This document shows, one piece after another, positions 1-64,000 of a DNA stretch of 64,000 bases. Source of the DNA: Bispira polyomma (taxonomy: Eukaryota); NCBI GenBank assembly GCA_965649765.1, contig OZ287754.1:62868001-62932000 (forward strand), read 5' to 3'. Both the position numbers and the translations under genes were made by a program. The notes under the pieces are model-generated. The model saw nothing but the letters and a program-made list of their open reading frames with translations. It was not told where the DNA came from and searched no databases. The number at the start of each line of letters is the position of its first letter. Position 1 is the first letter of the stretch.

Positions 1-160
1 AACATCAGTATCTGGTGGCACAGTTCAGTTTTATTGGTGTAAAAGCTAACAGACTATGAATAAGACCGATTATTGTGTCAGAATTGATGATATTAAGGAT
101 TTAATTTGCTTTTCTTGATACCGTTTCCTGGTATTGGTTAGTAGCCCAATAACATAACAC

Positions 161-254
161 CAACTCTGGTGGGACTCAAACCCACAGCCTCCGAATACCC
201 TATTTGCATACATTTTCTAGAAGTCCGACGCGCTATCCATTGCGCCACAGAGTC
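161..254 (-). pseudogene. trnR-TCT: tRNA-Arg(TCT), intron-containing, B-box mutant
   Basis: Cloverleaf present, but T-loop reads TTTGAG (C56T) and the T4 terminator is broken (TGTT). Confidence 0.7.
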
Positions 255-922
255 AATTGATAACAACTCAAAAGACTAACATATGCTGGAATCAAAACAT
301 CTAGTATACAAGATTAAGATAATTAAATCGCATACAGAATGAACCATTGATGTCTCTCATCTCCTCACATATAGATGTATAAATCTAAAACCTTAAAATA
401 TGACCAGTCTTCAGACAAATTTCACTGAAACAATGTTTAAATGACACTGATGTCTCTTTAGACGGATGAACCCTAATAAACAATTGAACACAATTTGTTA
501 ATTGACACTCCTACTGACAAAATAATCCTTGCACAGGTGAAGCTGGTTTAATAATTCACGTACTTGTCTAACAATGAAGCGTGCAATGTATAATAAATAT
601 GATCTTTAGAAAGCAAGACCACCACTTGTCAAAGCATAAAAGTTGAACATTATAGTTAGGCTGACATTTAAGGGTAATCATTGAAGATATATAGAAACAT
701 CAAGCTATTAACTGAACCAATTACATTGTGTTTGATTTTGATGACACTGCTAAGCAAGTTCAGCAATTAGATTCTGTAACCAAATTGAAGTTTGCCATCA
801 GATGATAGTGCTGTAATGACAGAATTTCAGGAACACTGGTGACAAGTGACTTAGTTGAGAATGTTTTAAGTCAAAGCTTTAATTTCCACATAAAAACCAT
901 GGTCAGCCACCAGGATGTTCCT

Positions 923-995
923 TGCCAGGATCCAGGATAGACCCAGGGACCTTTAGATCTTCAGTCTAACACTCTCCCAACTGAGCTATTCCAGC
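923..995 (-). pseudogene. trnF-GAA: degenerate tRNA-Phe(GAA)
   Basis: Several substitutions versus array consensus, including a destroyed T-loop (+ strand ggatagacc instead of ggattgaacc). Confidence 0.8.
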
Positions 996-1235
996 TGACA
1001 ATTAAAACTGTCTTACATCATTTGACATAAAACACCTTAGTTTGGTTCCACCTTGGGTTGACCAAAAGAGCTTCAAACATCAGTATCTGGTGGCACAGTT
1101 CAGTTTTATTGGTGTAAAAGCTAACAGACTATGAATAAGACCGATTATTGTGTCAGAATTGATGATATTAAGGATTTAATTTGCTTTTCTTGATACCGTT
1201 TCCTGGTATTGGCTAGTAGCCCAATAACATAACAC

Positions 1236-1329
1236 CAACTCTGGTGGGACTCAAACCCACAGCCTCCAAATACCCTATTTGCATACATTTTCTAGAAGTC
1301 CGACGCGCTATCCATTGCGCCACAGAGTC
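1236..1329 (-). pseudogene. trnR-TCT: tRNA-Arg(TCT), B-box mutant
   Basis: C56T plus an anticodon-stem change (ctccaaat). Confidence 0.75.
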
Positions 1330-1996
1330 AATTGATAACAACTCAAAAGACTAACATATGCTGGAATCAAAACATCTAGTATACAAGATTAAGATAATTA
1401 AATCGCATACAGAATGAACCATTGATGTCTCTCATCTCCTCACATATAGATGTATAAATCTAAAACCTTAAAATATGACCAGTCTTCAGACAAATTTCAC
1501 TGAAACAATGTTTAAATGGCACTGATGTCTCTTTAGACGGATGAACCCTAATAAACAATTGAACACAATTTGTTAATTGACACTCCTACTGACAAAATAA
1601 TCCTTGCACAGGTGAAGCTGGTTTAATAATTCACGTACTTGTCTAACAATGAAGCGTGCAATGTATAATAAATATGATCTTTAGAAAGCAAGACCACCAC
1701 TTGTCAAAGCATAAAAGTTGAACATTATAGTTAGGCTGACATTTAAGGGTAATCATTGAAGATATATAGAAACATCAAGCTATTAACTGAACCAATTACA
1801 TTGTGTTTGATTTTGATGACACTGCTAAGCAAGTTCAGCAATTAGATTCTGTAACCAAATTGAAGTTTGCCATCAGATGATAGTGCTGTAATGACAGAAT
1901 TTCAGGAACAGTGGTGACAAGAGATCTCGTTCAGAATGCTTAAGTCAAAGCTTTAATTTCCACATAAAAACCATGGTCAGCCACCAGGATGTTCCT

Positions 1997-2069
1997 TGCC
2001 AGAACCAGGGATTGAACCATGGACCTTTAGATTTTCAGTCAAATGCTCTCCCAACTGAGTTATTGCGGC
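1997..2069 (-). pseudogene. trnF-GAA: degenerate tRNA-Phe(GAA)
   Basis: Multiple stem mismatches versus consensus. Confidence 0.8.
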
Positions 2070-2162
2070 TGACAATTAAAACTATCTCACATCATTTGAC
2101 ATAAAGCACCTTTGTTTGGAAACTGTTTCATAGTATTGGTTAGTAGCCCAATAAAATAACAC

Positions 2163-2256
2163 CAACTCTGGTGGGACTCAAACCCACAGCCTCCGAATAC
2201 CCTATTTGCATACACTTTCTAGAAGTCTGACCCGCTATCCATTGTGTCACAGAGTC
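2163..2256 (-). pseudogene. trnR-TCT: degenerate tRNA-Arg(TCT)
   Basis: C56T, with D-stem and anticodon-stem changes (gtctgacccgc, tgtgtcac). Confidence 0.8.
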
Positions 2257-2385
2257 AATTGACAACAACTCAAAAGATGAACATATGCTGCAATCAAACC
2301 ATCTAGTATACAAGATTAAGATAATTAAATTACATACAGAATGAACCATTGATGTCTCTCATTTCCTCATATATATATATGTATA

Positions 2386-2642
2386 TTTGAATTTGAATTT
2401 GGATATTTAACGTCCACTCTAGTACCTTTTAGTAGCTTATTTTTGGTCGGGTAGTTGGAAACGCTGGAGGAAACACTGCATACAGTCAGGGAAGGTTCTG
2501 CACTGAAACCAGCAGCCCACAGTAAGGAACTACCACCTTTCCCACATAGGCATCGACGGGATTCAAACTCAAGGCCTCCAGAGGTGAGTGACGAGTGATT
2601 GTGAAGCGCAATGCTTGCTAACCACTAGACTACCGCGGCCCC
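2386..2642 (-). mobile_element. tRNA-derived SINE inserted in array spacer
   Basis: GGGGCCGCGG head, A-box TAGTCTAGTGG, B-box-like GTTTGAATCC, (TTCAAA)n tail. TSD ~atatatatgtata; the empty site is present in other units. Homologous copies at 49448 and 61083. Confidence 0.9.
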
Positions 2643-3207
2643 TACATATATATGTATAAATCTGAAACATATACCTTAAAATATGACCAGTCTTCAAACA
2701 AATTTCACTGAAACAATGTTTAAATGACACTGATGTCTCTTTAGAAGGATAAACCCTAGTAAACAATTGAATACAATTTGTTAATTGACACTCCTACTGA
2801 CAAAATAATCCTTGCACAGGTGAAGCTTGTTTAATAATTTACGTACTTGTCTAACAATGAAGCGTGCAATGTATAATAAATTATGCTATTTAGAAAACAA
2901 GACCACCACTTGTCAAGGCATAAAAGTTGAACATTATAGCTAGGCTTACATTGAAGGGTAATCATTAAAGATATATAGAAACATCAAGCTATTAACTGAA
3001 CCAATTACATCGTGTTTGATTTTGATGACACTGCCAAGCAAGTTCAGCAATTAGACTCTGTAACCAAATTGAAGTTTGCCATCAGATGATACGTGTTTTA
3101 ATGACAGAATTTTAGGAACACTGGTGACAAGTCACCTAGTTGAGAATGTTTTAAGTCAAAGCTTTAATTTCCACATAAAAACCATGGTCAGCCACCAGGA
3201 TGTTCCT

Positions 3208-3280
3208 TGCCGGAACCCGGGATTGAACCAGGGACCTTTAGATCTTCAGTCTAACGCTCTCCCAACTGAGCTATTCCGGC
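3208..3280 (-). tRNA. trnF-GAA: tRNA-Phe(GAA)
   Basis: GCCGGAATAGCTCAGTTGGGAGAGCGTTAGACTGAAGATCTAAAGGTCCCTGGTTCAATCCCGGGTTCCGGCA; complete 73-nt cloverleaf. Confidence 0.93.
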
Positions 3281-3519
3281 TGACAATTAAAACTGTCTTA
3301 CATCATTTGACATAAAGCACCTTAGTTTGGATCCACCTTGGGTTGACCAAAAGAGCTTCAAACATCAGTATCTGGTGGCACACTTCAGTTTTATTGGTGT
3401 AAAAGCTAACAGACAATGAATAAGACTGATTATTGTGTCGGAATTGATGATATTTAAGATTCAATTTGCTTTCTTGATACCGTTTCCTGGTATTGGCTAG
3501 TAGCCCAATAACATAACAC

Positions 3520-3613
3520 CAACTCTGGTGGGACTCAAACCCACAGCCTCCAAATACCCTATTTGCATACATTTTCTAGAAGTCCGACGCGCTATCCATT
3601 GCGCCACAGAGTC
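3520..3613 (-). pseudogene. trnR-TCT: tRNA-Arg(TCT), B-box mutant (duplicate of 1236)
   Basis: Same variants as the 1236 copy, offset 2284 bp. Confidence 0.75.
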
Positions 3614-4280
3614 AATTGATAACAACTCAAAAGACTAACATATGCTGGAATCAAAACATCTAGTATACAAGATTAAGATAATTAAATCGCATACAGAATG
3701 AACCATTGATGTCTCTCATCTCCTCACATATAGATGTATAAATCTAAAACCTTAAAATATGACCAGTCTTCAGACAAATTTCACTGAAACAATGTTTAAA
3801 TGGCACTGATGTCTCTTTAGACGGATGAACCCTAATAAACAATTGAACACAATTTGTTAATTGACACTCCTACTGACAAAATAATCCTTGCACAGGTGAA
3901 GCTGGTTTAATAATTCACGTACTTGTCTAACAATGAAGCGTGCAATGTATAATAAATATGATCTTTAGAAAGCAAGACCACCACTTGTCAAAGCATAAAA
4001 GTTGAACATTATAGTTAGGCTGACATTTAAGGGTAATCATTGAAGATATATAGAAACATCAAGCTATTAACTGAACCAATTACATTGTGTTTGATTTTGA
4101 TGACACTGCTAAGCAAGTTCAGCAATTAGATTCTGTAACCAAATTGAAGTTTGCCATCAGATGATAGTGCTGTAATGACAGAATTTCAGGAACAGTGGTG
4201 ACAAGAGATCTCGTTCAGAATGCTTAAGTCAAAGCTTTAATTTCCACATAAAAACCATGGTCAGCCACCAGGATGTTCCT

Positions 4281-4353
4281 TGCCAGAACCAGGGATTGAA
4301 CCATGGACCTTTAGATTTTCAGTCAAATGCTCTCCCAACTGAGTTATTGCGGC
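4281..4353 (-). pseudogene. trnF-GAA: degenerate tRNA-Phe(GAA) (duplicate of 1997)
   Basis: Same variants as the 1997 copy. Confidence 0.8.
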
Positions 4354-4446
4354 TGACAATTAAAACTATCTCACATCATTTGACATAAAGCACCTTTGTT
4401 TGGAAACTGTTTCATAGTATTGGTTAGTAGCCCAATAAAATAACAC

Positions 4447-4540
4447 CAACTCTGGTGGGACTCAAACCCACAGCCTCCGAATACCCTATTTGCATACACT
4501 TTCTAGAAGTCTGACCCGCTATCCATTGTGTCACAGAGTC
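4447..4540 (-). pseudogene. trnR-TCT: degenerate tRNA-Arg(TCT) (duplicate of 2163)
   Basis: Same variants as the 2163 copy. Confidence 0.8.
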
Positions 4541-4669
4541 AATTGACAACAACTCAAAAGATGAACATATGCTGCAATCAAACCATCTAGTATACAAGAT
4601 TAAGATAATTAAATTACATACAGAATGAACCATTGATGTCTCTCATTTCCTCATATATATATATGTATA

Positions 4670-4926
4670 TTTGAATTTGAATTTGGATATTTAACGTCCA
4701 CTCTAGTACCTTTTAGTAGCTTATTTTTGGTCGGGTAGTTGGAAACGCTGGAGGAAACACTGCATACAGTCAGGGAAGGTTCTGCACTGAAACCAGCAGC
4801 CCACAGTAAGGAACTACCACCTTTCCCACATAGGCATCGACGGGATTCAAACTCAAGGCCTCCAGAGGTGAGTGACGAGTGATTGTGAAGCGCAATGCTT
4901 GCTAACCACTAGACTACCGCGGCCCC
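4670..4926 (-). mobile_element. SINE copy duplicated within the 2284-bp segment
   Basis: Same sequence and flanks as 2386-2642. Confidence 0.9.
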
Positions 4927-5460
4927 TACATATATATGTATAAATCTGAAACATATACCTTAAAATATGACCAGTCTTCAAACAAATTTCACTGAAACAA
5001 TGTTTAAATGACACTGATGTCTCTTTAGAAGGATAAACCCTAGTAAACAATTGAATACAATTTGTTAATTGACACTCCTACTGACAAAATAATCCTTGCA
5101 CAGGTGAAGCTTGTTTAATAATTTACGTACTTGTCTAACAATGAAGCGTGCAATGTATAATAAATTATGCTATTTAGAAAACAAGACCACCACTTGTCAA
5201 GGCATAAAAGTTGAACATTATAGCTAGGCTTACATTGAAGGGTAATCATTAAAGATATATAGAAACATCAAGCTATTAACTGAACCAATTACATCGTGTT
5301 TGATTTTGATGACACTGCCAAGCAAGTTCAGCAATTAGACTCTGTAACCAAATTGAAGTTTGCCATCAGATGATACGTGTTTTAATGACAGAATTTTAGG
5401 AACACTGGTGACAAGTCACCTAGTTGAGAATGTTTTAAGTCAAAGCTTTAATTTCCACAT

Positions 5461-5465
5461 AAAAA
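5461..5465 (-). terminator. Pol III T5 terminator of tRNA-Phe (present in every unit)
   Basis: TTTTT on the minus strand, 26 nt after the discriminator base. Confidence 0.65.
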
Positions 5466-5491
5466 CCATGGTCAGCCACCAGGATGTTCCT

Positions 5492-5564
5492 TGCCGGAAC
5501 CCGGGATTGAACCAGGGACCTTTAGATCTTCAGTCTAACGCTCTCCCAACTGAGCTATTCCGGC
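5492..5564 (-). tRNA. trnF-GAA: tRNA-Phe(GAA)
   Basis: consensus copy. Confidence 0.93.
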
Positions 5565-5793
5565 TGACAATTAAAACTGTCTTACATCATTTGACATAAA
5601 GCACCTTAGTTTGGATCCACCTTGGGTTGACCAAAAGAGCTTCAAACATCAGTATCTGGTGGCACACTTCAGTTTTATTGGTGTAAAAGCTAACAGACAA
5701 TGAATAAGACTGATTATTGTGTCGGAATTGATGATATTTAAGATTCAATTTGCTTTCTTGATACCGTTTCATAGTATTGGCTAGTAGCCCAAT

Positions 5794-5797
5794 AAAA
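5794..5797 (-). terminator. Pol III T4 terminator of tRNA-Arg (all central units)
   Basis: TTTT on the minus strand, 6 nt after the discriminator base. Confidence 0.6.
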
Positions 5798-5803
5798 TAA
5801 CAC

Positions 5804-5897
5804 CAACTCTGGTGGGACTCGAACCCACAGCCTCCGAATACCCTATTTGCAATCACTTTCTAGAAGTCCGACGCGCTATCCATTGCGCCACAGAGTC
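5804..5897 (-). tRNA. trnR-TCT: tRNA-Arg(TCT) with 21-nt intron
   Basis: GACTCTGTGGCGCAATGGATAGCGCGTCGGACTTCTA[GAAAGTGATTGCAAATAGGGT]ATTCGGAGGCTGTGGGTTCGAGTCCCACCAGAGTTG; intron at the canonical 37/38 position. Confidence 0.92.
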
Positions 5898-5967
5898 AAT
5901 TCATAACAACTCCAAAGACCAACATATGCTGGAATCAAAACATCTAGTATACAAGATTCAGATAATT

Positions 5968-6997
5968 AAATCATATACAGAATGAACCATTGATGTCTCT
6001 CATCTCCTCACATATATATGTATAAATCTGAAACATATACCTTTAAATATGACCAGTCTTCAGACAAATTTCACTGAAACAATGTTTAAATGACACTGAT
6101 GTCTCTTTAGAAGGATAAACCCTAGTAAACAATTGAATACAATTTGTTAATTGACACTCCTACTGACAAAATAATCCTTGCACAGGTGAAGCTTGTTCAA
6201 TAATTCACGTACTTGTCTAACAATTAAGCGTGCAATGTATAATAAATTATGCTATTTAGAAAACAAGACCACTACTTGTCAAAGCATAAAATTTGAACAT
6301 TACAGCTAGTCTGACATTGAAGGGTAATCATTAAAGATATATAGAAACATCAAGCTATTAACTGAACCAATTACATCGTGTTTGATTTTGATGAAACTGC
6401 CAAGCAAGTTCAGCAATTAGACTCTGTAACCAAATTGAAGTTTGCCATCAGATGATACGTGTTTTAATGACAGAATTTTAGGAAATCATATACAGAATGA
6501 ACCATTGATGTCTCTCATCTCCTCACATATATATGTATAAATCTGAAACATATACCTTTAAATATGACCAGTCTTCAGACAAATTTCACTGAAACAATGT
6601 TTAAATGACACTGATGTCTCTTTAGAAGGATAAACCCTAGTAAACAATTGAATACAATTTGTTAATTGACACTCCTACTGACAAAATAATCCTTGCACAG
6701 GTGAAGCTTGTTCAATAATTCACGTACTTGTCTAACAATTAAGCGTGCAATGTATAATAAATTATGCTATTTAGAAAGCAAGACCACCACTTGTCAAAGC
6801 ATAAAAGTTGAACATTACAGCTAGTCTGACATTGAAGGGTAATCATTAAAGATATATAGAAACATCAAGCTATTAACTGAACCAATTACATCGTGTTTGA
6901 TTTTGATGACACTGCCAAGCAAGTTCAGCAATTAGACTCTGTAACCAAATTGAAGTTTGCCATCAGATGATACGTGTTTTAATGACAGAATTTTAGG
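5968..6997. repeat. Two copies of the 515-bp spacer subrepeat (variant A then variant B); representative unit
   Basis: 'aaatcatatacagaatg' starts at 5968 and 6483. Confidence 0.95.
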
Positions 6998-7088
6998 AAC
7001 ACTGGTGACAAGTCACCTAGTTGAGAATGTTTTAAGTCAAAGCTTTAATTTCCACATAAAAACCATGGTCAGCCACCAGGATGTTCCT

Positions 7089-7161
7089 TGCCGGAACCCG
7101 GGATTGAGCCAGGGACCTTTAGATCTTCAGTCTAACGCTCTCCCAACTGAGCTATTCCGGC
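7089..7161 (-). tRNA. trnF-GAA: tRNA-Phe(GAA), T54C variant (B-box hit, possibly non-functional)
   Basis: ggattgagcc at 7101-7110. Confidence 0.7.
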
Positions 7162-7400
7162 TGACAATTAAAACTGTCTTACATCATTTGACATAAAGCA
7201 CCTTAGTTTGGATCCACCTTGGGTTGACCAAAAGAGCTTCAAACATCAGTATCTGGTGGCACACTTCAGTTTTATTGGTGTAAAAGCTAACAGACAATGA
7301 ATAAGACTGATTATTGTGTCGGAATTGATGATATTTAAGATTCAATTTGCTTTCTTGATACCGTTTCATAGTATTGGCTAGTAGCCCAATAAAATAACAC

Positions 7401-7494
7401 CAACTCTGGTGGGACTCGAACCCACAGCCTCCGAATACCCTATTTGCAATCACTTTCTAGAAGTCCGACGCGCTATCCATTGCGCCACAGAGTC
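7401..7494 (-). tRNA. trnR-TCT: tRNA-Arg(TCT) with intron
   Basis: consensus copy. Confidence 0.92.
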
Positions 7495-8685
7495 AATTCA
7501 TAACAACTCCAAAGACCAACATATGCTGGAATCAAAACATCTAGTATACAAGATTCAGATAATTAAATCATATACAGAATGAACCATTGATGTCTCTCAT
7601 CTCCTCACATATATATGTATAAATCTGAAACATATACCTTTAAATATGACCAGTCTTCAGACAAATTTCACTGAAACAATGTTTAAATGACACTGATGTC
7701 TCTTTAGAAGGATAAACCCTAGTAAACAATTGAATACAATTTGTTAATTGACACTCCTACTGACAAAATAATCCTTGCACAGGTGAAGCTTGTTCAATAA
7801 TTCACGTACTTGTCTAACAATTAAGCGTGCAATGTATAATAAATTATGCTATTTAGAAAACAAGACCACTACTTGTCAAAGCATAAAATTTGAACATTAC
7901 AGCTAGTCTGACATTGAAGGGTAATCATTAAAGATATATAGAAACATCAAGCTATTAACTGAACCAATTACATCGTGTTTGATTTTGATGAAACTGCCAA
8001 GCAAGTTCAGCAATTAGACTCTGTAACCAAATTGAAGTTTGCCATCAGATGATACGTGTTTTAATGACAGAATTTTAGGAAATCATATACAGAATGAACC
8101 ATTGATGTCTCTCATCTCCTCACATATATATGTATAAATCTGAAACATATACCTTTAAATATGACCAGTCTTCAGACAAATTTCACTGAAACAATGTTTA
8201 AATGACACTGATGTCTCTTTAGAAGGATAAACCCTAGTAAACAATTGAATACAATTTGTTAATTGACACTCCTACTGACAAAATAATCCTTGCACAGGTG
8301 AAGCTTGTTCAATAATTCACGTACTTGTCTAACAATTAAGCGTGCAATGTATAATAAATTATGCTATTTAGAAAGCAAGACCACCACTTGTCAAAGCATA
8401 AAAGTTGAACATTACAGCTAGTCTGACATTGAAGGGTAATCATTAAAGATATATAGAAACATCAAGCTATTAACTGAACCAATTACATCGTGTTTGATTT
8501 TGATGACACTGCCAAGCAAGTTCAGCAATTAGACTCTGTAACCAAATTGAAGTTTGCCATCAGATGATACGTGTTTTAATGACAGAATTTTAGGAACACT
8601 GGTGACAAGTCACCTAGTTGAGAATGTTTTAAGTCAAAGCTTTAATTTCCACATAAAAACCATGGTCAGCCACCAGGATGTTCCT

Positions 8686-8758
8686 TGCCGGAACCCGGGA
8701 TTGAACCAGGGACCTTTAGATCTTCAGTCTAACGCTCTCCCAACTGAGCTATTCCGGC
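8686..8758 (-). tRNA. trnF-GAA: tRNA-Phe(GAA)
   Basis: consensus copy. Confidence 0.93.
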
Positions 8759-8997
8759 TGACAATTAAAACTGTCTTACATCATTTGACATAAAGCACCT
8801 TAGTTTGGATCCACCTTGGGTTGACCAAAAGAGCTTCAAACATCAGTATCTGGTGGCACACTTCAGTTTTATTGGTGTAAAAGCTAACAGACAATGAATA
8901 AGACTGATTATTGTGTCGGAATTGATGATATTTAAGATTCAATTTGCTTTCTTGATACCGTTTCATAGTATTGGCTAGTAGCCCAATAAAATAACAC

Positions 8998-9091
8998 CAA
9001 CTCTGGTGGGACTCGAACCCACAGCCTCCGAATACCCTATTTGCAATCACTTTCTAGAAGTCCGACGCGCTATCCATTGCGCCACAGAGTC
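8998..9091 (-). tRNA. trnR-TCT: tRNA-Arg(TCT) with intron
   Basis: consensus copy. Confidence 0.92.
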
Positions 9092-10282
9092 AATTCATAA
9101 CAACTCCAAAGACCAACATATGCTGGAATCAAAACATCTAGTATACAAGATTCAGATAATTAAATCATATACAGAATGAACCATTGATGTCTCTCATCTC
9201 CTCACATATATATGTATAAATCTGAAACATATACCTTTAAATATGACCAGTCTTCAGACAAATTTCACTGAAACAATGTTTAAATGACACTGATGTCTCT
9301 TTAGAAGGATAAACCCTAGTAAACAATTGAATACAATTTGTTAATTGACACTCCTACTGACAAAATAATCCTTGCACAGGTGAAGCTTGTTCAATAATTC
9401 ACGTACTTGTCTAACAATTAAGCGTGCAATGTATAATAAATTATGCTATTTAGAAAACAAGACCACTACTTGTCAAAGCATAAAATTTGAACATTACAGC
9501 TAGTCTGACATTGAAGGGTAATCATTAAAGATATATAGAAACATCAAGCTATTAACTGAACCAATTACATCGTGTTTGATTTTGATGAAACTGCCAAGCA
9601 AGTTCAGCAATTAGACTCTGTAACCAAATTGAAGTTTGCCATCAGATGATACGTGTTTTAATGACAGAATTTTAGGAAATCATATACAGAATGAACCATT
9701 GATGTCTCTCATCTCCTCACATATATATGTATAAATCTGAAACATATACCTTTAAATATGACCAGTCTTCAGACAAATTTCACTGAAACAATGTTTAAAT
9801 GACACTGATGTCTCTTTAGAAGGATAAACCCTAGTAAACAATTGAATACAATTTGTTAATTGACACTCCTACTGACAAAATAATCCTTGCACAGGTGAAG
9901 CTTGTTCAATAATTCACGTACTTGTCTAACAATTAAGCGTGCAATGTATAATAAATTATGCTATTTAGAAAGCAAGACCACCACTTGTCAAAGCATAAAA
10001 GTTGAACATTACAGCTAGTCTGACATTGAAGGGTAATCATTAAAGATATATAGAAACATCAAGCTATTAACTGAACCAATTACATCGTGTTTGATTTTGA
10101 TGACACTGCCAAGCAAGTTCAGCAATTAGACTCTGTAACCAAATTGAAGTTTGCCATCAGATGATACGTGTTTTAATGACAGAATTTTAGGAACACTGGT
10201 GACAAGTCACCTAGTTGAGAATGTTTTAAGTCAAAGCTTTAATTTCCACATAAAAACCATGGTCAGCCACCAGGATGTTCCT

Positions 10283-10355
10283 TGCCGGAACCCGGGATTG
10301 AACCAGGGACCTTTAGATCTTCAGTCTAACGCTCTCCCAACTGAGCTATTCCGGC
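10283..10355 (-). tRNA. trnF-GAA: tRNA-Phe(GAA)
   Basis: consensus copy. Confidence 0.93.
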
Positions 10356-10594
10356 TGACAATTAAAACTGTCTTACATCATTTGACATAAAGCACCTTAG
10401 TTTGGATCCACCTTGGGTTGACCAAAAGAGCTTCAAACATCAGTATCTGGTGGCACACTTCAGTTTTATTGGTGTAAAAGCTAACAGACAATGAATAAGA
10501 CTGATTATTGTGTCGGAATTGATGATATTTAAGATTCAATTTGCTTTCTTGATACCGTTTCATAGTATTGGCTAGTAGCCCAATAAAATAACAC

Positions 10595-10688
10595 CAACTC
10601 TGGTGGGACTCGAACCCACAGCCTCCGAATACCCTATTTGCAATCACTTTCTAGAAGTCCAACGCGCTATCCATTGCGCCACAGAGTC
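10595..10688 (-). tRNA. trnR-TCT: tRNA-Arg(TCT) with intron, C28T variant
   Basis: gtccaacg, variant base at 10661. Confidence 0.82.
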
Positions 10689-11879
10689 AATTCATAACAA
10701 CTCCAAAGACCAACATATGCTGGAATCAAAACATCTAGTATACAAGATTCAGATAATTAAATCATATACAGAATGAACCATTGATGTCTCTCATCTCCTC
10801 ACATATATATGTATAAATCTGAAACATATACCTTTAAATATGACCAGTCTTCAGACAAATTTCACTGAAACAATGTTTAAATGACACTGATGTCTCTTTA
10901 GAAGGATAAACCCTAGTAAACAATTGAATACAATTTGTTAATTGACACTCCTACTGACAAAATAATCCTTGCACAGGTGAAGCTTGTTCAATAATTCACG
11001 TACTTGTCTAACAATTAAGCGTGCAATGTATAATAAATTATGCTATTTAGAAAACAAGACCACTACTTGTCAAAGCATAAAATTTGAACATTACAGCTAG
11101 TCTGACATTGAAGGGTAATCATTAAAGATATATAGAAACATCAAGCTATTAACTGAACCAATTACATCGTGTTTGATTTTGATGAAACTGCCAAGCAAGT
11201 TCAGCAATTAGACTCTGTAACCAAATTGAAGTTTGCCATCAGATGATACGTGTTTTAATGACAGAATTTTAGGAAATCATATACAGAATGAACCATTGAT
11301 GTCTCTCATCTCCTCACATATATATGTATAAATCTGAAACATATACCTTTAAATATGACCAGTCTTCAGACAAATTTCACTGAAACAATGTTTAAATGAC
11401 ACTGATGTCTCTTTAGAAGGATAAACCCTAGTAAACAATTGAATACAATTTGTTAATTGACACTCCTACTGACAAAATAATCCTTGCACAGGTGAAGCTT
11501 GTTCAATAATTCACGTACTTGTCTAACAATTAAGCGTGCAATGTATAATAAATTATGCTATTTAGAAAGCAAGACCACCACTTGTCAAAGCATAAAAGTT
11601 GAACATTACAGCTAGTCTGACATTGAAGGGTAATCATTAAAGATATATAGAAACATCAAGCTATTAACTGAACCAATTACATCGTGTTTGATTTTGATGA
11701 AACTGCCAAGCAAGTTCAGCAATTAGACTCTGTAACCAAATTGAAGTTTGCCATCAGATGATACGTGTTTTAATGACAGAATTTTAGGAACACTGGTGAC
11801 AAGTCACCTAGTTGAGAATGTTTTAAGTCAAAGCTTTAATTTCCACATAAAAACCATGGTCAGCCACCAGGATGTTCCT

Positions 11880-11952
11880 TGCCGGAACCCGGGATTGAAC
11901 CAGGGACCTTTAGATCTTCAGTCTAACGCTCTCCCAACTGAGCTATTCCGGC
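11880..11952 (-). tRNA. trnF-GAA: tRNA-Phe(GAA)
   Basis: consensus copy. Confidence 0.93.
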
Positions 11953-12191
11953 TGACAATTAAAACTGTCTTACATCATTTGACATAAAGCACCTTAGTTT
12001 GGATCCACCTTGGGTTGACCAAAAGAGCTTCAAACATCAGTATCTGGTGGCACACTTCAGTTTTATTGGTGTAAAAGCTAACAGACAATGAATAAGACTG
12101 ATTATTGTGTCGGAATTGATGATATTTAAGATTCAATTTGCTTTCTTGATACCGTTTCATAGTATTGGCTAGTAGCCCAATAAAATAACAC

Positions 12192-12285
12192 CAACTCTGG
12201 TGGGACTCGAACCCACAGCCTCCGAATACCCTATTTGCAATCACTTTCTAGAAGTCCGACGCGCTATCCATTGCGCCACAGAGTC
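12192..12285 (-). tRNA. trnR-TCT: tRNA-Arg(TCT) with intron
   Basis: consensus copy. Confidence 0.92.
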
Positions 12286-12961
12286 AATTCATAACAACTC
12301 CAAAGACCAACATATGCTGGAATCAAAACATCTAGTATACAAGATTCAGATAATTAAATCATATACAGAATGAACCATTGATGTCTCTCATCTCCTCACA
12401 TATATATGTATAAATCTGAAACATATACCTTTAAATATGACCAGTCTTCAGACAAATTTCACTGAAACAACGTTTAAATGACACTGATGTCTCTTTAGAA
12501 GGATAAACCCTAGTAAACAATTGAATACAATTTGTTAATTGACACTCCTACTGACAAAATAATCCTTGCACAGGTGAAGCTTGTTCAATAATTCACGTAC
12601 TTGTCTAACAATTAAGCGTGCAATGTATAATAAATTATGCTATTTAGAAAGCAAGACCACCACTTGTCAAAGCATAAAAGTTGAACATTACAGCTAGTCT
12701 GACATTGAAGGGTAATCATTAAAGATATATAGAAACATCAAGCTATTAACTGAACCAATTACATCGTGTTTGATTTTGATGACACTGCCAAGCAAGTTCA
12801 GCAATTAGACTCTGTAACCAAATTGAAGTTTGCCATCAGATGATACGTGTTTTAATGACAGAATTTTAGGAACACTGGTGACAAGTCACCTAGTTGAGAA
12901 TGTTTTAAGTCAAAGCTTTAATTTCCACATAAAAACCATGGTCAGCCACCAGGATGTTCCT

Positions 12962-13034
12962 TGCCGGAACCCGGGATTGAACCAGGGACCTTTAGATCTT
13001 CAGTCTAACGCTCTCCCAACTGAGCTATTCCGGC
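12962..13034 (-). tRNA. trnF-GAA: tRNA-Phe(GAA)
   Basis: consensus copy. Confidence 0.93.
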
Positions 13035-13273
13035 TGACAATTAAAACTGTCTTACATCATTTGACATAAAGCACCTTAGTTTGGATCCACCTTGGGTTGA
13101 CCAAAAGAGCTTCAAACATCAGTATCTGGTGGCACACTTCAGTTTTATTGGTGTAAAAGCTAACAGACAATGAATAAGACTGATTATTGTGTCGGAATTG
13201 ATGATATTTAAGATTCAATTTGCTTTCTTGATACCGTTTCATAGTATTGGCTAGTAGCCCAATAAAATAACAC

Positions 13274-13367
13274 CAACTCTGGTGGGACTCGAACCCACAG
13301 CCTCCGAATACCCTATTTGCAATCACTTTCTAGAAGTCCGACGCGCTATCCATTGCGCCACAGAGTC
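13274..13367 (-). tRNA. trnR-TCT: tRNA-Arg(TCT) with intron
   Basis: consensus copy. Confidence 0.92.
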
Positions 13368-14043
13368 AATTCATAACAACTCCAAAGACCAACATATGCT
13401 GGAATCAAAACATCTAGTATACAAGATTCAGATAATTAAATCATATACAGAATGAACCATTGATGTCTCTCATCTCCTCACATATATATGTATAAATCTG
13501 AAACATATACCTTTAAATATGACCAGTCTTCAGACAAATTTCACTGAAACAACGTTTAAATGACACTGATGTCTCTTTAGAAGGATAAACCCTAGTAAAC
13601 AATTGAATACAATTTGTTAATTGACACTCCTACTGACAAAATAATCCTTGCACAGGTGAAGCTTGTTCAATAATTCACGTACTTGTCTAACAATTAAGCG
13701 TGCAATGTATAATAAATTATGCTATTTAGAAAGCAAGACCACCACTTGTCAAAGCATAAAAGTTGAACATTACAGCTAGTCTGACATTGAAGGGTAATCA
13801 TTAAAGATATATAGAAACATCAAGCTATTAACTGAACCAATTACATCGTGTTTGATTTTGATGACACTGCCAAGCAAGTTCAGCAATTAGACTCTGTAAC
13901 CAAATTGAAGTTTGCCATCAGATGATACGTGTTTTAATGACAGAATTTTAGGAACACTGGTGACAAGTCACCTAGTTGAGAATGTTTTAAGTCAAAGCTT
14001 TAATTTCCACATAAAAACCATGGTCAGCCACCAGGATGTTCCT

Positions 14044-14116
14044 TGCCGGAACCCGGGATTGAACCAGGGACCTTTAGATCTTCAGTCTAACGCTCTCCCA
14101 ACTGAGCTATTCCGGC
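14044..14116 (-). tRNA. trnF-GAA: tRNA-Phe(GAA)
   Basis: consensus copy. Confidence 0.93.
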
Positions 14117-14355
14117 TGACAATTAAAACTGTCTTACATCATTTGACATAAAGCACCTTAGTTTGGATCCACCTTGGGTTGACCAAAAGAGCTTCAAACA
14201 TCAGTATCTGGTGGCACACTTCAGTTTTATTGGTGTAAAAGCTAACAGACAATGAATAAGACTGATTATTGTGTCGGAATTGATGATATTTAAGATTCAA
14301 TTTGCTTTCTTGATACCGTTTCATAGTATTGGCTAGTAGCCCAATAAAATAACAC

Positions 14356-14449
14356 CAACTCTGGTGGGACTCGAACCCACAGCCTCCGAATACCCTATTT
14401 GCAATCACTTTCTAGAAGTCCGACGCGCTATCCATTGCGCCACAGAGTC
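14356..14449 (-). tRNA. trnR-TCT: tRNA-Arg(TCT) with intron
   Basis: consensus copy. Confidence 0.92.
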
Positions 14450-15125
14450 AATTCATAACAACTCCAAAGACCAACATATGCTGGAATCAAAACATCTAGT
14501 ATACAAGATTCAGATAATTAAATCATATACAGAATGAACCATTGATGTCTCTCATCTCCTCACATATATATGTATAAATCTGAAACATATACCTTTAAAT
14601 ATGACCAGTCTTCAGACAAATTTCACTGAAACAACGTTTAAATGACACTGATGTCTCTTTAGAAGGATAAACCCTAGTAAACAATTGAATACAATTTGTT
14701 AATTGACACTCCTACTGACAAAATAATCCTTGCACAGGTGAAGCTTGTTCAATAATTCACGTACTTGTCTAACAATTAAGCGTGCAATGTATAATAAATT
14801 ATGCTATTTAGAAAGCAAGACCACCACTTGTCAAAGCATAAAAGTTGAACATTACAGCTAGTCTGACATTGAAGGGTAATCATTAAAGATATATAGAAAC
14901 ATCAAGCTATTAACTGAACCAATTACATCGTGTTTGATTTTGATGACACTGCCAAGCAAGTTCAGCAATTAGACTCTGTAACCAAATTGAAGTTTGCCAT
15001 CCGATGATACGTGTTTTAATGACAGAATTTTAGGAACACTGGTGACAAGTCACCTAGTTGAGAATGTTTTAAGTCAAAGCTTTAATTTCCACATAAAAAC
15101 CATGGTCAGCCACCAGGATGTTCCT

Positions 15126-15198
15126 TGCCGGAACCCGGGATTGAACCAGGGACCTTTAGATCTTCAGTCTAACGCTCTCCCAACTGAGCTATTCCGGC
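15126..15198 (-). tRNA. trnF-GAA: tRNA-Phe(GAA)
   Basis: consensus copy. Confidence 0.93.
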
Positions 15199-15437
15199 TG
15201 ACAATTAAAACTGTCTTACATCATTTGACATAAAGCACCTTAGTTTGGATCCACCTTGGGTTGACCAAAAGAGCTTCAAACATCAGTATCTGGTGGCACA
15301 CTTCAGTTTTATTGGTGTAAAAGCTAACAGACAATGAATAAGACTGATTATTGTGTCGGAATTGATGATATTTAAGATTCAATTTGCTTTCTTGATACCG
15401 TTTCATAGTATTGGCTAGTAGCCCAATAAAATAACAC

Positions 15438-15531
15438 CAACTCTGGTGGGACTCGAACCCACAGCCTCCGAATACCCTATTTGCAATCACTTTCTAGAAG
15501 TCCGACGCGCTATCCATTGCGCCACAGAGTC
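15438..15531 (-). tRNA. trnR-TCT: tRNA-Arg(TCT) with intron
   Basis: consensus copy. Confidence 0.92.
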
Positions 15532-16722
15532 AACTCATAACAACTCCAAAGACCAACATATGCTGGAATCAAAACATCTAGTATACAAGATTCAGATAAT
15601 TAAATCATATACAGAATGAACCATTGATGTCTCTCATCTCCTCACATATATATGTATAAATCTGAAACATATACCTTTAAATATGACCAGTCTTCAGACA
15701 AATTTCACTGAAACAATGTTTAAATGACACTGATGTCTCTTTAGAAGGATAAACCCTAGTAAACAATTGAATACAATTTGTTAATTGACACTCCTACTGA
15801 CAAAATAATCCTTGCACAGGTGAAGCTTGTTCAATAATTCACGTACTTGTCTAACAATTAAGCGTGCAATGTATAATAAATTATGCTATTTAGAAAACAA
15901 GACCACTACTTGTCAAAGCATAAAATTTGAACATTACAGCTAGTCTGACATTGAAGGGTAATCATTAAAGATATATAGAAACATCAAGCTATTAACTGAA
16001 CCAATTACATCGTGTTTGATTTTGATGAAACTGCCAAGCAAGTTCAGCAATTAGACTCTGTAACCAAATTGAAGTTTGCCATCAGATGATACGTGTTTTA
16101 ATGACAGAATTTTAGGAAATCATATACAGAATGAACCATTGATGTCTCTCATCTCCTCACATATATATGTATAAATCTGAAACATATACCTTTAAATATG
16201 ACCAGTCTTCAGACAAATTTCACTGAAACAATGTTTAAATGACACTGATGTCTCTTTAGAAGGATAAACCCTAGTAAACAATTGAATACAATTTGTTAAT
16301 TGACACTCCTACTGACAAAATAATCCTTGCACAGGTGAAGCTTGTTCAATAATTCACGTACTTGTCTAACAATTAAGCGTGCAATGTATAATAAATTATG
16401 CTATTTAGAAAGCAAGACCACCACTTGTCAAAGCATAAAAGTTGAACATTACAGCTAGTCTGACATTGAAGGGTAATCATTAAAGATATATAGAAACATC
16501 AAGCTATTAACTGAACCAATTACATCGTGTTTGATTTTGATGACACTGCCAAGCAAGTTCAGCAATTAGACTCTGTAACCAAATTGAAGTTTGCCATCAG
16601 ATGATACGTGTTTTAATGACAGAATTTTAGGAACACTGGTGACAAGTCACCTAGTTGAGAATGTTTTAAGTCAAAGCTTTAATTTCCACATAAAAACCAT
16701 GGTCAGCCACCAGGATGTTCCT

Positions 16723-16795
16723 TGCCGGAACCCGGGATTGAACCAGGGACCTTTAGATCTTCAGTCTAACGCTCTCCCAACTGAGCTATTCCGGC
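16723..16795 (-). tRNA. trnF-GAA: tRNA-Phe(GAA)
   Basis: consensus copy. Confidence 0.93.
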
Positions 16796-17034
16796 TGACA
16801 ATTAAAACTGTCTTACATCATTTGACATAAAGCACCTTAGTTTGGATCCACCTTGGGTTGACCAAAAGAGCTTCAAACATCAGTATCTGGTGGCACACTT
16901 CAGTTTTATTGGTGTAAAAGCTAACAGACAATGAATAAGACTGATTATTGTGTCGGAATTGATGATATTTAAGATTCAATTTGCTTTCTTGATACCGTTT
17001 CATAGTATTGGCTAGTAGCCCAATAAAATAACAC

Positions 17035-17128
17035 CAACTCTGGTGGGACTCGAACCCACAGCCTCCGAATACCCTATTTGCAATCACTTTCTAGAAGTCC
17101 GACGCGCTATCCATTGCGCCACAGAGTC
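17035..17128 (-). tRNA. trnR-TCT: tRNA-Arg(TCT) with intron
   Basis: consensus copy. Confidence 0.92.
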
Positions 17129-17804
17129 AATTCATAACAACTCCAAAGACCAACATATGCTGGAATCAAAACATCTAGTATACAAGATTCAGATAATTAA
17201 ATCATATACAGAATGAACCATTGATGTCTCTCATCTCCTCACATATATATGTATAAATCTGAAACATATACCTTTAAATATGACCAGTCTTCAGACAAAT
17301 TTCACTGAAACAATGTTTAAATGACACTGATGTCTCTTTAGAAGGATAAACCCTAGTAAACAATTGAATACAATTTGTTAATTGACACTCCTACTGACAA
17401 AATAATCCTTGCACAGGTGAAGCTTGTTCAATAATTCACGTACTTGTCTAACAATTAAGCGTGCAATGTATAATAAATTATGCTATTTAGAAAGCAAGAC
17501 CACCACTTGTCAAAGCATAAAAGTTGAACATTACAGCTAGTCTGACATTGAAGGGTAATCATTAAAGATATATAGAAACATCAAGCTATTAACTGAACCA
17601 ATTACATCGTGTTTGATTTTGATGACACTGCCAAGCAAGTTCAGCAATTAGACTCTGTAACCAAATTGAAGTTTGCCATCAGATGATACGTGTTTTAATG
17701 ACAGAATTTTAGGAACACTGGTGACAAGTCACCTAGTTGAGAATGTTTTAAGTCAAAGCTTTAATTTCCACATAAAAACCATGGTCAGCCACCAGGATGT
17801 TCCT

Positions 17805-17877
17805 TGCCGGAACCCGGGATTGAACCAGGGACCTTTAGATCTTCAGTCTAACGCTCTCCCAACTGAGCTATTCCGGC
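17805..17877 (-). tRNA. trnF-GAA: tRNA-Phe(GAA)
   Basis: consensus copy. Confidence 0.93.
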
Positions 17878-18116
17878 TGACAATTAAAACTGTCTTACAT
17901 CATTTGACATAAAGCACCTTAGTTTGGATCCACCTTGGGTTGACCAAAAGAGCTTCAAACATCAGTATCTGGTGGCACACTTCAGTTTTATTGGTGTAAA
18001 AGCTAACAGACAATGAATAAGACTGATTATTGTGTCGGAATTGATGATATTTAAGATTCAATTTGCTTTCTTGATACCGTTTCATAGTATTGGCTAGTAG
18101 CCCAATAAAATAACAC

Positions 18117-18210
18117 CAACTCTGGTGGGACTCGAACCCACAGCCTCCGAATACCCTATTTGCAATCACTTTCTAGAAGTCCGACGCGCTATCCATTGCG
18201 CCACAGAGTC
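18117..18210 (-). tRNA. trnR-TCT: tRNA-Arg(TCT) with intron
   Basis: consensus copy. Confidence 0.92.
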
Positions 18211-18886
18211 AATTCATAACAACTCCAAAGACCAACATATGCTGGAATCAAAACATCTAGTATACAAGATTCAGATAATTAAATCATATACAGAATGAAC
18301 CATTGATGTCTCTCATCTCCTCACATATATATGTATAAATCTGAAACATATACCTTTAAATATGACCAGTCTTCAGACAAATTTCACTGAAACAACGTTT
18401 AAATGACACTGATGTCTCTTTAGAAGGATAAACCCTAGTAAACAATTGAATACAATTTGTTAATTGACACTCCTACTGACAAAATAATCCTTGCACAGGT
18501 GAAGCTTGTTCAATAATTCACGTACTTGTCTAACAATTAAGCGTGCAATGTATAATAAATTATGCTATTTAGAAAGCAAGACCACCACTTGTCAAAGCAT
18601 AAAAGTTGAACATTACAGCTAGTCTGACATTGAAGGGTAATCATTAAAGATATATAGAAACATCAAGCTATTAACTGAACCAATTACATCGTGTTTGATT
18701 TTGATGACACTGCCAAGCAAGTTCAGCAATTAGACTCTGTAACCAAATTGAAGTTTGCCATCCGATGATACGTGTTTTAATGACAGAATTTTAGGAACAC
18801 TGGTGACAAGTCACCTAGTTGAGAATGTTTTAAGTCAAAGCTTTAATTTCCACATAAAAACCATGGTCAGCCACCAGGATGTTCCT

Positions 18887-18959
18887 TGCCGGAACCCGGG
18901 ATTGAACCAGGGACCTTTAGATCTTCAGTCTAACGCTCTCCCAACTGAGCTATTCCGGC
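18887..18959 (-). tRNA. trnF-GAA: tRNA-Phe(GAA)
   Basis: consensus copy. Confidence 0.93.
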
Positions 18960-19198
18960 TGACAATTAAAACTGTCTTACATCATTTGACATAAAGCACC
19001 TTAGTTTGGATCCACCTTGGGTTGACCAAAAGAGCTTCAAACATCAGTATCTGGTGGCACACTTCAGTTTTATTGGTGTAAAAGCTAACAGACAATGAAT
19101 AAGACTGATTATTGTGTCGGAATTGATGATATTTAAGATTCAATTTGCTTTCTTGATACCGTTTCATAGTATTGGCTAGTAGCCCAATAAAATAACAC

Positions 19199-19292
19199 CA
19201 ACTCTGGTGGGACTCGAACCCACAGCCTCCGAATACCCTATTTGCAATCACTTTCTAGAAGTCCGACGCGCTATCCATTGCGCCACAGAGTC
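19199..19292 (-). tRNA. trnR-TCT: tRNA-Arg(TCT) with intron
   Basis: consensus copy. Confidence 0.92.
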
Positions 19293-20483
19293 AATTCATA
19301 ACAACTCCAAAGACCAACATATGCTGGAATCAAAACATCTAGTATACAAGATTCAGATAATTAAATCATATACAGAATGAACCATTGATGTCTCTCATCT
19401 CCTCACATATATATGTATAAATCTGAAACATATACCTTTAAATATGACCAGTCTTCAGACAAATTTCACTGAAACAATGTTTAAATGACACTGATGTCTC
19501 TTTAGAAGGATAAACCCTAGTAAACAATTGAATACAATTTGTTAATTGACACTCCTACTGACAAAATAATCCTTGCACAGGTGAAGCTTGTTCAATAATT
19601 CACGTACTTGTCTAACAATTAAGCGTGCAATGTATAATAAATTATGCTATTTAGAAAACAAGACCACTACTTGTCAAAGCATAAAATTTGAACATTACAG
19701 CTAGTCTGACATTGAAGGGTAATCATTAAAGATATATAGAAACATCAAGCTATTAACTGAACCAATTACATCGTGTTTGATTTTGATGAAACTGCCAAGC
19801 AAGTTCAGCAATTAGACTCTGTAACCAAATTGAAGTTTGCCATCAGATGATACGTGTTTTAATGACAGAATTTTAGGAAATCATATACAGAATGAACCAT
19901 TGATGTCTCTCATCTCCTCACATATATATGTATAAATCTGAAACATATACCTTTAAATATGACCAGTCTTCAGACAAATTTCACTGAAACAATGTTTAAA
20001 TGACACTGATGTCTCTTTAGAAGGATAAACCCTAGTAAACAATTGAATACAATTTGTTAATTGACACTCCTACTGACAAAATAATCCTTGCACAGGTGAA
20101 GCTTGTTCAATAATTCACGTACTTGTCTAACAATTAAGCGTGCAATGTATAATAAATTATGCTATTTAGAAAGCAAGACCACCACTTGTCAAAGCATAAA
20201 AGTTGAACATTACAGCTAGTCTGACATTGAAGGGTAATCATTAAAGATATATAGAAACATCAAGCTATTAACTGAACCAATTACATCGTGTTTGATTTTG
20301 ATGACACTGCCAAGCAAGTTCAGCAATTAGACTCTGTAACCAAATTGAAGTTTGCCATCAGATGATACGTGTTTTAATGACAGAATTTTAGGAACACTGG
20401 TGACAAGTCACCTAGTTGAGAATGTTTTAAGTCAAAGCTTTAATTTCCACATAAAAACCATGGTCAGCCACCAGGATGTTCCT

Positions 20484-20556
20484 TGCCGGAACCCGGGATT
20501 GAACCAGGGACCTTTAGATCTTCAGTCTAACGCTCTCCCAACTGAGCTATTCCGGC
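20484..20556 (-). tRNA. trnF-GAA: tRNA-Phe(GAA)
   Basis: consensus copy. Confidence 0.93.
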
Positions 20557-20795
20557 TGACAATTAAAACTGTCTTACATCATTTGACATAAAGCACCTTA
20601 GTTTGGATCCACCTTGGGTTGACCAAAAGAGCTTCAAACATCAGTATCTGGTGGCACACTTCAGTTTTATTGGTGTAAAAGCTAACAGACAATGAATAAG
20701 ACTGATTATTGTGTCGGAATTGATGATATTTAAGATTCAATTTGCTTTCTTGATACCGTTTCATAGTATTGGCTAGTAGCCCAATAAAATAACAC

Positions 20796-20889
20796 CAACT
20801 CTGGTGGGACTCGAACCCACAGCCTCCGAATACCCTATTTGCAATCACTTTCTAGAAGTCCGACGCGCTATCCATTGCGCCACAGAGTC
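20796..20889 (-). tRNA. trnR-TCT: tRNA-Arg(TCT) with intron
   Basis: consensus copy. Confidence 0.92.
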
Positions 20890-22080
20890 AATTCATAACA
20901 ACTCCAAAGACCAACATATGCTGGAATCAAAACATCTAGTATACAAGATTCAGATAATTAAATCATATACAGAATGAACCATTGATGTCTCTCATCTCCT
21001 CACATATATATGTATAAATCTGAAACATATACCTTTAAATATGACCAGTCTTCAGACAAATTTCACTGAAACAATGTTTAAATGACACTGATGTCTCTTT
21101 AGAAGGATAAACCCTAGTAAACAATTGAATACAATTTGTTAATTGACACTCCTACTGACAAAATAATCCTTGCACAGGTGAAGCTTGTTCAATAATTCAC
21201 GTACTTGTCTAACAATTAAGCGTGCAATGTATAATAAATTATGCTATTTAGAAAACAAGACCACTACTTGTCAAAGCATAAAATTTGAACATTACAGCTA
21301 GTCTGACATTGAAGGGTAATCATTAAAGATATATAGAAACATCAAGCTATTAACTGAACCAATTACATCGTGTTTGATTTTGATGAAACTGCCAAGCAAG
21401 TTCAGCAATTAGACTCTGTAACCAAATTGAAGTTTGCCATCAGATGATACGTGTTTTAATGACAGAATTTTAGGAAATCATATACAGAATGAACCATTGA
21501 TGTCTCTCATCTCCTCACATATATATGTATAAATCTGAAACATATACCTTTAAATATGACCAGTCTTCAGACAAATTTCACTGAAACAATGTTTAAATGA
21601 CACTGATGTCTCTTTAGAAGGATAAACCCTAGTAAACAATTGAATACAATTTGTTAATTGACACTCCTACTGACAAAATAATCCTTGCACAGGTGAAGCT
21701 TGTTCAATAATTCACGTACTTGTCTAACAATTAAGCGTGCAATGTATAATAAATTATGCTATTTAGAAAGCAAGACCACCACTTGTCAAAGCATAAAAGT
21801 TGAACATTACAGCTAGTCTGACATTGAAGGGTAATCATTAAAGATATATAGAAACATCAAGCTATTAACTGAACCAATTACATCGTGTTTGATTTTGATG
21901 ACACTGCCAAGCAAGTTCAGCAATTAGACTCTGTAACCAAATTGAAGTTTGCCATCAGATGATACGTGTTTTAATGACAGAATTTTAGGAACACTGGTGA
22001 CAAGTCACCTAGTTGAGAATGTTTTAAGTCAAAGCTTTAATTTCCACATAAAAACCATGGTCAGCCACCAGGATGTTCCT

Positions 22081-22153
22081 TGCCGGAACCCGGGATTGAA
22101 CCAGGGACCTTTAGATCTTCAGTCTAACGCTCTCCCAACTGAGCTATTCCGGC
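22081..22153 (-). tRNA. trnF-GAA: tRNA-Phe(GAA)
   Basis: consensus copy. Confidence 0.93.
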
Positions 22154-22392
22154 TGACAATTAAAACTGTCTTACATCATTTGACATAAAGCACCTTAGTT
22201 TGGATCCACCTTGGGTTGACCAAAAGAGCTTCAAACATCAGTATCTGGTGGCACACTTCAGTTTTATTGGTGTAAAAGCTAACAGACAATGAATAAGACT
22301 GATTATTGTGTCGGAATTGATGATATTTAAGATTCAATTTGCTTTCTTGATACCGTTTCATAGTATTGGCTAGTAGCCCAATAAAATAACAC

Positions 22393-22486
22393 CAACTCTG
22401 GTGGGACTCGAACCCACAGCCTCCGAATACCCTATTTGCAATCACTTTCTAGAAGTCCAACGCGCTATCCATTGCGCCACAGAGTC
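22393..22486 (-). tRNA. trnR-TCT: tRNA-Arg(TCT) with intron, C28T variant
   Basis: gtccaacg, variant base at 22459. Confidence 0.82.
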
Positions 22487-23677
22487 AATTCATAACAACT
22501 CCAAAGACCAACATATGCTGGAATCAAAACATCTAGTATACAAGATTCAGATAATTAAATCATATACAGAATGAACCATTGATGTCTCTCATCTCCTCAC
22601 ATATATATGTATAAATCTGAAACATATACCTTTAAATATGACCAGTCTTCAGACAAATTTCACTGAAACAATGTTTAAATGACACTGATGTCTCTTTAGA
22701 AGGATAAACCCTAGTAAACAATTGAATACAATTTGTTAATTGACACTCCTACTGACAAAATAATCCTTGCACAGGTGAAGCTTGTTCAATAATTCACGTA
22801 CTTGTCTAACAATTAAGCGTGCAATGTATAATAAATTATGCTATTTAGAAAACAAGACCACTACTTGTCAAAGCATAAAATTTGAACATTACAGCTAGTC
22901 TGACATTGAAGGGTAATCATTAAAGATATATAGAAACATCAAGCTATTAACTGAACCAATTACATCGTGTTTGATTTTGATGAAACTGCCAAGCAAGTTC
23001 AGCAATTAGACTCTGTAACCAAATTGAAGTTTGCCATCAGATGATACGTGTTTTAATGACAGAATTTTAGGAAATCATATACAGAATGAACCATTGATGT
23101 CTCTCATCTCCTCAAATATATATGTATAAATCTGAAACATATACCTTTAAATATGACCAGTCTTCAGACAAATTTCACTGAAACAATGTTTAAATGACAC
23201 TGATGTCTCTTTAGAAGGATAAACCCTAGTAAACAATTGAATACAATTTGTTAATTGACACTCCTACTGACAAAATAATCCTTGCACAGGTGAAGCTTGT
23301 TCAATAATTCACGTACTTGTCTAACAATTAAGCGTGCAATGTATAATAAATTATGCTATTTAGAAAGCAAGACCACCACTTGTCAAAGCATAAAAGTTGA
23401 ACATTACAGCTAGTCTGACATTGAAGGGTAATCATTAAAGATATATAGAAACATCAAGCTATTAACTGAACCAATTACATCGTGTTTGATTTTGATGACA
23501 CTGCCAAGCAAGTTCAGCAATTAGACTCTGTAACCAAATTGAAGTTTGCCATCAGATGATACGTGTTTTAATGACAGAATTTTAGGAACACTGGTGACAA
23601 GTCACCTAGTTGAGAATGTTTTAAGTCAAAGCTTTAATTTCCACATAAAAACCATGGTCAGCCACCAGGATGTTCCT

Positions 23678-23750
23678 TGCCGGAACCCGGGATTGAACCA
23701 GGGACCTTTAGATCTTCAGTCTAACGCTCTCCCAACTGAGCTATTCCGGC
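23678..23750 (-). tRNA. trnF-GAA: tRNA-Phe(GAA)
   Basis: consensus copy. Confidence 0.93.
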
Positions 23751-23991
23751 TGACAATTAAAACTGTCTTACATCATTTGACATAAAGCACCTTAGTTTGG
23801 ATCCACCTTGGGTTGACCAAAAGAGCTTCAAACATCAGTATCTGGTGGCACACTTCAGTTTTATTGGTGTAAAAGCTAACAGACAATGAATAAGACTGAT
23901 TATTGTGTCGGAATTGATGATATTTAAGATTCAATTTGCTTTCTTGATACCGTTTCATAGTATTGGCTATGTTAGCCCAATAAAATAACAC

Positions 23992-24085
23992 CAACTCTGG
24001 TGGGACTCGAACCCACAGCCTCCGAATACCCTATTTGCAATCACTTTCTAGAAGTCCGACGCGCTATCCATTGCGCCACAGAGTC
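23992..24085 (-). tRNA. trnR-TCT: tRNA-Arg(TCT) with intron
   Basis: consensus copy (flank has a +2 indel). Confidence 0.92.
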
Positions 24086-25276
24086 AATTCATAACAACTC
24101 CAAAGACCAACATATGCTGGAATCAAAACATCTAGTATACAAGATTCAGATAATTAAATCATATACAGAATGAACCATTGATGTCTCTCATCTCCTCACA
24201 TATATATGTATAAATCTGAAACATATACCTTTAAATATGACCAGTCTTCAGACAAATTTCACTGAAACAATGTTTAAATGACACTGATGTCTCTTTAGAA
24301 GGATAAACCCTAGTAAACAATTGAATACAATTTGTTAATTGACACTCCTACTGACAAAATAATCCTTGCACAGGTGAAGCTTGTTCAATAATTCACGTAC
24401 TTGTCTAACAATTAAGCGTGCAATGTATAATAAATTATGCTATTTAGAAAACAAGACCACTACTTGTCAAAGCATAAAATTTGAACATTACAGCTAGTCT
24501 GACATTGAAGGGTAATCATTAAAGATATATAGAAACATCAAGCTATTAACTGAACCAATTACATCGTGTTTGATTTTGATGAAACTGCCAAGCAAGTTCA
24601 GCAATTAGACTCTGTAACCAAATTGAAGTTTGCCATCAGATGATACGTGTTTTAATGACAGAATTTTAGGAAATCATATACAGAATGAACCATTGATGTC
24701 TCTCATCTCCTCACATATATATGTATAAATCTGAAACATATACCTTTAAATATGACCAGTCTTCAGACAAATTTCACTGAAACAATGTTTAAATGACACT
24801 GATGTCTCTTTAGAAGGATAAACCCTAGTAAACAATTGAATACAATTTGTTAATTGACACTCCTACTGACAAAATAATCCTTGCACAGGTGAAGCTTGTT
24901 CAATAATTCACGTACTTGTCTAACAATTAAGCGTGCAATGTATAATAAATTATGCTATTTAGAAAGCAAGACCACCACTTGTCAAAGCATAAAAGTTGAA
25001 CATTACAGCTAGTCTGACATTGAAGGGTAATCATTAAAGATATATAGAAACATCAAGCTATTAACTGAACCAATTACATCGTGTTTGATTTTGATGACAC
25101 TGCCAAGCAAGTTCAGCAATTAGACTCTGTAACCAAATTGAAGTTTGCCATCAGATGATACGTGTTTTAATGACAGAATTTTAGGAACACTGGTGACAAG
25201 TCACCTAGTTGAGAATGTTTTAAGTCAAAGCTTTAATTTCCACATAAAAACCATGGTCAGCCACCAGGATGTTCCT

Positions 25277-25349
25277 TGCCGGAACCCGGGATTGAACCAG
25301 GGACCTTTAGATCTTCAGTCTAACGCTCTCCCAACTGAGCTATTCCGGC
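25277..25349 (-). tRNA. trnF-GAA: tRNA-Phe(GAA)
   Basis: consensus copy. Confidence 0.93.
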
Positions 25350-25588
25350 TGACAATTAAAACTGTCTTACATCATTTGACATAAAGCACCTTAGTTTGGA
25401 TCCACCTTGGGTTGACCAAAAGAGCTTCAAACATCAGTATCTGGTGGCACACTTCAGTTTTATTGGTGTAAAAGCTAACAGACAATGAATAAGACTGATT
25501 ATTGTGTCGGAATTGATGATATTTAAGATTCAATTTGCTTTCTTGATACCGTTTCATAGTATTGGCTAGTAGCCCAATAAAATAACAC

Positions 25589-25682
25589 CAACTCTGGTGG
25601 GACTCGAACCCACAGCCTCCGAATACCCTATTTGCAATCACTTTCTAGAAGTCCGACGCGCTATCCATTGCGCCACAGAGTC
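25589..25682 (-). tRNA. trnR-TCT: tRNA-Arg(TCT) with intron
   Basis: consensus copy. Confidence 0.92.
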
Positions 25683-26873
25683 AATTCATAACAACTCCAA
25701 AGACCAACATATGCTGGAATCAAAACATCTAGTATACAAGATTCAGATAATTAAATCATATACAGAATGAACCATTGATGTCTCTCATCTCCTCACATAT
25801 ATATGTATAAATCTGAAACATATACCTTTAAATATGACCAGTCTTCAGACAAATTTCACTGAAACAATGTTTAAATGACACTGATGTCTCTTTAGAAGGA
25901 TAAACCCTAGTAAACAATTGAATACAATTTGTTAATTGACACTCCTACTGACAAAATAATCCTTGCACAGGTGAAGCTTGTTCAATAATTCACGTACTTG
26001 TCTAACAATTAAGCGTGCAATGTATAATAAATTATGCTATTTAGAAAACAAGACCACTACTTGTCAAAGCATAAAATTTGAACATTACAGCTAGTCTGAC
26101 ATTGAAGGGTAATCATTAAAGATATATAGAAACATCAAGCTATTAACTGAACCAATTACATCGTGTTTGATTTTGATGAAACTGCCAAGCAAGTTCAGCA
26201 ATTAGACTCTGTAACCAAATTGAAGTTTGCCATCAGATGATACGTGTTTTAATGACAGAATTTTAGGAAATCATATACAGAATGAACCATTGATGTCTCT
26301 CATCTCCTCACATATATATGTATAAATCTGAAACATATACCTTTAAATATGACCAGTCTTCAGACAAATTTCACTGAAACAATGTTTAAATGACACTGAT
26401 GTCTCTTTAGAAGGATAAACCCTAGTAAACAATTGAATACAATTTGTTAATTGACACTCCTACTGACAAAATAATCCTTGCACAGGTGAAGCTTGTTCAA
26501 TAATTCACGTACTTGTCTAACAATTAAGCGTGCAATGTATAATAAATTATGCTATTTAGAAAGCAAGACCACCACTTGTCAAAGCATAAAAGTTGAACAT
26601 TACAGCTAGTCTGACATTGAAGGGTAATCATTAAAGATATATAGAAACATCAAGCTATTAACTGAACCAATTACATCGTGTTTGATTTTGATGACACTGC
26701 CAAGCAAGTTCAGCAATTAGACTCTGTAACCAAATTGAAGTTTGCCATCAGATGATACGTGTTTTAATGACAGAATTTTAGGAACACTGGTGACAAGTCA
26801 CCTAGTTGAGAATGTTTTAAGTCAAAGCTTTAATTTCCACATAAAAACCATGGTCAGCCACCAGGATGTTCCT

Positions 26874-26946
26874 TGCCGGAACCCGGGATTGAACCAGGGA
26901 CCTTTAGATCTTCAGTCTAACGCTCTCCCAACTGAGCTATTCCGGC
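26874..26946 (-). tRNA. trnF-GAA: tRNA-Phe(GAA)
   Basis: consensus copy. Confidence 0.93.
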
Positions 26947-27185
26947 TGACAATTAAAACTGTCTTACATCATTTGACATAAAGCACCTTAGTTTGGATCC
27001 ACCTTGGGTTGACCAAAAGAGCTTCAAACATCAGTATCTGGTGGCACACTTCAGTTTTATTGGTGTAAAAGCTAACAGACAATGAATAAGACTGATTATT
27101 GTGTCGGAATTGATGATATTTAAGATTCAATTTGCTTTCTTGATACCGTTTCATAGTATTGGCTAGTAGCCCAATAAAATAACAC

Positions 27186-27279
27186 CAACTCTGGTGGGAC
27201 TCGAACCCACAGCCTCCGAATACCCTATTTGCAATCACTTTCTAGAAGTCCGACGCGCTATCCATTGCGCCACAGAGTC
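27186..27279 (-). tRNA. trnR-TCT: tRNA-Arg(TCT) with intron
   Basis: consensus copy. Confidence 0.92.
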
Positions 27280-28470
27280 AATTCATAACAACTCCAAAGA
27301 CCAACATATGCTGGAATCAAAACATCTAGTATACAAGATTCAGATAATTAAATCATATACAGAATGAACCATTGATGTCTCTCATCTCCTCACATATATA
27401 TGTATAAATCTGAAACATATACCTTTAAATATGACCAGTCTTCAGACAAATTTCACTGAAACAACGTTTAAATGACACTGATGTCTCTTTAGAAGGATAA
27501 ACCCTAGTAAACAATTGAATACAATTTGTTAATTGACACTCCTACTGACAAAATAATCCTTGCACAGGTGAAGCTTGTTCAATAATTCACGTACTTGTCT
27601 AACAATTAAGCGTGCAATGTATAATAAATTATGCTATTTAGAAAGCAAGACCACCACTTGTCAAAGCATAAAAGTTGAACATTACAGCTAGTCTGACATT
27701 GAAGGGTAATCATTAAAGATATATAGAAACATCAAGCTATTAACTGAACCAATTACATCGTGTTTGATTTTGATGACACTGCCAAGCAAGTTCAGCAATT
27801 AGACTCTGTAACCAAATTGAAGTTTGCCATCAGATGATACGTGTTTTAATGACAGAATTTTAGGAAATCATATACAGAATGAACCATTGATGTCTCTCAT
27901 CTCCTCACATATATATGTATAAATCTGAAACATATACCTTTAAATATGACCAGTCTTCAGACAAATTTCACTGAAACAATGTTTAAATGACACTGATGTC
28001 TCTTTAGAAGGATAAACCCTAGTAAACAATTGAATGCAATTTGTTAATTGACACTCCTACTGACAAAATAATCCTTGCACAGGTGAAGCTTGTTCAATAA
28101 TTCACGTACTTGTCTAACAATTAAGCGTGCAATGTATAATAAATTATGCTATTTAGAAAGCAAGACCACCACTTGTCAAAGCATAAAAGTTGAACATTAC
28201 AGCTAGTCTGACATTGAAGGGTAATCATTAAAGATATATAGAAACATCAAGCTATTAACTGAACCAATTACATCGTGTTTGATTTTGATGACACTGCCAA
28301 GCAAGTTCAGCAATTAGACTCTGTAACCAAATTGAAGTTTGCCATCAGATGATACGTGTTTTAATGACAGAATTTTAGGAACACTGGTGACAAGTCACCT
28401 AGTTGAGAATGTTTTAAGTCAAAGCTTTAATTTCCACATAAAAACCATGGTCAGCCACCAGGATGTTCCT

Positions 28471-28543
28471 TGCCGGAACCCGGGATTGAACCAGGGACCT
28501 TTAGATCTTCAGTCTAACGCTCTCCCAACTGAGCTATTCCGGC
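28471..28543 (-). tRNA. trnF-GAA: tRNA-Phe(GAA)
   Basis: consensus copy. Confidence 0.93.
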
Positions 28544-28782
28544 TGACAATTAAAACTGTCTTACATCATTTGACATAAAGCACCTTAGTTTGGATCCACC
28601 TTGGGTTGACCAAAAGAGCTTCAAACATCAGTATCTGGTGGCACACTTCAGTTTTATTGGTGTAAAAGCTAACAGACAATGAATAAGACTGATTATTGTG
28701 TCGGAATTGATGATATTTAAGATTCAATTTGCTTTCTTGATACCGTTTCATAGTATTGGCTAGTAGCCCAATAAAATAACAC

Positions 28783-28876
28783 CAACTCTGGTGGGACTCG
28801 AACCCACAGCCTCCGAATACCCTATTTGCAATCACTTTCTAGAAGTCCGACGCGCTATCCATTGCGCCACAGAGTC
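28783..28876 (-). tRNA. trnR-TCT: tRNA-Arg(TCT) with intron
   Basis: consensus copy. Confidence 0.92.
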
Positions 28877-30067
28877 AATTCATAACAACTCCAAAGACCA
28901 ACATATGCTGGAATCAAAACATCTAGTATACAAGATTCAGATAATTAAATCATATACAGAATGAACCATTGATGTCTCTCATCTCCTCACACATATATGT
29001 ATAAATCTGAAACATATACCTTTAAATATGACCAGTCTTCAGACAAATTTCACTGAAACAATGTTTAAATGACACTGATGTCTCTTTAGAAGGATAAACC
29101 CTAGTAAACAATTGAATACAATTTGTTAATTGACACTCCTACTGACAAAATAATCCTTGCACAGGTGAAGCTTGTTCAATAATTCACGTACTTGTCTAAC
29201 AATTAAGCGTGCAATGTATAATAAATTATGCTATTTAGAAAGCAAGACCACCACTTGTCAAAGCATAAAAGTTGAACATTACAGCTAGTCTGACATTGAA
29301 GGGTAATCATTAAAGATATATAGAAACATCAAGCTATTAACTGAACCAATTACATCGTGTTTGATTTTGATGACACTGCCAAGCAAGTTCAGCAATTAGA
29401 CTCTGTAACCAAATTGAAGTTTGCCATCAGATGATACGTGTTTTAATGACAGAATTTTAGGAAATCATATACAGAATGAACCATTGATGTCTCTCATCTC
29501 CTCACATATATATCTATAAATCTGAAACATATACCTTTAAATATGACCAGTCTTCAGACAAATTTCACTGAAACAATGTTTAAATGACACTGATGTCTCT
29601 TTAGAAGGATAAACCCTAGTAAACAATTGAATGCAATTTGTTAATTGACACTCCTACTGACAAAATAATCCTTGCACAGGTGAAGCTTGTTCAATAATTC
29701 ACGTACTTGTCTAACAATTAAGCGTGCAATGTATAATAAATTATGCTATTTAGAAAGCAAGACCACCACTTGTCAAAGCATAAAAGTTGAACATTACAGC
29801 TAGTCTGACATTGAAGGGTAATCATTAAAGATATATAGAAACATCAAGCTATTAACTGAACCAATTACATCGTGTTTGATTTTGATGACACTGCCAAGCA
29901 AGTTCAGCAATTAGACTCTGTAACCAAATTGAAGTTTGCCATCAGATGATACGTGTTTTAATGACAGAATTTTAGGAACACTGGTGACAAGTCACCTAGT
30001 TGAGAATGTTTTAAGTCAAAGCTTTAATTTCCACATAAAAACCATGGTCAGCCACCAGGATGTTCCT

Positions 30068-30140
30068 TGCCGGAACCCGGGATTGAACCAGGGACCTTTA
30101 GATCTTCAGTCTAACGCTCTCCCAACTGAGCTATTCCGGC
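30068..30140 (-). tRNA. trnF-GAA: tRNA-Phe(GAA)
   Basis: consensus copy. Confidence 0.93.
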
Positions 30141-30381
30141 TGACAATTAAAACTGTCTTACATCATTTGACATAAAGCACCTTAGTTTGGATCCACCTTG
30201 GGTTGACCAAAAGAGCTTCAAACATCAGTATCTGGTGGCACACTTCAGTTTTATTGGTGTAAAAGCTAACAGACAATGAATAAGACTGATTATTGTGTCG
30301 GAATTGATGATATTTAAGATTCAATTTGCTTTCTTGATACCGTTTCATAGTATTGGCTATGTTAGCCCAATAAAATAACAC

Positions 30382-30475
30382 CAACTCTGGTGGGACTCGA
30401 ACCCACAGCCTCCGAATACCCTATTTGCAATCACTTTCTAGAAGTCCGACGCGCTATCCATTGCGCCACAGAGTC
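30382..30475 (-). tRNA. trnR-TCT: tRNA-Arg(TCT) with intron
   Basis: consensus copy (flank has a +2 indel). Confidence 0.92.
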
Positions 30476-31666
30476 AATTCATAACAACTCCAAAGACCAA
30501 CATATGCTGGAATCAAAACATCTAGTATACAAGATTCAGATAATTAAATCATATACAGAATGAACCATTGATGTCTCTCATCTCCTCACATATATATGTA
30601 TAAATCTGAAACATATACCTTTAAATATGACCAGTCTTCAGACAAATTTCACTGAAACAATGTTTAAATGACACTGATGTCTCTTTAGAAGGATAAACCC
30701 TAGTAAACAATTGAATACAATTTGTTAATTGACACTCCTACTGACAAAATAATCCTTGCACAGGTGAAGCTTGTTCAATAATTCACGTACTTGTCTAACA
30801 ATTAAGCGTGCAATGTATAATAAATTATGCTATTTAGAAAACAAGACCACTACTTGTCAAAGCATAAAATTTGAACATTACAGCTAGTCTGACATTGAAG
30901 GGTAATCATTAAAGATATATAGAAACATCAAGCTATTAACTGAACCAATTACATCGTGTTTGATTTTGATGAAACTGCCAAGCAAGTTCAGCAATTAGAC
31001 TCTGTAACCAAATTGAAGTTTGCCATCAGATGATACGTGTTTTAATGACAGAATTTTAGGAAATCATATACAGAATGAACCATTGATGTCTCTCATCTCC
31101 TCACATATATATGTATAAATCTGAAACATATACCTTTAAATATGACCAGTCTTCAGACAAATTTCACTGAAACAATGTTTAAATGACACTGATGTCTCTT
31201 TAGAAGGATAAACCCTAGTAAACAATTGAATACAATTTGTTAATTGACACTCCTACTGACAAAATAATCCTTGCACAGGTGAAGCTTGTTCAATAATTCA
31301 CGTACTTGTCTAACAATTAAGCGTGCAATGTATAATAAATTATGCTATTTAGAAAGCAAGACCACCACTTGTCAAAGCATAAAAGTTGAACATTACAGCT
31401 AGTCTGACATTGAAGGGTAATCATTAAAGATATATAGAAACATCAAGCTATTAACTGAACCAATTACATCGTGTTTGATTTTGATGACACTGCCAAGCAA
31501 GTTCAGCAATTAGACTCTGTAACCAAATTGAAGTTTGCCATCAGATGATACGTGTTTTAATGACAGAATTTTAGGAACACTGGTGACAAGTCACCTAGTT
31601 GAGAATGTTTTAAGTCAAAGCTTTAATTTCCACATAAAAACCATGGTCAGCCACCAGGATGTTCCT

Positions 31667-31739
31667 TGCCGGAACCCGGGATTGAACCAGGGACCTTTAG
31701 ATCTTCAGTCTAACGCTCTCCCAACTGAGCTATTCCGGC
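31667..31739 (-). tRNA. trnF-GAA: tRNA-Phe(GAA)
   Basis: consensus copy. Confidence 0.93.
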
Positions 31740-31978
31740 TGACAATTAAAACTGTCTTACATCATTTGACATAAAGCACCTTAGTTTGGATCCACCTTGG
31801 GTTGACCAAAAGAGCTTCAAACATCAGTATCTGGTGGCACACTTCAGTTTTATTGGTGTAAAAGCTAACAGACAATGAATAAGACTGATTATTGTGTCGG
31901 AATTGATGATATTTAAGATTCAATTTGCTTTCTTGATACCGTTTCATAGTATTGGCTAGTAGCCCAATAAAATAACAC

Positions 31979-32072
31979 CAACTCTGGTGGGACTCGAACC
32001 CACAGCCTCCGAATACCCTATTTGCAATCACTTTCTAGAAGTCCGACGCGCTATCCATTGCGCCACAGAGTC
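31979..32072 (-). tRNA. trnR-TCT: tRNA-Arg(TCT) with intron
   Basis: consensus copy. Confidence 0.92.
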
Positions 32073-33263
32073 AATTCATAACAACTCCAAAGACCAACAT
32101 ATGCTGGAATCAAAACATCTAGTATACAAGATTCAGATAATTAAATCATATACAGAATGAACCATTGATGTCTCTCATCTCCTCACATATATATGTATAA
32201 ATCTGAAACATATACCTTTAAATATGACCAGTCTTCAGACAAATTTCACTGAAACAATGTTTAAATGACACTGATGTCTCTTTAGAAGGATAAACCCTAG
32301 TAAACAATTGAATACAATTTGTTAATTGACACTCCTACTGACAAAATAATCCTTGCACAGGTGAAGCTTGTTCAATAATTCACGTACTTGTCTAACAATT
32401 AAGCGTGCAATGTATAATAAATTATGCTATTTAGAAAACAAGACCACTACTTGTCAAAGCATAAAATTTGAACATTACAGCTAGTCTGACATTGAAGGGT
32501 AATCATTAAAGATATATAGAAACATCAAGCTATTAACTGAACCAATTACATCGTGTTTGATTTTGATGAAACTGCCAAGCAAGTTCAGCAATTAGACTCT
32601 GTAACCAAATTGAAGTTTGCCATCAGATGATACGTGTTTTAATGACAGAATTTTAGGAAATCATATACAGAATGAACCATTGATGTCTCTCATCTCCTCA
32701 CATATATATGTATAAATCTGAAACATATACCTTTAAATATGACCAGTCTTCAGACAAATTTCACTGAAACAATGTTTAAATGACACTGATGTCTCTTTAG
32801 AAGGATAAACCCTAGTAAACAATTGAATACAATTTGTTAATTGACACTCCTACTGACAAAATAATCCTTGCACAGGTGAAGCTTGTTCAATAATTCACGT
32901 ACTTGTCTAACAATTAAGCGTGCAATGTATAATAAATTATGCTATTTAGAAAGCAAGACCACCACTTGTCAAAGCATAAAAGTTGAACATTACAGCTAGT
33001 CTGACATTGAAGGGTAATCATTAAAGATATATAGAAACATCAAGCTATTAACTGAACCAATTACATCGTGTTTGATTTTGATGACACTGCCAAGCAAGTT
33101 CAGCAATTAGACTCTGTAACCAAATTGAAGTTTGCCATCAGATGATACGTGTTTTAATGACAGAATTTTAGGAACACTGGTGACAAGTCACCTAGTTGAG
33201 AATGTTTTAAGTCAAAGCTTTAATTTCCACATAAAAACCATGGTCAGCCACCAGGATGTTCCT

Positions 33264-33336
33264 TGCCGGAACCCGGGATTGAACCAGGGACCTTTAGATC
33301 TTCAGTCTAACGCTCTCCCAACTGAGCTATTCCGGC
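33264..33336 (-). tRNA. trnF-GAA: tRNA-Phe(GAA)
   Basis: consensus copy. Confidence 0.93.
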
Positions 33337-33575
33337 TGACAATTAAAACTGTCTTACATCATTTGACATAAAGCACCTTAGTTTGGATCCACCTTGGGTT
33401 GACCAAAAGAGCTTCAAACATCAGTATCTGGTGGCACACTTCAGTTTTATTGGTGTAAAAGCTAACAGACAATGAATAAGACTGATTATTGTGTCGGAAT
33501 TGATGATATTTAAGATTCAATTTGCTTTCTTGATACCGTTTCATAGTATTGGCTAGTAGCCCAATAAAATAACAC

Positions 33576-33669
33576 CAACTCTGGTGGGACTCGAACCCAC
33601 AGCCTCCGAATACCCTATTTGCAATCACTTTCTAGAAGTCCGACGCGCTATCCATTGCGCCACAGAGTC
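33576..33669 (-). tRNA. trnR-TCT: tRNA-Arg(TCT) with intron
   Basis: consensus copy. Confidence 0.92.
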
Positions 33670-35375
33670 AATTCATAACAACTCCAAAGACCAACATATG
33701 CTGGAATCAAAACATCTAGTATACAAGATTCAGATAATTAAATCATATACAGAATGAACCATTGATGTCTCTCATCTCCTCACATATATATGTATAAATC
33801 TGAAACATATACCTTTAAATATGACCAGTCTTCAGACAAATTTCACTGAAACAACGTTTAAATGACACTGATGTCTCTTTAGAAGGATAAACCCTAGTAA
33901 ACAATTGAATACAATTTGTTAATTGACACTCCTACTGACAAAATAATCCTTGCACAGGTGAAGCTTGTTCAATAATTCACGTACTTGTCTAACAATTAAG
34001 CGTGCAATGTATAATAAATTATGCTATTTAGAAAGCAAGACCACCACTTGTCAAAGCATAAAAGTTGAACATTACAGCTAGTCTGACATTGAAGGGTAAT
34101 CATTAAAGATATATAGAAACATCAAGCTATTAACTGAACCAATTACATCGTGTTTGATTTTGATGACACTGCCAAGCAAGTTCAGCAATTAGACTCTGTA
34201 ACCAAATTGAAGTTTGCCATCAGATGATACGTGTTTTAATGACAGAATTTTAGGAAATCATATACAGAATGAACCATTGATGTCTCTCATCTCCTCACAT
34301 ATATATGTATAAATCTGAAACATATACCTTTAAATATGACCAGTCTTCAGACAAATTTCACTGAAACAATGTTTAAATGACACTGATGTCTCTTTAGAAG
34401 GATAAACCCTAGTAAACAATTGAATGCAATTTGTTAATTGACACTCCTACTGACAAAATAATCCTTGCACAGGTGAAGCTTGTTCAATAATTCACGTACT
34501 TGTCTAACAATTAAGCGTGCAATGTATAATAAATTATGCTATTTAGAAAGCAAGACCACCACTTGTCAAAGCATAAAAGTTGAACATTACAGCTAGTCTG
34601 ACATTGAAGGGTAATCATTAAAGATATATAGAAACATCAAGCTATTAACTGAACCAATTACATCGTGTTTGATTTTGATGATACTGCCAAGCAAGTTCAG
34701 CAATTAGACTCTGTAACCAAATTGAAGTTTGCCATCAGATGATACGTGTTTTAATGACAGAATTTTAGGAAATCATATACAGAATGAACCATTGATGTCT
34801 CTCATCTCCTCACATATATATGTATAAATCTGAAACATATACCTTTAAATATGACCAGTCTTCAGACAAATTTCACTGAAACAATGTTTAAATGACACTG
34901 ATGTCTCTTTAGAAGGATAAACCCTAGTAAACAATTGAATACAATTTGTTAATTGACACTCCTACTGACAAAATAATCCTTGCACAGGTGAAGCTTGTTC
35001 AATAATTCACGTACTTGTCTAACAATTAAGCGTGCAATGTATAATAAATTATGCTATTTAGAAAACAAGACCACTACTTGTCAAAGCATAAAATTTGAAC
35101 ATTACAGCTAGTCTGACATTGAAGGGTAATCATTAAAGATATATAGAAACATCAAGCTATTAACTGAACCAATTACATCGTGTTTGATTTTGATGACACT
35201 GCCAAGCAAGTTCAGCAATTAGACTCTGTAACCAAATTGAAGTTTGCCATCAGATGATACGTGTTTTAATGACAGAATTTTAGGAACACTGGTGACAAGT
35301 CACCTAGTTGAGAATGTTTTAAGTCAAAGCTTTAATTTCCACATAAAAACCATGGTCAGCCACCAGGATGTTCCT

Positions 35376-35448
35376 TGCCGGAACCCGGGATTGAACCAGG
35401 GACCTTTAGATCTTCAGTCTAACGCTCTCCCAACTGAGCTATTCCGGC
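35376..35448 (-). tRNA. trnF-GAA: tRNA-Phe(GAA)
   Basis: consensus copy. Confidence 0.93.
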
Positions 35449-35687
35449 TGACAATTAAAACTGTCTTACATCATTTGACATAAAGCACCTTAGTTTGGAT
35501 CCATCTTGGGTTGACCAAAAGAGCTTCAAACATCAGTATCTGGTGGCACACTTCAGTTTTATTGGTGTAAAAGCTAACAGACAATGAATAAGACTGATTA
35601 TTGTGTCGGAATTGATGATATTTAAGATTCAATTTGCTTTCTTGATACCGTTTCATAGTATTGGCTAGTAGCCCAATAAAATAACAC

Positions 35688-35781
35688 CAACTCTGGTGGG
35701 ACTCGAACCCACAGCCTCCGAATACCCTATTTGCAATCACTTTCTAGAAGTCCGACGCGCTATCCATTGCGCCACAGAGTC
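35688..35781 (-). tRNA. trnR-TCT: tRNA-Arg(TCT) with intron
   Basis: consensus copy; last intact Arg gene. Confidence 0.92.
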
Positions 35782-36457
35782 AATTCATAACAACTCCAAA
35801 GACCAACATATGCTGGAATCAAAACATCTAGTATACAAGATTCAGATAATTAAATCATATACAGAATGAACCATTGATGTCTCTCATCTCCTCACATATA
35901 TATGTATAAATCTGAAACATATACCTTTAAATATGACCAGTCTTCAGACAAATTTCACTGAAACAATGTTTAAATGACACTGATGTCTCTTTAGAAGGAT
36001 AAACCCTAGTAAACAATTGAATACAATTTGTTAATTGACACTCCTACTGACAAAATAATCCTTGCACAGGTGAAGCTTGTTCAATAATTCACGTACTTGT
36101 CTAACAATTAAGCGTGCAATGTATAATAAATTATGCTATTTAGAAAGCAAGACCACCACTTGTCAAAGCATAAAAGTTGAACATTACAGCTAGTCTGACA
36201 TTGAAGGGTAATCATTAAAGATATATAGAAACATCAAGCTATTAACTGAACCAATTACATCGTGTTTGATTTTGATGACACTGCCAAGCAAGTTCAGCAA
36301 TTAGACTCTGTAACCAAATTGAAGTTTGCCATCAGATGATACGTGTTTTAATGACAGAATTTTAGGAACACTGGTGACAAGTCACCTAGTTGAGAATGTT
36401 TTAAGTCAAAGCTTTAATTTCCACATAAAAACCATGGTCAGCCACCAGGATGTTCCT

Positions 36458-36530
36458 TGCCGGAACCCGGGATTGAACCAGGGACCTTTAGATCTTCAGT
36501 CTAACGCTCTCCCAACTGAGCTATTCCGGC
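36458..36530 (-). tRNA. trnF-GAA: tRNA-Phe(GAA)
   Basis: consensus copy. Confidence 0.93.
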
Positions 36531-36769
36531 TGACAATTAAAACTGTCTTACATCATTTGACATAAAGCACCTTAGTTTGGATCCACCTTGGGTTGACCAA
36601 AAGAGCTTCAAACATCAGTATCTGGTGGCACACTTCAGTTTTATTGGTGTAAAAGCTAACAGACAATGAATAAGACTGATTATTGTGTCGGAATTGATGA
36701 TATTTAAGATTCAATTTGCTTTCTTGATACCGTTTCATAGTATTGGCTAGTAGCCCAATAAAATAACAC

Positions 36770-36833
36770 CAACTCTGGTGGGACTCAAACCCACACCCTC
36801 CGAATACCCTATTTGCAATCACTTTTTAGAAGT
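36770..36833 (-). pseudogene. trnR-TCT: 5'-truncated tRNA-Arg(TCT)
   Basis: Junction agaagt|ttcactg removes the acceptor 5' strand and D arm (~202-bp deletion); also C56T. Confidence 0.9.
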
Positions 36834-37682
36834 TTCACTGAAACAATGTTTAAATGACACTGATGTCTCTTTAGAAGGATAAACCCTAGTAAACAATTGA
36901 ATACAATTTGTTAATGACACTGCCAAGCAAGTTCAGCAATTAGACTCTGTAACCAAATTGAAGTTTGCCATCAGATGATACGTGTTTTAATGACAGAATT
37001 TTAGGAAATCATATACAGAATGAACCATTGATGTCTCTCATCTCCTCACATATATATGTATAAATCTGAAACATATACCTTTAAATATGACCAGTCTTCA
37101 GACAAATTTCACTGAAACAATGTTTAAATGACACTGATGTCTCTTTAGAAGGATAAACCCTAGTAAACAATTGAATACAATTTGTTAATTGACACTCCTA
37201 CTGACAAAATAATCCTTGCACAGGTGAAGCTTGTTCAATAATTCACGTACTTGTCTAACAATTAAGCGTGCAATGTATAATAAATTATGCTATTTAGAAA
37301 ACAAGACCACTACTTGTCAAAGCATAAAATTTGAACATTACAGCTAGTCTGACATTGAAGGGTAATCATTAAAGATATATAGAAACATCAAGCTATTAAC
37401 TTTAAGCTATTAAGATATATTTAAGCTATTAAGATATATAGAAACATCAAGCTATTATTTAAGCTATTAACTGAAGCAATTACATCGTGTTTGATTTTGA
37501 TGACACTGCCAAGCAAGTTCAGCAATTAGACTCTGTAACCAAATTGAAGTTTGCCATCAGATGATACGTGTTTTAATGACAGAATTTTAGGAACACTGGT
37601 GACAAGTCACCTAGTTGAGAATGTTTTAAGTCAAAGCTTTAATTTCCACATAAAAACCATGGTCAGCCACCATGATGTTCCT

Positions 37683-37755
37683 TGCCAGAACCCGGGATTG
37701 AACCAGGGACCTTTAGATCTTCAGTCTAACGCTCTCCCAACTGAGCTATTCCGGC
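37683..37755 (-). tRNA. trnF-GAA: tRNA-Phe(GAA), C69T variant (G4:U69)
   Basis: tgccagaa instead of tgccggaa. Confidence 0.85.
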
Positions 37756-37994
37756 TGACAATTAAAACTGTCTTACATCATTTGACATAAAGCACCTTAG
37801 TTTGGATCCACCTTGGGTTGACCAAAAGAGCTTCAAACATCAGTATCTGGTGGCACACTTCAGTTTTATTGGTGTAAAAGCTAACAGACAATGAATAAGA
37901 CTGATTATTGTGTCGGAATTGATGATATTTAAGATTCAATTTGCTTTCTTGATACCGTTTCATAGTATTGGCTAGTAGCCCAATAAAATAACAC

Positions 37995-38088
37995 CAACTC
38001 TGGTGGGACTCAAACCCACACCCTCCGAATACCCTATTTGCAATCACTTTCTAGAAGTCCGACGCGCTATCCATTGCGCCACAGAGTC
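37995..38088 (-). pseudogene. trnR-TCT: tRNA-Arg(TCT), B-box C56T mutant
   Basis: gactcaaac; cacaccctcc. Confidence 0.65.
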
Positions 38089-39109
38089 AATTCATAACAA
38101 CTCCAAAGACTAATATATGCTGGAATCAAAACATCTAGTATACAAGATTCAGATAATTAAATCATATACAGAATGAACCATTGATGTCTCTCATCTCCTC
38201 ACATATATATGTATAAATCTGAAACATATACCTTTAAATATGACCAGTCTTCAGACAAATTTCACTGAAACAATGTTTAAATGACACTGATGTCTCTTTA
38301 GAAGGATAAACCCTAGTAAACAATTGAATACAATTTGTTAATGACACTGCCAAGCAAGTTCAGCAATTAGACTCTGTAACCAAATTGAAGTTTGCCATCA
38401 GATGATACGTGTTTTAATGACAGAATTTTAGGAAATCATATACAGAATGAACCATTGATGTCTCTCATCTCCTCACATATATATGTATAAATCTGAAACA
38501 TATACCTTTAAATATGACCAGTCTTCAGACAAATTTCACTGAAACAATGTTTAAATGACACTGATGTCTCTTTAGAAGGATAAACCCTAGTAAACAATTG
38601 AATACAATTTGTTAATTGACACTCCTACTGACAAAATAATCCTTGCACAGGTGAAGCTTGTTCAATAATTCACGTACTTGTCTAACAATTAAGCGTGCAA
38701 TGTATAATAAATTATGCTATTTAGAAAACAAGACCACTACTTGTCAAAGCATAAAATTTGAACATTACAGCTAGTCTGACATTGAAGGGTAATCATTAAA
38801 GATATATAGAAACATCAAGCTATTAACTTTAAGCTATTAAGATATATTTAAGCTATTAAGATATATAGAAACATCAAGCTATTATTTAAGCTATTAACTG
38901 AAGCAATTACATCGTGTTTGATTTTGATGACACTGCCAAGCAAGTTCAGCAATTAGACTCTGTAACCAAATTGAAGTTTGCCATCAGATGATACGTGTTT
39001 TAATGACAGAATTTTAGGAACACTGGTGACAAGTCACCTAGTTGAGAATGTTTTAAGTCAAAGCTTTAATTTCCACATAAAAACCATGGTCAGCCACCAG
39101 GATGTTCCT

Positions 39110-39182
39110 TGCCGGAACCTGGGATTGAACCAGGGACCTTTAGATCTTCAGTCTAACGCTCTCCCAACTGAGCTATTCCGGC
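39110..39182 (-). tRNA. trnF-GAA: tRNA-Phe(GAA), G63A variant (T51-A63 pair, structure retained)
   Basis: ggaacctggg. Confidence 0.9.
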
Positions 39183-39421
39183 TGACAATTAAAACTGTCT
39201 TACATCATTTGACATAAAGCACCTTAGTTTGGATCCACCTTGGGTTGACCAAAAGAGCTTCAAACATCAGTATCTGGTGGCACACTTCAGTTTTATTGGT
39301 GTAAAAGCTAACAGACAATGAATAAGACTGATTATTGTGTCGGAATTGATGATATTTAAGATTCAATTTGCTTTCTTGATACCGTTTCATAGTATTGGCT
39401 AGTAGCCCAATAAAATAACAC

Positions 39422-39515
39422 CAACTCTGGTGGGACTCAAACCCACACCCTCCGAATACCCTATTTGCAATCACTTTCTAGAAGTCCGACGCGCTATCCA
39501 TTGCGCCACAGAGTC
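39422..39515 (-). pseudogene. trnR-TCT: tRNA-Arg(TCT), B-box C56T mutant
   Basis: gactcaaac; cacaccctcc. Confidence 0.65.
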
Positions 39516-40465
39516 AATTCATAACAACTCCAAAGACTAATATATGCTGGAATCAAAACATCTAGTATACAAGATTCAGATAATTAAATCATATACAGAA
39601 TGAACCATTGATGTCTCTCATCTCCTCACATATATATGTATAAATCTGAAACATATACCTTTAAATATGACCAGTCTTCAGACAAATTTCACTGAAACAA
39701 TGTTTAAATGACACTGATGTCTCTTTAGAAGGATAAACCCTAGTAAACAATTGAATACAATTTGTTAATGACACTGCCAAGCAAGTTCAGCAATTAGACT
39801 CTGTAACCAAATTGAAGTTTGCCATCAGATGATACGTGTTTTAATGACAGAATTTTAGGAAATCATATACAGAATGAACCATTGATGTCTCTCATCTCCT
39901 CACATATATATGTATAAATCTGAAACATATACCTTTAAATATGACCAGTCTTCAGACAAATTTCACTGAAACAATGTTTAAATGACACTGATGTCTCTTT
40001 AGAAGGATAAACCCTAGTAAACAATTGAATACAATTTGTTAATTGACACTCCTACTGACAAAATAATCCTTGCACAGGTGAAGCTTGTTCAATAATTCAC
40101 GTACTTGTCTAACAATTAAGCGTGCAATGTATAATAAATTATGCTATTTAGAAAACAAGACCACTACTTGTCAAAGCATAAAATTTGAACATTACAGCTA
40201 GTCTGACATTGAAGGGTAATCATTAAAGATATATAGAAACATCAAGCTATTAACTGAACCAATTACATCGTGTTTGATTTTGATGACACTGCCAAGCAAG
40301 TTCAGCAATTAGACTCTGTAACCAAATTGAAGTTTGCCATCAGATGATACGTGTTTTAATGACAGAATTTTAGGAACACTGGTGACAAGTCACCTAGTTG
40401 AGAATGTTTTAAGTCAAAGCTTTAATTTCCACATAAAAACCATGGTCAGCCACCAGGATGTTCCT

Positions 40466-40538
40466 TGCCGGAACCCGGGATTGAACCAGGGACCTTTAGA
40501 TCTTCAGTCTAACGCTCTCCCAACTGAGCTATTCCGGC
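40466..40538 (-). tRNA. trnF-GAA: tRNA-Phe(GAA)
   Basis: consensus copy. Confidence 0.93.
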
Positions 40539-40777
40539 TGACAATTAAAACTGTCTTACATCATTTGACATAAAGCACCTTAGTTTGGATCCACCTTGGG
40601 TTGACCAAAAGAGCTTCAAACATCAGTATCTGGTGGCACACTTCAGTTTTATTGGTGTAAAAGCTAACAGACAATGAATAAGACTGATTATTGTGTCGGA
40701 ATTGATGATATTTAAGATTCAATTTGCTTTCTTGATACCGTTTCATAGTATTGGCTAGTAGCCCAATAAAATAACAC

Positions 40778-40871
40778 CAACTCTGGTGGGACTCAAACCC
40801 ACACCCTCCGAATACCCTATTTGCAATCACTTTCTAGAAGTCCGACGCGCTATCCATTGCGCCACAGAGTC
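40778..40871 (-). pseudogene. trnR-TCT: tRNA-Arg(TCT), B-box C56T mutant
   Basis: gactcaaac; cacaccctcc. Confidence 0.65.
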
Positions 40872-41843
40872 AATTCATAACAACTCCAAAGACTAATATA
40901 TGCTGGAATCAAAACATCTAGTATACAAGATTCAGATAATTAAATCATATACAGAATGAACCATTGATGTCTCTCATCTCCTCACATATATATGTATAAA
41001 TCTGAAACATATACCTTTAAATATGACCAGTCTTCAGACAAATTTCACTGAAACAATGTTTAAATGACACTGATGTCTCTTTAGAAGGATAAACCCTAGT
41101 AAACAATTGAATACAATTTGTTAATGACACTGCCAAGCAAGTTCAGCAATTAGACTCTGTAACCAAATTGAAGTTTGCCATCAGATGATACGTGTTTTAA
41201 TGACAGAATTTTAGGAAATCATATACAGAATGAACCATTGATGTCTCTCATCTCCTCACATATATATGTATAAATCTGAAACATATACCTTTAAATATGA
41301 CCAGTCTTCAGACAAATTTCACTGAAACAATGTTTAAATGACACTGATGTCTCTTTAGAAGGATAAACCCTAGTAAACAATTGAATACAATTTGTTAATT
41401 GACACTCCTACTGACAAAATAATCCTTGCACAGGTGAAGCTTGTTCAATAATTCACGTACTTGTCTAACAATTAAGCGTGCAATGTATAATAAATTATGC
41501 TATTTAGAAAACAAGACCACTACTTGTCAAAGCATAAAATTTGAACATTACAGCTAGTCTGACATTGAAGGGTAATCATTAAAGATATATAGAAACATCA
41601 AGCTATTAACTGAAGCAATTACATCGTGTTTGATTTTGATGACACTGCCAAGCAAGTTCAGCAATTAGACTCTGTAACCAAATTGAAGTTTGCCATCAGA
41701 TGATAAGTGTTTTAATGACAGAATTTTAGGAACACTGGTGACAAGTCACCTAGTTGAGAATGTTTTAAGTCAAAGCTTTAATTTCCACATAAAAACCATG
41801 GTCAGCCACCAGGATGTTCCTGGTCAGCCACCAGGATGTTCCT

Positions 41844-41909
41844 TGCCGGGATTGAACCAGGGACCTTTAGATCTTCAGCCTAACGCTCTCCCAACTGAGC
41901 TATTCCGGC
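41844..41909 (-). pseudogene. trnF-GAA: tRNA-Phe with 7-nt deletion across the T-stem/acceptor stem
   Basis: tgccgggattg instead of tgccggaacccgggattg; adjacent 22-bp tandem duplication. Confidence 0.9.
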
Positions 41910-42145
41910 TGACAATTAAAACTGTCTTACATCATTTGACATAAAGTACCTTAGTTTGGATCCACCTTGGGTTGACCAAAAGAGCTTCAAGTGACCTTGT
42001 TAAGAATGTTTTTAAGTCAAATCATGTCAGCCACCAGGATGCTCCTTGCCAAAAATAAAAAAAAAGTAATATACCTCTTATCGGTTGTGCAGGGGTAACA
42101 TTGTCACTTCCATCTCCTGAAATCATGGTGTTTGATTTTCGGCCC

Positions 42146-42676
42146 CGGTGTAGCATTTTCAAATTATCCCTGTTTAATATTACACCCTGGTAATTTAAAA
42201 TCGACTTTAGATTACCCCCAGTAATTTAAAATTGATTTTAAGTTACCACCATACTGACATTCTTAGCTTTACATAAAATTGTAATTCTCATTATAATGAA
42301 GAAGTTTAGCATATTATGTCCACTCTTAATAAAGACTCTATCCATTAGTTGAAGATAGTTACAATGAAGCGATGTTAAAACATTGAGATGTACTCCAATA
42401 CTGATGCTAAAAAATAGGGGGAGTGAAACGAAAATATATTTTAAGATACCCCCACACTAACATCCTTAGATTCACATAAAATTGTACTATCAGGTAAGTA
42501 TCAACAAAAATGTGTAAATAAATAAAAATATGTACAATAATGCATTATAAGTATTATAACCTTTAAAAAAACTATGTAAAAAAGTGGGGTAATTTAAATA
42601 TGACGGGGTAAATAAAAATCAATTTTAAGTTACTGGGGAAAACTCTAACATAGGGTAATTTAAACTCTTTACACCG
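42146..42676. mobile_element. Foldback/MITE-like non-autonomous DNA element
   Basis: Termini cggtgta...tacaccg with inverted subterminal repeats (gtaatttaaaa/aattgattttaagttac); no TSD recognised. Confidence 0.55.
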
Positions 42677-45600
42677 ACATAAATTTACAATATATTTGTG
42701 GATACCTGGTGATATGCAGTTTAATTTGTATTGATGACTTAAATTGTCTGATTGATTTACTTCAGTGTTAAATCATGTAAATCAAATATTTGGAGTCATC
42801 TAACTGTCTCCGTCTGTTCGTAAATATGTTTTCATTTTCATGAATTTATTTGTAACCTATACACCATGTGTATGAGTGAATAAATAAATAAATGCCTCCT
42901 TGTTATTATATAATTTTCCTTGCATATCCTGTATTAATCACACCGTGATTGCAAGTAACAATAGCTTGATTAATGTGTTGAACATAAATATCAAAAAAAC
43001 TATGTCACACCAGGCTCTTTCGAAAACAACAAAGCTTTGAATATGGTTTGTATTTCCATTTATTTGCCTATTGTTTTCAATAGAAAAAAATTCCAAAAAA
43101 ATTTCAACCCACAGAATTTAATTATTGTCTCAACAGTTGTTGTAAATTACAAACTGTAACTAAATATGAGAAAAAAACAGGGGGTCACCCAGTGTCAAAT
43201 CATGCTTCCTGATAAAAACAAGGCTGCTCAAAAATACATATTCTATTATGCAGTGAAGTGACTCCTGTCAATCAACAGGTAGGCAGAGGCTGCCTATTTC
43301 TGATTTTATTTGTCATTGGACAAATCTGCAGCCAATAAGGAAATGAGTTCCACAGTCCCTTATCGTTTTCCGTTTTACCTCTGCAGTCAGTTGAGATAAC
43401 AAAATTCCAAATGCTAGTGGAACTTGGGGTTGGAGGTACACTCAGAAATATTTCCTTTTATACATTTGAAGGGAAACAAATATCAAAATAGTAAATTTCT
43501 ACCCAGTTGCACCCTCGGGGACGAATCATGGTGGAGATGCCAGGTATTGACCCTGTTGTCATTAATGTACTAATGCACTAACGACTTGATACAGATAGTT
43601 TTGAATAGACTGTAACTTATTTATGCAAAACTTTTTAATTCCGAGCCGAAGGGAATCAATTGACACAAAAATATTCTAAAAGCCTATTTAGCTCATCAAG
43701 CTGTAAATTATTATTACCTAAATTGTCCACTCTTAAAAGAAGCAGTAGGTCTCTGATATTTACCCAGATTGATCTTGTCATTGAGAACTAATACATCATA
43801 GTTATTTGCATTTGACTTGTACATAAGTACAGCACAGGAATTCTACCCATTCTCCTGCTCTCACTGACTAAAAAGTATGTATCATGTCAAAGTATGTACT
43901 GTGTGCTGCAAAATGCAAGTTAATAGCAATTCTCCAATGTCCTCATACAATGCAGAACTAATAATAATCAATCGGATAGTTACAGATGAATGTGTACTGT
44001 ATGTACTAATGAAGTATCAATTGTGAGATAGATCAATAACAATAATGTCCTCATATAATACATATTTTTGATTTCAATAAACTGGCAGCTAGGGAAACAC
44101 ACGAAATAAAAACCCAGAGATTATCTCAGCTATATATCATACTACACTCTTGATATTCAGTGTCAAGGTCGAGTGGAGTGTTGCGTGGCTATCAGGAAAA
44201 TACATTTTCTTATAATGTAACACAGTCTAGTTACAGCACAGTATAACAATAAAACGTTGACATCGAGTTGGATATGTGTACTTTTTAAAACTTACAATTT
44301 TAGTCACGGCATTTTGGTGAATGGAATTAGAACTAATGCACCATTTATTATAGTGGCATGTAGCAATATTTGTATACAACAAAAAAATTAGAACATTTAC
44401 CCAGTCGGTGTGGGTTTGTTTATAAGTAACACTTAAACAAAAAATATATTTATAGCATGTACCTGTATCCATAGGAACATATATTTGATCTATACAATGT
44501 GTCTTTCATTAATTGCCGACTATCCTCAAGCCACAGGGTTTATTGCACCCAATCATCAGAATAATAACTACATCAGTCAAAACAAGTCGATGTATGTACT
44601 GTACTGTGTGCTATTTATCTTCAATAATCTTCAATTATCTTTAAAACAATGGACATGGGCGATGATCAGCATCCGGTCTTAGGTTATCTCAAATAATCTT
44701 ACACAAGAAAATTCTCAACTGGTCATACACTAATCGGCGACCCAAATGATTCCAAATACTCACTATATGTTTCTTGCTTGTACTTTGTACAGAGGAAAGC
44801 CGTGATCAAATACCCTGTTGATTTCCTCAATCAGTGGACTACCCACTAAAATCTACCCTGAAATTACATCATCACTTCAGTTAGCATTCAATATTTTAAA
44901 TGTGTATTATTAATGTGAGGCATCTTCTCAAATGCAAAACCGAATCAATCAAAAAATCATTTGTCCTACAACACAGCCTGGGCTGTCATCAATAGACAAT
45001 AGTGTGCTCGCATATTGCCCAAGGATGTTATCCGACCAGTGAACCTAGTAGCATCAGCAGCAGTCGAGCCACAAACCTTTCCATTTCCAGACCAACTTCC
45101 ACACTGGGAGTCGAATAATCTGTACACACAGAATCCATTTACACAGCAAGAAAAGAGTACCTGGTTGGTCTCAGTGTGAGCTGCTGCAGTTTTGATAAAA
45201 GATGTAGAAAACATACATGACATATAAGGATGAAATGTGGTGATAAACTTGACCAGTTCATTACATGAATAAAGCTGGAAAGAGATCAAATCTCACACCT
45301 CCATTATATTCCCTGACAATGTTTTCACGTCAGCTCACAATACATTCCAAACCTCTATGACCAGTTATAAGTAAGATATAACACATTAAAATTTAAATGA
45401 CCCCAGTTTGACTCATGGTTTCCTATAAACTGATAATGTATTTCAAACCTCTAGAACCAATAATAAGTGAGATATAACACCTTGTAACTTTAATGAGCCC
45501 ATTTTGATCTTGAAGGGGGGGGGGGGGGGGGGGGCGTCTGAGCGGAAATATAACTGGCTCGTTAGACTTTCAATCCATGGTTTAGTGTTACCTTACATTT

Positions 45601-46359
45601 CAATCCTCTTGGACCAATATTAAGTAAGATATAAAGCAATTGTAAGTTACAAAATAATTCAGTAATTGTTGTTTTTTTTTATTTTGAGTTTGTTAAAGTC
45701 GATGGATGTGATTGCCAGGTTAGGCCATAAGGTTGGTTTAATACAACTGGTTAATAAAGAGCTGAATCAACCCCAGCCCCCAAAAGTACAATCAAACTCA
45801 AAATCTAATAGTTATGTTGAAAATAGCTGCAAATTATTAAATCTTCTATGTCATGGATGTACTTTATAGATTGCAATGAACTGCCACAGGAGTATTGCCA
45901 GATAAAAAAAGGAAACATGTCAAAGACGGATCCAGACGGTCCACAATCTCAAGTTTTTTTTCCTTCGTTTTAAATATAAACTAGCACATAAGACATCAAA
46001 TAGCCGGCATTTGACCTGAGCCTGAGCTTGAGTTTCCCTGATGAATATGGGTCCTGGATTCGCCCAAGCATGTAGCCTATGACGTCACTGTAGCCAGTCT
46101 GCTCTGATTGTTTTTCAGTGACACTTATCCATTATTTACAGTCTTTGTTTCTCTTATTCTGCTCCTGGGGTAAATTGTTATATCTTCAAATTCCATTTTT
46201 TTTTTTTCACTTTGTACCTGTGTTGAGATTTAGTTCATAATAACCTGCCATATAATGTTACCCATTGACTTTGAAATATTAAAATAAATGCTTTTAAGAT
46301 AAACTGGGTATATAACATAGCAACATTTAGCAAGTTACGAAGCACCAACTTTAAAATTA

Positions 46360-46590
46360 GGCGTTGCGATGGCCTGGTGGTTCGAAAAACCTGCTTGATA
46401 ATTATCGGCCTCTCTCAGCAATGGAGATTTGAATCCTTTTTGTTCCTTTATGTGTGCAAGTTTGTGTCAGGTACTTGCCGTAGGCCGGTGGTTTACACAG
46501 TGGTTTCAGCACTGGTTTCTTCCACCTTTAAATCTGGTGGCTGTGATGCAACCTAAGCTATTGAAAGCGATGCAACACCCATATAAATTT
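46360..46590 (+). mobile_element. degenerate tRNA-derived SINE (second family; Meta/RUDI-like body)
   Basis: A-box TGGCCTGGTGG, B-box-like GATTTGAATCC, body 'cttgccgtaggccggtggttt...ggtttcttccacc'. Confidence 0.55.
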
Positions 46591-49447
46591 AAAGCTGAAC
46601 TAAATATCAGACAACACTTACTGATCCATCTCCTGAAACACGTGAGGGTTTCACCATGAGGTACGACTTAACATCTTGCAACTTCATGCGTGGCATAAGT
46701 GCTGTGTAGCCTCAATGTTCTTTCCCAGCCCCTCCCACTCCATGGACATTTGTTTAGGGTTGTGTTTCTCTTACAAATAATATCATATGATTATTGAATT
46801 ATAATTAGGGTTGTCATAATTTAGTCACATTGTCAATTACATCAAGTGTAATCACCCTCCTAGATATTTGAGAACTTACGTAATGCGTAAAACCAAAGTC
46901 CATTCCTTTGCCGGTATGAGTTGTTATTTGACAGCAAACAAAACAATTTTAAAGTAAACTTGCCCATTGATAATGCTTTACGTGCAGTTAAGCATAAACC
47001 TTTTTTTGTAATTAACTTATTTGTGTTGTTCTCGGAGTAAGGATTTAGTTGAATATTTCACTCAAAGGTCCTCCTAATCAAAGGGAATAGCACTTTTAAT
47101 GCTCGTCTTTATGCAATTTTTTAGCAGTGTGAAAGCCAGAGTAGGGATTTAGCTGAGCTCCACCTTAACCCTTGGGTGCAAGTGCTTTAAAAATAAAATT
47201 AAATGCTCCAGTTGTTGTCATAGCAGCCTGTTATGTAAACAACAGTTTGTATTTCTTGATTTTGTATCATTAGTAGTTTTAGTCATTAGGTGTAATGACT
47301 GGGCGATAATTGCAGTCATTACACGTACTCACTAGTGGTTCCAGGTGTTATGCAAAATAACAAGGAAAGGTTTTGTCAGTTCAGTAAATATGACCATTTG
47401 GTAGCAGCATGGTTTCTGTTATTTTTAGCATCTTGTATCCAAGATTCTAATGGTACTAATTTGTAATTAACTAAAAAAATTGAATTGTATGTTTGATTAT
47501 ATTGTGGTGAGAAAATTAAATTTTAGCAATATCTGACATATGTTTTACTGTAACATTTTCTGCATTTACATATTCCAAGTGTTATAACAACCTTTTTTAA
47601 TAACTGAACCATGAAAACACAAGTATACAACTAGGTATGTATTCCTACTATGTTTAAGACACACGAATAATTTTCTAATTTCAATTATTAAATTACATTG
47701 ACTGGACAAAGTTTTTTCATATTTTGTAAAACTAATCTCTTGAAATTCATTGTCATTGGTAGCTAGAAACACAGTGAGTACTTAAGTTCAATATTCCCAT
47801 TGCACTTAAGACTATTTGATATCACAAATATGATAGTAACTGATGTGCATATTAGTTGAGATAGTAGTCAATAGTAACACCAAGGTTCTTGATCGTACCA
47901 GCAGGTAATATATCTTTGTTCAGTAGTGCTCTGAACTTGTTAATAGATACTGCCATCAATGTGGCCAACTCCCTAGTAAGTAGCCACCTCGACTACTGCA
48001 ATTCCTAGTTACAGTCCATTCAAAACTACCTAGGTAGGGTCATTTTTAATCTGGGTATCCATAGTAATGTCTCTCCATACCTCAAAAAGTTACATCAGTT
48101 ATCTACTCATTATGGAATATTATTTAACCTCCTTCTCACCCCTCATACATTGCTTATTACTTCAGTAAACTTTTTGTATAACTATATGATGCAGTTGGAT
48201 ATGAAATAGTTTAACAATTTTTCTATCCACTTGACCACGTATACGGAGCATGCAGGGGAGAATACAGACCGTGATCATGTTTATAAATACAGTAGTAACT
48301 AGCAGTAGTTAGGCGATTTTCAGCATTTTGAACTTTTTGGTGTTTTAGTGGTTTTAATATGGTTATAGTACACAAATTGATATGGAAACTGTTCAAAACT
48401 TTTGACATATATAAAATATAAGCATTACGCAATGTTATTGTTTACAAAACTCTATTTTTAGTGTGGTAGAAGTTTGTATTTGAAGCTAATTATATAAGGT
48501 GTTATGTACTTATATTTATACTCTGTAGTTTGCCCTGATTTTTAAATATTTTAAGGGTTTATTTTTACAATGTATGATATATTTGAACCCTATAAGCATA
48601 ATAATTATAGTTTATAAATGGATAATAAAAGTAAAACAACCCTCATGCTGCATATTTTTCATCATGTGACAGGTGTTTGAGAGAAGAGAGGATGGCAGTG
48701 AAAACTTAAACAGAAATTGGACGGATTATCAGAATGGATTTGGTGAACTGGATGAAGAATTTTGGTTTGGTTAGTTGTGTGGTTGTTATATATTTGAGAG
48801 TTATAGATGATAATTATGGTTGTATATTTTGTATTAGTTTGCTAGAATATGTAATAGCAATACTTTGAGATATATACATGTTTCGCGAAATCATAATTTA
48901 CCGATTTCTGTTAGGAAATGATGCTCTGGCCTCTATAACAAATCACAGATCTTATGAACTGAGGGTGGATTTGGAAGATTTTGAAGGAACTCAAGTTCAT
49001 GCAGTTTACTCAGACTTTTTAGTAGCAAAAGCAGCAGGGAAGTACAGACTTTTATTGGGAAGTTATACAGGGAATGCAAGTACATAAATTAAACTTTGAT
49101 TTAAATTGATTGTGTTGTATAAATATACATAGCTCACACTAAATTATAGGCACCTACAAAAAGTAACTATTAAACAATAGTATCAAGTATTATAGTACCA
49201 CCTCAGACTTTAAATTGTTAAATTTGGGTAACTTTTTGTTGCCTCAGTCACATCAAGGCTCTGTGAAACACTTGTACCCATTATCTATTGTATACATCAC
49301 ACCAAATTAATAGTAGTATACTAAACATGATCAAGTACAACATGAATTGCAACATAAGCTACATTTGAATTGTATTTGTACTGTATTTATTCTCAGTACA
49401 TCTGTCTACTTTTCTCTGACATTCAAAACTCTACTTAAGCTTTTCTT

Positions 49448-49703
49448 GGGACTGCGGTGGCCTAGTGGTTAGCAAGCATTGCGCTTCACAATCACTGGTC
49501 TCTCACCTCTGGGCGGCGTGAGTTTGAATCCTGTCGATGCCTATGTGGGAAAGGTGGTAGTTCCTTACTGTGGGACGCTGGTTTCTCTGCAGAACCTTGA
49601 TCAACTGTATGCAGTGTTTCCTCTAGCGTTTCCAACTACCCGTCCCAATATAACCTAAACAGGTACTAGAGTGGACGTTAAAAATCCCAATTCAAAAAAA
49701 AAA
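49448..49703 (+). mobile_element. full-length tRNA-derived SINE in FReD intron (same family as 2386)
   Basis: GGGACTGCGGTGGCCTAGTGGTTAGC head, GTTTGAATCC, A tail, TSD ~taagctttt. Confidence 0.9.
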
Positions 49704-50144
49704 TAAGCTTTTTTTCTTTGCACAAGTACAGACACCCATCACTAGTAACTGTCCGAACTGGAGAGGCTTGTGCATGCCCATTTATCAACATTTCCATGTT
49801 TCTTTTACTAAGTTTAATACTCCTGGCACAGACACAGTCATTTGAACCCTTTAATGACCATGATTTGAAGTCCTAGGAATGTGTTAAGGGGCTATGAACG
49901 TAAACGCATAAACAGATCACGATAACCAGGTTATGTGTGTTTTTCTTTCTCAGAAATTGCACAACTTTAAACATCATAAACTTGGGGCATACATGTCCCA
50001 TTGCAATGTATACTTTTTATTAAACTACTTAATCATATTCTGATTTAGGCGACTCACTTTCTGTCCACAGTGATCAACAGTTTTCAACATATGACCATGA
50101 TGAGGGTATACATAGTTGTGCTGTTAGATACAAAGGTTTGTATT

Positions 50145-50315
50145 GGACCCTATGGTTCTAGAAGCGGGTGGTTAAAAGGTGCACAATCACTTCCTTCATG
50201 TGTAAAAGTTTTTACAAGTCAAGTCCTTGCCAAAAGTCAGTGGTTCACAGTTGTTTCCACAATCATTGAATCTGGCTCACGTAAGCTGTTGGCAGAGACG
50301 TAAAACTCAAATAAA
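50145..50315 (+). mobile_element. highly degenerate SINE remnant in FReD intron
   Basis: 'catgtgtaaaagttt...cttgcc...agtggtt...gtttccac...gacgtaaaactc' resembles the 46360 body. Confidence 0.35.
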
Positions 50316-52470
50316 TGCTAAATCTCCAATAATTTTATTCTGAAATAAATTGTTATGACCATAGAGTAGGATATTAACTTCATTTGTGACAAGATTATGT
50401 TATCCAAAATTCCTTTTTAATAAGTTATATTCTGTTGATAATAATATTTTGCTTTCATTCACATAGGAGCCTGGTGGTAAAATGCTTGTCACCATTCTAA
50501 TCTGAATGTGCAGTATCTGCATGGAGAGCATGAATCACATACAGGTGGTGTCAAATAGAAGGACATTATAGGACAATATTACTCTCTGAAATTTACAGAG
50601 ATGAAAATACACCCAAAGTAGAATGGCCACACATCAGTACAACCACACATTTAAGGTGATGTTCAAATGAATGTCACTTCTTCGAACCTTTCGATGTCAT
50701 GAGGCATATACTAACCGGTGACCCATAAAATACATTTCAGATGTATTATATATATATTTTATAATACTGCATATATACAATTATATTTTACATTTCATAG
50801 ATAATTAAGATGTAGGTGTTTTGTACTAGTAATACCTAGCCCAACAATCAAATAATTTGGTCAAAGTGTGTTTACTTGTGGTATAATTTTGGGATATTGT
50901 ACTAGTACTTAATATCTGGGTTAATTTGTCAAGTGTAGAATTCTGCAGTTGAGACACTATGACTAACGATATAGCGCAGCACAAGAATAATAATTTGTAC
51001 ACAATTCTGCTTAATAAAATGTAACAAAACAGCCTTTATTTCATTGGAAATTTGACAATAAGAAATGAGTATGCTGACATCCTCTTTATGGGGGAATATA
51101 GAAACAAATAAAACAATACATCAGAAAACAGATATAACATGCAGGTAATCTGGAAAACAAAGCAAACTTTTGAAATATTAAACGCAGGATATAGAAATAT
51201 TTCCACATGACCCATTTGGTCAAGACTACAAGGTAAAATGTTAAATCTAACCTAAATTTAAACTCCTTAAAAAATTGATTGTAATGACGCAGTTTGACCT
51301 TGAATGTAAGCCCACAGGTCACATTTGGCAGGACATTTGATCCCATGATCATAGTATCCTAGATTAATCCAGGAAATATTTTAAATATTTGTAACTGTAT
51401 AATCCGGAACAAACAAAATCTGGCCATAGTACAAAAACCCTTATCAAGCAACAAAATTATTATTTTAACAAGTGAAAGTGTTTGCTAGTATCAACATTGT
51501 TATATTACAATAAGTACACAGGTGACAAAAATTACTTACATTTCCAATTGTCCATCATTAATGAGGTTAACAAGTTTCCCTTTGAAGGTATTTTATTTTC
51601 ACATTGGAGTATCTATGTGAGGGAGGGATGTCTAAATGTCCGCACTTTCAGATCAATTTCTAACTGTTTGCATTGCACAAAGCAAGATATCCTTACCCAG
51701 AAAATTTGTACGTACATGATACCTTATTTGTTAGACAGGAAACTGGAGTCTCAAAATCAGACCAACTATTTCACCCAACCATGAATAATTAGATATAAGG
51801 AATAACAAGAAAACAACGTAATATACTTGAATATGAGTACACTTCAAACATATACCTGTAGACATGGAAAGGAATATAACAGAGACACTTTTGCGAAGAA
51901 TTTAGGTCCATATGTGTAAGAACTAGTTAAGTACACCACTGTATATTCAAGTCTTCACCTTTTTGGGGGACTATAAACCAGTAGGTTGGTTGTACCGTTG
52001 AATTTGCAAACTTCATCATAAAGGTTATTCCCTCAGGTGAGGTTTCATGCATATAACAATGTAAACGCACAACCTGTGTCTTGTTGCTATTGTAGTATTT
52101 TAGTAATATCTAGTACATTCATCATGCAGGTGCATGTTGTGTAACTGTGTAAACATGTGTTAAACGCTGAACATGCATGGCTCAGCCACGGTTCCAGGAA
52201 GAGACCTCTCTCTACAGCATGGACTCTCTCCTGATAATCAAGATCAACTCGATTTACATATTTTATGTCTGTATGCATGTTTGCCTTAAATCATGGTTAT
52301 TGTATATGCTAAGGGTGTAAGGTTTAACGTTCTGGCTACTCTTGGACTCTAATGGGAGCAGCTTTTAGTATTTTAGCTAGTCACCATGATTTTAATTTCG
52401 ATTTTACCTTTTTGGGGGGCTTTTTTTACATACTTTTACACTATTAATATATACTTAATTGTAAAAGATT

Positions 52471-52764
52471 TTTTGGGCCACCTTAAAACCTTATTTCATC
52501 TTAAATCATTTCATATACATTTAATAAATCTATTTAAATAAAACTTAAGGTTACCTCTAATTCAAAATTTAAATTCTATCTTACATAACTTTTAGGTTAG
52601 GGTTAAACTTAAACTCATTTTTCAACTCAATTTTAGGTAACCTTAACTTCAAGTTAGGGCTACCCTAAACTTAAAATCTTTTCCGACCTTTATCTGAAAA
52701 TCCTCACGCTAAGGTCACCTTAACTTTCAACATTTTAATTCATGGTGTTAAGGTGGCCCCCAAA
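52471..52764. mobile_element. MITE-like inverted-repeat element
   Basis: tttgggccaccttaaaacc ... ggtgttaaggtggcccccaaa inverted ends; internal aggttacc/ggtaacctt motifs. Confidence 0.45.
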
Positions 52765-53214
52765 CTCTAGTATGTGAATAAATATTAGATATAAGATAGA
52801 AGCATTAAACTAATATCCCCAACTCTGCATTATATCACATTTTGTTTTGGTCTTTTCTACTTGACATGACTAAGTGTGCATTATTTGAAAGTGATAAACG
52901 TATGTTGTCCATAATAAAATTCCCTGGTGTAATTTAAAACCATGTTTTGTGTTCTGCAATATGTTACACTTGCGCAAACCTTAAATAATATAAGCAATAG
53001 ATATATATAACAATAACTATTAATTAAAAATCCAGAAATCACATGTTTTCTTTCTGGTTCTCTGACTTTCTCTTTTTATGTGAATATTTTGCAAATTCCA
53101 TGTTGTGGCTAATGTCTGACTGGAATAAGTGGAATCAAACTGTTAGTTTCATGTTTAGGTGAATGTAAGACACTTGGTTAAGATACAAATATAAAGCATA
53201 CATTTGCTTACGCA

Positions 53215-53335
53215 TCCATCCTTATGACCTGGCTATGTTTTTAATTTTTCTATTGGCTAATTGATTCTGATGTTGCGCCTTAGCAGATGCCTAGCATCAA
53301 TAAGGCATTTAAAAAATGTACAATACAATACAATA
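53215..53335 (+). mobile_element. L2 LINE 3'-UTR fragment with (TACAA)n tail
   Basis: Aligns by eye with 61905-62017. Confidence 0.55.
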
Positions 53336-53365
53336 AATTGTAGCACTGGCTCATATCACCCTTAA

Positions 53366-54231
53366 TGGTGCTGTTCCACTATCACGGGATAGTGAGAGGC
53401 CTCGATTATATAATCGTCAGCAATCCTTGGAGTTTCCCACAATGTTTTGAGAAAAGGGCGGGAAAAAATGAGTCATCACAATCTGTAAGATAAGTTGTAC
53501 AACTGCCTTAACAAGTCGTTAGCATAATGATTGATCTGCCCAATAAGTCTTCACGATAATATTTTTTTGGTCGTGACCGATTAATAAAGATAAGTCATTT
53601 GAACGGCTTATGATCCAAAAGATAGGTTGTAACGGTGTTCGGATCCTGTCAGCCCATGAAACAACTGATCCAGACCAAAATCTTGGTAATAACAATTGGC
53701 AGGTACCATTGTCATCAAATGCTATATAAACGAGGGCTTAAACTTGAATCCATACAGTTTTATATAGAAGTTAATTTATCAACATGATTCCATAAAGAAT
53801 AAAAAATCTAGCAAATGGACTGGGCTGTTGTATACATGCAATCACAACTAATGATTATTATGGACATCGAAGGCAGAATAAGAAGATTAAGAAGTCAAAG
53901 GGAAGCACTGAATCTACAGCCTCATGCTCAGGTGGCCAGAAGACAAGTCCAAGACCAAGGTTCTGGATGAAGCCATGGCTCAGGGAAAGGGAAGATATAG
54001 ACACTACAGAGCACTTATGCCACGCCTGGAGTAACGATAACTCAGGGGGGGGGGGTGAAAAGATAACTCGTAATGACCCCCGACCTATCTTTGTGATGGA
54101 AAGATAAGTCGGGATGAATTTGCAAATGATTTATGGGAGGATTGAAAGGATAGGTCTTTAGAAGGTAACGATAAGTCATTTGAAATGTCGTAACGATCTG
54201 GGACTATGATCGGCATAGTGGAACAGGGGTA
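53366..54231 (+). mobile_element. PIF/Harbinger internal-deletion derivative
   Basis: TIR core ctgttccactat (53371) / atagtggaacag (54215); TAA/TCA flanks; residual transposase N-terminus RPRFWMKPWLRER..HYRALM..MTPDL at ~53950-54090. Confidence 0.7.
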
Positions 54232-54689
54232 TCAACAAGTGGTCAGTAACCGCTGAAGGAGTCACATATCTTTGATTGGATGTATATGGAAAGCATGGTA
54301 TTTTCAATACTCCCATATTCATCATTTGAATGCCCTTGTGACAATAGTGGAAAAATGAAGGGTGACAAAATCAAGTGTGGTAAAATCATAGACAACTATC
54401 ATTGAGTTGGAAAATGAGTTTCTCTGTACAAAAGCCACTCAAGCCGGAGTAAGAATCTGCCTTACTTTTCTGACAAGACAGAACAGGAGTAGAACTTATG
54501 CCAGAGTCTCGGGGAAAATTATATCATGTGTTGCAGTGATGTTGTAATCACATTTTTATGTGGCACAGTTATCTACTTTTATTTGGTATTCAAAGAGCTA
54601 ATGAAGATTTTCTTGACTGCCAGCAGTCAACAATTATCAGGTAACTATCACTCCTCTAACTGAATTGGTAGTTTTGAGAATTATCAATT

Positions 54690-56800
54690 AAAAATGTATC
54701 TAACAAGGGAGCTGCAATGGAGAAAATCTGGATTGCGGCTTCTTGGTGGGTCTAACCAAAGGAACAGTGAGTATTTTGTCTCTCTTAATGTTAAAGACAG
54801 AGAGAAGGGAAGCCAGGTAGGAGGGTTGTTGAGTGACTACAGCCTTGAACGTAGTAACATCGATGAAAAAAATGGATGGGAAGCCAGTGTAGTTTTTTGA
54901 GGTTAGGAGTGGCGTCTGTTTGACCAACCAGTCGAAAATTCACCCTATATAGGTAGTTTTTAATGGACTGGCTCTTTTTATTCTGTAACTTGTTCACTCT
55001 AAACAAAAGAGAGTTGCAGTAGTCAAGGCGACTACTCACAAGGGCATTATCATCCAGTTTAATCATTTGTGCTCTAAGAGTAAGTTAGGATCTGATCCAA
55101 TCAAGGACAGTGCCATTAAGGCTGAACCATTGCTTGAGAGTATCACAGAGTAGGCTATGATCAATGGTGTCAAAGGCTGCTGAGAGATCTAAAAAGGTAA
55201 GGGCCACTGTTTTATTGTGGTCTAATGCAAGATTCTTTTTCATTTTGTGGAGTGAAACTTTCTGTAAGAGGATTTGTGACGATTTTTGATGTTTTGTCTG
55301 TTGAGGTGATCAATAATCTGTTGTGCCACAGCTTTCGCGATGACTTGAGAGATAAAGCTGAGATTGGACAACGGTCTTTAGTTTTTGCGCTGGTTTTTAT
55401 CAATCCCTTTTTTTAAGCAAGGGATTAACAGTAGCAGTTTTGAAACAGGTGGAGAAAATACCATCCTGAAGAGAAAAATTTCATATGTTGGTTACATGGA
55501 TGACTAGAATATCCAGGCATTGCTTGAGAATAACGTCTGGGATAGGATCTTTTTCACAAGATTTATTAGGAGAGGATTTCATGAGTTTTAGAACATCCTT
55601 CTCAGAGCGTCTGTGAAAATGGAATTGTTAGAAACCTTATACCTTGAGGTTAGAGGGCGGAAATGATACATCTTTAAAAAACAGTCACAAATGTTTCCAA
55701 AATTTATCCACTAAAAATGTAAGACAGTGATATAAAGCAGAACTTTCTTGGGTGTTCAATTGAGTTCAACACTAGCTAGAAAAGAGTCTGTGTCATTTTT
55801 TCCAATCCATGGTTCAGTGATACCTGCTAAGTCAAGTTTGTTGCTGAGTATACTGTCCACAACTGAGGGGCCCTTGTTCCTGATGGATCTGGCATTAAAG
55901 ATGCCAATTTTCAAGCATTTTTTAGTAAAACATTAAGGGCCAGGATTTACTTGGATGTACCAGATCAAGTATGTAATTGTGGAAAAAGTGTTAAGGAGGC
56001 TGTTGAAGTGTTTTGTTGTGGTATTTTTAGGTCAACCTTGATATTGATATATGCAAGGATAATAGCTTCGAATGGGAGAAGGTTCAGGTTTTCAAGAAAT
56101 TTGAATAACTCTTGAGTAAAGGTGGTTAGAGAAGGGACGGGTGGTTGGTAAAAAGTGAAAACCAGGAATGACAGATAACCATTCAAAATTTTTCATGTGA
56201 TTAATTCGTTATTTTTTTAAGGATACATTTGGTCAACAGTTAAATTTAAAAGAATATTTCACTTTTTTTCGCTTTTTTTGCACCTATTAATAATATAGCT
56301 TTAATATATTAGATAATATGTGTTTATAATAATTGAAAAGGTTGCTTCTGTACTATTATGATTAATGTGTCTTTGTTGTTAAATGTTTTAAGTAAAATTA
56401 TGATGTTGTTTTTGTCTGTAATTGTATTGTAATGTCTTAATGTGACAATAAAATTTTTTTTAAAAAAATGAAAAAATTCAAAAGAATAATAAGACTGTTT
56501 TTGAGAATTCCACAGGGGAGATTTTTTTTACAAATATACTTACTTCCCTACGTGTTTTTGGATCCTAGGAAACTGAAAAAAATTGTAACCCAGAGGAGCT
56601 ATATTGGACAGGAAAGATACGGTATCCCTACTGCTGAGTCAAGTCTCAGAGACGGCAGCAATATCCAGGTCCTGGGCTGTGATCAAATCAATGACTGCAG
56701 GTGTCTTGTTTTCGCAAGGATCGGGCGTTGAACGCCCTGATCATAAACTTGGATGCTGGAGGCCACAGATTTAATTCATGCTGATGTCTTTGCAGAGAGC
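54690..56800 (-). mobile_element. degenerate L2/CR1-group LINE ORF2 (APE endonuclease + RT remnants)
   Basis: Minus-strand motifs FNARSL, LDIAAVSET*L, PLGYNF, FYQPP, LDLSAAFDTIDH, ALVSSRLDYCNSLL, LHWLPI; stops and frameshifts. Confidence 0.85.
56190..56475 (+). mobile_element. 5'-truncated poly-A retroposon 3' end nested in the L2
   Basis: AT-rich, AATAAA plus A-rich tail, flanked by attcaaaa direct repeats; L2 motifs continue on both sides. Confidence 0.55.
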
Positions 56801-57424
56801 GGTCAGTAGATGGATCCAGAGGCTATTTATCAGGGGGTTTGGTCATCGAGCTATGTGCATTTAAAAGCACAAAAATGCTTGTTGGCCTTGTCAAGAGAGA
56901 GGCAAGGATCTTGATGAGCCTAGTTTGAATTTGTAGAGAAATGGCTGGGGCAAAGAACAGGAGTTCCATGAATGTATTCTGATACTGGCCAGAACGATGC
57001 AGAGTAACAGTACAAAATAATACTTCAACATCTCTAGATCAAAATACAGCTTAAACTTTGCCAAGAAAGATATTTATCAATGTGAAATAAGCCTACAAAT
57101 ATATAGGTGTTCGAACAGTGTACAGTACAAGAGGAGTGCCGGTGAATATACCAGAAGCTGAGAAAATTTATCAAAGCAAAAAAATTAAAAAAAAATTAGC
57201 AATTTATAAAAATGGAGTAATTTGATGGTAGCTAGGGAAGGCAGTAGTTTTAATGGTTTATGTAATTTATAGATGATACAAGAGAAAATAACTCTCTGTG
57301 TACGCTAATTGACTGGCAGTGTACGCTGGGGAATTAATGTATCAACAAGTACTATTTAAAGGAAGCCTTTTATTTTTTCTTCAGTCTACTGTGATTTCTT
57401 TAGGGAGATTGTGTAACTTGTATT

Positions 57425-59096
57425 ATTGTATCCACCGATCAGGTGGATACTTTGGTTTAGCGTTGGCTACGCCCCCGCCACCACCACCGCCGTAGTAGAG
57501 AGATTTTTTGTCAATAACACTCTCAGCGGAATACTAGACCAGCTAGCTTAGCCAAATTTGCAGGATATCTTCATTGAGAGGTAAGCTTCTCTGCGACTGA
57601 AATTAGTCTCATTCTGAAAAACAAGATGGTCGCCATCAACATTTCTTTGAAAATTGTCCACCTTTTTAGAGAGATTTTGGCCGTTAACACTCTCAGCAGA
57701 AAACTAGACCAGATAGCTTCTCCAAATTTGCATCATATCTTCATTGGGAGTTAAGCTTCTCTGTGACTGAAATTAGCCTCATTTTGAAAAACAAGATGGC
57801 CGCCATCGTCATTTCTTTGAAAATTACCTACTTTTTTCTACTGGCTGGTTCTCGTAACTAGAAGGTTAAATCTATTCATAGGTGTATAACAGATATATAT
57901 GTCCTCTACAAGTATGCATACATTTGACCTTGAAGCTTTTCATGGAAGGTCATTCACGGAGTGCCAAAGTACCCCACATAGCGAACTTTAAAAGTGCCCA
58001 TTTCTCTCTTATTATTGGTCCTAGAGGTTTGGTATGTGAAGCCTACCTATAGGAAATCATGGGCTAGGAATCTTGTGACGTGATCAGATTTGACCTTGGA
58101 TTCCTCATTCAAGGTCAAACAAGGTATCCAAACATAAAAGTGCTTATAACTTGCTTATTATTGGTCCTAGAGGTTTGGCATGTGAAGGCTACCTATAGGA
58201 ACTCATGGGCTAGGAATCTTCTGACGTGGTCAGATTTGACCTTGGATTCCTCATTCAAGGTCAAACAAGGTATCCAAACTTAAAAGTGCTTATAACTTGC
58301 TTATTATTGGTCCTAGAGGTTTGGCATGTGAAGGCTACCTATAGGAAATCATGGGCTGGGAATCTTCTGATGTGGTCATGTTTGACCTTGGGCCCCTCAT
58401 TCAAGGTCAAACAAGGTATCCAAACTTAAAAGTGCTTATAACTTGCTTATTATTGGTCCTAGATGTTTGGTATGTGAAGAACCTTTATAGAAAATCATGG
58501 GCTGGGAATCTTCTGATGTGGTCATGTTTGACCTTGGGCCCCTCATTCGAGGTCAAACAAGGTATCCAAACTTAAAAGTCCTTATAACTCGCTTATTATT
58601 GGTCCTAGAGGTTGGCATTGTGAAACCAACTTATAGGTAATCATGGGCTGGGAATCTTCTGTTGTGGTCAGATTTGACCTTGGGCCCCTTCATCAAGGTC
58701 AGACGAGGGTAGCTAAAGTTAAAAGTGCTTATAACTCGCTTATTATTTGTCCTACAGTTTTGAGATGTAAAAGCAACCTATAGGAAATATCATGGGCTGG
58801 TAGTCTTCTCATGTGGTCAGGTTTGATCTTGGGCCCCTCCTTCAAGGTCAAATGACAATAGCCAAACTTAAAAGTGCTTATAACTCGCTTATTATTGGTC
58901 CTACAGGTTTCAAATGTAAAACCAACTTATAGGTAATCATGGGCTGAGAATATTTTGATGTGGTTAGATTTGACCTTGGGCCCCTCCTTTAAGGTCAGAC
59001 GAGGGTAGCCATAGCTTGGGTGCTTCCTATCTATGGTGATCTGTCTTTCTGGTGGATACAAATATGCATCGGTTTTCCGATGCGCTAGGTCTAGTT
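57425..59096 (+). mobile_element. HINE/DINE-1-like non-autonomous Helentron with internal tandem repeats
   Basis: 5' subTIR tgtatccacc plus nearby IR ggtggatac; (CCA/CCG)n microsatellite; 3' subTIR ggtggataca at 59051; hairpin gcatcgg-tttt-ccgatgc; ends ctagtt. Confidence 0.8.
57985..59015 (+). repeat. ~146-bp tandem repeat, about 7 copies, inside the HINE
   Basis: Recurrent 'aaaagtgcttataact...ttattattggtcctag...tttgaccttgg'; ORF offset 58080 to 58226 = 146. Confidence 0.9.
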
Positions 59097-59144
59097 ATAA
59101 ATTGTTGTCCATAACAAGCATACTAGTCGTACAAAGACTTGAAA

Positions 59145-60625
59145 GGAAGAGTGCATCCTTAGATGAATAATTAAATATTCGGATAAAAAAAGGTTTAAAA
59201 TGAGGTTCCGTTTGTCATGTGAGAATAAAGCATAAAATTTAGATTCAACTTACCCTATTTAGTACAGACCTGACACTAGGTAAGCTTTAACACTGATTTA
59301 TGTCTAGTCCAGCTCATAATAATGACCCCCATGTATTTATTATCTTTAAGCCTTGTGCACAGTTCTGGGTAATTGTACCAAGGCTTACGAGTGATGCAGA
59401 AAAATAATAGACAATTTAAAGGAGCTGAAGTTCGAATGTTTCTCCACATTAATGAAGTAATGAACTATTCAATAAACTTACAACACTGATGTTTTTTTAC
59501 CATAAATTTTTATTTTATTTTTTTTTCTCTGTATTTTGTGTACTATTTTGTCAGTGTTATTTGTATGGTTGTAAAGAACATACTTAATGTTTTTGTCCAA
59601 TAAAAAAATCAAAAAAAGAAAAAAAAGTTTCTCCACATTGTATCAGTAGTAACTTATATCCAATAATATGATGTACTAGCAAGAGTAGCAGAGGTTACTG
59701 TTACATGTACAGTAAAATGTCTATTATCAGAATAAACTGATACTGTGTGGCAAAAAACATAAAATGTACTCCAATTATACATTTATTTTAATTATCGTTC
59801 ATACAGTACCAATCTCCCCAAAACAAAATCACTTCCAAAATATTGGTGAGAGAATAGTTTAAAAAGTTTTTTTATATACGAAAACAATATATATGGAAGG
59901 TAGTTACATCATAAACACACGGGAGTCCAACCTATACTAAGTGATTATTTAAACATAACAATAATTTGTCAGTTATTCAACACTCTCATTGTTAAATTGA
60001 TTTTATGGAGTTAATTTACAGTCCACAGATATAAAATTCAAACAAAGTCATTATTTCAGGGTAAGATTCAAATTAAAAGTAATATTTGTAATTTTTTCTG
60101 TTTTGCTGACTCCAACTTTAAACCAATTTTGAATATAACTTTACAAACATCAACGTAAACATCAACGAATACAGCCTCACCAGGTCTCTGCAAATACTGC
60201 ATGGACCAAACATTTTATTTAAAAATAAGGGAGAGTGGATGCTTAGATGAATAATTGAATATTCAAATAATAGAAGACCTGAAATGACGCTATGCAGTAT
60301 TTGTTGTGTGTGAATAAAGCCTAAAAATAAGATTGAACTTACTTTCCTCATTTAGTACAGACCTGATACTGATAAGCTTCAACACAAATGTACTCCTAGT
60401 CCAGCTCGTAATAATGACCTCTAGTATTTATTTTCTTAAAGCATTGTGCACAGTTTTAGGTAATTGTACCAATGCTTACAAGTGATGCAGAGGAAGAACA
60501 AACCTTTGGATGGAGCCATAACCACTCCTAGTTTGAAAGTATGGTTATCTGAAATGTTAAGCTTTCTCCACATTGTATTAGTACTAGTATTAACACATAC
60601 ATGGAATAATATGATGTACTAGTTT
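59145..60625 (+). repeat. diverged local direct duplication (~59145-59680 vs ~60230-60625)
   Basis: Shared blocks ttagatgaataatt, tttagtacagacctga, ccagctc.taataatgacc, atatgatgtactag. Confidence 0.7.
59451..59626 (+). mobile_element. 5'-truncated poly-A retroposon 3' end with 13-bp TSD
   Basis: gtttctccacatt at 59438 and 59627; AATAAA then A-rich tail; paralogous site near 60563 has a single copy. Confidence 0.75.
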
Positions 60626-61082
60626 TCTCGTGAAAAAACAATAACATGCAAATACACCCTATATGTGTCTGATGATAGTTTTAACAAAGGTACCCTCAAG
60701 GTACAAATCTTCAGTGTTTCAAGCTGTTCCCTACAATTACAGCAGGTCATCTGGTTGTAATGTTATGGTTAACTTTTATGTGGTTAAATATGCTATGTGA
60801 GGCAGTGATGGTTCAAAAAACATTTTTAAGCCAAATCTCTCTAATCACATGATGCTTTAGAGGCACATACATGCGACTGCTACCAACTTCATATGATTGA
60901 GTTATCTGTCACTGGATACTATCTAAAATGATGGGATAAAGAACCTTGAGGAGGTTGTTCAACAGTGTCATCCTCAAGCCTGTATTTTCACTGAGGGCAT
61001 GACAGTTACATGTGCTGGATTGCTGCACAAGTCATGAAAATGTAAATAACACTTTGAATACCATATAGAGGTAGACATTATA

Positions 61083-61215
61083 TTTGAATTTGAATTGGGA
61101 TATTTAACGTTCACTCTAGTACCTGTTTCTGGTTAAATTGGAACAGGCAGTTGGAAACGCCAGAGGAAGCAGTACATACAGTTGATCAAGGTTCTTCGCT
61201 GAAACCACCGCGGCC
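61083..61215 (-). mobile_element. internally deleted copy of the array SINE family
   Basis: 3' half joined to 5' tip (gaaacca|ccgcggcc); 15-bp TSD gaggtaga(c/t)attata. Confidence 0.85.
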
Positions 61216-61599
61216 GAGGTAGATATTATAGTATAAATAATAAGTATTAATATGAATATAGCATACTGTGACAAATGGATAAAACTACTTGAGTGGTGTA
61301 TATAACAAAACAAAAATAAACAGTACAACGAGAGCCCAGTTGTTTGGTAGTTTTCTTCAAAGAGTGAAAACGGTGTTTTTTTATGGGCTAAAATAAATCT
61401 CAAGCAAACTATACAACTATGTATTAATTTTATTTTATTTATCAATGGTGGATATGACAACCATTCTAGCAGATGATAAAACATCAGTGGCTAAATAACA
61501 TTAATGTTGCAACACAGATGTTGTTAGGGAATTAATTTGGGGGCATGTGAAAAAAAAAATAAGTCTGCTAATGTGTATTATTTTTAATCTGGACAACTA

Positions 61600-62017
61600 T
61601 AATTCCCTTTTGCTTGGATCTGTACTGATGTCTTTGCATACCTAAAATACTGCACTGACTTCCCATGCATTATTATATTATGTTTTTGAACTACTTCTAA
61701 AGCTGTTGTTTCTCAAAATCCCTCATATCTTGATGCTATCTTTGCCTTTTCTGTTTCCTCTGCAAAATCTAACAAGAGGGTTGGATCTAGAGCTTTCTCC
61801 ATTGCTTTCCGTATGTTGTGGAACAATCTCGCTGTAGTGCTTAGATCACTTAAAACACTTTCAGGTTTTTCAGAAAAATCTTAAAATCCACCACTTGAAA
61901 CTCGCATTCTTACGACCTTTCTATGTTCTCCATTAGTTAACCGATTCTGTTGTTGAACTTTAGAAGATGCCTCGCATCATTAAGTCATTAAAATCCATGA
62001 TACAATACAATACAATA
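61600..62017 (+). mobile_element. L2 LINE 3' fragment
   Basis: LH*LP and GSRAFSIAFRMLWNNL...LKIHHLKLAF C-terminal motifs; (TACAA)3 tail. Confidence 0.7.
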
Positions 62018-62408
62018 TAGTATGTTGTGCAATAGTTTCTGATAAATGAGTTGAGTATGCTCCGAAACAATTTCTATTGGCATACAGAAATTAAGTCATT
62101 CTTGAAATTAGACACCTGCCTTTGGTATTAATTGTCAGAGCAGCAAAGTATTATGTTTCTGAAATATTCTAACAAATGTAATATAAACTAATAAATCTAA
62201 TATCTTAGAAATCTGGAAAATCTGTCATTAAATTAATTCTAATTTGTTTAGGCGCTGTATTAAAACAGGCTTTTTCATTATTTGTTCCATAATGGACCGT
62301 GGGATCTGTCATAATAGACTGATTGGTGCTATAATATAAATTGGTGCGGGGTGAAAAAACCCTAAAATAGTTTGTATATATTTACACATAATTTTTGTGT
62401 TTTTATAG

Positions 62409-63125
62409 TGTAATATCCGTGTATATCAGAGCAATAAACACTCAAGCTTCTGGTGGTTCCCCTTTAGCTCAACTCCAAGTGTACTGGACTATTTATCTCA
62501 AGATCCATGACAACTAAGAAGCCCTAAAGTTGTTACAAAATTGTCAGACATGAATTGTTATAAATGTAAGCCTGTAAACCCGTAATTGTGCAAATACCAA
62601 AGATGAAACTGGTACAGGTTATTTACATAGTAAAATTTTGTCCAGGCAAAGTAATGTGTGTTATTACTAAGGCAAAAATTTACATTTTATTACAGACAGT
62701 ATGTGGGCAAACTCTCAATCAATCAAAAACTTTTTAACATGATTGATTCTGAGGCCCCTATGCAACCCAATTCCCCATAATGGTAATAACAAAAGCTTAA
62801 TCAACACTAGCTACAGAAAGACTAGTGTTGCAAAAGGCCCAGTCACAGGATGAAATACCTAGCCCCAAAGTCCCCCCTCCTTTGTGCAGAGCCAAGGTAT
62901 TTCTGTTGTTTACATGGTGGATATCAGTGGAAATATCCCCCTCTTATAAGCCAAGAAAATTAGTAGAGTTAATGCTGTAGTAGTATAAGACCTGAGGTCA
63001 GGTCTTCTCGAGGGAGAGGCATGTAATATCCGTGTATATTGGAGCATTAAACATTTGGGCTGCCAGGGTTCCCCTTTAGCTCAACTAGTAGTGTTCTGAA
63101 CTATTTGATCCCAAGATCCATGAGA
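62409..63125 (+). repeat. pair of diverged ~100-bp direct repeats (62409 and 63022)
   Basis: tgtaatatccgtgtatat...ggttcccctttagctcaact...caagatccatga occurs twice. Confidence 0.7.
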
Positions 63126-64000
63126 ACCCCATGATCGAATCCCAGCAGTAGCAAGCCTCTTTATAAGTTTACAGCAGAGCCAAGTTATTTTAGTTGTTTA
63201 CAATAGTTAAAGCTTATCTGTATTTGTTAATTAATGATGGATACCAACAAAACCAATGCGAATCAACACTATCTAATAAAAACCCTAATAAAATGATTTC
63301 AAATTTAAAGAATCTTTCTTCAGTTTAAAGTTCAGCCTAAACAATTAGTAGTTCGAATATAATTCTCATGATAAAATATGTCGTTTTAATAATGAAGTAT
63401 GCAAAATTAAAACGTTATTAAATCAGTGATTTTTTTTTTCTATACAATTTTATGTGCTTCACTGCATATGAATGAAATATAAAGTTCCATGGGACTTTAT
63501 TTATTAGCACTCTTTATTAATCAAGACTCTAAACTTATGTATAAAACTCTCAACACTGTGTAAACTTATTCAAGGAATGGTACTAGAAATGCCATGACAC
63601 GTTGCAGGAATAACACCACAAAGTACCTGTGTAATTTTATTTGAACTTAAATTCATACAGTTTACTGCACACTGCAATAATCAAACAATGAACTGCACCT
63701 CTTATATGTCTTTGTAAAATGAACATGAGAGAACAGAGCAGGAAGTCCATTACACAAGACTAATTCGATAATTACTTCCAAATGTTATTATATGTGTGTA
63801 AAATATCTTAGTATTTAATAAAATAACAAAATTTTACATACACAAGCTTTAGTAGCTGACTTACAATGTATTAACCCTTTTCACCCAAAGAGAAAACTAT
63901 CTTCGATAACTGAAGAAAATGTTTCTTTCATAGCTGCCTTACAGATGGTTAAAATCACCAAAACACACATAATAGAATACCTTTGGCATTCAATATCAGC

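Follow-up and report, generated by a model that had tools for sequence, protein, structure and literature searches.

A tandem array of tRNA-Arg(TCT) and tRNA-Phe(GAA) genes in Bispira polyomma and a predicted leader-trailer clamp on the tRNA-Phe precursor

RESULTS AND DISCUSSION

Gene content and extent of the array

The 64,000-nucleotide window of Bispira polyomma DNA analyzed here contains a tandem tDNA array (positions 1 to 41990, minus strand) built of head-to-tail units with intact tRNA-Arg(TCT) and tRNA-Phe(GAA) genes, as is typical of clustered tDNAs. BLAST searches of the window with one gene copy as the query recovered 30 Phe(GAA) and 30 Arg(TCT) loci, every one on the minus strand, and 23 Phe and 19 Arg copies were identical to the reference. 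These results agree with the gene counts, shared orientation, and consensus matches reported in an earlier note on this DNA. Each gene has a single truncated copy (Phe at 41837 and Arg at 36770). ARAGORN, run with introns allowed, called 53 genes, which were 26 Phe(GAA), 25 Arg(TCT), and 2 edge Arg copies mis-called as Ser. There were 59 matches to Rfam family RF00005 in the window, where no other family reached the gathering score, and an E-value scan of one unit yielded nothing meaningful beyond this result. About 7.7 kb of the array lies to the left of the window, extending to about G000:C7:62,860,320. The full array, previously described as at least 42 kb, is therefore about 49.7 kb long and has 37 Phe and 36 Arg loci.

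Both spacers are private to the locus. In a DNA search that skips very common words, all 40 genome matches of one spacer and all 67 of the other fell within the array, which rules out a transposon-borne unit, a tRNA-derived SINE, or a tandem retroelement. Pfam searches of 132 right-flank frames and 149/164 left-flank frames gave no sign that the array lies inside a host gene. The domains detected in the flanks were a lone fibrinogen-C exon, ankyrin frames, and LINE pieces.

The array Phe gene (reference copy at 11880 to 11952, minus strand), identified with BLAST, ARAGORN, and sequence comparison, is of the form with U47 and a U51-G63 pair. It differs at only two positions, 47 and 51, from the four dispersed Phe genes found elsewhere in the genome, which have C47 and C51. 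Its body is identical to that of Phe genes in other organisms, and thus it is not a decayed gene; nor is the array the only source of Phe, because of the four dispersed genes. The Arg gene (12192 to 12285, minus strand), identified in the same manner, differs at three positions from the three dispersed Arg(TCT) genes, with U6-A67 and G1-U72 rather than C6-G67 and G1-C72. The G1-U72 pair may lower the activity of the array Arg. All five differences in the mature bodies leave base pairing intact. The Arg intron (12228 to 12248, minus strand; ARAGORN and alignment) is 21 nt long, follows position 37, and has the sequence given for it earlier, whereas the introns of the dispersed Arg(TCT) genes are 15 nt long and unlike it in sequence. 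The previously noted oligo-T terminators are also present: a T5 begins 27 nt past the Phe gene, and a minimal T4 (12182 to 12185, minus strand), broken in some left-edge copies, begins 7 nt past the Arg gene.

Repeat units, core, and edges

The basic unit measures 1,082 bp, with 35% GC. The reference example (11880 to 12961, minus strand) comprises the Arg gene, a 239-bp spacer, the Phe gene, and a 676-bp spacer, and no short tandem repeats were found between the genes of the standard unit. Units of 1,597 and 2,112 bp hold one or two added copies of a 515-bp stretch of spacer; the internal duplication at 6483 to 6999 (no strand assigned) is an example that gives a 1,597-bp unit.

A homogeneous core of 21 units of 1,082, 1,597/1,599, and 2,112 bp occupies positions 5492 to 35781 (minus strand), with a mean pairwise difference of 0.2% over the first 660 bp of the 21 units. 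The left edge (1 to 5491, minus strand) consists of older unit types, 4 to 7% diverged, that contain decayed genes and were themselves re-duplicated as multi-unit blocks. The right edge (36458 to 42052, minus strand) has rearranged units, with one 5'-deleted Arg gene, one 3'-damaged Phe gene, and a terminal remnant of a Phe trailer. The multi-unit duplication periods and the contrast between 0.2% divergence in the core and 4 to 7% at the edge form the pattern of unequal exchange.

A tRNA-headed, SINE-like element (2396 to 2642, minus strand) was inserted with a target duplication into a TA run of the spacer and was then coamplified. A second copy lies at about 4680 to 4926 and a third in L001, and eight more, at 78 to 91%, were found within the approximately 0.42 Mb of DNA examined.

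Mutation, terminators, and selection

Transitions within the array affected 17 of 32 CpG positions but only 50 of 364 other C/G positions (odds ratio, 7.1; P = 9e-7). The five differences between the mature bodies of array and dispersed genes are all C>T or G>A, four of them at CpG. The observed/expected ratio of CpG is 0.27 in the array spacer versus 0.54 around the dispersed genes. This mutational footprint suggests that the array may have more CG methylation than the dispersed genes. The array flanks are also CpG poor (observed/expected ratio, 0.38 to 0.40), and thus any such methylation may be regional. There was no strand asymmetry of the kind that marks transcription (42/221 versus 25/175). 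Runs of six or more T's were found after none of 56 array genes but after 62% of 32 dispersed genes.

The core lineage had no exon changes and 11 to 22 spacer changes, whereas two edge lineages had 22 and 38 to 54, respectively (P = 0.014 or 0.003 by Fisher's test), which points to selection on the core lineage. This comparison is of three recombining lineages, and the core was picked with its intactness already known. Against a plain length-proportional expectation, the result for the core lineage was not significant (P = 0.38 or 0.06). When non-CpG variants were pooled over all copies, there were 19 in 146 bp of exon and 127 in 936 bp (P = 1.0), which is the neutral rate.

Other tRNA arrays in the genome

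The Phe/Arg array is one of at least 11 in the genome. The arrays, at least 10 besides this one, are on six contigs (C2, C3, C7, C8, C9, and C11) and bring the amino acids with arrayed tRNA genes to at least 12, including Thr, Ala, Ser, Leu, Ile, Lys, Glu, Gly, His, and Asp. The spacers of six other arrays had nothing in common with the Phe/Arg unit. Stem mismatches were present in 26 to 79% of the genes in six other arrays, a figure inflated by an ARAGORN score laxer than that applied to the dispersed genes. Dispersed canonical copies were present for all 10 arrayed isoacceptors checked. Two dispersed Val(AAC) genes were also found.

The earlier suggestion that the array serves decoding of AT-rich UUU/UUC and AGA codons does not fare well, because Gly(CCC), Gly(GCC), Asp, His, Thr(CGT), Lys(CTT), and Ala(AGC) genes, among others, are also arrayed. 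With arrays for so many isotypes, including those for GC-rich codons, codon tuning is unsupported. An initial bias toward UNN anticodons is ruled out by all of these arrays other than Thr(CGT), together with that of Ser(AGA). The many other isotypes also make the Phe/Arg pairing look like the joint amplification of two neighboring genes. No paper on a Phe/Arg(TCT) pairing was found in the literature, and Arg(TCT) was within 1.5 kb of the Phe match at 0 of 48 metagenome loci.

Comparison with known arrays

Tandem tRNA arrays were stated earlier to be a known class, as examples from Arabidopsis, zebrafish, Nematostella and teleosts, humans, and Entamoeba bear out. Taken alone, the array is a fresh example of a known arrangement. 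The Arabidopsis SYY (Ser-Tyr-Tyr) cluster, as described in PMC7544208 and PMC12308677, likewise has a tandem unit of mixed isotypes that includes a gene with an intron; in most tissues that cluster is silent, with activity in root-cap cells. Further features in common with the clustered tDNAs described for Arabidopsis are flanks rich in pseudogenes around a uniform core, shorter T-runs (PMC7544208), and clustered and dispersed isodecoders that can be separated by few changes. The CG methylation of the Arabidopsis clusters may have a counterpart here, to judge from the mutational footprint. The present case differs in that the genome is that of an animal and the arrayed genes cover at least 12 amino acids, compared with the four described for Arabidopsis.

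The oocyte-type tDNA repeats of Xenopus and the zebrafish clusters can be grouped as two-tier relatives of this arrangement. In zebrafish, repetitive clusters are reported to supply the maternal tRNAs and isolated genes the late ones (PMC11417395). As described for zebrafish (PMC11417395, PMC11075544), a repetitive tier spanning many isotypes, here at least 12 amino acids, stands beside isolated genes with different isodecoders. However, the arrays here have tens of copies on six contigs and are not concentrated on one heterochromatic chromosome arm, in contrast to the thousands of copies described on one arm of zebrafish chromosome 4. Tandem repeats of heterogeneous tRNA gene pairs, in 10 to 50 units, are also described for other animals, in the large tDNA clusters of Nematostella and teleosts (PMC2888827) and the human 1q23.3 tDNA variable-number tandem repeat (PMC4041453), but with other isotypes. 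At 1.1 kb and 35% GC, the present unit also differs from the human one, which is GC rich, 7.3 kb long, and equipped with a CTCF site (PMC4041453). The tRNA-STR arrays of Entamoeba, as described in PMC2652664, also consist of tandem units in which the set of tRNA genes is fixed. They differ in having short repeats between the genes and nearly all tRNA genes in arrays, whereas here the standard unit lacks such repeats, dispersed genes are present, and the arrays make up a small share of the genome.

A predicted clamp on the tRNA-Phe precursor

The unexpected element at this locus is the conserved flanks of the Phe gene, which are predicted to form a clamp; the array itself is not special in this genome. 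The trailer of the Phe precursor is 24 to 32 nt long, and its end is predicted to pair with the leader and G1-G4. The reference 3' trailer (11849 to 11879, minus strand; 26 nt plus T5) has a variable hairpin followed by a conserved block complementary to leader positions -4 to -1, G1-G4, and C68-G70. Those leader positions (11953 to 11956, minus strand) covary with the trailer end. Array and dispersed Phe genes alike have the clamp trailer, as do 50/50 outside matches with the same acceptor type (G5-C68) but 0/6 of the other type. Leaders and trailers of tRNAs have been stated to lack sequence conservation (PMC8457004), yet such conservation is seen here and in many other genomes that are likely those of animals.

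In the predicted pairing, 99.4% of 330 leader-trailer cells are paired and two pairs have changed on both sides. All 23 one-sided changes result in G-U, with just 2 cells left unpaired, which favors RNA pairing over a DNA template-switch origin of the leader-trailer match. Unconstrained RNAalifold preferred the clamp to the acceptor stem, and a cloverleaf kept intact and extended by 4 bp was the higher-energy alternative in 25/30. By this prediction, the trailer would displace the upper part of the acceptor stem, pair with the leader, and hold the tRNA end open prior to maturation. Covariation backs the pairing. The function that we infer for the clamp is that a folding step, likely to need La or another chaperone, would gate RNase P/Z processing.

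Leader-trailer pairing beside the RNase P site, as predicted here, is also described for the extended-acceptor-stem pre-tRNAs of yeast and humans and for MALAT1 mascRNA (PMC8457004). The Phe pairing differs in that it is isotype specific, is kept across lineages, and includes an inserted hairpin. It is also predicted to displace the acceptor stem rather than extend it: the preferred fold replaces the stem, instead of keeping and extending it with a cleavage-site bulge. A clamp on the tRNA-Phe precursor was not found in the literature, Rfam has no family for the Phe trailer, and the motif had no match in viral contigs.

We consider the clamp more important than the array itself. That one isotype has kept this trailer in many lineages, with compensatory changes, suggests an unrecognized control of tRNA-Phe maturation, or of Pol III termination, for which RNase P/Z assays and structure probing would be direct tests. 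A more speculative proposal, which we put forward tentatively, is that a broad set of animals with G5-C68 tRNA-Phe have an undescribed isotype-specific RNA switch that gates its maturation and that the arrays of the present genome make up a near-complete maternal tRNA tier. Strand invasion of the acceptor stem by the trailer, with clamping of the leader, would make refolding the gate, a step that other tRNAs would lack, and the weakened (G-U) clamp of the array Phe would permit faster maturation.

Origin and role of the array

The reading that we prefer, with a probability of about 0.5, is that this single-locus array, one of at least 11 beside a few dispersed genes, is a probably methylated, mostly repressed second tier. 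It would have expanded via unequal crossing-over of the Arg(TCT)+Phe(GAA) unit, would carry germ line methylation and be repressed in most cells, and would provide a bulk tRNA reserve for a limited stage, for example, in oocytes or early embryos. Direct observations cover the architecture, the unique spacers, the bias of mutation toward CpG, the short terminators, and the contrast of an intact core with decayed edges, and we infer methylation, repression, and stage of use. Stage-specific supply is the likeliest role, on the model of the zebrafish maternal clusters (PMC11417395).

One possibility, which we regard as unlikely, is that a functional gene pair was blindly amplified into an inert tRNA-bearing satellite that is now silent everywhere, with a core that is intact merely because it is young. 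The 11 to 22 spacer changes gained by the core lineage with no exon change argue against this, as do the preservation of base pairing in 5/5 differences from the dispersed genes and an array trailer that is still compatible with both the clamp and a re-paired hairpin. However, an inert satellite would be consistent with the neutral density of exon variants, the amplification of pseudogene units at the left edge, the heavy decay of sister arrays, and the dispersed canonical copies of the 10 arrayed isoacceptors. The five diagnostic bases and the private intron would enable tRNA-seq to separate the maternal-tier from the dead-satellite reading of invertebrate tRNA arrays.

It is improbable that the array is a constitutive main source from which most cellular tRNA-Phe and tRNA-Arg(UCU) derive. 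Although the array has 28/32 of the exact genome matches to the Phe arm and 31/34 of those to the Arg arm, and its core Phe body is identical to Phe genes found in other organisms, it has hypermutated CpGs, minimal terminators, and G1-U72, whereas CpGs and long T-runs are retained by the dispersed genes. We give very little weight to the array being a chromatin organizer, a dense TFIIIC/condensin platform or boundary rather than a tRNA source, an idea compatible with the reserve explanation. It would accommodate the approximately 60 intact B boxes per 50 kb, and the human 1q23.3 tDNA repeat has been proposed as a boundary (PMC4041453), but the core retains anticodon arms and acceptor stems, beyond the B boxes.

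An assembly artifact, raised earlier as an option, is already largely refuted and barely credible: the core units are nearly identical, but the copies have patterned variants and old diverged edges, and spacer depth in runs X1 to X3 was approximately 18- to 76-fold above that of unique flanks. No evidence was drawn from runs X4 to X24, in which 0.04 to 0.06 of words were in common. The depth ratio, which is based on 71 bp of spacer and is itself no copy number, brackets the 33 assembled copies; runs X1 and X2 may be from the source sample. The array-spacer contig had a depth of 546 in run X2, versus 7 to 15 for unique flank contigs, and the depth bins were 513 versus 12 to 27 in X1 and 2172 versus 51 to 121 in X3. 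These short-read depths are in keeping with tens of copies.

Array Architecture and Growth

The earlier note's claim of 30 tRNA-Phe and 30 tRNA-Arg loci on the minus strand was recovered in the window by BLAST, and its approximate counts of 23 Phe and 19 Arg consensus copies proved exact, with 23 Phe and 19 Arg copies identical to the reference copy. ARAGORN with introns called 26 Phe(GAA) genes, 25 Arg(TCT) genes, each interrupted by a 21-nt intron, together with 2 copies at the edges that it mis-called. An Rfam scan of the window returned 59 tRNA matches and no other family. With flanks added, the array runs from about window position -7,680 to 41,990 and comprises 37 Phe and 36 Arg loci (assembly of 1.035 Gb in 75 contigs; window at C7:62,868,001-62,932,000). 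In transcription order the unit is Arg, 239 bp, Phe, and 676 bp, the long spacer containing a 515-bp piece in one, two, or three copies.

The 21 core units (window 5492-35781) differ by 0.2%, and rare variants in the array reappear at intervals of several units. At the left edge, unit types have diverged by 4 to 7% and been duplicated again in blocks, one of which carries a SINE inserted in a TA run. Multi-unit variant periods, a uniform core, and diverged, re-duplicated edges are the pattern expected of unequal crossing-over, and we infer that the array grew in this way. Genome searches with two spacers gave 40 and 67 matches, every one inside the array. Because both spacers are confined to this locus, amplification was local, and a mobile unit is ruled out.

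Role of the Array

Elsewhere in the genome there are only four Phe genes and only three Arg(TCT) genes that fit the arm pattern, each solitary. A partial 3' duplicate lies just 3' of two of these three dispersed Arg(TCT) genes (L030:2592-2625 and L032:2884-2921, in separately fetched regions), possibly an early step of tandem growth. Array and dispersed genes differ at five mature-body positions (C47U and C51U in Phe; C6U, G67A, and C72U in Arg). Each is a C>T or G>A change, four of them fall at CpG, and every one preserves base pairing. The array Phe body is identical to genes of other organisms. According to PMC9023262, neither U51-G63 in Phe nor G30-U40 in intron-bearing Arg(UCU) is abnormal, and the first pair of a tRNA helps anchor RNase P, so the G1-U72 pair of array Arg is a possible weakness. 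Transitions among array copies affect 17 of 32 CpG positions versus 50 of 364 other C/G positions (p=9e-7). The CpG observed/expected ratio is 0.27 in array spacer, 0.38-0.40 in the flanks, and 0.54 in DNA around dispersed genes.

On the likeliest reading (probability about 0.5), which draws on analogy with known systems, the array belongs to a second set of tRNA genes kept in arrays; these would probably be methylated, repressed for the most part, and used in bulk at a restricted stage. One closest model is the clustered tDNAs of Arabidopsis, described in PMC7544208 as silent and CG-methylated with shorter T-runs; the Arabidopsis SYY cluster is uniform in its core, decayed in its flanks, and expressed in the root cap (PMC12308677). 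The other is zebrafish, in which repetitive clusters give maternal tRNAs and isolated genes later ones (PMC11417395). Such use would be compatible with methylation because, as cited in PMC12308677, Pol III is recruited at genome activation to tRNA repeats that are methylated.

An inert satellite is a less probable but serious alternative, and evidence on selection is mixed. Pooled non-CpG variants occur in exons as often as neutrality predicts (19 over 146 bp versus 127 over 936 bp). The core-founding lineage has 0 exon versus 11-22 spacer changes and two edge lineages have 22 versus 38-54 (p=0.014 or 0.003 by Fisher test, and p=0.38 or 0.06 when the expectation is length alone), a contrast that is suggestive only, because these are three recombining lineages picked after the fact. 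Stem mismatches affect 26-79% of genes in other arrays versus 4% in this array and 6% of dispersed genes, with arrays scanned at a laxer score than dispersed genes.

That the array is a constitutive tRNA source is improbable. T-runs of 6 or more were found in 0 of 56 array genes versus 62% of 32 dispersed genes; in six other arrays the frequency was 0-9%. A chromatin organiser, also proposed in the earlier note, is more improbable still. A gross assembly artefact is unlikely, the least credible account of all, contig depth over 71 bp of spacer being ~18-76 times that of unique flank (three runs, two samples, the best run possibly from the assembly's source sample), a ratio that gives no copy number, set against 33 assembled copies.

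Literature searches, with most subscription papers outside their coverage, found no report of this Phe/Arg(TCT) array. The same cassette was sought elsewhere: in 48 metagenome loci that share this Phe 3' end, no Arg(TCT) gene lies within 1.5 kb. Large animal tDNA clusters have long been known (PMC2888827), and the array by itself is a further case of a known arrangement.

A Predicted Clamp in the tRNA-Phe Precursor

Flank similarity among the four dispersed Phe genes is limited to 4 nt of leader and 22 nt of trailer; in one of these genes, leader and trailer show a compensatory change. The trailer is predicted to pair with the leader and the top of the acceptor stem (the clamp; reference unit 11880-12961, minus strand). 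Across the array copies, left extension included, the clamp block is unchanged or nearly so in 36, duplicated in one further copy, and degraded in the outermost.

Scanning with the tRNA-Phe body 3' end alone yielded 48 loci in metagenome contigs and 8 more in GTDB contigs. Eukaryote-type tRNA-Phe genes were present in 6 of the 7 GTDB contigs matched (L118-L125), likely through host contamination of MAGs. The trailer block occurred in 50 of 50 C68-acceptor-type Phe matches with enough sequence (23 distinct variable segments), a set in which some loci overlap, some organisms recur, and from which the motif itself was derived, and in 0 of 6 Phe genes with U68. The first T4 lies 24-32 nt (median 28) beyond Phe; medians for other isotypes at those loci are ≤9. 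A leader-containing helix of ≥7 bp was found for 32 of 33 Phe versus 2 of 103 other calls (2 of 11 with long trailers), one of the two being a mis-called intron-bearing Phe. The clamp trailer is likewise present at L096:310-400, on a Phe(GAA) gene that contains a 17-nt intron and was mis-called Ile. Because the genes are eukaryote type with oligo-T ends, differing tRNA neighborhoods, and GC of 0.31-0.56, these loci may come from several animal lineages.

Across 30 distinct precursors, 11 named pairs were kept in 99.4% of 330 cells. Leader positions -1 and -4 had both-sided changes in 15 cells, and all 23 one-sided changes in clamp pairs were to G-U. With relatedness uncontrolled, the covariation score was reached by 0 of 500 shuffles, and the number of doubly changed pairs (two) by 103 of 500.

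Unconstrained RNAalifold left the D, anticodon, and T arms in place, but where the acceptor stem would be it predicted leader+G1-G4/trailer and C68-G71/trailer helices. When the three retained arms were fixed, the best predicted fold was below cloverleaf energy in 25 of 30 sequences. The mean difference was -3.7 kcal/mol, compared with -0.5 when trailers were shuffled; the array gave -3.8 and the dispersed genes about -6. We favor the possibility that the clamp is a folding gate on the precursor. It would form in nascent RNA while the trailer emerges and keep the 1-72 end out of reach of RNases P and Z, pending refolding of the precursor by a chaperone, for example La. La prevents pre-tRNA misfolding (PMC5372738). 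Alternatively, the clamp might be a 4-bp extension that aids RNase P, for which mascRNA is a precedent (PMC8457004). It might also be a helix beside the U-run that serves Pol III termination. Such a role for a helix next to the U-run is a contested model.

Extension by leader-trailer pairing is in itself familiar from yeast and human, and PMC8457004 describes tRNA leaders and trailers as being without sequence conservation. The clamp was not found in literature searches that included part of PMC10275265 and left most subscription papers outside coverage, nor has Rfam an entry for it. A conserved, covarying tRNA-Phe precursor clamp appears to be undescribed; reached via the array, it is open to direct testing.

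Other tRNA Arrays and Neighboring Features

Among the matches listed, the genome has at least the following further tandem arrays: Thr(TGT/CGT); Ala(TGC); Ser(TGA)/Leu(TAA)/Ile(TAT); Lys(TTT); Ala(AGC)/Ser(AGA)/Lys(CTT); Lys(CTT) with an Asn-like gene; Glu(TTC)/Gly(CCC); His; Asp (two); and Gly(GCC)/Asp. The suggestion that the Phe/Arg array tunes decoding of AT-rich codons loses its basis, since arrays for GC-rich codons also exist.

The Lys(TTT) array (L057-L058; C2:51.03-51.08 Mb) has ~60 or more genes with a 19-nt intron, many with weakened stems. At C7:48.22 Mb (L062:2380-2480 and 6679-6780), an Asn-like gene lies 3 nt past Lys(CTT) with no terminator between, in 5 repeats at 4.3 kb, a candidate dimeric pre-tRNA. 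The Ser(TGA)/Leu(TAA)/Ile(TAT, long intron) array (L044-L049; C3:12.38-12.44 Mb) includes 23 amplified Ser-body copies with anticodon TGC (Ala), which could place Ser at Ala codons, if expressed. In the Glu/Gly array (C2:85.90-85.92 Mb), five copies with a Gly(CCC) body have anticodon GCC, an isoacceptor switch within the array. The Ala(AGC)/Ser(AGA)/Lys(CTT) array (L059-L061; C8:47.31-47.41 Mb) has several inversions, and its Lys copies are without a T4 terminator near the gene.

Near the Phe/Arg array, window 48869-49084 (plus strand) encodes a single fibrinogen C-terminal domain exon (PF00147, E=2e-15); no second such exon passed a profile scan around it. Ankyrin-repeat frames interrupted by stops or shifts lie 12-14 kb left of the array end (left flank, L003:8540-10000, plus strand), and LINE-type reverse-transcriptase pieces occur in L002-L004 and at window 55088-55309. 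Tandem repeats of 170 bp (1.9 copies) and 146 bp (6.9 copies) occupy window 57496-59004, and several dispersed tRNA genes adjoin short satellites similar to these repeats.
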